From a virus (Duplodnaviria; Caudoviricetes), in IMG/VR virus record IMGVR_UViG_3300010383_000115, positions 1-47,093 of that record: a stretch of DNA of 47,093 nucleotides; one strand, given 5' to 3'. Both the position numbers and the translations under genes were made by a program. Positions 1 to 47,093 of the stretch are shown here, in pieces. Below the pieces are notes generated by a model. It did no database searches and had not been told where the DNA came from. It saw nothing but the letters and a program-made list of their open reading frames with translations. Numbering within the stretch: the first letter of the stretch is position 1; the number at the start of each line of letters is the position of its first letter.

Positions 1-1269
1 ATGGGAAGAAAAAGAGTAGAACGAATTCAACTCCTCAACGGGTGTAACTATACCCCGTTTGCTGTTCATCCGTCAAATTGGAATGAGGCCGGCGCCAGTG
101 CAAATTGCGAATGGCGGTTTACTTACCGGTTCTATGACCCGAAATTTAAAGACTCCTTCCCTTATGGGAAGCTGGTCCAGGTGAAAGGCACCAATGATCT
201 TAAAGGGCTCATGGCCAAGCGTCAAATGATGCAGGAGCTATTGAAGAACGAACGTGTAAGCTTAGAGATAAAACATTACAATCATTTTACTGATAAGTAC
301 ATGGTTGATGAATCCCTGACAGAAGTAGAACACCTGTACGAGATATCCCCGGATGCATTATTACCCGATGCACTGGAACAAGCTTTCAAAAAAATGAAAG
401 CGGAGCCGGAAACCTTAAAATCTGTTCGGCTGGTGCTTAACCAGGTAATAAAAGCCATTCATGATCTTAAGTATAGTAACATCAAGATATCAGAGGTAAA
501 GCGTGTATTCATCAAAAGAATCCTAAATCAGATAGGAATTTACAAAGGTGATAAGTGGACGGCCAACAACTATAATCATCACAGAGCGTATTTATCCATG
601 CTATTTGCGGAGCTGGTGGAATGGGATACTATTGATTACAACCCGATAGAAAAAATATCTAAACAGGTAGTTATCCGAAAAAAGCGGGAAGCGCTTACCA
701 TGGACCAGCGTATTAAGGTTTACAACTTTCTCCGTGAGAATAATTACCGGTTTTGGCTGCTCATGAATATCTTCTACTTAGCAGGATGCCGCCGTAATGA
801 GATCATGCGGGTACAAGCCAAAGATGTTGATATAAAGGCCCAAAAGTTTAAAGCACTGGTTAAGAAAGGCCGGAAGGGACTACGGGAAGAGTATTACACG
901 ATCACAAACGGTGCAGTACCATATTGGGAGATGGCTTTACAAGGTGCAGAGCCAGACGATTATGTGTTCTCCAGACTATTGAAGCCCGGGAAGGAAGCAA
1001 TTAATCCCAGGCAGATTACCCGCCGCTGGAGGCTTTGGATAAAGAAAAAACTAAGTGTCGAACTGGGTATAGATATTACTGCAGACTGGTATTCTTTGAA
1101 ACACCTACATAGTACAGAGATCGTTTCAAAATATGGATTAGCTGTTTCTGCTGACTTCAATAATGAATCCAAGGAGATGATAGAGCGACACTATGACCTG
1201 CTGGCCGATGAACGGAAACATAATATTAAAAAGACTACGCAAATAAGATTTTTGCCTACCGGTAATTGA
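1..1269 (+). CDS. int: Tyrosine recombinase / phage integrase
   Basis: GCRRNEI (catalytic R), K in KKG, YSLKH (variant of HxxR), ERHY (catalytic Y); 422 aa. Confidence 0.9.
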   Translation: MGRKRVERIQLLNGCNYTPFAVHPSNWNEAGASANCEWRFTYRFYDPKFKDSFPYGKLVQVKGTNDLKGLMAKRQMMQELLKNERVSLEIKHYNHFTDKYMVDESLTEVEHLYEISPDALLPDALEQAFKKMKAEPETLKSVRLVLNQVIKAIHDLKYSNIKISEVKRVFIKRILNQIGIYKGDKWTANNYNHHRAYLSMLFAELVEWDTIDYNPIEKISKQVVIRKKREALTMDQRIKVYNFLRENNYRFWLLMNIFYLAGCRRNEIMRVQAKDVDIKAQKFKALVKKGRKGLREEYYTITNGAVPYWEMALQGAEPDDYVFSRLLKPGKEAINPRQITRRWRLWIKKKLSVELGIDITADWYSLKHLHSTEIVSKYGLAVSADFNNESKEMIERHYDLLADERKHNIKKTTQIRFLPTGN

Positions 1270-1292
1270 GCCGGTAGTAACTTTATCTCCGT

Positions 1293-1448
1293 ATGACTAA
1301 AAGAGAATCCCGCTACTTCAGGTTACTGAAAGCCCGTAAAGGCACCACATTACCAGTGATCACCGTACCACATAAGCAAGTGAATAAGACAGTAGATGAT
1401 CTGGTTAAGTCGTGGAGTAATAAGAATACACACAATAACAGGGGGTAA
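1293..1448 (+). CDS. Possible 51-aa basic protein (MTKRESRYFRLLKARKG...)
   Basis: Hand-translated ORF between int and its terminator; below the ORF-track cutoff. Confidence 0.35.
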   Translation: MTKRESRYFRLLKARKGTTLPVITVPHKQVNKTVDDLVKSWSNKNTHNNRG

Positions 1449-1486
1449 ATTATGTACAGAAATGGGTGTTAAAATATGTAAATATT

Positions 1487-1514
1487 AAAGGCGGGAACGA
1501 TATCCCGCCTTTTT
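1487..1514. terminator. Intrinsic terminator, probably bidirectional, between int and the lysis genes
   Basis: AAAGGCGGGA-acgata-TCCCGCCTTTTT between convergent genes. Confidence 0.85.
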
Positions 1515-1572
1515 AATTGTCGATGCACGGCGATTAATCAAAACACACACATTACATTCGTGAAATTCACTA

Positions 1573-1959
1573 CTATTTTAAAGCTCGTTTTATCCAACCG
1601 TTGAGGTACTTCAACTGGCTTTTATTTGCGATGGTGATGTTATTGTATTTTTCAATTTCCTTTAGCTTAAACTGAGCTAACAACAGCTTGCGGGCCAGCC
1701 TTTCATTAGCAGCTGTAACACTATCATAGTTATGCTGCATACTATCCCGCAAGTAACCGTACATTATCTGATACATCTGCGGATCTTCTTTACCGCCAAC
1801 AAAAACGGTATCATGTTTTATTACCTGGTTGACGATGCCCGGTGCATAATTTACGGTGGTGGCCATGGGTACAGCTTTCTTATTGCAGCAACTTTCAAAC
1901 ACCATGGCACTATATGTACCAACTATTACAAACGATAACACACTAACTATTACTTTCAT
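1573..1959 (-). CDS. Exported or lipoprotein coiled-coil protein, possible spanin component
   Basis: Hydrophobic N-terminus ending FESCC; helical C-terminus; last gene of the lysis cassette. Confidence 0.5.
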   Translation of the reverse strand: MKVIVSVLSFVIVGTYSAMVFESCCNKKAVPMATTVNYAPGIVNQVIKHDTVFVGGKEDPQMYQIMYGYLRDSMQHNYDSVTAANERLARKLLLAQFKLKEIEKYNNITIANKSQLKYLNGWIKRALK

Positions 1960-2372
1960 GCTAAATATTTTGCTGGGTTATTAATAGCAGCTATAGTAGC
2001 AGCATCCATTTTACCTGTTTGCGGGATGCCCAAAACTTCCTGCAGATCTTTCGTACTGGTGCGAACCCCACGGTTTACACCTATATCATAAGCTTTCTTT
2101 GCGAGTGCTTGATCTTCTAATTTATCCCCGTCTATTGGTTGCCAAAAGTTCTTATAATAGAATGTACGAACTAGTGATATCAGGTTTACATCGTTGATAA
2201 TTCTGCCATGCTTTAACGGCTTATAGCTATCTACGATCTTCCAGCCTTCCCAATTAGGATGGTTCTTCCGGGAAATACCACAATATGTTTCTCCTCCGTT
2301 ATCGTCGGGATCTTTTACATAGCCCCCTTCGGCGGCCAATGTTTCCTTATATGCTGCGAGAAACTCTGCCAT
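1956..2372 (-). CDS. Endolysin, glycoside hydrolase family 108-like
   Basis: EGGYVKDPDDNGGETYCGI motif; C-terminal LQEVLGIPQTGKMD peptidoglycan-binding-like segment. Confidence 0.9.
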   Translation of the reverse strand: MAEFLAAYKETLAAEGGYVKDPDDNGGETYCGISRKNHPNWEGWKIVDSYKPLKHGRIINDVNLISLVRTFYYKNFWQPIDGDKLEDQALAKKAYDIGVNRGVRTSTKDLQEVLGIPQTGKMDAATIAAINNPAKYLA

Positions 2373-2377
2373 ACCGA

Positions 2378-3049
2378 TCAGAATTTAATTAGTGAGTACT
2401 GTATAGAAATACCGATGTTGGGTTGCCATTGCTGACCATTGAACCCATATCCCAAGTAAGGGCCAATACCAAACCGCTTACTCTTTTCTTCATATACTTT
2501 AATCCCGGTTACTCCTTTGATGCTACTGTGTGGATTTATACTATAAGCGTCTATGTATGCCTCTTTCTTAAACCATCCTGCCTTTTTCCTGTATGCAGAT
2601 ATTATCAGGCTGTCGAACGTGGTATATTCTATAGTGGGAGGATTTGTAACAGAACATTTTAAATCTATCCATCGATCACTATAAGAAACAGAGACATACT
2701 TTATTGTATCGTGTATAGTATCAATTCTGCCAGTAACTACATTTTTTGATACAACAGAAGCAGCCCCCACACTTTCTATGTTTTTCTTGGCTGTTTTAAG
2801 TGCCTTACTGACACTATCGAGCAGGTCACCCTTGACAGCATCGATGTTTGGGAAGCTACCCTGCAGCAATAGCTTTTCTGCATGCTCCCGGCCGAATAGA
2901 TCCTTCCATATCCGTGAGCTGTCATTTGCATGTGCCAGGTTACCGGTTAACTGCTCGCTATATCGCTGATGCTTTTTACAAGTCTGTATAGTGAGGAAAA
3001 GGAAGAAGGCCAGCAGCATGCAAAGCCCCCATGGTAAGATATTTTTCAT
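2378..3049 (-). CDS. Putative spanin-like lysis protein
   Basis: N-terminal hydrophobic helix; C-terminal amphipathic beta strands ending in Phe; lies between holin and endolysin. Confidence 0.55.
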   Translation of the reverse strand: MKNILPWGLCMLLAFFLFLTIQTCKKHQRYSEQLTGNLAHANDSSRIWKDLFGREHAEKLLLQGSFPNIDAVKGDLLDSVSKALKTAKKNIESVGAASVVSKNVVTGRIDTIHDTIKYVSVSYSDRWIDLKCSVTNPPTIEYTTFDSLIISAYRKKAGWFKKEAYIDAYSINPHSSIKGVTGIKVYEEKSKRFGIGPYLGYGFNGQQWQPNIGISIQYSLIKF

Positions 3050-3055
3050 AAAACG

Positions 3056-3304
3056 TTAGTTTGGTTGCTCTTCTGTTTTCTCTTCAGGCTGCATGCCGAA
3101 TAGCTTTGATACGCCTAATACGACCATATCCAACCCTTTCAGATACAATAAGACTCGAACCTTTATAGTATCTGGTATTGTTGGATCGCCTGCAATTACA
3201 AAGGCTGCTGCAGTAGTAAGTATTGCAACAATGCGGAACATCCACTTAGCCCACATAGGTGTTTCGTTTACGAGGCCTTCAGCCCCAAATTTTAGATTTG
3301 CCAT
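3056..3304 (-). CDS. Putative holin
   Basis: 82 aa, two hydrophobic segments, charged C-terminus, in lysis cassette. Confidence 0.65.
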   Translation of the reverse strand: MANLKFGAEGLVNETPMWAKWMFRIVAILTTAAAFVIAGDPTIPDTIKVRVLLYLKGLDMVVLGVSKLFGMQPEEKTEEQPN

Positions 3305-3309
3305 AATGG

Positions 3310-3603
3310 TTATTTTACGTGATACTTGATTTTTGTTACTTCAAATTCGATATCATCCAATCGGGATTGCTGTTTATCCAGCTTATCCTCTGCATTGTTA
3401 ATGCGGCGCTCATGATTTGCGATATTGGTATTTTGCGTTTCGTTGACTGTAGAGCTATTGTTGATTGCCTGCATAATGTTTGTGTACCAGATGGTACCGG
3501 CTGCCAATAGCTTAACCGTGCACACTACACAGGTTGCTCCTGTAGATAATACCGATATGATTAATGCCCACCTGGCTGTATTTATTTTCTGTGTCTGTGT
3601 CAT
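3310..3603 (-). CDS. Membrane-anchored coiled-coil protein (holin or antiholin-like)
   Basis: N-terminal TM segment then HERRINNAEDKLD coiled coil. Confidence 0.5.
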   Translation of the reverse strand: MTQTQKINTARWALIISVLSTGATCVVCTVKLLAAGTIWYTNIMQAINNSSTVNETQNTNIANHERRINNAEDKLDKQQSRLDDIEFEVTKIKYHVK

Positions 3604-4352
3604 TATGGTACTCCGTATATAGATGTTAAATAAGATGCTACCTGTGATTCATTATGCGCCCCACGATATATAATCAGTCGCTCCAATACAAAAGATGAGG
3701 CGTTGGAACCTAAATACCCAATGGTAAGGTTAGTAGCTGTAGATGTAGTGCCCAGGCTACCGGTAGTAGTGACGCCATTTACCGTAGCATAAGAGTTCGG
3801 AGAGGCTCCATTTACTTTAACCTTTAGCATATAGTGCGTGCCGTTGGTTAAAGAAGTACTGGTTGAGATAGAACCGGTGGCTGTAAATATCTTCCAGTTA
3901 TTTAATCCTGATGATCGGGTCACAAATGCATATAGATTGGTACCGTTACCATTGTCATCTGCTATCTGGAACGCACCATCACCGTTTGTAGAGATAGTAT
4001 TTGCTACAACAGCATAAATAGTATAATCTGTACTTAATGCACCTGTGATCACTAGCTTGTCAGTCCGACTACCTGTAAAGGTTATCTTACTAGTTCCATC
4101 CCATAAAGGTTGATTACCCCCCGTGGCCTGTACCGCTGCTGATCCGCTGCCTGTACTTTGGTTAGCCCATGAACTAACTCTATTTGCTGACTGTGTTACT
4201 CCTAAGGCGGCATTATAATCTCCCCAAAGATTTGTTGTTGGCAATGATACCCCCGCAGCAGGTGGTACATACATAGCGCCAGCAATCGCTGCAAGCTGTG
4301 CATAAGCAGGAAGCGAAAGTGCTAAAAGTAATATGACTAATATCCTCTTCAT
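3603..4352 (-). CDS. Signal-peptide-bearing concanavalin/LamG-like lectin-fold protein
   Basis: MKRILVILLLALSLPAYA-Q signal; LWGDYNA...VSSWANQS...QP and YLTSIYG motifs seen in tail-associated lectin domains. Confidence 0.65.
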   Translation of the reverse strand: MKRILVILLLALSLPAYAQLAAIAGAMYVPPAAGVSLPTTNLWGDYNAALGVTQSANRVSSWANQSTGSGSAAVQATGGNQPLWDGTSKITFTGSRTDKLVITGALSTDYTIYAVVANTISTNGDGAFQIADDNGNGTNLYAFVTRSSGLNNWKIFTATGSISTSTSLTNGTHYMLKVKVNGASPNSYATVNGVTTTGSLGTTSTATNLTIGYLGSNASSFVLERLIIYRGAHNESQVASYLTSIYGVP

Positions 4353-7300
4353 TATTGCATATCTCCTTGTGTGCTGTAATTGTTTGAGGTTGATTCCGGC
4401 AGTATGATGAAAGAAGCATATTGCCCAGCTGTCTTAGTGTAAGATTGCCTGTTATGGATAGTAGTACCACTGGCCGCTAAGGTCACCGCTCCGGCACCGC
4501 CTTGTTTGATGATACACCAGAATGATGCGCCTAATCCACTTGGGAGCGTTACTGTAATGGCAGAAGCATTGGTGCATTGGACAATCTTTCCGAGGTCAGA
4601 AGCCTGTAATGTGTAGGTAGTACCAGTTTGCGCATTTATGTTGATGCTCTTATCAATATAGGTGGTATTAATAGTAGAGCCTTGCCAGGTACCAGTACCG
4701 ATAGTACCAACAGTATTAATATTGGAACTGCCTGTCCAGGTTGATAAAGCGGTATTTTCCACGTTAGTTAATCCAATATCTGCCTTAGTATAAGCAAGTA
4801 TTGTCTTAAGCGTAGCTATTGATAATACTTCAGGTGCACCGGTACCAGCTGTATTCCTACCAATAACAGAAGCCGTAGCCATGTTAGCCATATCAGCAAG
4901 AGCCACACTACCATCAGCTATCTCTGTACTGCCAATGCCACCTGTTTTGATACTTACTGCGCCAGATGTAACGCTGAAATAGGTACTACTAAAAGATGCA
5001 ATACCTTTTGTACTTGTCGTTGCATCTGCTACAGAGGTAAGATATGATGGCGTGAAATTCACCCACTTACCAGATGCAAAATCATACTTCACTAACTGAC
5101 CATCTGAAGGAGTAGTAATATTAAACCCCGTTAGATCACTCATGCCGTGTGTATGGCTCAAAGCTGCTTTCCCTGCCAGGTCTGTTGTTAGGTTGATGAT
5201 ATCACTCTCTGCGTGTGTATGGGTGATATTGGCAAATACTGTTTTGTAATAGTTATAACTATGCCATCCACCCGAGGTAGTGGTGGTGTCCAGCGTAATA
5301 TTTGGGTTAGTGCCGCCAGACGATGACATCGGCGATGTAGCAGTTACTGAAGCGACTCCGCTTCCAGCAGCCATAGTACTATCCTTATACTGAAATATCC
5401 ATGTGCCGCCGATATTTGCAAATACACTATCATTACTACGCTTCAGACTATATACCCGCTTGTTAAGGCTGTCAGACAAACCAGTTATGCCTGATTGTGG
5501 AATAGTTTTAAGCCATGTAACTTTCTTAGTTGGTATTTGACCTGTAGAACTAGAACTATCTAGAACCATGTATAGCGGAATGGTACCAGTATATTGCTGT
5601 GTATTAGGTAGAAAAACCTGTGAAGCGGAGTTGGGTGTCGCTGTGGTATTAGTAACGATTAATGCAGCTGCTATGGTATCTTTTGCCGATGTACTATTCT
5701 GATATCCCAATGCAATCGTACCCCAAGGCGTCATTCTGAAAAACGGATAACTACCAGTTAAATTTTGACCTGCAGTTTGAAAGGATGGAGTAGCCCACAT
5801 TGTGATGCCCGCGCCGCCATTGGCAGTAGCAGAATTATACATACTAATGTTAACAGCATAACCGTCATGAATAGCTTTTGTACCAGATCCTTGCACGAAA
5901 TATGAATTATTCGATAGGGCTATATTATTTGCGTTTATTGATTGGAAATAGAATGATCCTATAGCCGCTGATAACTTAGTGTTTGAAACTGGGATATTTA
6001 ACAACGTAAGCGGTGAGGCGACAGTATCAATTCCAATGAAACCGGCACTATCTTGTATATGGCTTGCAACCAAACTATCAGAACTGCTAAAAACAGGAAC
6101 ATAAAAAGCTGCACCACCTGAGTACTTCAAACGGTTAGCAATAAATGAATAGGGCAGCGAACTGATCGTTTGCGTGTTGCTATCTGGTGTATGCCTTACC
6201 AATATCTCAAATAGTGCATCCGCATTCGCAGGTGCATATTTAAACTTGGTAGCAAAGTTGAACTGCAATTTACTGGCGTCGCCCTGCATCGCCGATCCTG
6301 AGAAATCATCGCGGCCACCGTTGCCGGGATTACCACCAAAACCAAACCCACGGCTGTTGGATGAAAACTTATAACGCTTTTCTAAGGTAGGGGCCGCACC
6401 TGCAGTATTAGAACCTGTGCTTTGCCAATAGCTGATCTCGCCATCTGCAAATTGTATCATTCCACTGTAGCCCGGAGTATCAGTTACATAGGTAGTGCCG
6501 TTATGGTGCAGGTTAAACCCGATGAAATAATTATAAGTAGATAACCCTTGGAAGGTAACACCACTGGCCCGCATCCCTGCATAGTTCTTAGTGAATGGTA
6601 CGGTAACAAGTGCTTTGCCATCAGGCAGCACATCAAAACCAGTTTCCCCTTCAATAACCTTTCTGCCGCTGGTATCTATACTTATTACCTGGTGGCCTCT
6701 ATAATCATACAGCCCGCCATCTACTAATAAATTACCTTTTACATATACCTGGGGGTACATTTCCTTGTCTACCTCATCAGCGCATATATAATGCCCTAAC
6801 GCACTCCAGTGAACATTATCTGTAAAGTACAGGTTGCGCTTTTGGTTATTGGCAAAGATGGTATGCAGGTCTATATAGTGTATTCCTAACTGGAAACATT
6901 CATTGCGGATGGCCGTGTTGATGATGATAAGGTCATTATCCGTCATGCTACTGCACAGGGCAGGGTTTGGTATATACCAAGCTGAAAGGGCACCTATACT
7001 TCCGCGCATCCATCCTTTAATATCTGCCTGTGCAACGAAACTATCCAATGACAGCTTTATTTGCGTGGTATCGTAGCTGGTAGCATACTGGCAACCATCA
7101 TTAAATCCTAGCTCTATTATAAGCTTGCTATTAGGCGTGGGCATTACTTCCAGCGATGCCACGCTATCCATCAGCCCTCCGTTATTATTATGCGGTGTAT
7201 AGCCTCGGTAATAAGTAGCTCCGCCATGTGCGTGGACTTTCACGGTCTGTCCATGTCGATAAGCCAGGTGTTTGTAGTAAGGTACCGGTGGCGGGTTTGT

Positions 7301-8209
7301 ATATATATCTGCGGTTATACTATTGCCAAACAGAGAAATGATGCCGCCGGGATCTTGCCAGCCAATAAACAGGGACGTATCGGTAACCGGGTTTTCTTTT
7401 GCTACCTGGTCGAGTGTTGTGCTGTGCGGATTAGTGTTATCCGTTAAATGAGCATCCCAGTCAGTAATCTGCGTATTTGTGATGGATGATGCTGCTGAAG
7501 AAGCAAAGACCGGATCTGTTTCTACAGGTAACTTCACAAAACCACTACCTGTTAAGAATAAGGTATCATTGCTAATACTGAGTGTCTGAATCTCATTCGT
7601 GTTACTGCTATCCTTATCAGATATATTGAACGATACAGATGCCCCGTTTGACATCGTAATCGTTACAACGCTTCCAGTTTTAGAAGATGTGAATGCCAAG
7701 CTATTAACCACATTGATGATATAGCTACGCAATGCCTGTGCAGTATCTGCTATAACCAGGTAATTAGGAACAGCGGAGGTATCCACCCGAATAGTATCAC
7801 CATCTATATTGATCCCATAACCAGCCTTTAATGTCTGGCCCCCACCATCGCCCCCCGGAGCGTATTTCTGAATCAATGTCTTTACAAGGTTGGTATCCTT
7901 ATAAGTCATGTAACGAACATCAACACTCCCATCCATGTGGTGTAGTGTGCTATCGCTATAGTCATAGAAGAAAACACCCCTTTCGGTAGTTACAACGGCG
8001 CCATGCACAACCCGTGGCAATATTGCTCCCAGGTTACTACTATCTTTGCCAATTTTAATAGCTGCAGATGCTGGAGGCCATACATCCTTACCAGCGTTTA
8101 TAGAAGTTGGCCCGTTAATGTAAAAGCCGCCCGGCCAGTTAATACCTGATCGTTGGGCGTCTGCTACCAAAAAACTTAAGCAGCATAGGAGTAATAAAAC
8201 CTTTCTCAT
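4352..8209 (-). CDS. Tail fibre / receptor-binding-like protein with signal peptide and SGNH esterase domain
   Basis: HTH-x-x-SDI/L fibre repeats, ETDPVF, ATTSTKG, C-terminal INAQTGTTYTL module; GNSI...GFND...DNVH; position before lysis genes. Confidence 0.8.
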   Translation of the reverse strand: MRKVLLLLCCLSFLVADAQRSGINWPGGFYINGPTSINAGKDVWPPASAAIKIGKDSSNLGAILPRVVHGAVVTTERGVFFYDYSDSTLHHMDGSVDVRYMTYKDTNLVKTLIQKYAPGGDGGGQTLKAGYGINIDGDTIRVDTSAVPNYLVIADTAQALRSYIINVVNSLAFTSSKTGSVVTITMSNGASVSFNISDKDSSNTNEIQTLSISNDTLFLTGSGFVKLPVETDPVFASSAASSITNTQITDWDAHLTDNTNPHSTTLDQVAKENPVTDTSLFIGWQDPGGIISLFGNSITADIYTNPPPVPYYKHLAYRHGQTVKVHAHGGATYYRGYTPHNNNGGLMDSVASLEVMPTPNSKLIIELGFNDGCQYATSYDTTQIKLSLDSFVAQADIKGWMRGSIGALSAWYIPNPALCSSMTDNDLIIINTAIRNECFQLGIHYIDLHTIFANNQKRNLYFTDNVHWSALGHYICADEVDKEMYPQVYVKGNLLVDGGLYDYRGHQVISIDTSGRKVIEGETGFDVLPDGKALVTVPFTKNYAGMRASGVTFQGLSTYNYFIGFNLHHNGTTYVTDTPGYSGMIQFADGEISYWQSTGSNTAGAAPTLEKRYKFSSNSRGFGFGGNPGNGGRDDFSGSAMQGDASKLQFNFATKFKYAPANADALFEILVRHTPDSNTQTISSLPYSFIANRLKYSGGAAFYVPVFSSSDSLVASHIQDSAGFIGIDTVASPLTLLNIPVSNTKLSAAIGSFYFQSINANNIALSNNSYFVQGSGTKAIHDGYAVNISMYNSATANGGAGITMWATPSFQTAGQNLTGSYPFFRMTPWGTIALGYQNSTSAKDTIAAALIVTNTTATPNSASQVFLPNTQQYTGTIPLYMVLDSSSSTGQIPTKKVTWLKTIPQSGITGLSDSLNKRVYSLKRSNDSVFANIGGTWIFQYKDSTMAAGSGVASVTATSPMSSSGGTNPNITLDTTTTSGGWHSYNYYKTVFANITHTHAESDIINLTTDLAGKAALSHTHGMSDLTGFNITTPSDGQLVKYDFASGKWVNFTPSYLTSVADATTSTKGIASFSSTYFSVTSGAVSIKTGGIGSTEIADGSVALADMANMATASVIGRNTAGTGAPEVLSIATLKTILAYTKADIGLTNVENTALSTWTGSSNINTVGTIGTGTWQGSTINTTYIDKSININAQTGTTYTLQASDLGKIVQCTNASAITVTLPSGLGASFWCIIKQGGAGAVTLAASGTTIHNRQSYTKTAGQYASFIILPESTSNNYSTQGDMQ

Positions 8210-8844
8210 TTAAAAGATATGATTGATATTTCTTGATCGGCGACAGTTTGCCCGAAGTATATAATACCGGCATCTTTGTCATAGTAGTATTCATCTTCAG
8301 CGAGTGTTTCTAAAGATGCAGAGGCTCGAAGCACACCTGTTTCGTTGAAAACAAGTACTTGCTTGGAGTTTTTAAGCTTATCTTTTATAGTGGCTGCATT
8401 CGATGCAGAATCCATCGGGAATTGCATCTGATCAGCAACACCCAAAAATTGGAATCGTTCAGATGAGAACCTGGCCGGTAACTGAACGTCAATAGGACAG
8501 CCGACGTACTTCTTTTCAATGTTAGAATTATGTACACCGATGCATAAGCGATCGTATTTATTCACAAACGCCATAGCTACATAATCGCAGGATTGCAAAT
8601 CTGTTTTAACCCGGATATCGAAAGCACGCATGCCGGCATTAAAGAAGCCATCAGGCAACTGAGTACCAAGCAACGTACCTATACCGTCTTCATCAGTGGT
8701 GAAAGGGAGCGTGTAGATATTACCGAACTGGTCCACTACCTCCCAGTAATAATCTGTATCAGGTGCCAATACACCATTTACTTTAATCTCACTTGGATTT
8801 TGGGACACATAATCCTGATATGTTTTCCCTGTTGTACAAGACAT
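8206..8844 (-). CDS. Structural protein, possible fibre adaptor
   Basis: Position between tail tube and fibre; beta-rich C-terminal domain. Confidence 0.5.
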   Translation of the reverse strand: MSCTTGKTYQDYVSQNPSEIKVNGVLAPDTDYYWEVVDQFGNIYTLPFTTDEDGIGTLLGTQLPDGFFNAGMRAFDIRVKTDLQSCDYVAMAFVNKYDRLCIGVHNSNIEKKYVGCPIDVQLPARFSSERFQFLGVADQMQFPMDSASNAATIKDKLKNSKQVLVFNETGVLRASASLETLAEDEYYYDKDAGIIYFGQTVADQEISIISFK

Positions 8845-8863
8845 AATTTAAAGATTTAAAGAC

Positions 8864-8893
8864 CAGCAAAGCCGGGTGTTGCCCGGCCTGCTG
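8864..8893 (-). terminator. Hairpin or terminator after the major tail protein gene
   Basis: CAGCA-aa-GCCGGG-tgttg-CCCGGC-c-TGCTG; only a weak U tract. Confidence 0.55.
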
Positions 8894-8901
8894 AATCTTG
8901 A

Positions 8902-9468
8902 TTAAGGATTGTACTGGAAGCAATCGAACACCCCATCAGGAGTAGCGAAAGGAGCAGGAATATCTGCTTGTGACCATTTAGCTTCAACATCCCACACTAC
9001 TTCTGCAGTAATGTCGTCCGTTACCGGATTCTTAGGAGTAACCCTAACCGGCTTTTCTGCCAGGTGCGTTTGCGTTTCAGTCCTAAAGGCGATAACATGC
9101 CTTTTAGAGTACTTCATTGCATTGTAGAAAGCAGCGTTCTCTTTATAGCTAGGGTCTTTATAGTTAAGCGTGAAGTTGTAACCGATAAGACGGCTCACTT
9201 CATCGCCATAACCTGGGCCCTCTACAGGAGAACCACCATCATAAGAACCCGATACCTCAGGTATGATGATGATCTTTTTATCTACTATACCCGCAGTCCA
9301 AAGGGATGCATCGGTAGGATCAGCTATTAAGGTCGGTAAATAGTCCTTGTCAATAAAGGCAAGGCCGCGTATCCGCCCGTGTTCTACATCATCACTGGGA
9401 CAGCCTACGCATATGTGATCTGGCACCGCCTGATCGCACGATTGAGGATAATAAACTGAAAATGACAT
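8902..9468 (-). CDS. Probable major tail tube protein
   Basis: 188 aa, beta-rich, follows neck genes, followed by a hairpin like the capsid gene. Confidence 0.65.
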   Translation of the reverse strand: MSFSVYYPQSCDQAVPDHICVGCPSDDVEHGRIRGLAFIDKDYLPTLIADPTDASLWTAGIVDKKIIIIPEVSGSYDGGSPVEGPGYGDEVSRLIGYNFTLNYKDPSYKENAAFYNAMKYSKRHVIAFRTETQTHLAEKPVRVTPKNPVTDDITAEVVWDVEAKWSQADIPAPFATPDGVFDCFQYNP

Positions 9469-9487
9469 TTGTCATACTTTACAGAGT

Positions 9488-10084
9488 TTATTTGCATTTC
9501 TTGTTAAAGCACTTTGCATTCAGAGTGCTTTCGATTGTGTAATTAATCTTGAAATAAATGTGTTCGGGCTGTATGAAGTAATCTACATTTTTGTACTCTT
9601 CATTGAATACCCGCTCTGCGTTAAGGACTATTTCATTGATTGTAATAGTGCATTGTTTTAGGCCGGCTTCTGTACTTTGAGCTTTGGTAAGAAGCCCCGG
9701 CATATAGGCGCTTAATTCAAGCGCTAGCTCGTCTGTGGTGCATTTAAAAACATTCCTGTTTGCAAATACAACCATTGAGGTGCGAACAGAATATAGACGA
9801 TCATTATCACCATCACCATACCCACCCTGACGGGCTATTTTAGTAGCTATGATGTTATCTGCACGATGATAAACGACTATATCCTTGTCATCATCCACAC
9901 CAGAATATTGAAAATCCCCTTTATCGTAGATATAAGGAGCGATTTTTTCTTTGTCATCATTCACCTTCTTTTCCTTTACCTGCTGGGCCAGCCTGAAGAA
10001 AGATGAATGCTTAACTACATCACTATCCAAGCTAGTAGATACTTGGTCATTGATAATGTCTAATATGTAGTTTAAGAATTTCAT
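9488..10084 (-). CDS. Putative tail terminator / completion protein
   Basis: Synteny and size only. Confidence 0.5.
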   Translation of the reverse strand: MKFLNYILDIINDQVSTSLDSDVVKHSSFFRLAQQVKEKKVNDDKEKIAPYIYDKGDFQYSGVDDDKDIVVYHRADNIIATKIARQGGYGDGDNDRLYSVRTSMVVFANRNVFKCTTDELALELSAYMPGLLTKAQSTEAGLKQCTITINEIVLNAERVFNEEYKNVDYFIQPEHIYFKINYTIESTLNAKCFNKKCK

Positions 10085-10533
10085 TTGTTCAATTCGTCTC
10101 TTAGTATTTCGTTAGCACGTTGAGCGGCGTACTCCCGTTCTTCAGTTGTGAGGTCGAAGATTACCTTATTAAAATGCTCCTCTACCCAGTGAGCTTTGTT
10201 TACATTCAGAATGTTCTTAAAACCTATACCCCATCCCTGTGTTGTCTCGATCACCGCCCAGTCATTTTCAAGTTGCCTGGTCAAACTAACTATTACCTTT
10301 TTATCAGCTGTTCGTTTATAGGCTTTTATCCTCAGCTTCAGGTAATTATTGTTATAGGTGCCTATCTGGTTACCGTCTGCTGCCTTACCTTCTTCATGGA
10401 TTCGCTCCGTTACCATGGAAAGAACATCAAAAGCTACAATCCTGAGTATCGGTTTTGGGTTTCGAATAAGATCTAACTTATCCTTTAAAGCACTTACAAG
10501 AACTTCACCGGTTATGTCGAACTTTATTCTCAT
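10081..10533 (-). CDS. Virion morphogenesis / neck protein
   Basis: ERIHEEGKAADG...V.LT.QL...AHWVE pattern; synteny. Confidence 0.6.
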   Translation of the reverse strand: MRIKFDITGEVLVSALKDKLDLIRNPKPILRIVAFDVLSMVTERIHEEGKAADGNQIGTYNNNYLKLRIKAYKRTADKKVIVSLTRQLENDWAVIETTQGWGIGFKNILNVNKAHWVEEHFNKVIFDLTTEEREYAAQRANEILRDELNK

Positions 10534-11516
10534 GGTATCCTTTCCACACCCTTCACTGGCTCCCTACACTCTATACAAGCATCATCATGCACCGTTAACC
10601 CCGCTACAATATCCGATAGCGCCTGTTCGTATTGAGCAGTGTACGCATCTCTTAATGCCTCTGCTTCATCTGCATTTACCGTTGTCAGCTCGTTTTTACG
10701 AACACTGAACATGCGTTCTGTCATCAGCTCCACCCCTAACAAATACATCCATGCTGGAGTAAATATCTCTTTTTGGTATGCTATGATGCTAGTGTATTCA
10801 CACGTAGCCATTATATCAGCACTCACACCATAGCTGATATTTGTTTTGCCAGTTATAGAAGGTGTGGCGATATCAGATTCCGCTCCATAAAGAATAGGAA
10901 CAGCTAACCGGCCAAACTCCCTGTATATGACATCACAGAAGCAGTCTAAAGCATTGGTGTGAATCGTTGAATGCTCCAGTTCAATACTGGTAGCGTCAAC
11001 AGCTATAAAAAGATAAGGTGTACCAAAAGCAGCGTTTACAGCGATCGCATTTGAACCCTCTACAGCACTTGCGATATTATAAGTACTTAATCCCTGTCCA
11101 TGCCTGTCAAATAACTTTACAGTAAGGTTAGATGCTGCTGCAGGTAGCTTTACATACACATTGGTAATATAGTAAGCAAAGAATCCATTATGATCGATCC
11201 CGCTGTTTACTACTATACCACGGTATTTATTGCCAACAGGAACCGTTTCGGTTGATTCAGTTGAATGAATCTGCACCAGTCCGCGACTACTCTTTATATT
11301 AAACCTATCCCGAAGCTTCATCCGCAAATCGGTAGTTAACCGCATCCACGCCCGGGATTGTATATCGTTCCAAAGGTTAACAAATGTTATCTGTTCTTCA
11401 TTAACTATGCGTTGCATGTCACGAAGACTAACACCAGGCAGCTCATTTATAAAACGGCCGCTTGCAGGTGAAGTATGATAACCCCTGATCCCGATATAGT
11501 TGGTAAGTGCTGACAT
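10530..11516 (-). CDS. Putative head-tail adaptor / structural protein
   Basis: Directly downstream of the capsid gene; helical N- and C-termini, ends CIEC. Confidence 0.5.
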   Translation of the reverse strand: MSALTNYIGIRGYHTSPASGRFINELPGVSLRDMQRIVNEEQITFVNLWNDIQSRAWMRLTTDLRMKLRDRFNIKSSRGLVQIHSTESTETVPVGNKYRGIVVNSGIDHNGFFAYYITNVYVKLPAAASNLTVKLFDRHGQGLSTYNIASAVEGSNAIAVNAAFGTPYLFIAVDATSIELEHSTIHTNALDCFCDVIYREFGRLAVPILYGAESDIATPSITGKTNISYGVSADIMATCEYTSIIAYQKEIFTPAWMYLLGVELMTERMFSVRKNELTTVNADEAEALRDAYTAQYEQALSDIVAGLTVHDDACIECREPVKGVERIP

Positions 11517-11524
11517 ATTTCAAG

Positions 11525-11554
11525 AAAAAGCCCCGCCCGAAAGCAGGGCTTTTT
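11525..11554 (-). terminator. Intrinsic terminator after the major capsid gene
   Basis: Minus strand AAAAAGCCCTGC-TTTCGG-GCGGGGCTTTTT. Confidence 0.85.
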
Positions 11555-11571
11555 ATAATAAGTGAAGAATA

Positions 11572-12717
11572 TTAAACTGACTCGCTGATATTATACCTCA
11601 GTGTACCGTTAGTACCGTACAGAGGATCTTCGTTGAAGTACAAGCCTGTAGGTTTCACGAACAGGCCACCACGCCACTTCAGGATAAGCAATACACCTTC
11701 TGAAACAGTACTTTCAACACCGTTCACTGTTACCTGTGTAGGACAGTCTATTTCTTTGATCTGAACGTCAAACATCAATTTGTCCAGGTAGTCCTGAGGA
11801 CAATGATATTCAGATACAGGCAGCGCCATGGAGAAGAAATTACTGTTAGCCAGTCTTTGTGCAAAGCTACCGGTGTACATGGTCCTATTCATTAAGTGAA
11901 TAGATCCTTTTTCAAATACGCCGATGTTGTTTGCACCCCATATATCGCGCGTATCCTTGTCATACCACACTGGAGGCTTATCACCCATCAGGCGGGCTTT
12001 ATTCATACCATTCGCAGCGGCGCCATCGGCAAACCAGTTTTTAACCAGGTCTAAGTTGGCGAACGGTCCGTTACCCACCATGAAGATATCGTTACAAATT
12101 TCATTCTCCCTCAAGTCTGCCAGCAAACGGATGAACGCATCATCCATAGTATTAGAATTGAGATTGAATGTAAGCGGCGTGGCAGTGTTATCACCGGAAA
12201 CGATGTTCTTACCCCACTGTGTACCCATTTCGGTAACCAATGCTTTATTTATGGAGCCAAGCATAGCCTGGCCACCTTCCACCAGCATTTCATACACCTC
12301 ACGCATTACCAGCGTTTCAGATTGCATTTCAGCAGCTCCTTCACTGTTAATTTTCACCATCTCGCTTGAATCCTTACAATACTGACGGATCAAGCTATTC
12401 GGGATATACAGAGGGTATTCCCTATAGATGAGTGATGGAAGCATGAATTCTTCGTATGCAGGCGTATTACCTGTATCACAGGCTGATTCTGTGTCGCTAA
12501 CATCCGATTCCAGCGGACGCTTACGATATTTAACACTTATGCTGCGAACGTGACCAGCATCATATTGGTCTTTTGTCAGGGGTTGCTCCCTGGCAGAGCC
12601 ATCCATTGATGAAAGTATAGACTGCGTAAAACCTAAGGGACGCAATTTCTTTGCAGGGTTTACACCTGCGAGTGCTTCGATGTGTTGGAGTATCGAAGGA
12701 CAATAGCCATTAGCCAT
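11572..12717 (-). CDS. Major capsid protein
   Basis: 381 aa, follows the scaffold, followed by a terminator. Confidence 0.8.
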   Translation of the reverse strand: MANGYCPSILQHIEALAGVNPAKKLRPLGFTQSILSSMDGSAREQPLTKDQYDAGHVRSISVKYRKRPLESDVSDTESACDTGNTPAYEEFMLPSLIYREYPLYIPNSLIRQYCKDSSEMVKINSEGAAEMQSETLVMREVYEMLVEGGQAMLGSINKALVTEMGTQWGKNIVSGDNTATPLTFNLNSNTMDDAFIRLLADLRENEICNDIFMVGNGPFANLDLVKNWFADGAAANGMNKARLMGDKPPVWYDKDTRDIWGANNIGVFEKGSIHLMNRTMYTGSFAQRLANSNFFSMALPVSEYHCPQDYLDKLMFDVQIKEIDCPTQVTVNGVESTVSEGVLLILKWRGGLFVKPTGLYFNEDPLYGTNGTLRYNISESV

Positions 12718-12738
12718 TACTAAAAAAGTTGTAGAAAA

Positions 12739-13638
12739 TTAGTTTTCTTCTTCGCTGAAAGCCTGCCTGTTTAGGCGGTTTAATTCAGCAATCCTATTGT
12801 TCCCTTTAGGGCCGTCGGTATCAGCGGTTATTACTTTAGCCTTACCTTCAGAGCCTTCTTTTTTGGGCGGTGCCGGTGGTGTGTTCACCACGATTAGTTT
12901 GTTTTGAGCCAATACTTCATCAATAAAAGACTTCGGATTGTATTTTGTGTGGTTGGCTCCGAGCAGGCTTGATCCATCTTTCGTGCGAACGATGAAATTA
13001 TCCTTATCATCAAAATCAAATTCCGCGTCTCTGTCCTTTAACGCTTTTCCTATAACTACGTTTATGCTGGCATTACGAGCATCAGACTCTAGGCCGTCAA
13101 AAACTGTTTTAACCTTATCCAGTTCACGAAGAAGATAAAAACCAATCTTATCGTTCTTACGCGCCAAACGCTCTGCTTCCAAAGCGCCTGCATGATCTGT
13201 ATTGATCTTTTTAATGTCTTCCAGAAGAGTATCAACCTGCTCCTGAAGGGCATTTTTGTCTTCCTTGTTCGGCGTGGCCGCTTTCATTGACTTAATCAAT
13301 GCAGTGAGGGTTTCATAACGCTGGTAGGTATTCTTGATACCTTTCAGCTCTGTTACCTTATCTTCAGGAAGACCTAATTCAGATATAATATCATCCATCT
13401 TTTTATCAAAGGCATTCAGCACCTGGGCCTTGTACACCTTTGAAATTTCCGGATGGTTATCCTTGGCTACATCAACACTCAACAGATTTTCATCAAGAGC
13501 CTTTATTACATCGCTGTGAACAGTGATCTTGCTAAGCTCTGAATTTGACAAAATATTAATTAGGTTCTGGTCATTAGCGTCAATACCTGCTTTAGTTGCA
13601 AGATGCTGTAAAAGTTGACCTAAATTTTTTACTTCCAT
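12739..13638 (-). CDS. Capsid scaffolding protein
   Basis: Charged coiled coil with Pro-rich C-terminal tail, immediately upstream of the capsid gene. Confidence 0.75.
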   Translation of the reverse strand: MEVKNLGQLLQHLATKAGIDANDQNLINILSNSELSKITVHSDVIKALDENLLSVDVAKDNHPEISKVYKAQVLNAFDKKMDDIISELGLPEDKVTELKGIKNTYQRYETLTALIKSMKAATPNKEDKNALQEQVDTLLEDIKKINTDHAGALEAERLARKNDKIGFYLLRELDKVKTVFDGLESDARNASINVVIGKALKDRDAEFDFDDKDNFIVRTKDGSSLLGANHTKYNPKSFIDEVLAQNKLIVVNTPPAPPKKEGSEGKAKVITADTDGPKGNNRIAELNRLNRQAFSEEEN

Positions 13639-13655
13639 TTTATGTGTGTTGCTTG

Positions 13656-13748
13656 TTAACGCCTCGGTTTCTTGGGTTTGCCGGTTGGCTTTGGCCTTGG
13701 TTTAGGCCTTATTCCACCACAGCAGTATATTATATCAACAAAAAGCAT
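13656..13748 (-). CDS. 30-aa basic Cys-Cys peptide MLFVDIIYCCGGIRPKPRPKPTGKPKKPRR
   Basis: Hand-translated; fills the gap between two head genes. Confidence 0.6.
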   Translation of the reverse strand: MLFVDIIYCCGGIRPKPRPKPTGKPKKPRR

Positions 13749-13751
13749 GGT

Positions 13752-14015
13752 TTAGTCCTCCTTCTGGGTGTTACCATCAGTTGTTTCATCTGAAGTCTTT
13801 TTCTTGGCAGGTGCTTTTTTAGCAGGAGCCTCATCTGATATCTCAGTGATGATATGCTTCAAATGTTTGGGCAACTTATTGTTTTGACTTTCCAGGTGTT
13901 TTTTAGCACCGATGCCCATGATGTTCTCTTTAAATACAGCCTTATTATCCTCATCGTATAAAAGGGTGTTACCATCAGTTGTTTGCGGTGTCTTTACTAA
14001 AAGTTGCTTTGCCAT
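13752..14015 (-). CDS. Hypothetical head-module protein
   Basis: First gene of the scaffold/capsid unit; APAKKAPAKK tail. Confidence 0.6.
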   Translation of the reverse strand: MAKQLLVKTPQTTDGNTLLYDEDNKAVFKENIMGIGAKKHLESQNNKLPKHLKHIITEISDEAPAKKAPAKKKTSDETTDGNTQKED

Positions 14016-14049
14016 AAACTTTGTTGATTAATCTGAAAACAAAGGTGAT

Positions 14050-14074
14050 TATTTATCTATTCAGTAGATAAATA
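14050..14074. promoter_or_regulatory. Palindromic operator copy 1 between divergent promoters
   Basis: TATTTATCTA-ttcag-TAGATAAATA; TATATTTG (-7 box) at 14076-14083 on +, CACCTTTG adjacent on -. Confidence 0.7.
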
Positions 14075-14110
14075 GTATATTTGAAAATTATCATAAACTG
14101 TGATAATATT

Positions 14111-14302
14111 ATGACAGAAGAAAAAGAAGAAGGATACAAGCCGAAAAGCATATATCTGAAGGAAATCCCTAAAGATGTGTATGACATTTTAATTGAAGAG
14201 CAGGCATATCTGAAGAAGAGATATCACTGTCAGCGATCGCTTTCGACTACTATCTACTCCATTATTAAAAAGCACAAACGTGACGCCGAAGCGGAACAAT
14301 AA
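14111..14302 (+). CDS. Small ribbon-helix-helix (Arc-like) regulator
   Basis: KSIYLKEIPKDVYDIL...RSLSTTIYSII strand-helix-helix pattern; ATG 14111 preferred over TTG 14081. Confidence 0.6.
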   Translation: MTEEKEEGYKPKSIYLKEIPKDVYDILIEEQAYLKKRYHCQRSLSTTIYSIIKKHKRDAEAEQ

Positions 14303-14504
14303 TTTTAGGAACCTCCCAGAAGGGGATGAACATATAATCCCTTATCATGATCGTGAACAGCACATTCACAGCGTCAACTGTATTTGCGAACCAGGTGTTA
14401 TTGTAGAGCGTTTTTCAGGAAAAATATTATTCATTCATAATATCCTCCCATCCACCAATCTACTTGATGGGTTTATCGACCTTACCCATCCTTCTCGCCC
14501 ATGA
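14280..14504 (+). CDS. Small His/Cys metal-binding protein
   Basis: HIIPYHD...H...CICEP...IHN. Confidence 0.5.
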   Translation: MTPKRNNNFRNLPEGDEHIIPYHDREQHIHSVNCICEPGVIVERFSGKILFIHNILPSTNLLDGFIDLTHPSRP

Positions 14505-15410
14505 TTGATATGCGGCTGTAGCATACACAGCATTCCTTACCTCAATAGGTACAAGATTCTCACTTACCGGGCGGAGCTGGTGGCCGCAATTGTAACCCCC
14601 ACGGTTAACCATAAAGTTATCGGGCGTTGTATCTGGATACATCCCTTCAGGCAATCCTTTATATAGTTTCCCATCGAACTCATCGAATTCTGGGAAGTCT
14701 CCTATGATGATTGAAGGTAGCTCACTGGCATGCAGCCATTTCTTCTTTGTACAGGCTAAGCAAAACGCCCGGGACGTAGCCAGGTTACTACCCGCATATC
14801 TCCACCATTCAAAACCAAGATCGTTACTTATGAGCTGTGTATATTCCCCGCTGAATTGGTTTATAGCATCAGTAGTGATCTGCTTAGTATAACGGAATAG
14901 GCTACCATCACCGGTATCGTTATTGGTAAGGTTATCTTCTAATACTTTCTGAAGGCTGGTATAACTGCCTCCGGAGGTGATATTCTTTCTTAGTATATCT
15001 TCTATGCCGGCTATTACATTGGCACCAATACCACGTTCAGTAAGATTATCTACAACAGATTCAACGGCCTGGTTCTTAATATCATTTGCAAATGTAGGAG
15101 GAGTAAAATTATCTACTACAGCATTAAAGTACTGGTTCTGCAAATTGGTGATGGTATTGAAGGCTCCGACGTAATCCTTCACCCCTTGGATATAATCCGA
15201 GTTCAAAACAATAGACTGCAGCTTACTCTTGATCTCCGCTATCTTACGGACATTGGCCGCTGACAATACTATATCCCCGTTCTTCAGCTCCAGAGTAGTG
15301 AGTTCCAAACGAATTCTGTCAAGCAATTGCTGCTGAATACCTGGTATCCGCTTATTAAATTCGTCTACTACATTCTGCAGCAGATCTATGAGAGGTTTAA
15401 AGTCCTGCAT
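14460..15410 (-). CDS. Minor capsid / head morphogenesis protein
   Basis: Y.G....SRAFC and RGGYNCGHQL motifs; follows the portal. Confidence 0.8.
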   Translation of the reverse strand: MQDFKPLIDLLQNVVDEFNKRIPGIQQQLLDRIRLELTTLELKNGDIVLSAANVRKIAEIKSKLQSIVLNSDYIQGVKDYVGAFNTITNLQNQYFNAVVDNFTPPTFANDIKNQAVESVVDNLTERGIGANVIAGIEDILRKNITSGGSYTSLQKVLEDNLTNNDTGDGSLFRYTKQITTDAINQFSGEYTQLISNDLGFEWWRYAGSNLATSRAFCLACTKKKWLHASELPSIIIGDFPEFDEFDGKLYKGLPEGMYPDTTPDNFMVNRGGYNCGHQLRPVSENLVPIEVRNAVYATAAYQSWARRMGKVDKPIK

Positions 15411-17167
15411 TATTGTGCTGTAACGTCTGAAATAATTTGTTTACCGACAGATGCAGCTTGTACCTGTTCAGTTGCATAAGCCTTGATGATACTTTGCTGT
15501 TCTTTCAGGGCCATAGCGTAAAATGCATCTCCTTTCTCATCCAAAGCCCTATTAATAAATTCATGGATATTACTACTCATGATATAGGTTTCTTTGGTTA
15601 TACCCCCGTTTTGCAGCCTCATCACCTTATCATCTTCACTGATATTTGGTAACGGGTCGAGCTTCAATGTAAGAGACAATCTATCCCGTACTTCAGGCTC
15701 TGTATTGAATCGCTTATTTGCATATTCAATTTCAAGAGCATTGACGATAACAGGGTTTACCTTGTTCTGTTTGGCTTTGCTAAGACCGTCTTCCATTACC
15801 TGTGCACTGAAGATATCGAAACGCTCCGGTACATTGATTACAGGCAACATATCAGCACGTTCATGAGGATCAGAGACAACCATTGAATATCTCATTTCAT
15901 TGATAACGAACGCTACCTTATCAATCATAGCTACAATATCTTCAGCACATGAATGCACAAAGTTGTTCGTTTCGTCCGCATCATAAGCCTTGGCTATACC
16001 GCTTTCATTCAATGGCTTTTCAAACAGGAATTCCATATTTATAGCAGCGAGGCCATGCCAGATATGGCTGTCTATACGATCGTCCTGCGTTTTTACTATC
16101 TCTACGCTCTTCTGTACATATCCCAATGGTGGCGTAGGTATTTGCGATTCCCCAGCCATTGGCTTAGGCACTATCAGTGCTGAATATGGTCCACGCTTAC
16201 GGGCACCGGTACCTTTACAGGTAGGACAGGTCATTTCATCCATATTAAAGCCAGGGTACTTAACAGTGCCCCTGCCTTTACACTCGCTGCAATCATCGGT
16301 TCCCATTTCCCATTTCTCGGAATGGATATGTTGTACTACTTCTGCCTGCAAATCGCTGTACTCCCTGGCAGCTTCATCGAAGCGCTCCATCATAGGTGCC
16401 AGACGGCTTTCATTGATGAATACACCTCCATAGCTACTTTTAACAACACCCCTAAACTTGAAAGCGGGGCAGATGCCTAAGCCATGCACCCACTCCCACG
16501 TAATTTTGAATTTACGCCCTGTACCTATCTGGTCCCATCGCTGGATATATTCAGTAGTCACTACCCAATAGCGGTCACCGTATGATGTAGTTTCACCATC
16601 CCTGTACACTACCTTTTCAGCATCGAGCAATACAGCAAAGTCATCTTCTTTAGCATCGATAACCTGCTCACTCTTGAAGATATAAGGATAAGGACGAACG
16701 TACTCATTCGGCTGGATATCATCGTCAACAGGCTTTACCAGTATCCATGAATTGGCATCTACACCCCATTCGCGGAGCAGTAACCCAAAGGCCCAGTTTG
16801 TAATACTGGTGAAATATGGGAATACGTTAAGCAGGTAGCTATTAAGTCGTTCCTCCTCAACTACCCGATTGGGAAAAGCATTTTCATTGAACTTTATACT
16901 CCATTCAGTAGAGCGGCGTATTTTGTTCAAAGATGTGAGTACCTTATTAACGTATGGCTTTGTAATGGCCTTCCATATCTTCTCACGGTATTCTTTAATC
17001 TCTTCACTTTCATTAGGCCGGCGGCATCCGATCAGCTCTTCGTCAAATATACCGTCTGCGTGTATCTTCACACGATTGGCTATTTCTACAGTTTCATCGT
17101 AGCCTGTATGAAAGTGTTTACCGGAAAAATATCGCTTCAGTTGCGTTGCGTCAAGTGTTGTAGGCAT
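15410..17167 (-). CDS. Portal protein with CxxCxGxG zinc-finger insertion
   Basis: 585 aa; WVHGLGICP, ESGIAK portal-like motifs; precedes the minor head gene. Confidence 0.8.
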   Translation of the reverse strand: MPTTLDATQLKRYFSGKHFHTGYDETVEIANRVKIHADGIFDEELIGCRRPNESEEIKEYREKIWKAITKPYVNKVLTSLNKIRRSTEWSIKFNENAFPNRVVEEERLNSYLLNVFPYFTSITNWAFGLLLREWGVDANSWILVKPVDDDIQPNEYVRPYPYIFKSEQVIDAKEDDFAVLLDAEKVVYRDGETTSYGDRYWVVTTEYIQRWDQIGTGRKFKITWEWVHGLGICPAFKFRGVVKSSYGGVFINESRLAPMMERFDEAAREYSDLQAEVVQHIHSEKWEMGTDDCSECKGRGTVKYPGFNMDEMTCPTCKGTGARKRGPYSALIVPKPMAGESQIPTPPLGYVQKSVEIVKTQDDRIDSHIWHGLAAINMEFLFEKPLNESGIAKAYDADETNNFVHSCAEDIVAMIDKVAFVINEMRYSMVVSDPHERADMLPVINVPERFDIFSAQVMEDGLSKAKQNKVNPVIVNALEIEYANKRFNTEPEVRDRLSLTLKLDPLPNISEDDKVMRLQNGGITKETYIMSSNIHEFINRALDEKGDAFYAMALKEQQSIIKAYATEQVQAASVGKQIISDVTAQ

Positions 17168-18036
17168 TACATAGTAATTCTATCGTTTAGGAAAATGCGT
17201 TTTGATTGAATCTTATAAAAGTGCTTCAATCCGAGTTTAGTACATGCTGCCTGTACTATATGATCGTGTAGGGTTTTCAGTTTAGGAGATACTACATTCC
17301 CCCCGAAACTGATAGCATTGTATTGTTTATTGATAATTCTCAATTCAGGAACATAACCTTGATGTATGTTTGGCCAGTAGGCTGGATGCCACGGGCTTTG
17401 TTGCAGTTCGATGCCATTTAAACACAAAGATATATTAAGAGCAAATTCATCAGTTACTGCACCACCCAATTTTATTACATCTATTTTTGGGCTTCTTCTG
17501 ATTTTACGAGCTGTACCAAAGATCTTATTTGTAGTAGCAGACTTTCTGAAGAGAATAAATTCGCACCTGGTCTGGTATATCTTACCTTTTAAATCGTAGG
17601 CCGCAACGATCTCCTCCAAATTACCCCAGAAGGTATATATGCCGCTTGTAGTATCGGTATCACTGGATAAATCAACATAACCCTCGTTTACTGTAGCGTA
17701 ATCACATCCATCTAATGCAGCAAATACCTCTGAAGGCTTGCCAGCCATCCAAAGCATATCAACATCCATAGATAACGTTTCATCGAACGGAGAAAGCTTG
17801 TTCAGACTCATGCGGGTATCGTTGGCCTTCTTTATTCCGGTTTCACCTCCCGATACTGATATTACCTGGTCGAAGATCTTCTTTTTCTCTTCGTCAAGAT
17901 GTCTTAGTGCATCATCGTCTGTGATAACAGCAATTGGCATATCTGCCTCTGCAGCTTTTAATGTGACTGCAAGGTTATAGGCCATACGCCCGTAATATGG
18001 ATGGCCAAACGCCATTAACAAAATACCTCTTTTCAT
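17167..18036 (-). CDS. GT-A fold glycosyltransferase
   Basis: KRGILLMA N-terminal strand; LSPFDETLSMDVD (DxD); TDEFAL; start at 18036 preferred. Confidence 0.75.
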   Translation of the reverse strand: MKRGILLMAFGHPYYGRMAYNLAVTLKAAEADMPIAVITDDDALRHLDEEKKKIFDQVISVSGGETGIKKANDTRMSLNKLSPFDETLSMDVDMLWMAGKPSEVFAALDGCDYATVNEGYVDLSSDTDTTSGIYTFWGNLEEIVAAYDLKGKIYQTRCEFILFRKSATTNKIFGTARKIRRSPKIDVIKLGGAVTDEFALNISLCLNGIELQQSPWHPAYWPNIHQGYVPELRIINKQYNAISFGGNVVSPKLKTLHDHIVQAACTKLGLKHFYKIQSKRIFLNDRITM

Positions 18037-18050
18037 TTTATAATTTTTGG

Positions 18051-19292
18051 TTAACAATGTGATGATCCATTCCACGTACCGCTTACTGTCATTGTGTTCA
18101 CGCTTGTAGGTGTCTCCACTTTTATGGAAAACAAAGGCAGGTTTGTATGTGCCAGGAATGGACTATTTTTTATTTTGAACGTTACCGTTTTAGCTACTAA
18201 GTTTATTGTCGGCTGTGCATTTAAAAGTCCCGATTGCCAGAAAACAAAAGATACTGTCCTTGGCGTGCTGCATGATGCCAGTAATGTAGAGATGTTGACT
18301 ACAAACGTATCGCAGGCATAATACTCACCTATGTTGTAGATAGATGAAGACGATGGATCTTCATAAGTGTTGCAATCTTCACAGTTATCACGTTTCAGCA
18401 TCCAGCCGTTGTGCCATGCTTTGAATGAGATCTTTGATAATGGATATCCGAGCTCCTTATGGCTCTGTAATTCCAGGTCACCATCTTTTACAATTTCAAA
18501 GGCCTGTCCTTGTCCGTATATCTTCTTTGTTTCGTGCATCAGAGCAGCTACAAAGGCATCTATAGCCCACTGAGGCATGTAATCTGTTTCGAAATCATAC
18601 TGCTTATAGGTTATGTCCTTTGTAACTTTCCTTTGGCCGTTGCTCTTTACATAAACAGCCTGTTCTTGTTTGTAAGCCGGATTACTCCAGAAGATAGGTA
18701 GGCGTAACCTGTTTTTAAAGTTTGTGTTCGCACAATAATTGAACCCATAATCATCGGTAGGATGTTGATACTCGAGAACATTCGTATAATCTTCATCGAC
18801 TATCTCCATGCAGTTGGATATACCCAACATAACAGGCCCGGCACCTACATCATACCCAAAACGCAACTGGAAACAGTCCCCTATGTCAAGGTTGTGTTCA
18901 CTACCATCCGGGTTAGGAATTATCAAATGATTGAAGGGGTATCTCCAGCTTAACAGGAATTTGGTATCTGTCAACCTTATCTTTTCAATAAACTGGCCGT
19001 TACTTACATTAGCAGCATTCGGCCATTTATATGCGGTTAGGTCTACCGGTGTATTTATGCCCTTTGACAATAAGAAAAACATATTGTCTTTGTCAAGGCT
19101 ACATAATAAAGCAGTTTCGGTACTATCTGACGCTTCGAGATAAAATTGAAAGTAAAGATCATCTTCCTTTGCTACCGGTAAACACCATGCTATATCTGTA
19201 CCTGGTAACTGTTTTTCGTTCCAGTCATTTACAGGGGTGTAACTGCTGGCAAACTTGACGAAAGAAAAATAGTTTGAAGTAATCGAGATCAT
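18051..19292 (-). CDS. Minor tail / baseplate protein
   Basis: Second gene after the tape measure gene; beta-rich and Cys-rich. Confidence 0.55.
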   Translation of the reverse strand: MISITSNYFSFVKFASSYTPVNDWNEKQLPGTDIAWCLPVAKEDDLYFQFYLEASDSTETALLCSLDKDNMFFLLSKGINTPVDLTAYKWPNAANVSNGQFIEKIRLTDTKFLLSWRYPFNHLIIPNPDGSEHNLDIGDCFQLRFGYDVGAGPVMLGISNCMEIVDEDYTNVLEYQHPTDDYGFNYCANTNFKNRLRLPIFWSNPAYKQEQAVYVKSNGQRKVTKDITYKQYDFETDYMPQWAIDAFVAALMHETKKIYGQGQAFEIVKDGDLELQSHKELGYPLSKISFKAWHNGWMLKRDNCEDCNTYEDPSSSSIYNIGEYYACDTFVVNISTLLASCSTPRTVSFVFWQSGLLNAQPTINLVAKTVTFKIKNSPFLAHTNLPLFSIKVETPTSVNTMTVSGTWNGSSHC

Positions 19293-19294
19293 GA

Positions 19295-21703
19295 CTATGC
19301 TCGTTTTGGCTTAAGAGTAAATGTTGCTATTCCCTCATCAGGGCTGTATTCTAAATTGTCAATCCATCCACTACCGGAGAAGTTAGAAGTACTGAATGCT
19401 ATCTCCATGTGCCTGTATTGTTTGATAAGCTTCCATTCTTCCATTTTGAGCGGATATTTAAATACTATCTGCTCCAGAAATATGTAAGGGAGAAGAATGT
19501 CCGGGCTGTTTACCATGGCAGCAGTAATATTCTGCTTTTCGGATATAGCAGCTGCTTCATCATTGCAATAACTGCTGGTTTGTTTACCCTTTGCGTAGAA
19601 ATTACCCTCCCCGTTGGTAAATATCAATGGTGTAGATGCATCGGCCTGCCTATCAAATGCCAAAAGGAACGGCAACCAGTTCAGCATCATGCGTGCTGGT
19701 GATATTCTATAATTTACCAGGGAATCAGGGTCTATGATATTTTCAGCACTGGCAATGCCTCCCTGTTCAACAGATATGGTACCATCTATATTCCGATTCA
19801 TGCAGAGAATAAACGTATCGTTATCATACCTCCAGTCTTCAGATGTATCATGGCCTAAACGGCGGGTAATTTCATAGGCATAGCTGGATGCAACAAACGT
19901 ACTTATCAAATCAAGTGCGTTACTTACTTGTGTTAAATCGGTTCTGTACGATCGCTTTGTGTTGATCTCATCAATACCGTTGTACTTCTCCGCTTCCCAT
20001 TTGTTATATCCTATGTTGATATTTGCATAATGCTTGTCAACCCGAACAGTTAAAGATATCTCATCTACATTGTCACAACTGAATATAATACCGTCCTGAT
20101 AAAACCAGCCTGAGTTTTCCACTCTGATTCTGTTATACCCAAACCGGCTAGGGTCTTCTTCAATAGTGAAACCTATATTATGCAAGGGATTGAGCCCTTT
20201 TAGCAGATCGGTGAACGAAACGGCCATTATCGGCGGTTGTGCAGGCCTTGCCTTCTCAATACCACGGAGAAACAGCCCGCTTAATATGGCTTCCAGCCCT
20301 CCACAGCCATCTTCTGTTGATACATAAGGTTCTGCATCAGTACGCCCGAAATAATCGCTATACACCCTCATATTATCGTTTGTAATAGCTTCGGTCACCC
20401 GGGAAAGAGCTTCGTTTATTAAGAACACCTTAGCGGTTGTGTCAGGTGGCTTTGATAAGCTGGAGATGTATATGTAAGAATTTAGGTAATAGGTGATATC
20501 GAAGGTTGGTCCATCAGGGACCAACAACCCACCGCCGGCATTATGCACATAGTTCTGCCAGGTACCCAGCCCTAGGAAGAAATATATCCTGTCCCCATCT
20601 TCAAGATCATGATATGTGAAATTGAGAACAGTATTCGTAACCGCCCAAGGGTCAAGGTCAGGCTGCGAACCTGAAAGTGTTAAGTAGTGATTTGTAAAAA
20701 CCTGCCAGCCTTCAGAACCTGCAGGGATGCTACCGTCTTTTTTCCTACGACACATATAAATGGAACCACCAAGGAACCCTTGTACATATTTCTTTGTTGG
20801 CGTCTGTGTAGGATCTGATTTAGGCTGTACAGTAGCCGCAAACAATATCTCTATATTGACTGTATCAAGCTTATCGTGATAATTTTGATAAGGGTTACCA
20901 TATGATAAAATAGGTGTAATATCATCTAAAGGGCATGCATTTACATAACCCAAACCATGCAAATCAACCGTGTTCGGCAAGGGGACCCACCAACTTGGTA
21001 TGATAGGGGATGAACTACTTGAAAAACCCAAATCATACTCGTTTATGATGCCAGTACCTACCCCTGCTCCGTTAGTTAATTGTCCGATCTCCTCAAAAAC
21101 TACTTTATCGAATGTAGGCACGAAGAAAGCAGTAATAAAATTGGACAGCGAAGAGCTGGGGCCGTCAACAATGTTAGACTCGAAAGTGTCTATTTCTGTG
21201 GATAGCCTCTCAACCTCATCCTGTACAAATATCCCTTTCCCGGGCATTGTCTTTTCTATGCCCAGGTTTGTGTATGGCGCCAAGGCTGTTCCATCAAAAG
21301 ACTCATCTGTCAATAAATCCACTTTGGAATCTATCCTGTTACGGAACGTCATGATAGGGCTGCTATCTTCTAAACTGATCGTTACTGTGCAATCACTACC
21401 GAAATCAGGCTTATAATCTCCAAAGCTTATCCTGCCTTCAAAATCCTGTTCTGTATCACCACTACCACATACATGTGATATACGAAGCATCATCATGCCT
21501 TTCAACCCGTAAGTTTCATACTCTTCTCGAATCATTTTGCCACCATCACCATCAAACTCGAAATCCTTTAAAGCATATTCAAAGTTTACGCCGTGATAAT
21601 CGGGATCTCTTTTTATCACAAACCTCTGTGTGTCCCATCCTACAGGTTCATCTATTTGATGTGCAACACCATTACGATCTATCAATTCAAATATCCATCT
21701 CAT
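19295..21703 (-). CDS. Tail tip / baseplate hub protein
   Basis: Directly after the tape measure gene; EPVGWD N-terminus; beta-rich. Confidence 0.6.
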   Translation of the reverse strand: MRWIFELIDRNGVAHQIDEPVGWDTQRFVIKRDPDYHGVNFEYALKDFEFDGDGGKMIREEYETYGLKGMMMLRISHVCGSGDTEQDFEGRISFGDYKPDFGSDCTVTISLEDSSPIMTFRNRIDSKVDLLTDESFDGTALAPYTNLGIEKTMPGKGIFVQDEVERLSTEIDTFESNIVDGPSSSLSNFITAFFVPTFDKVVFEEIGQLTNGAGVGTGIINEYDLGFSSSSSPIIPSWWVPLPNTVDLHGLGYVNACPLDDITPILSYGNPYQNYHDKLDTVNIEILFAATVQPKSDPTQTPTKKYVQGFLGGSIYMCRRKKDGSIPAGSEGWQVFTNHYLTLSGSQPDLDPWAVTNTVLNFTYHDLEDGDRIYFFLGLGTWQNYVHNAGGGLLVPDGPTFDITYYLNSYIYISSLSKPPDTTAKVFLINEALSRVTEAITNDNMRVYSDYFGRTDAEPYVSTEDGCGGLEAILSGLFLRGIEKARPAQPPIMAVSFTDLLKGLNPLHNIGFTIEEDPSRFGYNRIRVENSGWFYQDGIIFSCDNVDEISLTVRVDKHYANINIGYNKWEAEKYNGIDEINTKRSYRTDLTQVSNALDLISTFVASSYAYEITRRLGHDTSEDWRYDNDTFILCMNRNIDGTISVEQGGIASAENIIDPDSLVNYRISPARMMLNWLPFLLAFDRQADASTPLIFTNGEGNFYAKGKQTSSYCNDEAAAISEKQNITAAMVNSPDILLPYIFLEQIVFKYPLKMEEWKLIKQYRHMEIAFSTSNFSGSGWIDNLEYSPDEGIATFTLKPKRA

Positions 21704-24700
21704 CGTGCGCTGTATTTATTGTTTAATATTTCGGTTTTTGTATTTCTGTCGTGTATATGGATGCTAAACCCATCTATATCGGCGTTGACGCTTACTGCTT
21801 TATTCTCAGGCATGTATTTAGCGATCGACTTGCCTAGTTTATCATAGTCGAAGATTTCACCTGATTTTGTTACGTGGTAATCGCTCAACTCACGGGCGGA
21901 TTGCTTAGGCAGGTTACCGGCCAGTATTGCATCAGGATCTGAATGCACACCGACGTTATCCCATACCTTGCCGATCTTGGTAGATTCCCGATCGTTATAA
22001 ATAATCTCCCCACCGTTCAATTTCACAATTTCAGGGCCACGTTCACCCACCCAGGCATAACCTTTCTTGGCGCTCCGGGTACCGGTGAAGTATTGAGGTA
22101 TCGGAGTATTCCTAATTTTAGCGACTTGTAAGCCTGCTGTGATGCCTGCACCAGCGGCGGCAATGATAGCAGCATAGAAGGGTTTAACAGTGGCCAAGGC
22201 GTTAGTAACAGCCAGCGCACCGTTGATAATGGCAAGTGTTACCTGTGCATTACGATCCCTGATAAATGCTGCTGTTTTGATGCGGCGTTCTTCATCACGG
22301 TACCTTTTATCAATAGCAGCCTTTTGCGCTTCGCTAAGACTCTTATTCGACACTTCAGCATCAAATTGAGCCTTTAATCTGGCAAGATCAGAATCTAACT
22401 GGGATTGCCGATTTGTATTCTCCATATCGGCAACGGTAGATATGGCATCACTGGCAATTTTAAACCCTTCTGTAATCACTGCTTCACGGATAGCACGTTC
22501 CCGCTCTGCATAGGCCTGTACTATCTCAAAACGTTTCTGCTCCTCCTTATCTTTCAGGTCTGTTTTCTGTGCCTCATATTCTTGGAAGGTAATAACACCG
22601 GTAGCGGCAAGCTGGTCAACTTTCGCATTCTCATCTTCGATAAGTTTCAGCTCTTTTTGACGAGAGGCCTGTAAAGCAAGAAACCTATCCCGTTCGGATA
22701 AGTTTAAAGTACCTGATAATCGTACCAATCTGTTAACCTCCAGCTGGTCAAGCGATCGGTTTCGTTCATACTGGGCGTTAATCTGCTGCTCGTAACGCTG
22801 CTTATCCAGTGCATCCAGATCTTGGTTAAGTTTCAGGTTTATCTGTAACAGCTTGGCAGCTTTCTCCTGTTCAGTATCTTCTGACTGGTTAACGGCCACC
22901 ATATCATTAGCAGCCTGCTTTTGAAGGAAAACACGCTGTGCGTCATAGTACTGCTGTGTACCCTGCTGGAAGGAAAGAACACGGTTTTGAGCCTTGATAA
23001 CTTCCAGTTCGGAAGCGTTCTTAGCCTCATCATAATTGAACTGCTTCTTTAAATCGAATATATCCTTAGCGGCTTTTCCTTCAATCAATGCACGCTCGTT
23101 AGAGGTAAGAGCAGCATTCTGCAATTCAATATCACGCTCCAGCTCTATCTGTTTGATGCGGTTATCCAGTTCATCCCGACTGCCTTTCTTAGCATATAGT
23201 ACCCGTAAGTCGATAACATCCTTTTCATCTTTCAGCTCTATCTGACGATATCCCAGGCGCAAATCCCTGATTTCCTTTTCACTTTTTGCGATGATAGCCT
23301 GACGCTGGGCCTGTGTAAGATTCGTATCATTCAGATCAATATCACGGGATGCATTAACCAAAGCTATTTTAAGCTGCAGTTCTCTATCGGTACCTTGTTT
23401 AACACTTGCTAGTGCTGCCTCGATGGTAGCTTTACGGGATTGCAGGGCTTTATCATTAGATTGCTTTTCATGATCTAACCTGAGAGTGGTGCCAGAAGAT
23501 ACAGCATCGTTATAGTCTTTCTCCGCAGCGATGCCGACGTTTACCTTCTTCTCGAGCAGGGATATCTCATTATCTAGCGACTCCTGTCTTTTCTTGGAAT
23601 CATCATCATCCTTACCGGCCAGCTTCGCCCTATCCTGATAGAGTGCCTCAAGCTTTGCTTGGTTAACGCCGATATCGCTTATCTCTTGAGCATAGTACCC
23701 TTTATTTGCAGCGGCAAGGTTTTGGCGTTGATCGGCCAGCTTCTGCTGTATTTTATAGATTTCTTCAGAAGATGCTCGTCGGGCTTTTGCCTGCTCCAGT
23801 TCTCTTTCTGTTTGCTTGATACGGTTCTGTAACGGGGTATTAAGTATCTCGTTTTCTTTCTGTATAGCTTCGAAGGCGGCATTTGCTTCTTCGGCCAGTT
23901 TCTTTTGGGATTCCGCGGCATCGTTTGAGTTCTTTGTAAAGGCGAATAAAGCAATAGCAGCTGTGGCAAGGACGGTAACCAATAAACCTACAGGATTTGC
24001 GGCCATAGCGGCGTTAAGTGCTCTCTGTGCCACGGTAGCAGATACACGGACAATGGTATATTCACTTTCAAGAGCTGAAGCGATCGCTGTTTGTGCATTC
24101 CCCAATAACTGCAGGCGTAGCTTATTGGCAATGGTGATGATGTACTGCTTTTCTGCCAGGTCTTGAAGTTGCTGTAATCCCTGAAGAACAGCCATAGCAG
24201 CGTTTACTTTTAAAAGTGTCTGCTGTACCTGCTCACTCTCATCACCGAATAATGCAGCGGTACCTTGTGCAACGGCAAAGCCGGCGGCTACTCCTTGTGC
24301 ACCATCTATGATATTGTCGAAGCCTCGAGTATCACTACCTGCGCGGGTAACGGTTTCAGAGGTATCATTGATAGCATCGTTATACCTACCGGCCAGCTCT
24401 ACAAGCTCATTATAGCGTGCCCGGTCTGTATCTGTCCATTTCTTCTCATCAACTAACAACTGGGCAATCTCCGCTTTCATTTCCCGGAGCTTCTTCTTCA
24501 GGCTTTCTTCTTTATCTACGGCTTCACCAGTAGCGGCGCTCATGCCTTGAATCTTCTTTACAAGATCCTGTACGGATATTCCAGATTCTTTAGCTGCTTG
24601 GGCCATGCCTTCACCGACACCAGCCATGAATTCATCTACCAGTGAAGAAACAGCCTTTTCTACCTGCGAAACAGAAGCGGCTTGCTTCTTTTGCGAGTCA

Positions 24701-24897
24701 GTAAGAGTATTGGTTGCTTTGTTAGTGTCCTGTAGTATCTTATAACGTTTTTGCAGCTCTGTATTACCTTTTGAGTAAGCCTGAGCTGCATTATCTGTTA
24801 ATTCGCCTTTCTTCTGGAGTTCAGCTATAGAAGATTCTACTTGTGATATATCAGGTACGAACTCAACGACGACCTGGGGATTTTGTGTTGTGGCCAC
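21700..24897 (-). CDS. Tape measure protein
   Basis: 1065 aa helical; ALNAAMAANPVG; C-terminal YFTGT...AWVGERGPEIV. Confidence 0.92.
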   Translation of the reverse strand: MATTQNPQVVVEFVPDISQVESSIAELQKKGELTDNAAQAYSKGNTELQKRYKILQDTNKATNTLTDSQKKQAASVSQVEKAVSSLVDEFMAGVGEGMAQAAKESGISVQDLVKKIQGMSAATGEAVDKEESLKKKLREMKAEIAQLLVDEKKWTDTDRARYNELVELAGRYNDAINDTSETVTRAGSDTRGFDNIIDGAQGVAAGFAVAQGTAALFGDESEQVQQTLLKVNAAMAVLQGLQQLQDLAEKQYIITIANKLRLQLLGNAQTAIASALESEYTIVRVSATVAQRALNAAMAANPVGLLVTVLATAAIALFAFTKNSNDAAESQKKLAEEANAAFEAIQKENEILNTPLQNRIKQTERELEQAKARRASSEEIYKIQQKLADQRQNLAAANKGYYAQEISDIGVNQAKLEALYQDRAKLAGKDDDDSKKRQESLDNEISLLEKKVNVGIAAEKDYNDAVSSGTTLRLDHEKQSNDKALQSRKATIEAALASVKQGTDRELQLKIALVNASRDIDLNDTNLTQAQRQAIIAKSEKEIRDLRLGYRQIELKDEKDVIDLRVLYAKKGSRDELDNRIKQIELERDIELQNAALTSNERALIEGKAAKDIFDLKKQFNYDEAKNASELEVIKAQNRVLSFQQGTQQYYDAQRVFLQKQAANDMVAVNQSEDTEQEKAAKLLQINLKLNQDLDALDKQRYEQQINAQYERNRSLDQLEVNRLVRLSGTLNLSERDRFLALQASRQKELKLIEDENAKVDQLAATGVITFQEYEAQKTDLKDKEEQKRFEIVQAYAERERAIREAVITEGFKIASDAISTVADMENTNRQSQLDSDLARLKAQFDAEVSNKSLSEAQKAAIDKRYRDEERRIKTAAFIRDRNAQVTLAIINGALAVTNALATVKPFYAAIIAAAGAGITAGLQVAKIRNTPIPQYFTGTRSAKKGYAWVGERGPEIVKLNGGEIIYNDRESTKIGKVWDNVGVHSDPDAILAGNLPKQSARELSDYHVTKSGEIFDYDKLGKSIAKYMPENKAVSVNADIDGFSIHIHDRNTKTEILNNKYSAR

Positions 24898-25186
24898 GAA
24901 GACGGTCTTTTTCTCGTTTGGCTTTGGAAATCTCTTCCATCTTTGTGTTGAGCAGGAACCAGTAATTTAATAAGGTACCACGCTCCAAGGCTTCTATTTT
25001 GATAGGATCTTGTTCACCTAATATGGTGATCTCTCTCATGCGGTTATCGAGTCCTTGCTGGATAATATACCCTGCAGGAAGCTCAGGTGAAATTGGTTTA
25101 CCTTTTCCAACACCTCCAAATATTGCTTTGAATCTTGATTTGGCAATGACAAAGATGGTATTAAGTCTTTTAGAGGCGTCTGCAAA
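24863..25186 (-). CDS. -1 frameshift extension of the tail chaperone (gpT-like), 107 codons
   Basis: The -1 frame is open from the T9 run (25184-25192) to TGA at 24863. Confidence 0.7.
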   Translation of the reverse strand, partial: FADASKRLNTIFVIAKSRFKAIFGGVGKGKPISPELPAGYIIQQGLDNRMREITILGEQDPIKIEALERGTLLNYWFLLNTKMEEISKAKREKDRLRGHNTKSPGRR

Positions 25187-25632
25187 AAAAAATCATACAT
25201 GCCGGGAGCCTCCCTCCATGCTTGTATTTTCTTCATGCCTACTATCGGGTCATATTTAAAAGCCGATTCGTTTTTAGTGAAGAACACCACGCTTGCCATT
25301 TTATAAACGTGATCGGGTAAAGCAGCGAGCAAATTGATACGTTCTTCAAGATTGGAATTCAGGCGGACAATCTTTGCCAGGTCAATCTTCTTTTCGCTGA
25401 AGATAGCGTTGGTGGCTTCTACATGCTTTTTAAGGTAGTCCACGCTGCAACGCATCAATAACTCCTCCATGAATACTAGCGAGGTAAGCCCACGGCCGGC
25501 AAGAGTGGTTAAGGGATCACTATGCATGTAGTACGTTTCCCCGTTCCATTCGAATGCAGGTACTATTTCATACTTACCGTCCAGCAGGAAGGATTTAGGC
25601 TTACGGTTCAATATTTTGGTTATCAAGCTCAT
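25036..25632 (-). CDS. Tail assembly chaperone (gpG-like)
   Basis: Upstream of the tape measure gene; contains GAT TTT TTT TTG slippery run. Confidence 0.7.
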   Translation of the reverse strand: MSLITKILNRKPKSFLLDGKYEIVPAFEWNGETYYMHSDPLTTLAGRGLTSLVFMEELLMRCSVDYLKKHVEATNAIFSEKKIDLAKIVRLNSNLEERINLLAALPDHVYKMASVVFFTKNESAFKYDPIVGMKKIQAWREAPGMYDFFLQTPLKDLIPSLSLPNQDSKQYLEVLEKVNQFHLSFLQGILSSKDSITA

Positions 25633-25928
25633 TACACTATATCGTTTTGATTACAGAACTCATTTAGGCGTCTCTCAAATTCATCAATAGATACCATTAA
25701 CTCACAAGCACCTGCACCATCTACTTCTATTGTTACGCAATCCAATACTTCAGGCTCATCAGCAATGGATGTAGCGAAATATGACCGTAGATACCTAGGG
25801 TCGAATTTAAAAACAGAATCAGGGTCATTTTCACGGCTCGTTTCAATGCCTAACTCCTTATACCTTTCTGCCTTAGCTGAAGAGTATAATTTCGTCGGGA
25901 ATGATATAAATCTGTCAGTAAAAAGCAT
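25632..25928 (-). CDS. Hypothetical protein
   Basis: TAATG-coupled ORF in the late operon. Confidence 0.6.
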   Translation of the reverse strand: MLFTDRFISFPTKLYSSAKAERYKELGIETSRENDPDSVFKFDPRYLRSYFATSIADEPEVLDCVTIEVDGAGACELMVSIDEFERRLNEFCNQNDIV

Positions 25929-26290
25929 TAGTCCTGAGTATTTAAAAACTGTTGAAGTGTTACAAAAGCAGTCATTGCATTAGCCTGCTTATTGTCTTTT
26001 ATGATGCGGGTAATCTTAGACAGGTAGCTGTAAACCCCGGCCATCTCTTCAGTTTGGTATGCCTTTCTAAGCCTCCTGTAGTGATTGTGGTACATCTGCA
26101 CCGGGTAGTGCCACATATATTGCTTGTCAGGATCAATAGGCTGTCCATCTATTTCTGTGATGGTACCCCATTCTAAAATATCCTTACCGCTTACCAGGTG
26201 CTTTTCATGTGCATCCGAAACGATAACGGGCAACTCCTTAGCAATTCCCTTAAGGTGAAACAGTTCAAACTTGGTTAGTTTCTTCTTCAT
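25928..26290 (-). CDS. Hypothetical protein
   Basis: Coupled ORF in the late operon. Confidence 0.6.
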   Translation of the reverse strand: MKKKLTKFELFHLKGIAKELPVIVSDAHEKHLVSGKDILEWGTITEIDGQPIDPDKQYMWHYPVQMYHNHYRRLRKAYQTEEMAGVYSYLSKITRIIKDNKQANAMTAFVTLQQFLNTQD

Positions 26291-26523
26291 AACGCTTTAA
26301 GAGTTGTATCGAGTTGCTTAAGAGATGTAAGGCCCTGCTTTACGAAATTCCCGTTCAGTATGCGGAACTGGAATGTTTTGACCCACCATTCAACCTCCAG
26401 CCCAGGGAAGCTATCATGTCTGTACAGGTATTTAACCACCCGCTTGCACTTACACTTTTCATGGAAGTACCATCCATTGTCAGTCAATGCCTGTGGAGTA
26501 TTATTCACTGTCATTGCCCACAT
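26287..26523 (-). CDS. Hypothetical protein with CKC motif
   Basis: Coupled ORF in the late operon. Confidence 0.55.
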   Translation of the reverse strand: MWAMTVNNTPQALTDNGWYFHEKCKCKRVVKYLYRHDSFPGLEVEWWVKTFQFRILNGNFVKQGLTSLKQLDTTLKAL

Positions 26524-26830
26524 TTATAACATAATCCCTGCACAGCTCTATAATGTTGATAAGCAGAACATTTAACCCAGCCGATGCAAACAATATGAGT
26601 ATGCATTTGAACCAGTTCAATGAAGGAAGGGAGTTTGTTAAGTCAGCTATTGCTAAGATGATGCTGCCATACCATGGCGCCATGCAGATAGGACAGTCAA
26701 ACAGCGGTTTTTTAATGAATGCGGGAAGGTTAAAAGCCCATACAGAAACCTTGTCAAATATCATTCCTTCCCATGTTGTAGCATGCAGGAAAAGTATAGT
26801 CAGCGATATTATAACAATCCATTGTAACAT
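26501..26830 (-). CDS. Membrane protein with CxxC (DUF1360-like)
   Basis: About three TM segments; LFDCPICMAPWYG. Confidence 0.65.
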   Translation of the reverse strand: MLQWIVIISLTILFLHATTWEGMIFDKVSVWAFNLPAFIKKPLFDCPICMAPWYGSIILAIADLTNSLPSLNWFKCILILFASAGLNVLLINIIELCRDYVINVGNDSE

Positions 26831-26846
26831 GAAATCAAAGTTATAA

Positions 26847-26871
26847 TATTTATCTAACCAATGGATAAATA
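26847..26871. promoter_or_regulatory. Palindromic operator copy 2, upstream of the tail/portal unit
   Basis: TATTTATCTA-accaa-TGGATAAATA; TAACTTTG -7 box just downstream on the minus strand. Confidence 0.7.
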
Positions 26872-26913
26872 ATTTCCTAACTTCACACTTTCTAAATAGC
26901 CTGTATTTTATAC

Positions 26914-26952
26914 AAACCGATGTGCCCTGTTCGCGTCGGTTTTGTTTTTTTT
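26914..26952 (+). terminator. Plus-strand intrinsic terminator (antisense to late genes)
   Basis: AAACCGATGTG-ccctgtt-CGCGTCGGTTT then T run; G-U pairs form only on the + RNA. Confidence 0.6.
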
Positions 26953-26987
26953 GTCGTCTAAAGTCATCTAATACCGTCTAAGTACGT

Positions 26988-28271
26988 CTAGCGATACCCC
27001 TTCAGGAAATGCCGCATGTTCCTGTTACACCAATACCGGTAACCGTCCAATGCCTCCAATTGCTGCGTAGGGTCCTTACGATCGGCTTTCTTAAGTGTAC
27101 CATCTGGTAACATCTCCGCAAATTCAAAGTCGAATATCAACGATGCTGCACCATCAGGATCTATTTTATGTGCTACGTGCTCCAGTACTGCGTTTACCAA
27201 TACCTGGTTCTCTTCAATGGATGGGTTAGATGCCAGCTGCTGCATTTGCCCCATGGTTAAATCCATCTCTGCTTTGATGATACGGAAGTAGTTAAGGTTA
27301 TCCTTAACCATCGCTGATTTATTGTTACCGGAAGCATCTCCGTTTACGATAAAATGCGGGACAGGTTGCCCGGGCCGGATGAACTTATTCTTCAGATATT
27401 CACAGAGCTTATAAATGTCACTATTCTCCAACTGGATAACGTAAGGCACATGGACAATCTCATCGTAGTACTGGATTACCGTGCAGCTGATCGGGTTCTT
27501 ATTGAAGTCAAAAGACAGGTATATGGGATAATCGTAATTCACACTGCATTTGTACACATGCTTAGATTTATCAAAAGCGTAGGCAAACCTTGCCGAAGAG
27601 TTTACGAATGGGATTGCATAATATAATTCCAAGAATACGCCCCTAGGTAATGTTCTTTCAGCTTCATCGATAACACTTTGCTTAAGCACTCCAGCGTTAA
27701 CAGCATCATTCGCTGTTAACTTATAGTACTCCCAATTCTCTTTTTCTCCGGTTTCAGCCTCTCTTGCGAGTTTGTAATTCCAGTTACCTATACCCTTAAC
27801 ATTACCTATTATTTTGGCAGGCCCCTCCGTAGCTGATAGAGTTGTAAACGTGGCTATCCACGAATCCTCTTTCATCCGGGTAGCTTCATCCAGTACTGCA
27901 GCTTTAACGTCTTCACCGTAAAGCCCGTCCGGGTCATCAGCAGATTTGAAGAAGATAATAGCACCAGTGATCAGTGTGATGCTCATTTCGGTTTGGTTGG
28001 CAGTGTACATCCTTTTAGGCTGGATATACCGCTTCATACGCCTGAAGGCTATCTTAGCCACTTTGGAAGTGGGCGCTACCCACCAGTAGTTATCACCGTC
28101 CCTACCGGATAAAGCCATTTCAAACAGCCATACAATGCAACCAACAGTCTTACCTGCCTTGGTGGTGGCTTCTACTATAGTAAAACGCTCCTCATTATCT
28201 ATGAAAGCACGCTGCTTATCATACTGGTTGATGATAGAAGGCCTCTGATAATTAATGGTAATGGTACTCAT
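26988..28271 (-). CDS. terL: Terminase large subunit
   Basis: ATTKAGKT Walker A variant, WWVAPT, AVLDEA Walker B, SFDFN nuclease motif. Confidence 0.92.
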   Translation of the reverse strand: MSTITINYQRPSIINQYDKQRAFIDNEERFTIVEATTKAGKTVGCIVWLFEMALSGRDGDNYWWVAPTSKVAKIAFRRMKRYIQPKRMYTANQTEMSITLITGAIIFFKSADDPDGLYGEDVKAAVLDEATRMKEDSWIATFTTLSATEGPAKIIGNVKGIGNWNYKLAREAETGEKENWEYYKLTANDAVNAGVLKQSVIDEAERTLPRGVFLELYYAIPFVNSSARFAYAFDKSKHVYKCSVNYDYPIYLSFDFNKNPISCTVIQYYDEIVHVPYVIQLENSDIYKLCEYLKNKFIRPGQPVPHFIVNGDASGNNKSAMVKDNLNYFRIIKAEMDLTMGQMQQLASNPSIEENQVLVNAVLEHVAHKIDPDGAASLIFDFEFAEMLPDGTLKKADRKDPTQQLEALDGYRYWCNRNMRHFLKGYR

Positions 28272-28714
28272 GACAGGTTAAGAGTGGTTTCTATGGTAAT
28301 GTCATGAATAGTAGCACCAGCGCCGCCGCTGTCGGATGGCTTACCTGGTTTCTCTTTGATGTTCTCCAATTCCGCTAAGGAATCGAGAATCTTTAAGCCG
28401 GTTGCGGCTGCTTGTGCTGTGTTCTTATCCTGTATGCCGTTGTAAAGCTTCAGGCGGGCCGCTATATGCCATGCTATGCGTTCAGGTATATCGCTGGCAC
28501 TGGATTCTTTTATCTTCTCCCGGGCCTTTTTTAAATAGTTGTGTGATTGCCTTTCTGTAACACCCCAGGCAGATACACAGCTACTAACGATCGCTTCAGT
28601 ATCCTGACCATCAAGGTACCACTCGATAACATTCTTTATCCGTTTCTCAAGCTCGAATATACTAGACCTGGTACCACCTTTCTTTTTGCCTTTATTCGCA
28701 TTCTCTTTTGGCAT
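28268..28714 (-). CDS. terS: Terminase small subunit (probable)
   Basis: HTH-like WGVTERQSHNYL; overlaps the terL start. Confidence 0.7.
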   Translation of the reverse strand: MPKENANKGKKKGGTRSSIFELEKRIKNVIEWYLDGQDTEAIVSSCVSAWGVTERQSHNYLKKAREKIKESSASDIPERIAWHIAARLKLYNGIQDKNTAQAAATGLKILDSLAELENIKEKPGKPSDSGGAGATIHDITIETTLNLS

Positions 28715-28831
28715 TCGGAGTCTTATTTAGTGTTTCACTGCTTAACAGCGACGTATTTTCTGTGTGTGTTCTAAATGAAAAAGGGCAGGGTGACGATACA
28801 CCCTCCCTTACTTACTAACCCGTCATAAAAG

Positions 28832-29269
28832 CTACTTTGCAACCCAGTTACCCGATATAAGGAATTTGGCAGGCGTAGGTACAACCAATAGCAATTGCCA
28901 GTTATCGTACCCGAGCAGGGGCGAAAGGCTGGCAGGTGCCCTAAGAGTGTACCCTTTGGAACCGGCAACGTTCTGTAATGTTACCACGGTACTATCGCCC
29001 GGATTGGTGCCTATGTCCGCGAACGAACCATTGATTTTACACTGCAGCTTCACATACCCTTTAACAGAGTCTATTTTCGTAGCTGTTAAGTGAACAAGCA
29101 ACTGCTTTTTATTGGTAAGAGATATCGAGCTAGGGTTAATGGCCATGGTATAGCTACCGGCCGCTTGAACACTATCGCTGGATGTAGGCTTACCAAGTGC
29201 AGAGGGTTGGGCTATTGCGTTGGACGAAAGGCCGATAACGGCAATTGCGATGATTAGAAACTGTTTCAT
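28832..29269 (-). CDS. Secreted beta-sandwich protein
   Basis: MKQFLIIAIAVIGLSSNAIA-Q signal peptide. Confidence 0.7.
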   Translation of the reverse strand: MKQFLIIAIAVIGLSSNAIAQPSALGKPTSSDSVQAAGSYTMAINPSSISLTNKKQLLVHLTATKIDSVKGYVKLQCKINGSFADIGTNPGDSTVVTLQNVAGSKGYTLRAPASLSPLLGYDNWQLLLVVPTPAKFLISGNWVAK

Positions 29270-29304
29270 TTTATATTGGTTGTTTAAAGAATGACTTTTT
29301 ACTT

Positions 29305-29325
29305 TTTATCTCCCTATTGGATAAA
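29305..29325. promoter_or_regulatory. Palindromic operator copy 3, upstream of the terminase unit
   Basis: TTTATCT-ccctatt-GGATAAA. Confidence 0.6.
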
Positions 29326-29357
29326 TTGTTTCTACTTGAAACAAAATGAAGTTTTTG

Positions 29358-29879
29358 TTATGTGGTTGTAGCAGATACAGGATCACACCAATCACTTGGA
29401 GAATAGCCGTCTGCTAGTGCTCTTACCCTTACAAAGTATTCCTGTCCATCCAGCAAATCACCGAATGAGCTTTCGCTTACGCTTACTGTCTTATCCTGAA
29501 CAATGGAGGCGAAGTTGCTAACAGGTGATATCTGGAACTGGTAAGATGTAGCGTTTACTACATCGTCACAATCCGCTCCACACAAAGCAGAACCAGGTGT
29601 TAGTACTAATCCGGTAGGATCAGCTAATTGAGGCGGTTTTACTCTATATCCGGTTTCTATAGGGTAGGCTTCATACTCTACATCTGTTTTACCGTATCCG
29701 TCGCATGTTGGGCATTCAATTGTTTTTGTTGGGTCCTTTGGATCAGGAATGGTTCCTATTGTTTGACATTCTGGGCAATCGAATGTTTTGCCTGTGAGTA
29801 CTTCAGTTATTAATGAAGACAGGGAAATATCACCATATTGGCCTATTAATTCTGCTATTTGATATGGTTTTATTTCCAT
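29358..29879 (-). CDS. DnaJ-type zinc finger plus fibronectin type III domain protein
   Basis: CPECQTIG / CPTCDGYG; ATSYQFQ...LLDGQEYFVRVRA...SDW. Confidence 0.7.
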   Translation of the reverse strand: MEIKPYQIAELIGQYGDISLSSLITEVLTGKTFDCPECQTIGTIPDPKDPTKTIECPTCDGYGKTDVEYEAYPIETGYRVKPPQLADPTGLVLTPGSALCGADCDDVVNATSYQFQISPVSNFASIVQDKTVSVSESSFGDLLDGQEYFVRVRALADGYSPSDWCDPVSATTT

Positions 29880-29963
29880 TATGGTGTAAATCTTGGTGTA
29901 AAATTGAATAAATAGCAGCTTTTAAGAATGTAATAGGGTGATGAATTAGTGATAAGTTATCAT

Positions 29964-29991
29964 AAAAAAGAAAGCCCCGAGGTTATCGGGG
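29964..29991 (-). terminator. Terminator ending the early/middle operon
   Basis: Minus strand CCCCGA-taacc-TCGGGG-CTTTCTTTTTT. Confidence 0.8.
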
Positions 29992-30047
29992 TAGATTACT
30001 TTCATTGTTAAAAGTAAATTATAAACTATGTTAGTTTACTTTAATGG

Positions 30048-30443
30048 TTATTGTTGAGGGGGGGGTTGAGGAAGTGGGAGCCAGCCATTTACCCATTCTG
30101 TCCAATCTTCGAAATAGCTTTTCATTGCAAAGTTGCAATACCATGCCTTAGACTCCAATGAGTAAGTAAGTTCATAAACTTTCTTACCACATAGGCATAA
30201 GTAACTACCATCCTGCTTGGGTGGTTCTTCTACTGGTATCCATTGCCACGCTAAACCATAGCCGAATCTTGCTACTATTCTCTTTAAATGGTTACGTCTG
30301 GCAGTTTCTCGAATCATACTATCGGTTACTGCACTTAAAGGGATTTGCTGCCTTTCGTAATATTCTATTATGCCTTCTGTATCTGTTGGATACTCTTTCT
30401 GTATTTTCTCCTCTATAGGAGCAGGGACTTGTATGTTAGTCAT
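30048..30443 (-). CDS. DUF551-like phage protein
   Basis: WIPVEEPP...WLPLPQPP. Confidence 0.7.
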   Translation of the reverse strand: MTNIQVPAPIEEKIQKEYPTDTEGIIEYYERQQIPLSAVTDSMIRETARRNHLKRIVARFGYGLAWQWIPVEEPPKQDGSYLCLCGKKVYELTYSLESKAWYCNFAMKSYFEDWTEWVNGWLPLPQPPPQQ

Positions 30444-30730
30444 CGTTCTTTTGGTCTATTATTAAGAATAAATTTTGCAAAGAATGTTAGGTTTTGTATC
30501 TCTAAATCAGTCATGGCTGATATGAGCATTGTCAATTCATCCATATCTCCCAAATCTGTTTTTAAACCGTAGTATTCAGACAACTGCTTTATAACCTTAT
30601 ATGATGGACTTTTTATCCTACCATTCTCCAATTGAGATAAGTATGCATTACTGATACCAGTTTCTTTTTCTACTTCTCGCAAGGTGCTACCTCTTGCTTC
30701 TCTTATAGTTTTGAATTTATCTCCTATCAT
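30440..30730 (-). CDS. XRE-family HTH regulator
   Basis: TLREVEKETGISNAYLSQLENG. Confidence 0.85.
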   Translation of the reverse strand: MIGDKFKTIREARGSTLREVEKETGISNAYLSQLENGRIKSPSYKVIKQLSEYYGLKTDLGDMDELTMLISAMTDLEIQNLTFFAKFILNNRPKER

Positions 30731-31056
30731 GACTGTGTGGTTTGGGAGTTATACCATTCAATGAATTTAACAGCGCAAAACCATGTGCCCATTAAATGAA
30801 GGTTTCTCATTTCATTTTCAGCAGCTTTATACCTAAGGCGAACGTCTGGATTAACTGATAGTCTTATTTTATTTTTGATTTTAAACATCATAGGCATCAA
30901 CCAATCCCATGATGAATGGTAGTTCATTTCACTCGGAGAATAATATATTGAACTACCAAACCTATAATGATCACAATTACTGCATCTTTCGCATTTAGGT
31001 ATCCCCATAAATTCAGCAATCAGCTTATTACCTTCCAGAATCTCGTTCTGTTCCAT
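30727..31056 (-). CDS. Conserved phage hypothetical protein
   Basis: NKLIAEFMG...YHSSWDWLMP. Confidence 0.65.
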   Translation of the reverse strand: MEQNEILEGNKLIAEFMGIPKCERCSNCDHYRFGSSIYYSPSEMNYHSSWDWLMPMMFKIKNKIRLSVNPDVRLRYKAAENEMRNLHLMGTWFCAVKFIEWYNSQTTQS

Positions 31057-31070
31057 ATTTATTTTACATT

Positions 31071-31235
31071 TTATTGGTTAACGTATTCATTACTACAGAT
31101 GTCCATCACCTTTACAATGTCGGGCGTGATGATGCTCCCGATGTATGCCTGAAGGTCTTCAAAAGGAATCGGTTCTCCCTTGAATATGACCTTACCACAG
31201 GTTTTGCAGATGATATGTACACTATACACGGTCAC
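31071..31235 (-). CDS. 54-aa hypothetical protein with CxxC
   Basis: Hand-translated GTG-start ORF (MTVYSVHIICKTCGK...) with GTGA overlap. Confidence 0.45.
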   Translation of the reverse strand: MTVYSVHIICKTCGKVIFKGEPIPFEDLQAYIGSIITPDIVKVMDICSNEYVNQ

Positions 31236-31621
31236 TTAGTTTCAATTGTTTCGAAGTAGAATACAACAGGTTTTTGTGTTTCAACAATTAGCCCAAACCG
31301 TATAGATCTACCATAAGAAGTAGCAGTAATCCCACCAGTCCTTAAAAACTCAAAACTTAGCAAAACTTCTTTTCTGAATTCCTCTATATCCATTTTGTGG
31401 CTTGTACTACGTATTCGCAATGAACCGCATGATTTGCAAGCAGCCATTAAATTTTCCTCTTCTGTATTTATCTTGGTTATGCAACCATCTTCACCCACTG
31501 CGCTTACTATTGGTTTTATATCCCAAATATGCCATCCCTTACCAAGTTCACACCCACAAAAAGCACACTTCCCGTTGTAACGATTAGCTACTCTTTTTCT
31601 TGTTTTCTCGCTCACTTTCAT
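31232..31621 (-). CDS. HNH-like endonuclease, possibly degenerate
   Basis: GKCAFCG...ENLMAACKSCG; the usual DH motif is replaced by WD. Confidence 0.65.
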   Translation of the reverse strand: MKVSEKTRKRVANRYNGKCAFCGCELGKGWHIWDIKPIVSAVGEDGCITKINTEEENLMAACKSCGSLRIRSTSHKMDIEEFRKEVLLSFEFLRTGGITATSYGRSIRFGLIVETQKPVVFYFETIETK

Positions 31622-31622
31622 A

Positions 31623-31991
31623 TCACACAGGTATTATTTGAAATTCAATGCGTGGATCAGAGACATCTTTAAACTTGTCAATTACCAGCTTCACACACTT
31701 ATTGTCGTTTTTAATGGCTTTTACGTATTGCAGGCAGTCCAATACTACCTTAGTTGAATTATCCAGGTCAGCACGCTCTGAAGGATAGAATACTTCCATG
31801 TGGAACTCGAAATAGCCCTCTATGTTTGCGTTACGGTACAGATTACACTGGATATAGAAGTTGTCTTCGTATTGCTTCATCGCCTTGGTTTTGGCAAGTG
31901 AAGGATGCCCACCAATGGTTACTATCTGATATAGATTGCTTTTAGAAGGGCATACACCACGTATAACTTGCTTTGGTTGGTATGGGTCCAT
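31623..31991 (-). CDS. rusA: RusA-like Holliday junction resolvase
   Basis: PSKSN, DLDN..K...DCL, NDN, PRIE. Confidence 0.85.
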   Translation of the reverse strand: MDPYQPKQVIRGVCPSKSNLYQIVTIGGHPSLAKTKAMKQYEDNFYIQCNLYRNANIEGYFEFHMEVFYPSERADLDNSTKVVLDCLQYVKAIKNDNKCVKLVIDKFKDVSDPRIEFQIIPV

Positions 31992-31993
31992 TA

Positions 31994-32389
31994 TTAGGAG
32001 TTTAGCAGTTCTGGATTTTGATAAATGTTGCCGATTACTTCAAAATCATGTATTAAATGATGCTCAAAAAATGTCACACCAGATTCATTTTTAAGACCAA
32101 ATGATGCATACCCAGTGCTGTATTCAACTATACCCATAGTAGGTAATACGCCATTATCAGATGATGGATATATAAGGCTGCCTTTCAGTATGTCGCCCTC
32201 GTAAATATCAACATCGTTCTTATCTTTTAAGCCCGTAAACTGCATAATTACACACTCCTTATCTATCCACTCAGCAGCATCTTCTATAAAGACATGATAA
32301 CTTCCGTCACCGTGACACTGTATATACCCACCTTCGTTAATCATATTTTCCGAATAAGCCCATGCTCTAAACTTTATTTCTCTTTTCAT
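31994..32389 (-). CDS. YopX family protein
   Basis: REIKFRAW...QFTGLKDKN..IYEGDI...EVIGNIYQNPELL. Confidence 0.9.
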   Translation of the reverse strand: MKREIKFRAWAYSENMINEGGYIQCHGDGSYHVFIEDAAEWIDKECVIMQFTGLKDKNDVDIYEGDILKGSLIYPSSDNGVLPTMGIVEYSTGYASFGLKNESGVTFFEHHLIHDFEVIGNIYQNPELLNS

Positions 32390-32399
32390 ATAGTTGTTT

Positions 32400-33845
32400 T
32401 TATTGGTTTACCCAGTCATTAGGATTGTAATTGTTTTCATGCTTCTTTTCAGGTTTCTTCACCTCTTTGAATTGGTGGATGTATTCTGTCCAACGCTGCC
32501 TGTCCTTGTCAAATGTGTATGGAACTTTTACACACTTACCGTTACGGTTTTTCTCAACGAATACCCCTGCTGTTTTAAGGCTACTTTCGGCGGTATTTTT
32601 AAAGTCTTCACTGGTAGGTACATGCAGGAACATAACCATGTCTGCATCCTGCTCTATCGCTCCAGATTCCCGCAAATCACTCAGTTTGTAGGTACGAACG
32701 GTACGGCTTTCAACGGTACGGTTCAACTGGCAAAGGGCCATTATCGGGATCTTGAGGCTAAGGCTCAGTTTCTTTATTTCCCGGCTGATCTTTGATATCT
32801 CGTTTTCCCTATTCTTGCTGTCTCCGCTGTCTCCTTCCATCAATTGGAGATAGTCTATAATTATCATCCTGATATCACTCTTTGATTTAAGCCGGCGTGC
32901 CTTCGCTCTTAATTCAGGTACAGAAAGAGCTGGTGTATCATCCCAGTATATAGGCAGTGATGCTATTTTGTTAGCAGCGGCGTTTAAGGACTCCTTATCA
33001 TCTTCGGTAAGCAATGGAGCAAACTGTATGCGTCCGAAATCCACACCCGAAACGATACTTAACATCCGCTTCATTAATCGCTCCTTTGGCATCTCCAGAG
33101 AGAAGAAAGCCACCGGATAACCAGCATTGGCAGAGGAGTAAGCCACATTCAATGCAAAGGCTGTTTTCCCCACAGCGGGACGCGCGGCCACTACTATAAA
33201 ATCACCTGGTTGCCAACCTCTGCAACATTCATCCATATCCGAATTACCGGTAGGTACTCCGGTAACGTTACCTTTTATCTGGCTCTGCTCATCAATATCA
33301 TTCATCACATTCATGATAACGTTTGCAGACTTTGCCACCTGTCGAATGGCAGATACATTATGTATGTCTTGTAATTTCTGCTCTGTGCTATCCAGTAAAT
33401 CAAATGGATCTGATTCAGGGGAAAATGCAGCATTCATAGCGGCTCCGGCTACAGCTATTGTTTCCCGAAGGATATATTTTTCAACGATGATGCGGGCGTG
33501 AGCTTCAGCGTGGGCACCGCTAACTACTGAAAATGTTATTTTACCAGTATATATAGCGGCATCTATGCGCTCCATAAGATGAAGGTCTGCCAGCTCCTGT
33601 GTAATAGTCATTAAGTCAACAGGTATTCCTTTACGTTGCATGCTTAGGATGGCTGCAAAAACCTTCTGGTTCTCTTCAACATAGAAATAACGCTCACTCT
33701 TTATGATGCTCAGGATACCATCTACAAGGCTATTGTCCAATATAATAGCACCTAACACAGCAGTTTCAATCTCTGGAGCGTGGGGGATAGCTCTCCCTTC
33801 TGCCAGGTAGTTTGTAAGTATTTCAGGTTTTTTCTTGGTTCTCAT
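32400..33845 (-). CDS. dnaB: Replicative DnaB-like helicase
   Basis: AARPAVGKT, FSLEM, IDYLQL, QLNR, SDLRESGAIEQDAD. Confidence 0.95.
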   Translation of the reverse strand: MRTKKKPEILTNYLAEGRAIPHAPEIETAVLGAIILDNSLVDGILSIIKSERYFYVEENQKVFAAILSMQRKGIPVDLMTITQELADLHLMERIDAAIYTGKITFSVVSGAHAEAHARIIVEKYILRETIAVAGAAMNAAFSPESDPFDLLDSTEQKLQDIHNVSAIRQVAKSANVIMNVMNDIDEQSQIKGNVTGVPTGNSDMDECCRGWQPGDFIVVAARPAVGKTAFALNVAYSSANAGYPVAFFSLEMPKERLMKRMLSIVSGVDFGRIQFAPLLTEDDKESLNAAANKIASLPIYWDDTPALSVPELRAKARRLKSKSDIRMIIIDYLQLMEGDSGDSKNRENEISKISREIKKLSLSLKIPIMALCQLNRTVESRTVRTYKLSDLRESGAIEQDADMVMFLHVPTSEDFKNTAESSLKTAGVFVEKNRNGKCVKVPYTFDKDRQRWTEYIHQFKEVKKPEKKHENNYNPNDWVNQ

Positions 33846-34699
33846 CTCGTCTTACTATTTATGATCTCCATTAATTCAGCATCAGCACCGGCTGGCTGGT
33901 GATCCGTTACCGGCTTTTTAAGTTCTTTATTGTCGTAATTGCCCTCCAGTATCTTAACATAGTTATTTTTGCTAGATACTACCCAGTCGAAGGGTACCCG
34001 CATTTCATTAATGAGAAAGTGCGACTGTGCTATTTTACCTATGATAGCCCTGAAGTCAAATGCTTTTTCTGATAGGCGTTTCTTTAAATGCTTCTCCCTG
34101 GTAGGTGTAATAGTGTTAACAGCGGGTAAATTCTTTTCAGCAGCTAGTAAGTTCCAGAAGTCAACATAAGGCTCAATAAACTCAGGTTTGTACTGTGCGA
34201 TGAAACTGTTGATTACCTTTTTATTTTTGTCAGCAATCGCAGCGTACATCTCTTTTTGCTGCTTTACCACATCAATAAGAGGCGGGGCGATCTCTTCGGT
34301 CTTATGTTCTTCCTTTTTATTCCACCGGTTCTCAGCGGCCTTGCGTGCACGCTCCCGGTTCCTTTCTTTGGTATCTTCCCAGTTCTGCATACGCTCACAG
34401 AGACTATCGGACCAGATATAGGTACCATCTGATTTAAGAAGAAGGAATTCATTAACACAATCGTCAATGAAATTGATAGTTTCTTCAGTTGATAACTTCA
34501 AATAATTAGCCAATGAAGCATAAGCGAACTTTGAAGAGATATCATATCTATAACCTATCTGTAATCTTAAAACTTCACATAGCCTCCACCATCTACCGTA
34601 CCCTGCCATATCATATTTACCCAGCAAGGCAACTGTTTTTGGATCAGCTGCAGCGTCTGCATCATGTGAAAACCACAACTTTGGATCTTTGGTGCTCAT
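33842..34699 (-). CDS. Replication initiator (DUF4373-like)
   Basis: WFSHD...GYGRWW.L.E.L; RARKAAENRW; FDW...KILEGNY; upstream of dnaB. Confidence 0.8.
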   Translation of the reverse strand: MSTKDPKLWFSHDADAAADPKTVALLGKYDMAGYGRWWRLCEVLRLQIGYRYDISSKFAYASLANYLKLSTEETINFIDDCVNEFLLLKSDGTYIWSDSLCERMQNWEDTKERNRERARKAAENRWNKKEEHKTEEIAPPLIDVVKQQKEMYAAIADKNKKVINSFIAQYKPEFIEPYVDFWNLLAAEKNLPAVNTITPTREKHLKKRLSEKAFDFRAIIGKIAQSHFLINEMRVPFDWVVSSKNNYVKILEGNYDNKELKKPVTDHQPAGADAELMEIINSKTR

Positions 34700-34746
34700 T
34701 AGTCTCTCAGTATTAAATCTTATCCACGGGGATAGGGAAGTAGCTC

Positions 34747-35343
34747 TTATAGTCCTCTGGCGAACTTCACGGCGGCATCTCTTGCCTCTTGTAATTCAAC
34801 GAAGGACTCTGTAGTCCCACCGGTATCGGGATGCATTTTTAATGACAGCTCTCTGTACCTGTTATGAATTGCTTTTTCATCTCTGTTGGGTTGCATGCCT
34901 AACACATCCCATGGAGAACGTTTGTGTTTAGCCTCTGGGAGAGCTGTAAACCCACTGAATGTGCGCTCCAGTACTTGAGATACACCCCATCGTGAAAGGC
35001 CGCGCATGGCTTCAATAGATAGCGACATTGCATAAATATTGTCTTCTATTCTATTCCATTTGTCACAGGCTAGCACTACCTGGCGACCATTGTATATGAA
35101 GTATACAGCGGCGCCTTTGTCGGTAATTAACCGGCGTGCATAATCAGAACGGGGATAACCATTTTTATTTAATGGAATGTTACAGCTTAGTATTACGTTT
35201 TTACCTCCCATCCGTTTTATCTCGGACATTAATAAATTAGTAACGTATGCAAGAGTTTTCTCGCTGAAGTTTGAGCCCTTTATAGCATACATAGCTGTAC
35301 GGGGATAGCCTATAGGCCACTGCAAAGGATATGCTTCTATCAT
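34747..35343 (-). CDS. J-domain (DnaJ-like) protein
   Basis: AYPLQWP N-terminus; PWDVLG...HPDTGG J domain. Confidence 0.85.
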   Translation of the reverse strand: MIEAYPLQWPIGYPRTAMYAIKGSNFSEKTLAYVTNLLMSEIKRMGGKNVILSCNIPLNKNGYPRSDYARRLITDKGAAVYFIYNGRQVVLACDKWNRIEDNIYAMSLSIEAMRGLSRWGVSQVLERTFSGFTALPEAKHKRSPWDVLGMQPNRDEKAIHNRYRELSLKMHPDTGGTTESFVELQEARDAAVKFARGL

Positions 35344-35370
35344 AAAATGAAATTTTAACTTGTTTGTAGA

Positions 35371-35775
35371 TTATTTACCCATAGCATGTATTGGCTTATG
35401 AGTCAGTATTTCGTACAGCTTGTTGCCTTGGAATTCAGCATGAGCATCCTTTATATAGAACTTACATTGCCCTTTGTGCCCAGTTCTTTCGGCGAACATT
35501 CTGCTCATCGGATATGATGATATACAGACACCATTCTGCTTTGATTTATTAAGCATGAACAGCTTGAAGCCGGTTTTGTCTTTATTGGTGTAAAAGCACC
35601 ATACTTTGTTAAGTATTACAAAATGCAGGTAATCCCCAACCCTAAGATTGCATTCCTCGGCTGCATGTGCTGTGAACGATATACGGTATTTCCCAGAAAA
35701 GTTAATAGTGCTGACTTTGGCATTGTACCTATTCTGAATATCCTCGTTCGTTTTATTAATAATTTCTACTTCCAT
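35371..35775 (-). CDS. Hypothetical protein
   Basis: ORF in the operon. Confidence 0.6.
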   Translation of the reverse strand: MEVEIINKTNEDIQNRYNAKVSTINFSGKYRISFTAHAAEECNLRVGDYLHFVILNKVWCFYTNKDKTGFKLFMLNKSKQNGVCISSYPMSRMFAERTGHKGQCKFYIKDAHAEFQGNKLYEILTHKPIHAMGK

Positions 35776-35778
35776 CTC

Positions 35779-36105
35779 TTATTTTTTATGTGATTTGATC
35801 AATTCAAGCAGTTCTTCAATATTGTTAGCATCAATCAACTCATCAAATACAAGCGATATATCCCTTATACGTTCGGTATCCATTTGTACAGATAAAGACG
35901 TTCTTCCATCCGGTGTATATGCAGACATGATCTGCCTCCTCAGGTTAGTACCTGCATTGATGGCGTATTTATATGCACCAGGGAGAAGCCTGTATTTGCA
36001 TTCCGAAAATCCCCATTCACCATTTTGGGTAATGAATTGAGCCATTGCCAGCAGTCGGAAACAAATCCTTCCATCATTCGTTTGTGGTTTCGTAAGCTTT
36101 TCCAT
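35779..36105 (-). CDS. Hypothetical protein
   Basis: TAATG-coupled ORF. Confidence 0.6.
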   Translation of the reverse strand: MEKLTKPQTNDGRICFRLLAMAQFITQNGEWGFSECKYRLLPGAYKYAINAGTNLRRQIMSAYTPDGRTSLSVQMDTERIRDISLVFDELIDANNIEELLELIKSHKK

Positions 36106-37436
36106 TATGCTGCTTTATCGTTTTCGTAAATTTTACCGAAGGTTAAAGCCCACGCCTTTATTACATTCGGCTCTACGCTATTCCCGATTTGCCTTTTCTG
36201 ATCCGTCTGGTTACCTTTTAGCATATAGCTTGTCGGGAAACCCTGTATCAACTTGAGCTCGGACACCTTGAGCATACGCATAGTGATGTCTTCTATTCCG
36301 TTTTCGCTCATCAGAGCCTGAATAACATATAACGGGGCTTTATGCTGGCTGGCAACTATAACAGGACAGGGAGAGCTTGTAGGAGTAGTATGCCCACCAT
36401 GTGATTTATTCATAATGAATGATACCAGGTTAGCTTTGGGAGTAGTCGGTATAGCTCCTAATGGTTCATCTATCGATGATGTATACCCCCTTCTGTATTG
36501 GCGGAATATAATAGCAAATCTATCTTTTGTAGGTATGGTGCCCGCTGGCTCATTTATTGAGTTTAGATTATCACCATTGCCATAATATTTGAACATGAAA
36601 GCAGGCTCTCCAGCGGCGATACTCTTTGCAAGGCCTTTGGCTATTACATTCAGAGTTTTATCGCTAAGTGGCTTCTTTCGGTTGAATATGCTTTTCCCGG
36701 TATCTGCAAGGTCTAATACATCCTTTACAGCTTTCCACGGTTTAAGCGGGGCAAATAAGCTACCTGACAACTTTTTACTGTGAGTAGGTTCAGGCCATAC
36801 AATTGGTAAGTCATGTTTCGCAAAGCATCCGAAGAGGCGATTCCTTTTAGTGTAGGAACCAAAGTCTGCACTATTCAATTCTTCCCAGTCAACTTTATAG
36901 CCAAGATCACAAATACCACTTTGCCATTTGATGAACTCCTGTCCGTTTCTCCTACTGATAGGTTTTCCCATTTCATTCAGTGGCCCCCAACTCATGAACT
37001 CTGTAACGTTTTCTATTTTAAGATAGTCCGGGTTCAATATTTGCATGTAACTATCGCCCTTTACATGCATTTTCTTTTCAAAATCATACTGCATGTACAG
37101 GCTATATGCTAGTGTTCGTATTTCATCATCCTTTGGCTGTGCACCACGGGCATTACTGAAGTGAGGACACGGTAAAGAAGCCCAAAGAATAAGTTTCGCC
37201 CAAGGGTATTTCTTTCGCCAGCTATCCACTACCTTTTTAAGCCGCAATAAATTGACTCTACGCAGATCTTCTAAGAAGTGTACTGCATGAGGATGGTTAG
37301 CTTTATGGCTTTCAATAGCCATACGATCATGATTGATACAGGCAATAACTTTAGCTAGGCCGTTTGTCATTTCATACCCCAAGCTGGTACCACCTGCACC
37401 ACAGAATAAATCAACTACTAGGAACTTTGGATACAT
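36105..37436 (-). CDS. C5-cytosine DNA methyltransferase
   Basis: DLFCGAGG, PCPHFS, ENV, R.R, QIGNSV; ATG 37436 preferred as start. Confidence 0.92.
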   Translation of the reverse strand: MYPKFLVVDLFCGAGGTSLGYEMTNGLAKVIACINHDRMAIESHKANHPHAVHFLEDLRRVNLLRLKKVVDSWRKKYPWAKLILWASLPCPHFSNARGAQPKDDEIRTLAYSLYMQYDFEKKMHVKGDSYMQILNPDYLKIENVTEFMSWGPLNEMGKPISRRNGQEFIKWQSGICDLGYKVDWEELNSADFGSYTKRNRLFGCFAKHDLPIVWPEPTHSKKLSGSLFAPLKPWKAVKDVLDLADTGKSIFNRKKPLSDKTLNVIAKGLAKSIAAGEPAFMFKYYGNGDNLNSINEPAGTIPTKDRFAIIFRQYRRGYTSSIDEPLGAIPTTPKANLVSFIMNKSHGGHTTPTSSPCPVIVASQHKAPLYVIQALMSENGIEDITMRMLKVSELKLIQGFPTSYMLKGNQTDQKRQIGNSVEPNVIKAWALTFGKIYENDKAA

Positions 37437-37440
37437 ACTA

Positions 37441-37662
37441 TTAGTAAGGATTTCTTGTTTTACGAAATTCAATATCCGGTTCATTGTAATCCGGAAAGTA
37501 TTCAGCAACTATAGCTTCCAGCTTTTCAGAGAGTTCTTTTAGCTTGGCCATTGCCTTAACAGGATCTTTATACAGTGATGGTTTCATCCAAACGTCTACT
37601 GTCACAGTCATGTGTTCTATCTGCTTTGTGTAATCACAACCATGTATATAAATCTTTGGCAT
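37441..37662 (-). CDS. Hypothetical protein
   Basis: ORF between the two methyltransferases. Confidence 0.55.
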   Translation of the reverse strand: MPKIYIHGCDYTKQIEHMTVTVDVWMKPSLYKDPVKAMAKLKELSEKLEAIVAEYFPDYNEPDIEFRKTRNPY

Positions 37663-37699
37663 TACGCTGCTGTTTCCGTTATATCAAAAAGGTTAGGTG

Positions 37700-38677
37700 T
37701 TAAAAAAGTGTCTTCGACTGAAGTATCAGGTGTGCATTTTTTACATTTTTCACCATGGTATCGAAGTAGCTTTTCTTCAATTCAAATGCAACTGCTTTCC
37801 TCCCCATCAGAACACACTGATAAGGTTCACTACCTATACCCCCGAAGAAGGTACCTACCGTGTCGCCTGGATTAGTATAAAGTATATTCAGTCTTTCTAT
37901 AGTGTCCAATTGCAAAGGGCATATGTGTTTTTCATCCTTATCTTCTCTTGCAATGGCAGCATTTAATGTTTTGCTGTAATCTATATCCATCCACACCGGT
38001 TTGATATATTTTTGCAACACGTTTGCAGGTAGTGATGAAAATGCCTCTTCTGATATTAGCGGCAAGATCATTTCAACATCTTTCGTTATGTTGTCAAACT
38101 GCCAAACTGGTGATGCGTATTCCTGCCATTGATCTACAGTTATAGGGCATTTTACTGGGTTATCTCTATTACCGTCTTTCCTGAATACCAGAACATAATC
38201 AGGAATACCTACACGGCTCATAGTGCTGTCTTTTTTCACTTGCTTGTGCAATAACCCTAGTGCTTTAGTTCTCTGCATTTCTACAACAGGATTCTTCCAT
38301 ATGGTGATACGACTATGGTATATAAACCCAACATTCTCCATCATCTTTATCAATAAGCCTGAAAAATCCCTAAGACCGATATACCCATGTTTACCTTTCT
38401 GTATCGGTATATCCATGCAGTGAATAGCTACATTTTTCCCCTCACGCATTACCCTATATACTTCAGGGAATAGATAGCTAATATGCCATTCAAATTCATC
38501 ATATGATCTACAGTTACCCATATCTCTAGGGTCATTACTATAAGTATATAATTCAGGGAAGGGAGGACTCCATACAGAGAAATCTAAACTATCATCAGGT
38601 AACATTTTTGCTCCTTCTACACAATCCCCATGTATTAATGTTGCATTAGGCAACTCTACTGTACGCATATTTTCCAT
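37700..38677 (-). CDS. N4-cytosine/N6-adenine DNA methyltransferase (beta class)
   Basis: SPPF motif IV precedes HICPLQ and FGGIGS motif I. Confidence 0.9.
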   Translation of the reverse strand: MENMRTVELPNATLIHGDCVEGAKMLPDDSLDFSVWSPPFPELYTYSNDPRDMGNCRSYDEFEWHISYLFPEVYRVMREGKNVAIHCMDIPIQKGKHGYIGLRDFSGLLIKMMENVGFIYHSRITIWKNPVVEMQRTKALGLLHKQVKKDSTMSRVGIPDYVLVFRKDGNRDNPVKCPITVDQWQEYASPVWQFDNITKDVEMILPLISEEAFSSLPANVLQKYIKPVWMDIDYSKTLNAAIAREDKDEKHICPLQLDTIERLNILYTNPGDTVGTFFGGIGSEPYQCVLMGRKAVAFELKKSYFDTMVKNVKNAHLILQSKTLF

Positions 38678-39953
38678 ATTTGCTTAAAGTGTGTTTATTC
38701 ATCATTGCCAGCATTTTTTCATGCTGCATTTGCTTCCTCCTGAATGATGTCAGTACATTCTCCATCGTATCGGTTGTAACCAGGTAAATATTAACATCAT
38801 GCTCCTGACCAAAACGTAAGCTCCTGCGTACACCTTGGTAAATTTTTTCATAAGAATGATCTGGAGATGCGAAGATTTGATTATGGCAATTCTGATAGTT
38901 CATCCCGAAAGAAGCTATCTTGGTTTTGGTTATTAATACTCTGAATTCATTATTCGCAAACCCTAGCAAGTGCTTTAATTTAAAAGTGTCTTTGTCGCTT
39001 CCTTTTACCTCAATAGCATCTTTTATGTTCTTTCTAAGTATAGGGCCGTCGTCATTTTGTTCTATCCAAATGATGAAATTGTCATCATTGCTGTTGGCAA
39101 TCTTTACCACTTCTTCTATCCGGCTTAACCTGGTAATCTTTACTTCTTTATGGAAATTGGTTGCAGATACAGCTACATCATTATATAGAAGACCATTATC
39201 CCTGTTTTCTGTGATGATTTGCTTTTCAATGAATCTTAGCTCTGGTAATACATAGCCATCGTCACTAAACCCTATGTCAGATGGCTTAGAGTACATAAGA
39301 GCCCAGTCACATACCCAATTGTAAAAAGTATCTTCAGCGTGTCCTTTTATCCTCCATTTAGCTGTTTCTCCTCCATCATGAATAAAGTAAGTAGCTAGCA
39401 TTTCATTACGGTTCATCCATCCCAGGAATTCAGAATGATTACCTAGCTCCATAGGGTCATTTGGTGATGGCGTAGCGCTACAACATAGCTTGAAATGAGT
39501 ATTACGGAACTTATTATTTAAAAGGTTACGGTATGCTCCTTCGTGGTTCTTAAGTATAGAACTTTCATCTAAAAACACGCCTCCGTACAATTCAGGATCG
39601 ATATTCTCCAGCTGTTCATAATTCGTTATCTGAATGTTACCGTTGCCGGCGTTATTAACTTCTATACCGAATTTTTGCCCCTCTTGAATAGTTTGCCCGG
39701 TAACTGCAAACGGGGCAAAACCTATAACTGGTTTTCCTGTTTTGATACTTACCATTCTAGCCCATTCCAATTGCTGTAAAGTCTTACCCAACCCACAATC
39801 TTCAAATAAGGCAAATGACCCTTTATGTAATGCCACCTTCACACTGAACCGCTGGAAATCCTTCATATATCCATTTAGGTCAGATTCATCAACTAAAAAT
39901 CCTCTGCTATTGATGCTTACTTGCTTTTGACGTATGAAATCTTTGTAATCCAT
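38646..39953 (-). CDS. SF2 (SNF2-like) helicase
   Basis: DCGLGKT, LDESS, SATP, Q...R..RFGQ; ATG 39953 preferred as start. Confidence 0.88.
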   Translation of the reverse strand: MDYKDFIRQKQVSINSRGFLVDESDLNGYMKDFQRFSVKVALHKGSFALFEDCGLGKTLQQLEWARMVSIKTGKPVIGFAPFAVTGQTIQEGQKFGIEVNNAGNGNIQITNYEQLENIDPELYGGVFLDESSILKNHEGAYRNLLNNKFRNTHFKLCCSATPSPNDPMELGNHSEFLGWMNRNEMLATYFIHDGGETAKWRIKGHAEDTFYNWVCDWALMYSKPSDIGFSDDGYVLPELRFIEKQIITENRDNGLLYNDVAVSATNFHKEVKITRLSRIEEVVKIANSNDDNFIIWIEQNDDGPILRKNIKDAIEVKGSDKDTFKLKHLLGFANNEFRVLITKTKIASFGMNYQNCHNQIFASPDHSYEKIYQGVRRSLRFGQEHDVNIYLVTTDTMENVLTSFRRKQMQHEKMLAMMNKHTLSKYGKYAYSRVA

Positions 39954-39968
39954 TCTCTTTCTTATTTG

Positions 39969-40010
39969 CACCTGCTCTGGTCTCGAACCAGAGAGATTGC
40001 CAATCAGGTA
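39969..40010 (-). ncRNA. tRNA minihelix-like element (acceptor-like stem plus T-arm)
   Basis: TACCTG-attggcaatct-CTCTGG-TTCGAGA-CCAGAG-CAGGTG. Confidence 0.5.
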
Positions 40011-40014
40011 TTTT

Positions 40015-40782
40015 TTAGGCTGCTGCCTGCAGGTATTTGTTTTTCTTCTTACTCAGGGTGTTCACTGTATCTGTTGGATCTTCTTTGAAATCCCATATCA
40101 GGAATTGTCCTTCACGTACTACGCCGCCAGCCTTCTCCAACTTTTCAGAAATCTGTTCTTTCAAACCATCATCGTAATGGCCGGGTGCCAGGATGATTTT
40201 GTTTTCTTTGACCTTTGCCCACATAAGTGCGCCAGCTATAGAACTGAAAGCAGTAGGACGCTGGTTGTCAAGTTCCTGTTCTACATTATCAGGATGGAAT
40301 ATCTCTCCCGGTTGTACCGTACCGTATTTACCGTCAACCAGGTAAGCAAGCACTTCTTTGTTACAGGCATCAATGTCAGCATTCAGCTTACCGATGTTAT
40401 CATAGGTATTTTCTCCGGTTTCCCATTTAAGGAAAGGCGTATTCAGCGTTATCTGCCTGTTGGATGATATTTTACGCTGGCCGGTGATGGTGATTCCTTC
40501 TTTCTCATCTTCACCGTCAAGGGTATATCCACGAGCTTCAATGTTGAGAGAGTCTAACTGGCCCTCTGCATCGTACTGTTCAGTAAGAGCTGCGATGTGT
40601 GGCGCTAAGCGATTGAAGGCAGCTATAAGGTCTGGATGTGGATTGATCGGGCTTTCTCTCTTATCCCTGAATGGAGCTTTCGCAGTTTGTTCTTCGAAGT
40701 GTATCTCCATGTGCCATCCATCCTTGTCTTTACCTTTTGGCTTGACAAGCTTTGCTTTAAGAATTGTGATCTGTTTTTCCAT
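40015..40782 (-). CDS. Conserved phage hypothetical protein
   Basis: HPDL...LNTP...AYL motifs; long ORF in the operon. Confidence 0.65.
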   Translation of the reverse strand: MEKQITILKAKLVKPKGKDKDGWHMEIHFEEQTAKAPFRDKRESPINPHPDLIAAFNRLAPHIAALTEQYDAEGQLDSLNIEARGYTLDGEDEKEGITITGQRKISSNRQITLNTPFLKWETGENTYDNIGKLNADIDACNKEVLAYLVDGKYGTVQPGEIFHPDNVEQELDNQRPTAFSSIAGALMWAKVKENKIILAPGHYDDGLKEQISEKLEKAGGVVREGQFLIWDFKEDPTDTVNTLSKKKNKYLQAAA

Positions 40783-40964
40783 TTATAATGATTGTTTAGT
40801 GATCTTTAAAAAGTGCTGGCCTTTCACCAGCTCGCGGAAGCCTCCGTTAGCTAAAAGGGAATACGTAACCCTATCCCTAATCCTGAACTGTTTCACCGTC
40901 ACGTGGTGCCTGCCCCTTGGCCTTACGGCTTCGACTGGTCTATTGGCTATCTGCCTTGAACGTG

Positions 40965-41052
40965 TGGGAATGACAGGATTCGAACCTGTACGAGCCCAGA
41001 TAGTGCGCACTACCTTCGCATCTTAAGCGTCTACCTCTTCCGCCACATTCCC
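40965..41052 (-). tRNA. tRNA-Leu-like RNA with non-canonical anticodon arm (pseudo-tRNA)
   Basis: GGGAATG/CATTCCC acceptor, A discriminator, GCGGAAGAGGTAGACGC D-arm, ACAGG-TTCGAAT-CCTGT T-arm; no canonical anticodon stem-loop; no encoded CCA. Confidence 0.7.
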
Positions 41053-41135
41053 AGTCGCAGCCGTATTTTTGCATCTCCGTTAGTTTACTCTGGTTATTAA
41101 TACGGCTGCTGCTTTGTATGTCAATTTTCATTACC

Positions 41136-41456
41136 TCAATCCATAGGCTGACCTCCAGTTTTATTGTGATAAAGAACTTCCATATTAAGATCCTTGGCTA
41201 TCATATGCTCCATTTTTGCACCTCTGCTATCTGTCCAATTTGGCAGCATGTATATAGCGTGGCAGTCCATTAATATTTTTATGTCATTCTTCATGTATTC
41301 TTCCCATGACATATCAGGGTTTTCTGAGACTAACTCCATAGGATTTATAGGCAGATGGCCCATCTCTTTAACGATCGAGCTCCCTAAATCAAAAAGCTCC
41401 CTTGCTACTCGAATATCAAGCCCAGTAATTTTCCCGCTTATGTAAACTCGCTTCAT
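41136..41456 (-). CDS. DUF4406 / nucleoside deoxyribosyltransferase-like protein
   Basis: VYISGKITG...INP...W..S.GA..E. Confidence 0.85.
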   Translation of the reverse strand: MKRVYISGKITGLDIRVARELFDLGSSIVKEMGHLPINPMELVSENPDMSWEEYMKNDIKILMDCHAIYMLPNWTDSRGAKMEHMIAKDLNMEVLYHNKTGGQPMD

Positions 41457-41466
41457 ATTGGTTGTT

Positions 41467-41856
41467 TTAGTTTATCCTATTCTTGTATTTTGCAACGCCC
41501 TTAGCCCTTGCTTCTTCCGGATGTGTTTCTGCACGCCTGTTACAATTATTACAGGCAGGTATTTTATTTGATATATCAGTTAGAAGTTTCCCTGTTCTCC
41601 CTTTTAAATGCTGAACCCCTTGAGCAAACCTTGTGCAACCCTTTAAATTCATTTGGCAGTAGATATTATCAGTGCGTATCTTCCTGTTCTGCTTCTGATC
41701 TACCCTGTTTTCTTTGGCACGCTTCTTACTTTCACGGGGAATTTTATAAGGCTCCTTTTGTTCGACATCTTTTTTATGTGGCTTTACCAAACTCCAGTGA
41801 GGGAGACAGTAATCGTTAATAACCCCCGGTGCGTTACATCCTTTCCACTTACACAT
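41467..41856 (-). CDS. HNH-like zinc-binding protein
   Basis: CQ....GC....H.KGR...ACNNC. Confidence 0.6.
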   Translation of the reverse strand: MCKWKGCNAPGVINDYCLPHWSLVKPHKKDVEQKEPYKIPRESKKRAKENRVDQKQNRKIRTDNIYCQMNLKGCTRFAQGVQHLKGRTGKLLTDISNKIPACNNCNRRAETHPEEARAKGVAKYKNRIN

Positions 41857-41858
41857 TG

Positions 41859-42296
41859 CTAATCGTTTTTGAAATCAATAGTTAATGGTTCATTCGGTTG
41901 TGGTATGATAAGATCAAGAAAGGTGTTTGACCACCGCTGTATCTTGTCCAGGTATTCCATAAATTCTCCGGTAGATAAGATGCCAGTACTCTGTACCAAT
42001 TCGTCAACAACACCGTGCTCATTATATACCTCCTTAGTATTGAATCGAGCCTTAAGAGCTTCGTGGGTATCCTGAAGAGAAAATTCATTACCTAGCTGCA
42101 AAAGACGATCACGAACAAGCGGTATAACCACACCCCAGTAGTAAGCATTCTGATTTGTACTACGCTTCTTTTTACGTCGCTCTATCTTGAGGGTAAACTT
42201 CCCGTTCTTGTTTTGTTCAAACCACTGTGTTAAATGGTATCGGTTGACAATATGAGCGGCACCATCCTTATCTACAAAACCGTTCAGCTCTAACAT
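41859..42296 (-). CDS. NinB/YbcN-like recombination protein
   Basis: RSTNQNAYYWG...ST..LS..EF..Y. Confidence 0.7.
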   Translation of the reverse strand: MLELNGFVDKDGAAHIVNRYHLTQWFEQNKNGKFTLKIERRKKKRSTNQNAYYWGVVIPLVRDRLLQLGNEFSLQDTHEALKARFNTKEVYNEHGVVDELVQSTGILSTGEFMEYLDKIQRWSNTFLDLIIPQPNEPLTIDFKND

Positions 42297-42664
42297 TATT
42301 CACCGCTTAAGTACTTCAGGAAATTGTTTGAATACTCGGATATCTTATTAAGTTCAATCTTACCAGCACAAGCTAGCTCTACAGCACATTTAAGAGACAC
42401 CCGCTTATTTTCATGCAGGGGGTTAACCTTAGGGCCACCAAATCCTTTATTAGCTGGTTTGATATAGAAATTTGTGTACCCATTTTTCTCTTTCTTTTCG
42501 ATGATATACTCTATCTCGCTACCTTCGTTGAAAGCACTCTGAGTAGTAGCATTGGAAAAATATTCTCCCTTATCCCCATTATCCATTGTAATCTCGAAGA
42601 TTCCTTTACCCTGCCATTCTCTTTTAAATATTACGGTGCGTACTATTGATTTTTTATTTTCCAT
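42296..42664 (-). CDS. Possible OB-fold ssDNA-binding protein
   Basis: Beta-rich N-terminus, next to a nuclease; weak call. Confidence 0.45.
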   Translation of the reverse strand: MENKKSIVRTVIFKREWQGKGIFEITMDNGDKGEYFSNATTQSAFNEGSEIEYIIEKKEKNGYTNFYIKPANKGFGGPKVNPLHENKRVSLKCAVELACAGKIELNKISEYSNNFLKYLSGE

Positions 42665-42667
42665 TGG

Positions 42668-43420
42668 TTACAGTTTATGTTTTAGTTGATAAGAGAGATT
42701 ACGTGGTTTCATATCCTTGTTTTCTTCACGCCATGTGGCATATACACTGTTAAAAACTGCCCAGTAGTGATCTATGCTATATTCCGGTTCATAAAGCTTC
42801 CAGCCGATACCCTGAACATTCTTTTCGGTACCCTCAGTTCTGATCTTAGCATTAAGCCATAGCGTACCGATATGGTCTATCTTCCGGGTGTTTACCTCAT
42901 TCCACATCTTAGCATAGGCCGCTTGCTGTAACCAGTAGTGATTGTGGATAGCGTTTGAAGTCTTAATGTCTATCAGGTATAGCTTACCGTTGAATTCAAA
43001 CACCCTGTCAAGTGTTCCGGCAAACCCGTAGCGTGGCGATATGTAGTGCATCTCATTAGCTACGATGGTAAACTTTTGATACCTGGTTCTAAAATCAACA
43101 TACCGTTCAAACATGGCCCATTCGATTTGCTTATACTTAGGCTTGTTCCACTGGTCCAGTATAGAGCACTCTGCCCCATTATCATAATCTTCACAGAGCT
43201 GGTGAACGTTCGACCCTTTACGGCCTGCTTCGTCCCTTATTTCGTCGGCATCTTCACCGGTACGCTTTAACCATTCATAGAAGGCAGCACTCTTTGGATA
43301 TGCATCCAGTATGGTAGTAACAGATGGGTAATAGTTCCCATTATCATGCAGGTAAAACCTGCTATCTAAAAACTCAATCCTGTTTTTGTCCAGGTCTATG
43401 CGTTGAAATTCTCTTGCCAT
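42668..43420 (-). CDS. PD-(D/E)xK exonuclease
   Basis: YPSVTTIL, G..VH, AGTLD, IDIKTS, Q.AAY. Confidence 0.85.
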   Translation of the reverse strand: MAREFQRIDLDKNRIEFLDSRFYLHDNGNYYPSVTTILDAYPKSAAFYEWLKRTGEDADEIRDEAGRKGSNVHQLCEDYDNGAECSILDQWNKPKYKQIEWAMFERYVDFRTRYQKFTIVANEMHYISPRYGFAGTLDRVFEFNGKLYLIDIKTSNAIHNHYWLQQAAYAKMWNEVNTRKIDHIGTLWLNAKIRTEGTEKNVQGIGWKLYEPEYSIDHYWAVFNSVYATWREENKDMKPRNLSYQLKHKL

Positions 43421-43545
43421 TATTTTCTTTTATCGTTTTTATCCATCTGTAAGTACTGCCAGGCTCCAACTACAACACATCCGAAGAAGAAGCAAAGCCC
43501 GTGAGTCAATACCAGAATTATTTCCTGTGATGTGATATCCAGCAT
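43420..43545 (-). CDS. 41-aa single-pass membrane protein
   Basis: Hand-translated MLDITSQEIILVLTHGLCFFFGCVVVGAWQYLQMDKNDKRK; TAATG coupling. Confidence 0.55.
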   Translation of the reverse strand: MLDITSQEIILVLTHGLCFFFGCVVVGAWQYLQMDKNDKRK

Positions 43546-43547
43546 GG

Positions 43548-44141
43548 CTATTGAGTTACGGTAGGCATTAGCAGGCTTTCATAATATTTAATATCCCGAT
43601 CGTATTTTTCAATCTTAGTAACCACGCTAGCACGTGACGGGGCATTATCTTTCAGTTCAGAAAGTTTCTTCTTTTCCTCATCTAACCACTTTTGGTGCAA
43701 CCTGATACGCTTTGTAACACAATCATTGTATGCGTCAGATATATCATATAGCAGTTCTGTTTCATTAAGCTGTGCTGTTAGCTTTGCTATCTCCTTTTCG
43801 ATTCGAGCTTTGCGAAGCATAAGCATGTTCTGCTCTATTTCAGAAAGATGCATTGTGTATAGCTTAGCAAATGCTATGCACTGGGATTTATAATCAGTAG
43901 TTGACCATACTCTTTCTGCATAATCGAAGCATTTCTGAAAAACACCTTCTATATTCTCAATAGCTTCTTCGAAGTATTCCACCTCATCAGGATCACCCGA
44001 ATAATGTAGTATCGCTTTATCCCCATCAAGCTCCATGATCTTGTTATCTTCATAAATTCCCATGTAAAAGGAAAGCGTCTCCTCATTGCTGCCTAGTGAA
44101 TATCTGCCTACATGGTTCTGTGTTACTTTTATAAGTTTCAT
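43548..44141 (-). CDS. Hypothetical coiled-coil protein
   Basis: ORF. Confidence 0.6.
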   Translation of the reverse strand: MKLIKVTQNHVGRYSLGSNEETLSFYMGIYEDNKIMELDGDKAILHYSGDPDEVEYFEEAIENIEGVFQKCFDYAERVWSTTDYKSQCIAFAKLYTMHLSEIEQNMLMLRKARIEKEIAKLTAQLNETELLYDISDAYNDCVTKRIRLHQKWLDEEKKKLSELKDNAPSRASVVTKIEKYDRDIKYYESLLMPTVTQ

Positions 44142-44181
44142 TGATTAATGATTTTATGTGTGAATGATTTATTTTCTACCG

Positions 44182-44595
44182 TTACGCCGGTTCTCCCACT
44201 TCCAATACTTTACTGCGATCATAACGAGGAAAGAATGCGCCGTTATAACCACGATTGAGAGGCCCGTAAACACTGTGATTATCAAAAAGAAGATCTTGTA
44301 CAGCATGCTGAAGAATGGTTTTGAATTCAGGAAATGAGGTTAAGTTGATAATGCCACCAGCGTGCAGCATCATGAGCATTGTGGGAGCGTCCATATCTGC
44401 AGTTGTAAACTCTAATACAGCCTTGCCTGATTTATTTACCGTTACCCAGTTATGATAGAAGATTAATTCTGTTTCTCCACGCTCAAACTCTATTCGTTTA
44501 TGCATCTGTGTAGTGATGCAGTAATTACATTCGGCGAGTGCTTCGCATATCTCCTGTGGTACAGGTAGTACAATTGTTACATCCAGCTTTCTCAT
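44182..44595 (-). CDS. Hypothetical protein
   Basis: ORF. Confidence 0.6.
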   Translation of the reverse strand: MRKLDVTIVLPVPQEICEALAECNYCITTQMHKRIEFERGETELIFYHNWVTVNKSGKAVLEFTTADMDAPTMLMMLHAGGIINLTSFPEFKTILQHAVQDLLFDNHSVYGPLNRGYNGAFFPRYDRSKVLEVGEPA

Positions 44596-44598
44596 GGC

Positions 44599-45069
44599 TT
44601 AATCCAGTTTACCTGTTATTTGCAGAATGTGATCTATGTATTGTGGTTCTGGCTTTAGTATTTTCCCGAGGGCACCGAATATATCAGGCAGGTCCATCAT
44701 GCTGGTACGCTTCTCCTTTCTGTTTATTAAATCAGAAAGAAGAGAGTTCATTTCAACCGACATACGCATGTTGCTATACCAATCATAAAAATCAACTGGT
44801 GCAGTATTTTCATGATCGTTACCTGTAACCCAAACTTTATTTTTGTCACCCTTAACGAAATCATATAGCTCAGACATGCGAACTTCTTTTTCGATGTAGC
44901 TTTCTGATTCATCACCGGGGATATAACATTGGCATGTTAGTACTCCGAAAGGAAGAGAGGCCTGAATATCTGCGCACTCTGTGTAGAAATCAACTACTAA
45001 CTTGGCTGATTGATTTTGTTTAGCTACTTTTGACATACAATTTGTTTTTAACATTTTTGAATAGCCCAC
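44599..45069 (-). CDS. Hypothetical protein (true start may be a downstream ATG)
   Basis: ORF; the GTG start lies inside a hairpin. Confidence 0.55.
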   Translation of the reverse strand: MGYSKMLKTNCMSKVAKQNQSAKLVVDFYTECADIQASLPFGVLTCQCYIPGDESESYIEKEVRMSELYDFVKGDKNKVWVTGNDHENTAPVDFYDWYSNMRMSVEMNSLLSDLINRKEKRTSMMDLPDIFGALGKILKPEPQYIDHILQITGKLD

Positions 45070-45087
45070 CCCGCCAGGTGGGTTGTT

Positions 45088-45303
45088 TTATTTTTGAGAA
45101 AATCTTTTGTTCCTTTTTTCAAGCCTATCCTGAACATCGAATTGTGTCAGTGGCTTTTTGCTACCCCCTTTAGGGGAAGCGGGGACGATACCCGCTTCAT
45201 CGTTCTCGTGTAGCATCTTATCTAACATGGCTGCTCCTTTAGTGAAGAAGGATTTGCCCTGTTCAAAAAATATTTTCAGTTTAGTAATTTCAGCAGGTGA
45301 CAT
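45088..45303 (-). CDS. Hypothetical protein
   Basis: TAATG-coupled to the cro-like gene. Confidence 0.55.
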   Translation of the reverse strand: MSPAEITKLKIFFEQGKSFFTKGAAMLDKMLHENDEAGIVPASPKGGSKKPLTQFDVQDRLEKRNKRFSQK

Positions 45304-45554
45304 TAGGCAGCGTGTTGTTTGATGATTTCATAAATGGCAACCCATGTATCAGGTTTACACCTTCCGCTATTCTTAAGAGTCGAAACAGTACTCCTACCAA
45401 AAGGCAGAACTGCTACAGCCCTTTGTACACCTCCACTGTTTTTTATGAAATCCTTGAATAGCTTTTTACCGTCACCATTAAGGGTTATTGATTTACCGTC
45501 ACCCTTACTTACATATTTCATTGCTTCTGTTATCACACCGTTAACTGGCTGCAT
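45303..45554 (-). CDS. Cro-like HTH regulator
   Basis: GGVQRAVAVLPFGRSTVSTLKNSG; divergent from cI. Confidence 0.65.
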   Translation of the reverse strand: MQPVNGVITEAMKYVSKGDGKSITLNGDGKKLFKDFIKNSGGVQRAVAVLPFGRSTVSTLKNSGRCKPDTWVAIYEIIKQHAA

Positions 45555-45627
45555 AGATTTGTTTTTTATTTACCTTAGCCCTTTACATTTGTGTATGTAA
45601 TGCTTGGGCATTGATTACGATGTAAAC

Positions 45628-45678
45628 TTAGAAACATTTTTCTAAACAAGCAACTATTTTACTGAAATATTTTTCTAA
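45628..45678. promoter_or_regulatory. Two putative repressor operators in the cI/cro switch
   Basis: TTAGAAA-catt-TTTCTAA (45628-45645) and ACTGAAA-tatt-TTTCTAA (45661-45678). Confidence 0.65.
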
Positions 45679-46403
45679 TGCTAACAGATTTTCCTTCTGA
45701 TTTAAGGGACATAATCTCCAAGAAGCGTGATAGTAAAGGGATTAGCCAAGATGACATGGCTATGAAAATTAATAAGCTTTTGCCAGAAGGAGCTAGTAAA
45801 ATCAGCCAAAAGAGCTATTCAAATATTGAAAACGGTACTATTAAACGTCCAAAAAGTGAATATCTGCAGGCTATCGCTGAAATATTAGAAATGCAAAAAG
45901 AGCTTGAGAAATATATTTCTAAACCAAAGGAAGTAATCGCACTAGGGAAAAGGGTACCCATGAGATTGAAAGAAGAAGAGTTTGCAGATGCGTTCCCGGA
46001 TTGGAAGGGGTTGCCGTTTTACAATACACCGGTTACAGCATCCTTTGTCGAAACATATAGAGATGAGCATGTTTTTACCCCTCAGTTCTTTGTACGTGAT
46101 CCCAGGTTTAAAGATTGCGACTTCGCAGCAATCGTCACCGGGGATAGCATGCATAGCGAGATAAGGCATGGAGATTACATCATCTGCAAAGAAATTGTTG
46201 ACAGGCGATTTATTGTGTACGGAGATATCTACTACGTGATTGCCACTAATGGCCTGGAGACATGCAAGTACATAAACGCAGATACAGAAGACAGGAATAA
46301 CTACATGCTTGTGGCAAAAAATGAGCATATCAGCCCGGCACCGTTGCCCAAAGACATGGTTTTAAAACTTTATAAAGTAAAGGGGATTTTAAGAGGCTAT
46401 TAG
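45678..46403 (+). CDS. cI: CI-like repressor (XRE HTH plus S24 peptidase)
   Basis: ISQDDMA...ISQKSYSNIENG; VTGDSM catalytic Ser; TCK Lys. Confidence 0.9.
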   Translation: MLTDFPSDLRDIISKKRDSKGISQDDMAMKINKLLPEGASKISQKSYSNIENGTIKRPKSEYLQAIAEILEMQKELEKYISKPKEVIALGKRVPMRLKEEEFADAFPDWKGLPFYNTPVTASFVETYRDEHVFTPQFFVRDPRFKDCDFAAIVTGDSMHSEIRHGDYIICKEIVDRRFIVYGDIYYVIATNGLETCKYINADTEDRNNYMLVAKNEHISPAPLPKDMVLKLYKVKGILRGY

Positions 46404-46554
46404 AAAATAGATTTTAAGGCATCAAATTTAGATTATCTACGAAAATCGATATCTACTACCAAACAAACGGTAAAACGCCAGCAACGTGAAGAAAACGAGC
46501 TGTTGTGGTTATTTTAAAGTTGTTGAAGTTCTTAAAAAAATCAGAAGCGCTATA

Positions 46555-46714
46555 TACTATACTTATGAACGATAGTGAATAAGTATAGTACTATTATATA
46601 CTCATATAATATATAGCATCAAAATTGAATCAATGAGCAAGCATTTTTGATGCTTGAGCAATGCTTTAGCATCTATTTTTAATGCTAAAGCATAAAATTT
46701 AAATACTTGAGCAT
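46555..46714. repeat. Inverted repeat plus five ATGCTnnAGCAT-type palindromes (putative origin)
   Basis: 12-bp IR at 46555-46566 and 46579-46590; copies at 46633, 46650, 46661, 46682, 46703. Confidence 0.65.
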
Positions 46715-46823
46715 AAAATGAACATTTTTAGAAGACATTTTTAATAATAAAACACATCAAAAAACGCCATATGGTTAGATTTAAAATACAACCAATTATA
46801 AAACATTCAATTTAGCCTTTATT

Positions 46824-47093
46824 ATGAAAAAATACATCATCATTTTGTCTGGATTCCTGGCATTTATAATAATCGAATCTTGTAAGAAATCGGACAAATC
46901 CTGCTGGTCCTGTCACCAATATTTTGCTCCATCAAATTATCCTACAAAAGTTCTGTTTAGAGATACTATTTGTGGAAAAAATCAGGATGAGATAAACAAA
47001 ATCATGAAAGAAGCGCCGAATACATACAAAGGAACTAATACCCAATTCTACGGTGCTCCTGCATCATCATCTAAAGATTGTGATAAGTTATGA
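46824..47093 (+). CDS. Cys-rich lipoprotein
   Basis: MKK-hydrophobic-IES|C lipobox followed by KKSD; CWSC, C, C. Confidence 0.75.
   Translation: MKKYIIILSGFLAFIIIESCKKSDKSCWSCHQYFAPSNYPTKVLFRDTICGKNQDEINKIMKEAPNTYKGTNTQFYGAPASSSKDCDKL

Follow-up and report, generated by a model that had tools for sequence, protein, structure and literature searches.

The window analysed here is the whole 47,093-nt stretch of IMG/VR record IMGVR_UViG_3300010383_000115, a siphovirus-type prophage. The phage is temperate and long-tailed, and its hosts are Chitinophagaceae-type bacteria. The genes that concern us are as follows:

1573..3603, minus strand: lysis block that immediately follows the signal-bearing genes, with a holin-like, spanin-like and GH108 endolysin content (holin and spanin putative, from hydrophobicity and position)
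3603..4352, minus strand: 249-aa protein with signal and Gln+1, single beta-sandwich-type domain
4352..8209, minus strand: 1285-aa fibre-like protein, encoded where a tail-fibre gene would lie
8206..8844, minus strand: 212-aa protein of two Ig-like domains, signal-less, resembling a collar or adaptor
8902..9468, minus strand: probable major tail tube protein (position, size, conservation)
11572..12717, minus strand: major capsid protein, HK97 fold, invariant C80 and C325
15410..17167, minus strand: portal protein (PHROG 7376, E 1.4e-17)
17167..18036, minus strand: GT-A glycosyltransferase, glycogenin-like, DxD, signal-less
18051..19292, minus strand: probable distal tail protein, signal-less (weak distal-tail match, E 0.019)
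19295..21703, minus strand: tail-tip or hub protein, signal-less (PHROG 15220 virion structural protein, E 2.9e-79)
21700..24897, minus strand: tape measure protein (weak PHROG matches, no Cys, position)
26501..26830, minus strand: 109-aa three-helix membrane protein with CxxC
26988..28271, minus strand: terminase large subunit
28832..29269, minus strand: 145-aa protein with signal and Gln+1

Two comparison sets were used, 44 related loci for the tally of the fibre slot and 26 relatives for counts of core proteins and gene presence. No cultured phage matching the major capsid protein of the window was found; comparison of the portal, tail-tip and glycosyltransferase (GT) with cultured phages gave weak matches only, and a scan of viral contigs with a single protein gave no match. 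The capsid protein of the window is on record in a 1.8-Mb contig, and locus L033 is classed as a provirus. Among sequencing runs, three DNA runs contained small shares of the window, and no RNA run with it was listed. In profile comparison the product of 8902..9468 weakly matches tail protein gp084 of phage phi10:1 (E 0.011), whilst that of 18051..19292 carries a C-terminal extension that varies from relative to relative (340-687 aa where a single gene encodes it). No terminal repeat of at least 12 bases was found between the window ends, and a scan for sigma-70 promoters and terminators showed no excess over shuffles. The Bacteroidota -7 promoter motif was not found on the coding strand below position 11862, which is a weak test.

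The initial annotation had assigned Sec-type signals with Gln at +1 to the products of 4352..8209, 3603..4352 and 28832..29269, and these signals are real. Each starts with a basic residue and continues through a hydrophobic core to an A-x-A site followed by Gln, giving the n-, h- and c-regions of a Bacteroidota Sec/SPase I substrate under the Q-rule. A home-made heuristic called an SPase I signal followed by Gln (SPI+Gln) at residue 19 in the first two proteins, and the third, with Gln 21, was assigned by inspection. Among 413 core proteins of the 26 relatives the heuristic returned 14 SPI calls and no SPI+Gln. Gln+1 is described as an export mark of the phylum (PMC5837995, PMC10653852).

The 1285-aa protein consists of the signal (residues 1-18), a conserved N-domain (19-115) that starts at the Gln itself, an SGNH/GDSL esterase domain (293-473), a phage tail repeat (993-1033) and a C-terminal phage domain. 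SPI+Gln is kept in 101 of 109 N-domain homologues, in which the phage-tail-like trimer region PF26696 is common. No PDB sequence match was found for the protein, and language-model neighbours of its N-domain score below 0.9 and are leads only. Its gene lies between the tail and lysis genes and joins a constant N-terminus to a variable enzymatic or chaperone tip. Ordinary siphophage fibres and tailspikes share this pre-lysis position, the constant N-terminus and S74, beta-helix or SGNH tips, but are produced in the cytoplasm and have no signal, whereas here the signal is present and conserved. The start of the fibre gene overlaps the stop of 8206..8844 (ATGA) and its stop overlaps the start of the 249-aa gene (TAATG), and these stop/start overlaps link the genes to the late operon.

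A large gene follows the major tail gene in 32 of the 44 loci, with SPI+Gln in 18 and signal-less in 14, the latter including the doubtful L037, L018 (a fusion with another family) and L027; the upstream frame of L037 encodes a signal and Gln. Signal-bearing and signal-less proteins replace each other one for one in this slot, with four changes on the capsid tree. Moreover, both kinds draw on the same receptor-binding repertoire (S74 chaperone, beta-helix, SGNH), and mosaic segments shared between them are up to 77% identical. A short N-terminal motif that opens six signal-less slot proteins follows the Gln in three signal-bearing fibres (best E 0.005). Matches of this motif elsewhere were weak: E 0.1 for phi10:1 gp090, and E 0.13 for residues 28-55 of crAss001 gp22, which is reported to dock by residues 1-26 (PMC10172136). 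It had been claimed that no signal-less tail fibre occurs anywhere in the window; no clear one was found, but 18051..19292, with its variable extension, may be one, and 19295..21703 and 8206..8844 encode candidate tail or neck proteins without a signal. The receptor may be bound by the product of 18051..19292 or of 19295..21703.

The D-S/T-hydrophobic motif of Bacteroidota O-glycosylation is described as modified only in non-cytoplasmic proteins (PMC12871550). The 1285-aa protein contains 14 such motifs against 6.2 expected. Across the loci, excluding L036 (a duplicate of L007) and the frameshifted L037, D[ST][AILVMT] occurs 143 times against 59 expected (2.4x) in 18 signal-bearing fibres and 19 times against 33 (0.6x) in 16 signal-less slot proteins; twelve core families gave 0.64-1.18 of expectation, and the control motifs 0.62 (Glu), 1.23 (Asn) and 1.38 (reversed). 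The excess is uneven among signal-bearing fibres (0.2-fold in L038, 1.0-fold in L039), and the rank-test p of 5e-6 overstates the certainty, since relatives are not independent samples. Second signal-bearing genes of the loci carry 12 motifs against 10.9 expected. Within the window, the excess expected of an O-glycoprotein is also found in the 145-aa protein (3 against 0.36), not in the 249-aa protein (0), and both spanin-like proteins show it as well.

The gene preceding the fibre encodes a 212-aa protein whose structure model (pLDDT 91) has its best PDB match in a neck chain of phage P74-26 (E 2.4e-6, with low TM of 0.26/0.36); BppU, baseplate and fibre structures are matched too. This chain, Ga, is probably the collar, and collar gp112 of P74-26 resembles our model in having two Ig domains and a flexible linker, although the TM-score is low and the available text of the P74-26 account describes no fibre docking (PMC12407722). 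The N-domain of the 212-aa protein is present in 23-24 of the 26 relatives. In G023 it is fused (96% probability) to a domain of the 249-aa type without a signal, and the mature 249-aa protein aligns with the C-terminal part of this fusion over 216 columns (E 3e-7). We infer that the 212-aa protein is a candidate docking site for exported fibres.

Of the two smaller signal-bearing proteins, that of 249 aa contains no Cys. The 145-aa protein is rare in the family, with two homologues, both with signal and Gln, and a single occurrence among the 26 relatives, in G001. Its nearest entries by language model belong to viral clusters (score 0.88, a lead only), and it is possibly a capsid decoration. 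Genes for 177-185-aa proteins with signal and Gln before the terminase of G015, G017, G018 and G022 are not homologues of it and look like beta-barrel morons.

The GT was correctly described as coupled to the portal, in that its stop overlaps the portal start and it lies directly before the portal in 30 of the 31 loci where both are visible. It matches a glycogenin-like profile (E 0.0012), D91-x-D93 is invariant, and the DxD and the predicted N-terminal fold are those of GT-A. GT-A enzymes need nucleotide sugars, and this signal-less enzyme, found in 25 of 26 genomes, belongs to the family core and is predicted to work in the cytoplasm. The membrane CxxC protein likewise proved real: all of 22 homologues keep C46 and C49, and 23 of 26 genomes have the gene. 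Its match to DUF1360 (PF07098) is weak, being seen in 3 of 22 family members (best E 0.0035) and not in the window protein. Lys and Arg number 0 at the N-terminus, 90 in loop 1, 6 in loop 2 and 17 at the C-terminus, and this positive-inside count predicts a cytoplasmic position for the motif, which argues against a periplasmic oxidase of the DsbB/VKOR type. As for Cys-rich structural proteins, the family as a whole is enriched, five structural families having 2.3-4.3% Cys as compared with 1.4% for the remaining ORFs, but the values in the window itself are modest (1.5-2.4%). It is the proteins without a signal that are rich in Cys, whereas those predicted to be exported contain little of it.

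All parts of tailed phages are thought to be built in the cytoplasm. We found no published account of signal-bearing tailed-phage fibres in a search that reached few subscription papers and no supplements. Two cultured Cellulophaga phages, phi10:1 (KC821618, gp091-gp095) and phi18:3 (KC821620, gp085-gp087), carry SPI+Gln proteins before their lysis genes. Seven of these eight (gp091-094 and gp085-087) are annotated in GenBank notes as structural from MS/MS, with co-purification possible; the notes are silent on signals. The Cellulophaga proteins have no detectable homology to those of the window and, unlike the window fibre, the seven show no glycosylation-motif excess (8 against 20.8). Virion glycosyltransferases of mycobacteriophages, reportedly described by Freeman et al. 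in 2023, are likewise phage-encoded, lie among structural genes and likely modify virion proteins. Unlike these, the window family fixes one GT-A gene between tail-tip and portal genes. The Q-rule and general O-glycosylation of Bacteroidota (PMC5837995, PMC10653852, PMC12871550) show the same Gln+1 and motif excess but are described for cellular proteins, the word phage being absent from the available text of the review (PMC12871550). MAT fibres of Bdellovibrio also have a signal peptide, a conserved N-domain and mosaic phage-like tips, with S74 in some, but are described as chromosomal and on the cell surface, whereas the window genes are coupled in a late operon and swap with signal-less fibres (PMC10769870).

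Related fibres also occur in host genomes. Of 401 Chitinophagaceae genomes, 21 hold the N-domain of another clade's fibres (L003-L010), frequently as a tandem row of paralogues that have signal and Gln. No phage marker was seen at 17 of 20 fetched loci, and such fibres therefore also serve cellular roles. Furthermore, one and the same seven of 401 genomes (G105, G167, G232, G275, G323, G357 and G399) carry a close capsid cassette as well as the fibre N-domain, and there a homologue of the 212-aa protein directly precedes the fibre. Cassette capsids are 72-100% identical and have housekeeping flanks, one capsid gene has an internal stop, and portal, terminase and tape measure lie at separate places. 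Two genes ahead of the fibre and its 212-aa neighbour, the cassette encodes a membrane protein that looks similar to the CxxC protein, with a weak profile match (2.4%, E 0.019). The GT was not found in five cassette genomes by a search without a positive control. No profile match linked the 736-749-aa, 567-576-aa and 216-217-aa proteins of the host element to window tail families, and the 181-aa cassette protein did not match 9488..10084. The cassette may encode a GTA-like particle, with DNA transfer only a candidate function; a literature search reaching few subscription papers and no supplements found no published account of a Chitinophagaceae GTA.

The reading we consider probable from the gene sequences is that an exported, host-modified fibre docks at lysis on a particle built in the cytoplasm, with the GT and CxxC protein outside the export route. 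The Sec signal, Gln+1 and motif excess of the 1285-aa protein make its export to the periplasm very likely. Export would be by Sec, and periplasmic host enzymes are predicted to cleave the signal, add a pyroglutamate cap and glycosylate the fibre. When the holin opens the inner membrane, the fibre would dock on the particle, likely at the 212-aa collar-like protein. The two smaller signal-bearing proteins would likely take the same route as accessory decorations, whilst the GT and CxxC protein would have older family-core functions, likely acting from within the cytoplasm on structural proteins that lack a signal. Periplasmic export with host decoration, as first proposed for this locus, is well supported for 4352..8209 by the retained signals and by a 2.3-fold motif excess among the N-domain homologues. 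Its joining to particles has indirect support from the fibre domains, the coupling to the collar-like gene, the Cellulophaga MS/MS annotation and the N-domain kept in the host cassette.

It is unlikely that these proteins are secreted fibres of host type which the phage has captured, and that they are shown on the surface of the lysogen or freed at lysis as trimeric adhesins or esterases, with the receptor bound by the signal-less tail tip. Export of late-region gene products has precedents in lambda Lom and Shiga toxin, and outer-membrane beta-barrel morons occur in relatives. The non-phage host arrays of signal and Gln fibres with a related N-domain would fit such a role, as would the surface-displayed MAT fibres with their signal peptide, conserved N-domain and often S74 (PMC10769870). 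Against this stand the one-for-one exchange with signal-less fibres, the MS/MS-structural annotation in two cultured phages, and the collar-like protein, which is co-retained and in G023 fused; nor was a separate promoter motif found for the fibre gene. Moreover, Pfam and NCBIfam scans found no T9SS sorting domain, lipobox, beta-barrel or outer-membrane anchor in the three signal-bearing proteins, although Pfam picked up a T9SS domain in host neighbours.

It is very unlikely that a single phage-encoded pathway of maturation outside the cytoplasm unites the GT, the CxxC protein, the Cys-rich parts and the signal-bearing fibres, as the initial annotation had supposed. All parts co-occur in most relatives, and a similar-looking CxxC protein lies near the fibre in the host cassette, but they do so as family-core genes rather than partners of the signal: of the 6 genomes with signal-less fibres, 5 still carry the GT, and all 5 with the relevant region covered carry the CxxC gene. 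The pathway is also opposed by the cytoplasmic predictions for both proteins, the Cys-poor exported proteins and the failure to find the GT in cassette genomes. Furthermore, crAss001 tail proteins form disulfides with signal peptides unmentioned in the available text (PMC10172136). Equally improbable is a virion form that makes no use of the hydrophobic stretch, a cytoplasmic isoform from an internal start or a product escaping Sec, which would fit the standard assembly pathway and the dual starts known in phage lysis genes but not an N-domain that begins at Gln, the lack of a conserved Met after the signal in the window and G001 fibres, or selection for a periplasm-only motif.

Returning to the exported fibre, a wider reading is put forward more tentatively. 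Tailed phages of Bacteroidota may assemble in two compartments, with cytoplasmic heads and tails meeting periplasmic, host-capped and glycosylated fibres during lysis on an adaptor that resembles a collar. The same chassis would accept either signal-bearing or cytoplasmic fibres, and fibres would be traded with host arrays of secreted adhesins, whilst a Chitinophagaceae lineage may have domesticated chassis and exported fibre as a split GTA-like particle. In Bacteroidota, the host cassette may indicate the existence of a GTA-like particle. If the proposal is true, the last assembly step would fall at lysis, against the assumed all-cytoplasmic assembly of tailed phages, and pipelines that call signal-bearing prophage genes lysogen cargo would miss receptor-binding proteins. 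Moreover, the host-recognition part would bear the sugars of the last host, with possible effects on host range, on stability and on how the virion is recognised.

Alongside integrase, repressor and replication genes, the window, a whole virus record of 47,093 bases, carries one long minus-strand late region that runs from terminase through a CxxC membrane protein, tape measure, two tail-tip genes, a glycosyltransferase (GT), portal, head genes and probable tail tube to the 212-aa, 1285-aa and 249-aa genes and lysis. The genes discussed here are:

3603-4352, minus strand, 249-aa protein with signal and Gln
4352-8209, minus strand, 1285-aa fibre-like protein with signal and Gln
8206-8844, minus strand, 212-aa signal-less protein
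8902-9468, minus strand, probable tail tube
11572-12717, minus strand, capsid
15410-17167, minus strand, portal
17167-18036, minus strand, GT
18051-19292, minus strand, distal-tail-like protein
19295-21703, minus strand, tail-tip/hub protein
26501-26830, minus strand, CxxC membrane protein
26988-28271, minus strand, terminase
28832-29269, minus strand, 145-aa protein with signal and Gln

The 381-aa capsid protein has the HK97 fold; its named homologues come from Chitinophagaceae and Chitinophagales, with no match among cultured phages. A capsid profile retrieved 36 viral and 8 genome loci, 26 of which were expanded to near-whole maps. Capsid residues C80 and C325, invariant in 68 homologues, are modelled in extended strands or loops and could possibly form an inter-subunit disulfide. 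In five relatives (G003, G004, G007-G009) the distal-tail-like gene is divided in two, and in several relatives the terminase gene lies far from the structural block. The window's early region holds consecutive genes for two DNA methyltransferases and an SNF2-like helicase (36105-39971), and a short gene that follows the repressor and resembles a Cys-rich lipoprotein (46824-47093) is a possible superinfection-exclusion moron.

Three late genes had been proposed to encode Sec signals with Gln at +1, and each indeed opens with a leader combining basic and hydrophobic stretches with A-x-A, and then Gln, the residue that signal cleavage exposes in Bacteroidota according to PMC5837995 and PMC10653852. 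Signals were called with a purpose-written heuristic, which among 413 control core proteins scored 14 with a signal peptidase I site (SPI), none with Gln. A gene of at least 250 aa occupies the fibre slot, no more than four genes past the tail tube, in 32/44 loci: 18 are SPI+Gln (one a duplicate) and 14 signal-less (three doubtful). On a 27-row capsid tree the fibre-signal trait changes four times, at least three changes being forced by well-supported branches, and does not cluster significantly (74/500 shuffles as low). S74 chaperones, beta-helices or SGNH esterases occur in signal-bearing and signal-less slot proteins alike, as do common mosaic segments, and a short motif opening six signal-less fibres also follows Gln in three signal-bearing ones; a profile of this motif matches the crAss001 tail fibre gp22 weakly (E 0.13). 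The window fibre's conserved N-terminal domain (N-domain) is SPI+Gln in 101/109 database homologues; named homologues of the fibre are from Polluticoccus soli, Taibaiella sp. and Flavipsychrobacter sp. Two relatives carry a 145-aa signal+Gln gene immediately behind that for the capsid, where a decoration protein usually sits (L037:11211-11648 and L039:11195-11632), without homology to 28832-29269. In four further loci (L074:9279-9812, L077:2698-3255, L078:3029-3586 and L087:3839-4384) terminase is preceded by a small signal+Gln gene of the outer-membrane beta-barrel-like kind, likely a lysogen moron.

Taken together, the signal-bearing fibres show an excess of the D[ST][AILVMT] motif, which is glycosylated in Bacteroidota only in non-cytoplasmic proteins, as stated in part of PMC12871550. 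Against expectations from shuffles, 18 signal-bearing first fibres contain 143 motifs (59 expected), whereas 16 hand-picked signal-less slot proteins contain 19 (33 expected); relatedness of the sequences makes the rank-test p (5e-6) smaller than is justified. Twelve core families give 0.64-1.18-fold, and Glu, Asn and reversed control motifs 0.62, 1.23 and 1.38. Of 30 window proteins tested, an excess singles out four, the 1285-aa protein, the 145-aa protein and both spanin-like ones, and the 249-aa protein has no motif. Exceptions are the fibres of L038 (0.2-fold) and L039 (1.0-fold), and seven second signal-bearing genes have 12 motifs against 10.9 expected. The large fibre is very likely exported, and its glycosylation is predicted, though optional across the family.

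The GT is a GT-A protein (glycogenin match, E 0.0012) with an invariant DxD, and its suspected coupling to the portal held, the gene lying directly before portal in 30/31 loci. It is present in 25/26 genomes and the CxxC gene in 23/26. The initial annotation had tentatively tied both, together with Cys-rich structural proteins, to export. This is unsupported, since GT (5/6 genomes) and CxxC gene (5/5 covered) also stand beside signal-less fibres, the CxxC motif is predicted to be cytoplasmic and the Cys excess lies in signal-less proteins. The cytoplasmic placement follows from Lys+Arg counts in 22 homologues (N-terminus 0, loop 1 90, loop 2 6, C-terminus 17). Cys enrichment itself was confirmed in signal-less shell proteins (2.3-4.3% vs 1.4%), but is modest in the window (1.5-2.4%); tape measure and scaffold have near 0, and the mature exported proteins 6, 0 and 1 Cys. 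The GT is likeliest a putative cytoplasmic enzyme decorating structural proteins, as phage GTs reportedly do in mycobacteriophages, and the CxxC protein likeliest a putative thiol or metal-binding protein in the membrane that serves the Cys-rich shell. In crAss001, a Bacteroidota virion, core parts of the tail carry disulfides according to part of PMC10172136. Residues about 290-322 of the portal form a DnaJ-like zinc-finger insert (CxxCxGxG), with a similar motif in 29358-29879, and a 78-aa basic protein with a conserved CxC (26287-26523) adjoins the CxxC gene in 14/26 relatives.

What then becomes of the exported fibre? Against a virion role, signal-bearing fibres also exist as cellular secreted proteins. 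The fibre N-domain of loci L003-L010 matches 21/401 Chitinophagaceae genomes, often as tandem signal+Gln paralogues. We fetched 20 such chromosomal arrays (L119-L138), which share a common N-domain with up to 10 matches per genome, and screened them with window-family profiles and a Pfam scan of 77/108 chosen neighbours. Phage or mobile marks were seen in two loci, L130 and L134; L138 gave nothing that could be classified, and the remaining 17 were free of such marks, hence the existence of cellular forms. These arrays resemble the MAT fibres of Bdellovibrio, surface-displayed according to part of PMC10769870, and are possibly a MAT-like family of Bacteroidota. A signal-less receptor-binding domain may also reside in 18051-19292 or 19295-21703.

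For the window fibre, we consider predicted attachment to the virion at lysis the best explanation, and a moderately probable one. Four indirect lines argue for a virion part. Firstly, slot exchange is accompanied by stop/start overlaps of the 1285-aa gene with both the 212-aa and the 249-aa gene; the Bacteroidota promoter motif was absent from the coding strand below 11862, a weak test given its under-representation window-wide. Secondly, two cultured Cellulophaga phages have SPI+Gln proteins that GenBank annotates as structural from MS/MS, seven in all (phi10:1 gp091-094 and phi18:3 gp085-087); phi10:1 gp095 is SPI+Gln without that annotation. Holmfeldt et al. 2013 is said to be the source. 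The seven proteins have no detectable homology to the window's and show no motif excess (8 vs 20.8). Thirdly, the relative G023 has a fusion that joins the 212-aa family's N-domain, without a signal, to a domain resembling the mature 249-aa protein. In the 212-aa model (pLDDT 91), a loose linker connects two Ig-like domains; the top PDB match is to one chain from the P74-26 neck (E 2.4e-6, TM 0.26/0.36), with viral matches to BppU, baseplate and fibre proteins. That neck contains a two-Ig collar protein, as part of PMC12407722 describes, and we infer that this is the matched chain. The 212-aa protein is a candidate adaptor, collar-like in its model.

A further line comes from host chromosomes. 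The window fibre N-domain occurs in 7/401 Chitinophagaceae genomes (G105, G167, G232, G275, G323, G357 and G399), each time inside a cassette flanked by housekeeping genes and ordered scaffold-like gene, capsid homologue, 328-aa-family homologue, CxxC membrane protein, 181-aa gene, 212-aa homologue (97%), signal+Gln fibre, holin-like gene and lipoprotein gene. The cassette capsid has close matches in the same seven genomes only (72-100%; an eighth at 24%). Terminase, present in 5/5 cassette genomes tested, is found elsewhere among host genes, as are portal and tape measure; in the fetched stretches these two and a chaperone-like gene occupy locations of their own. The cassette fibres hold 36 motifs against 15 expected. 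That a reduced particle kit retains the exported fibre behind its neighbour speaks for the fibre being part of the particle. These loci (L146-L152 and L153-L162) represent a candidate split, GTA-like domesticated element of the window phage family; the G105 capsid gene has an internal stop.

No description of Sec-exported tailed-phage fibres was found in the literature searched, which included few subscription journals and no supplements. What is new here is a siphovirus family in which fibres with and without a signal are interchangeable, a GT and CxxC protein set apart from the export route, a collar-like candidate adaptor and a host cassette.
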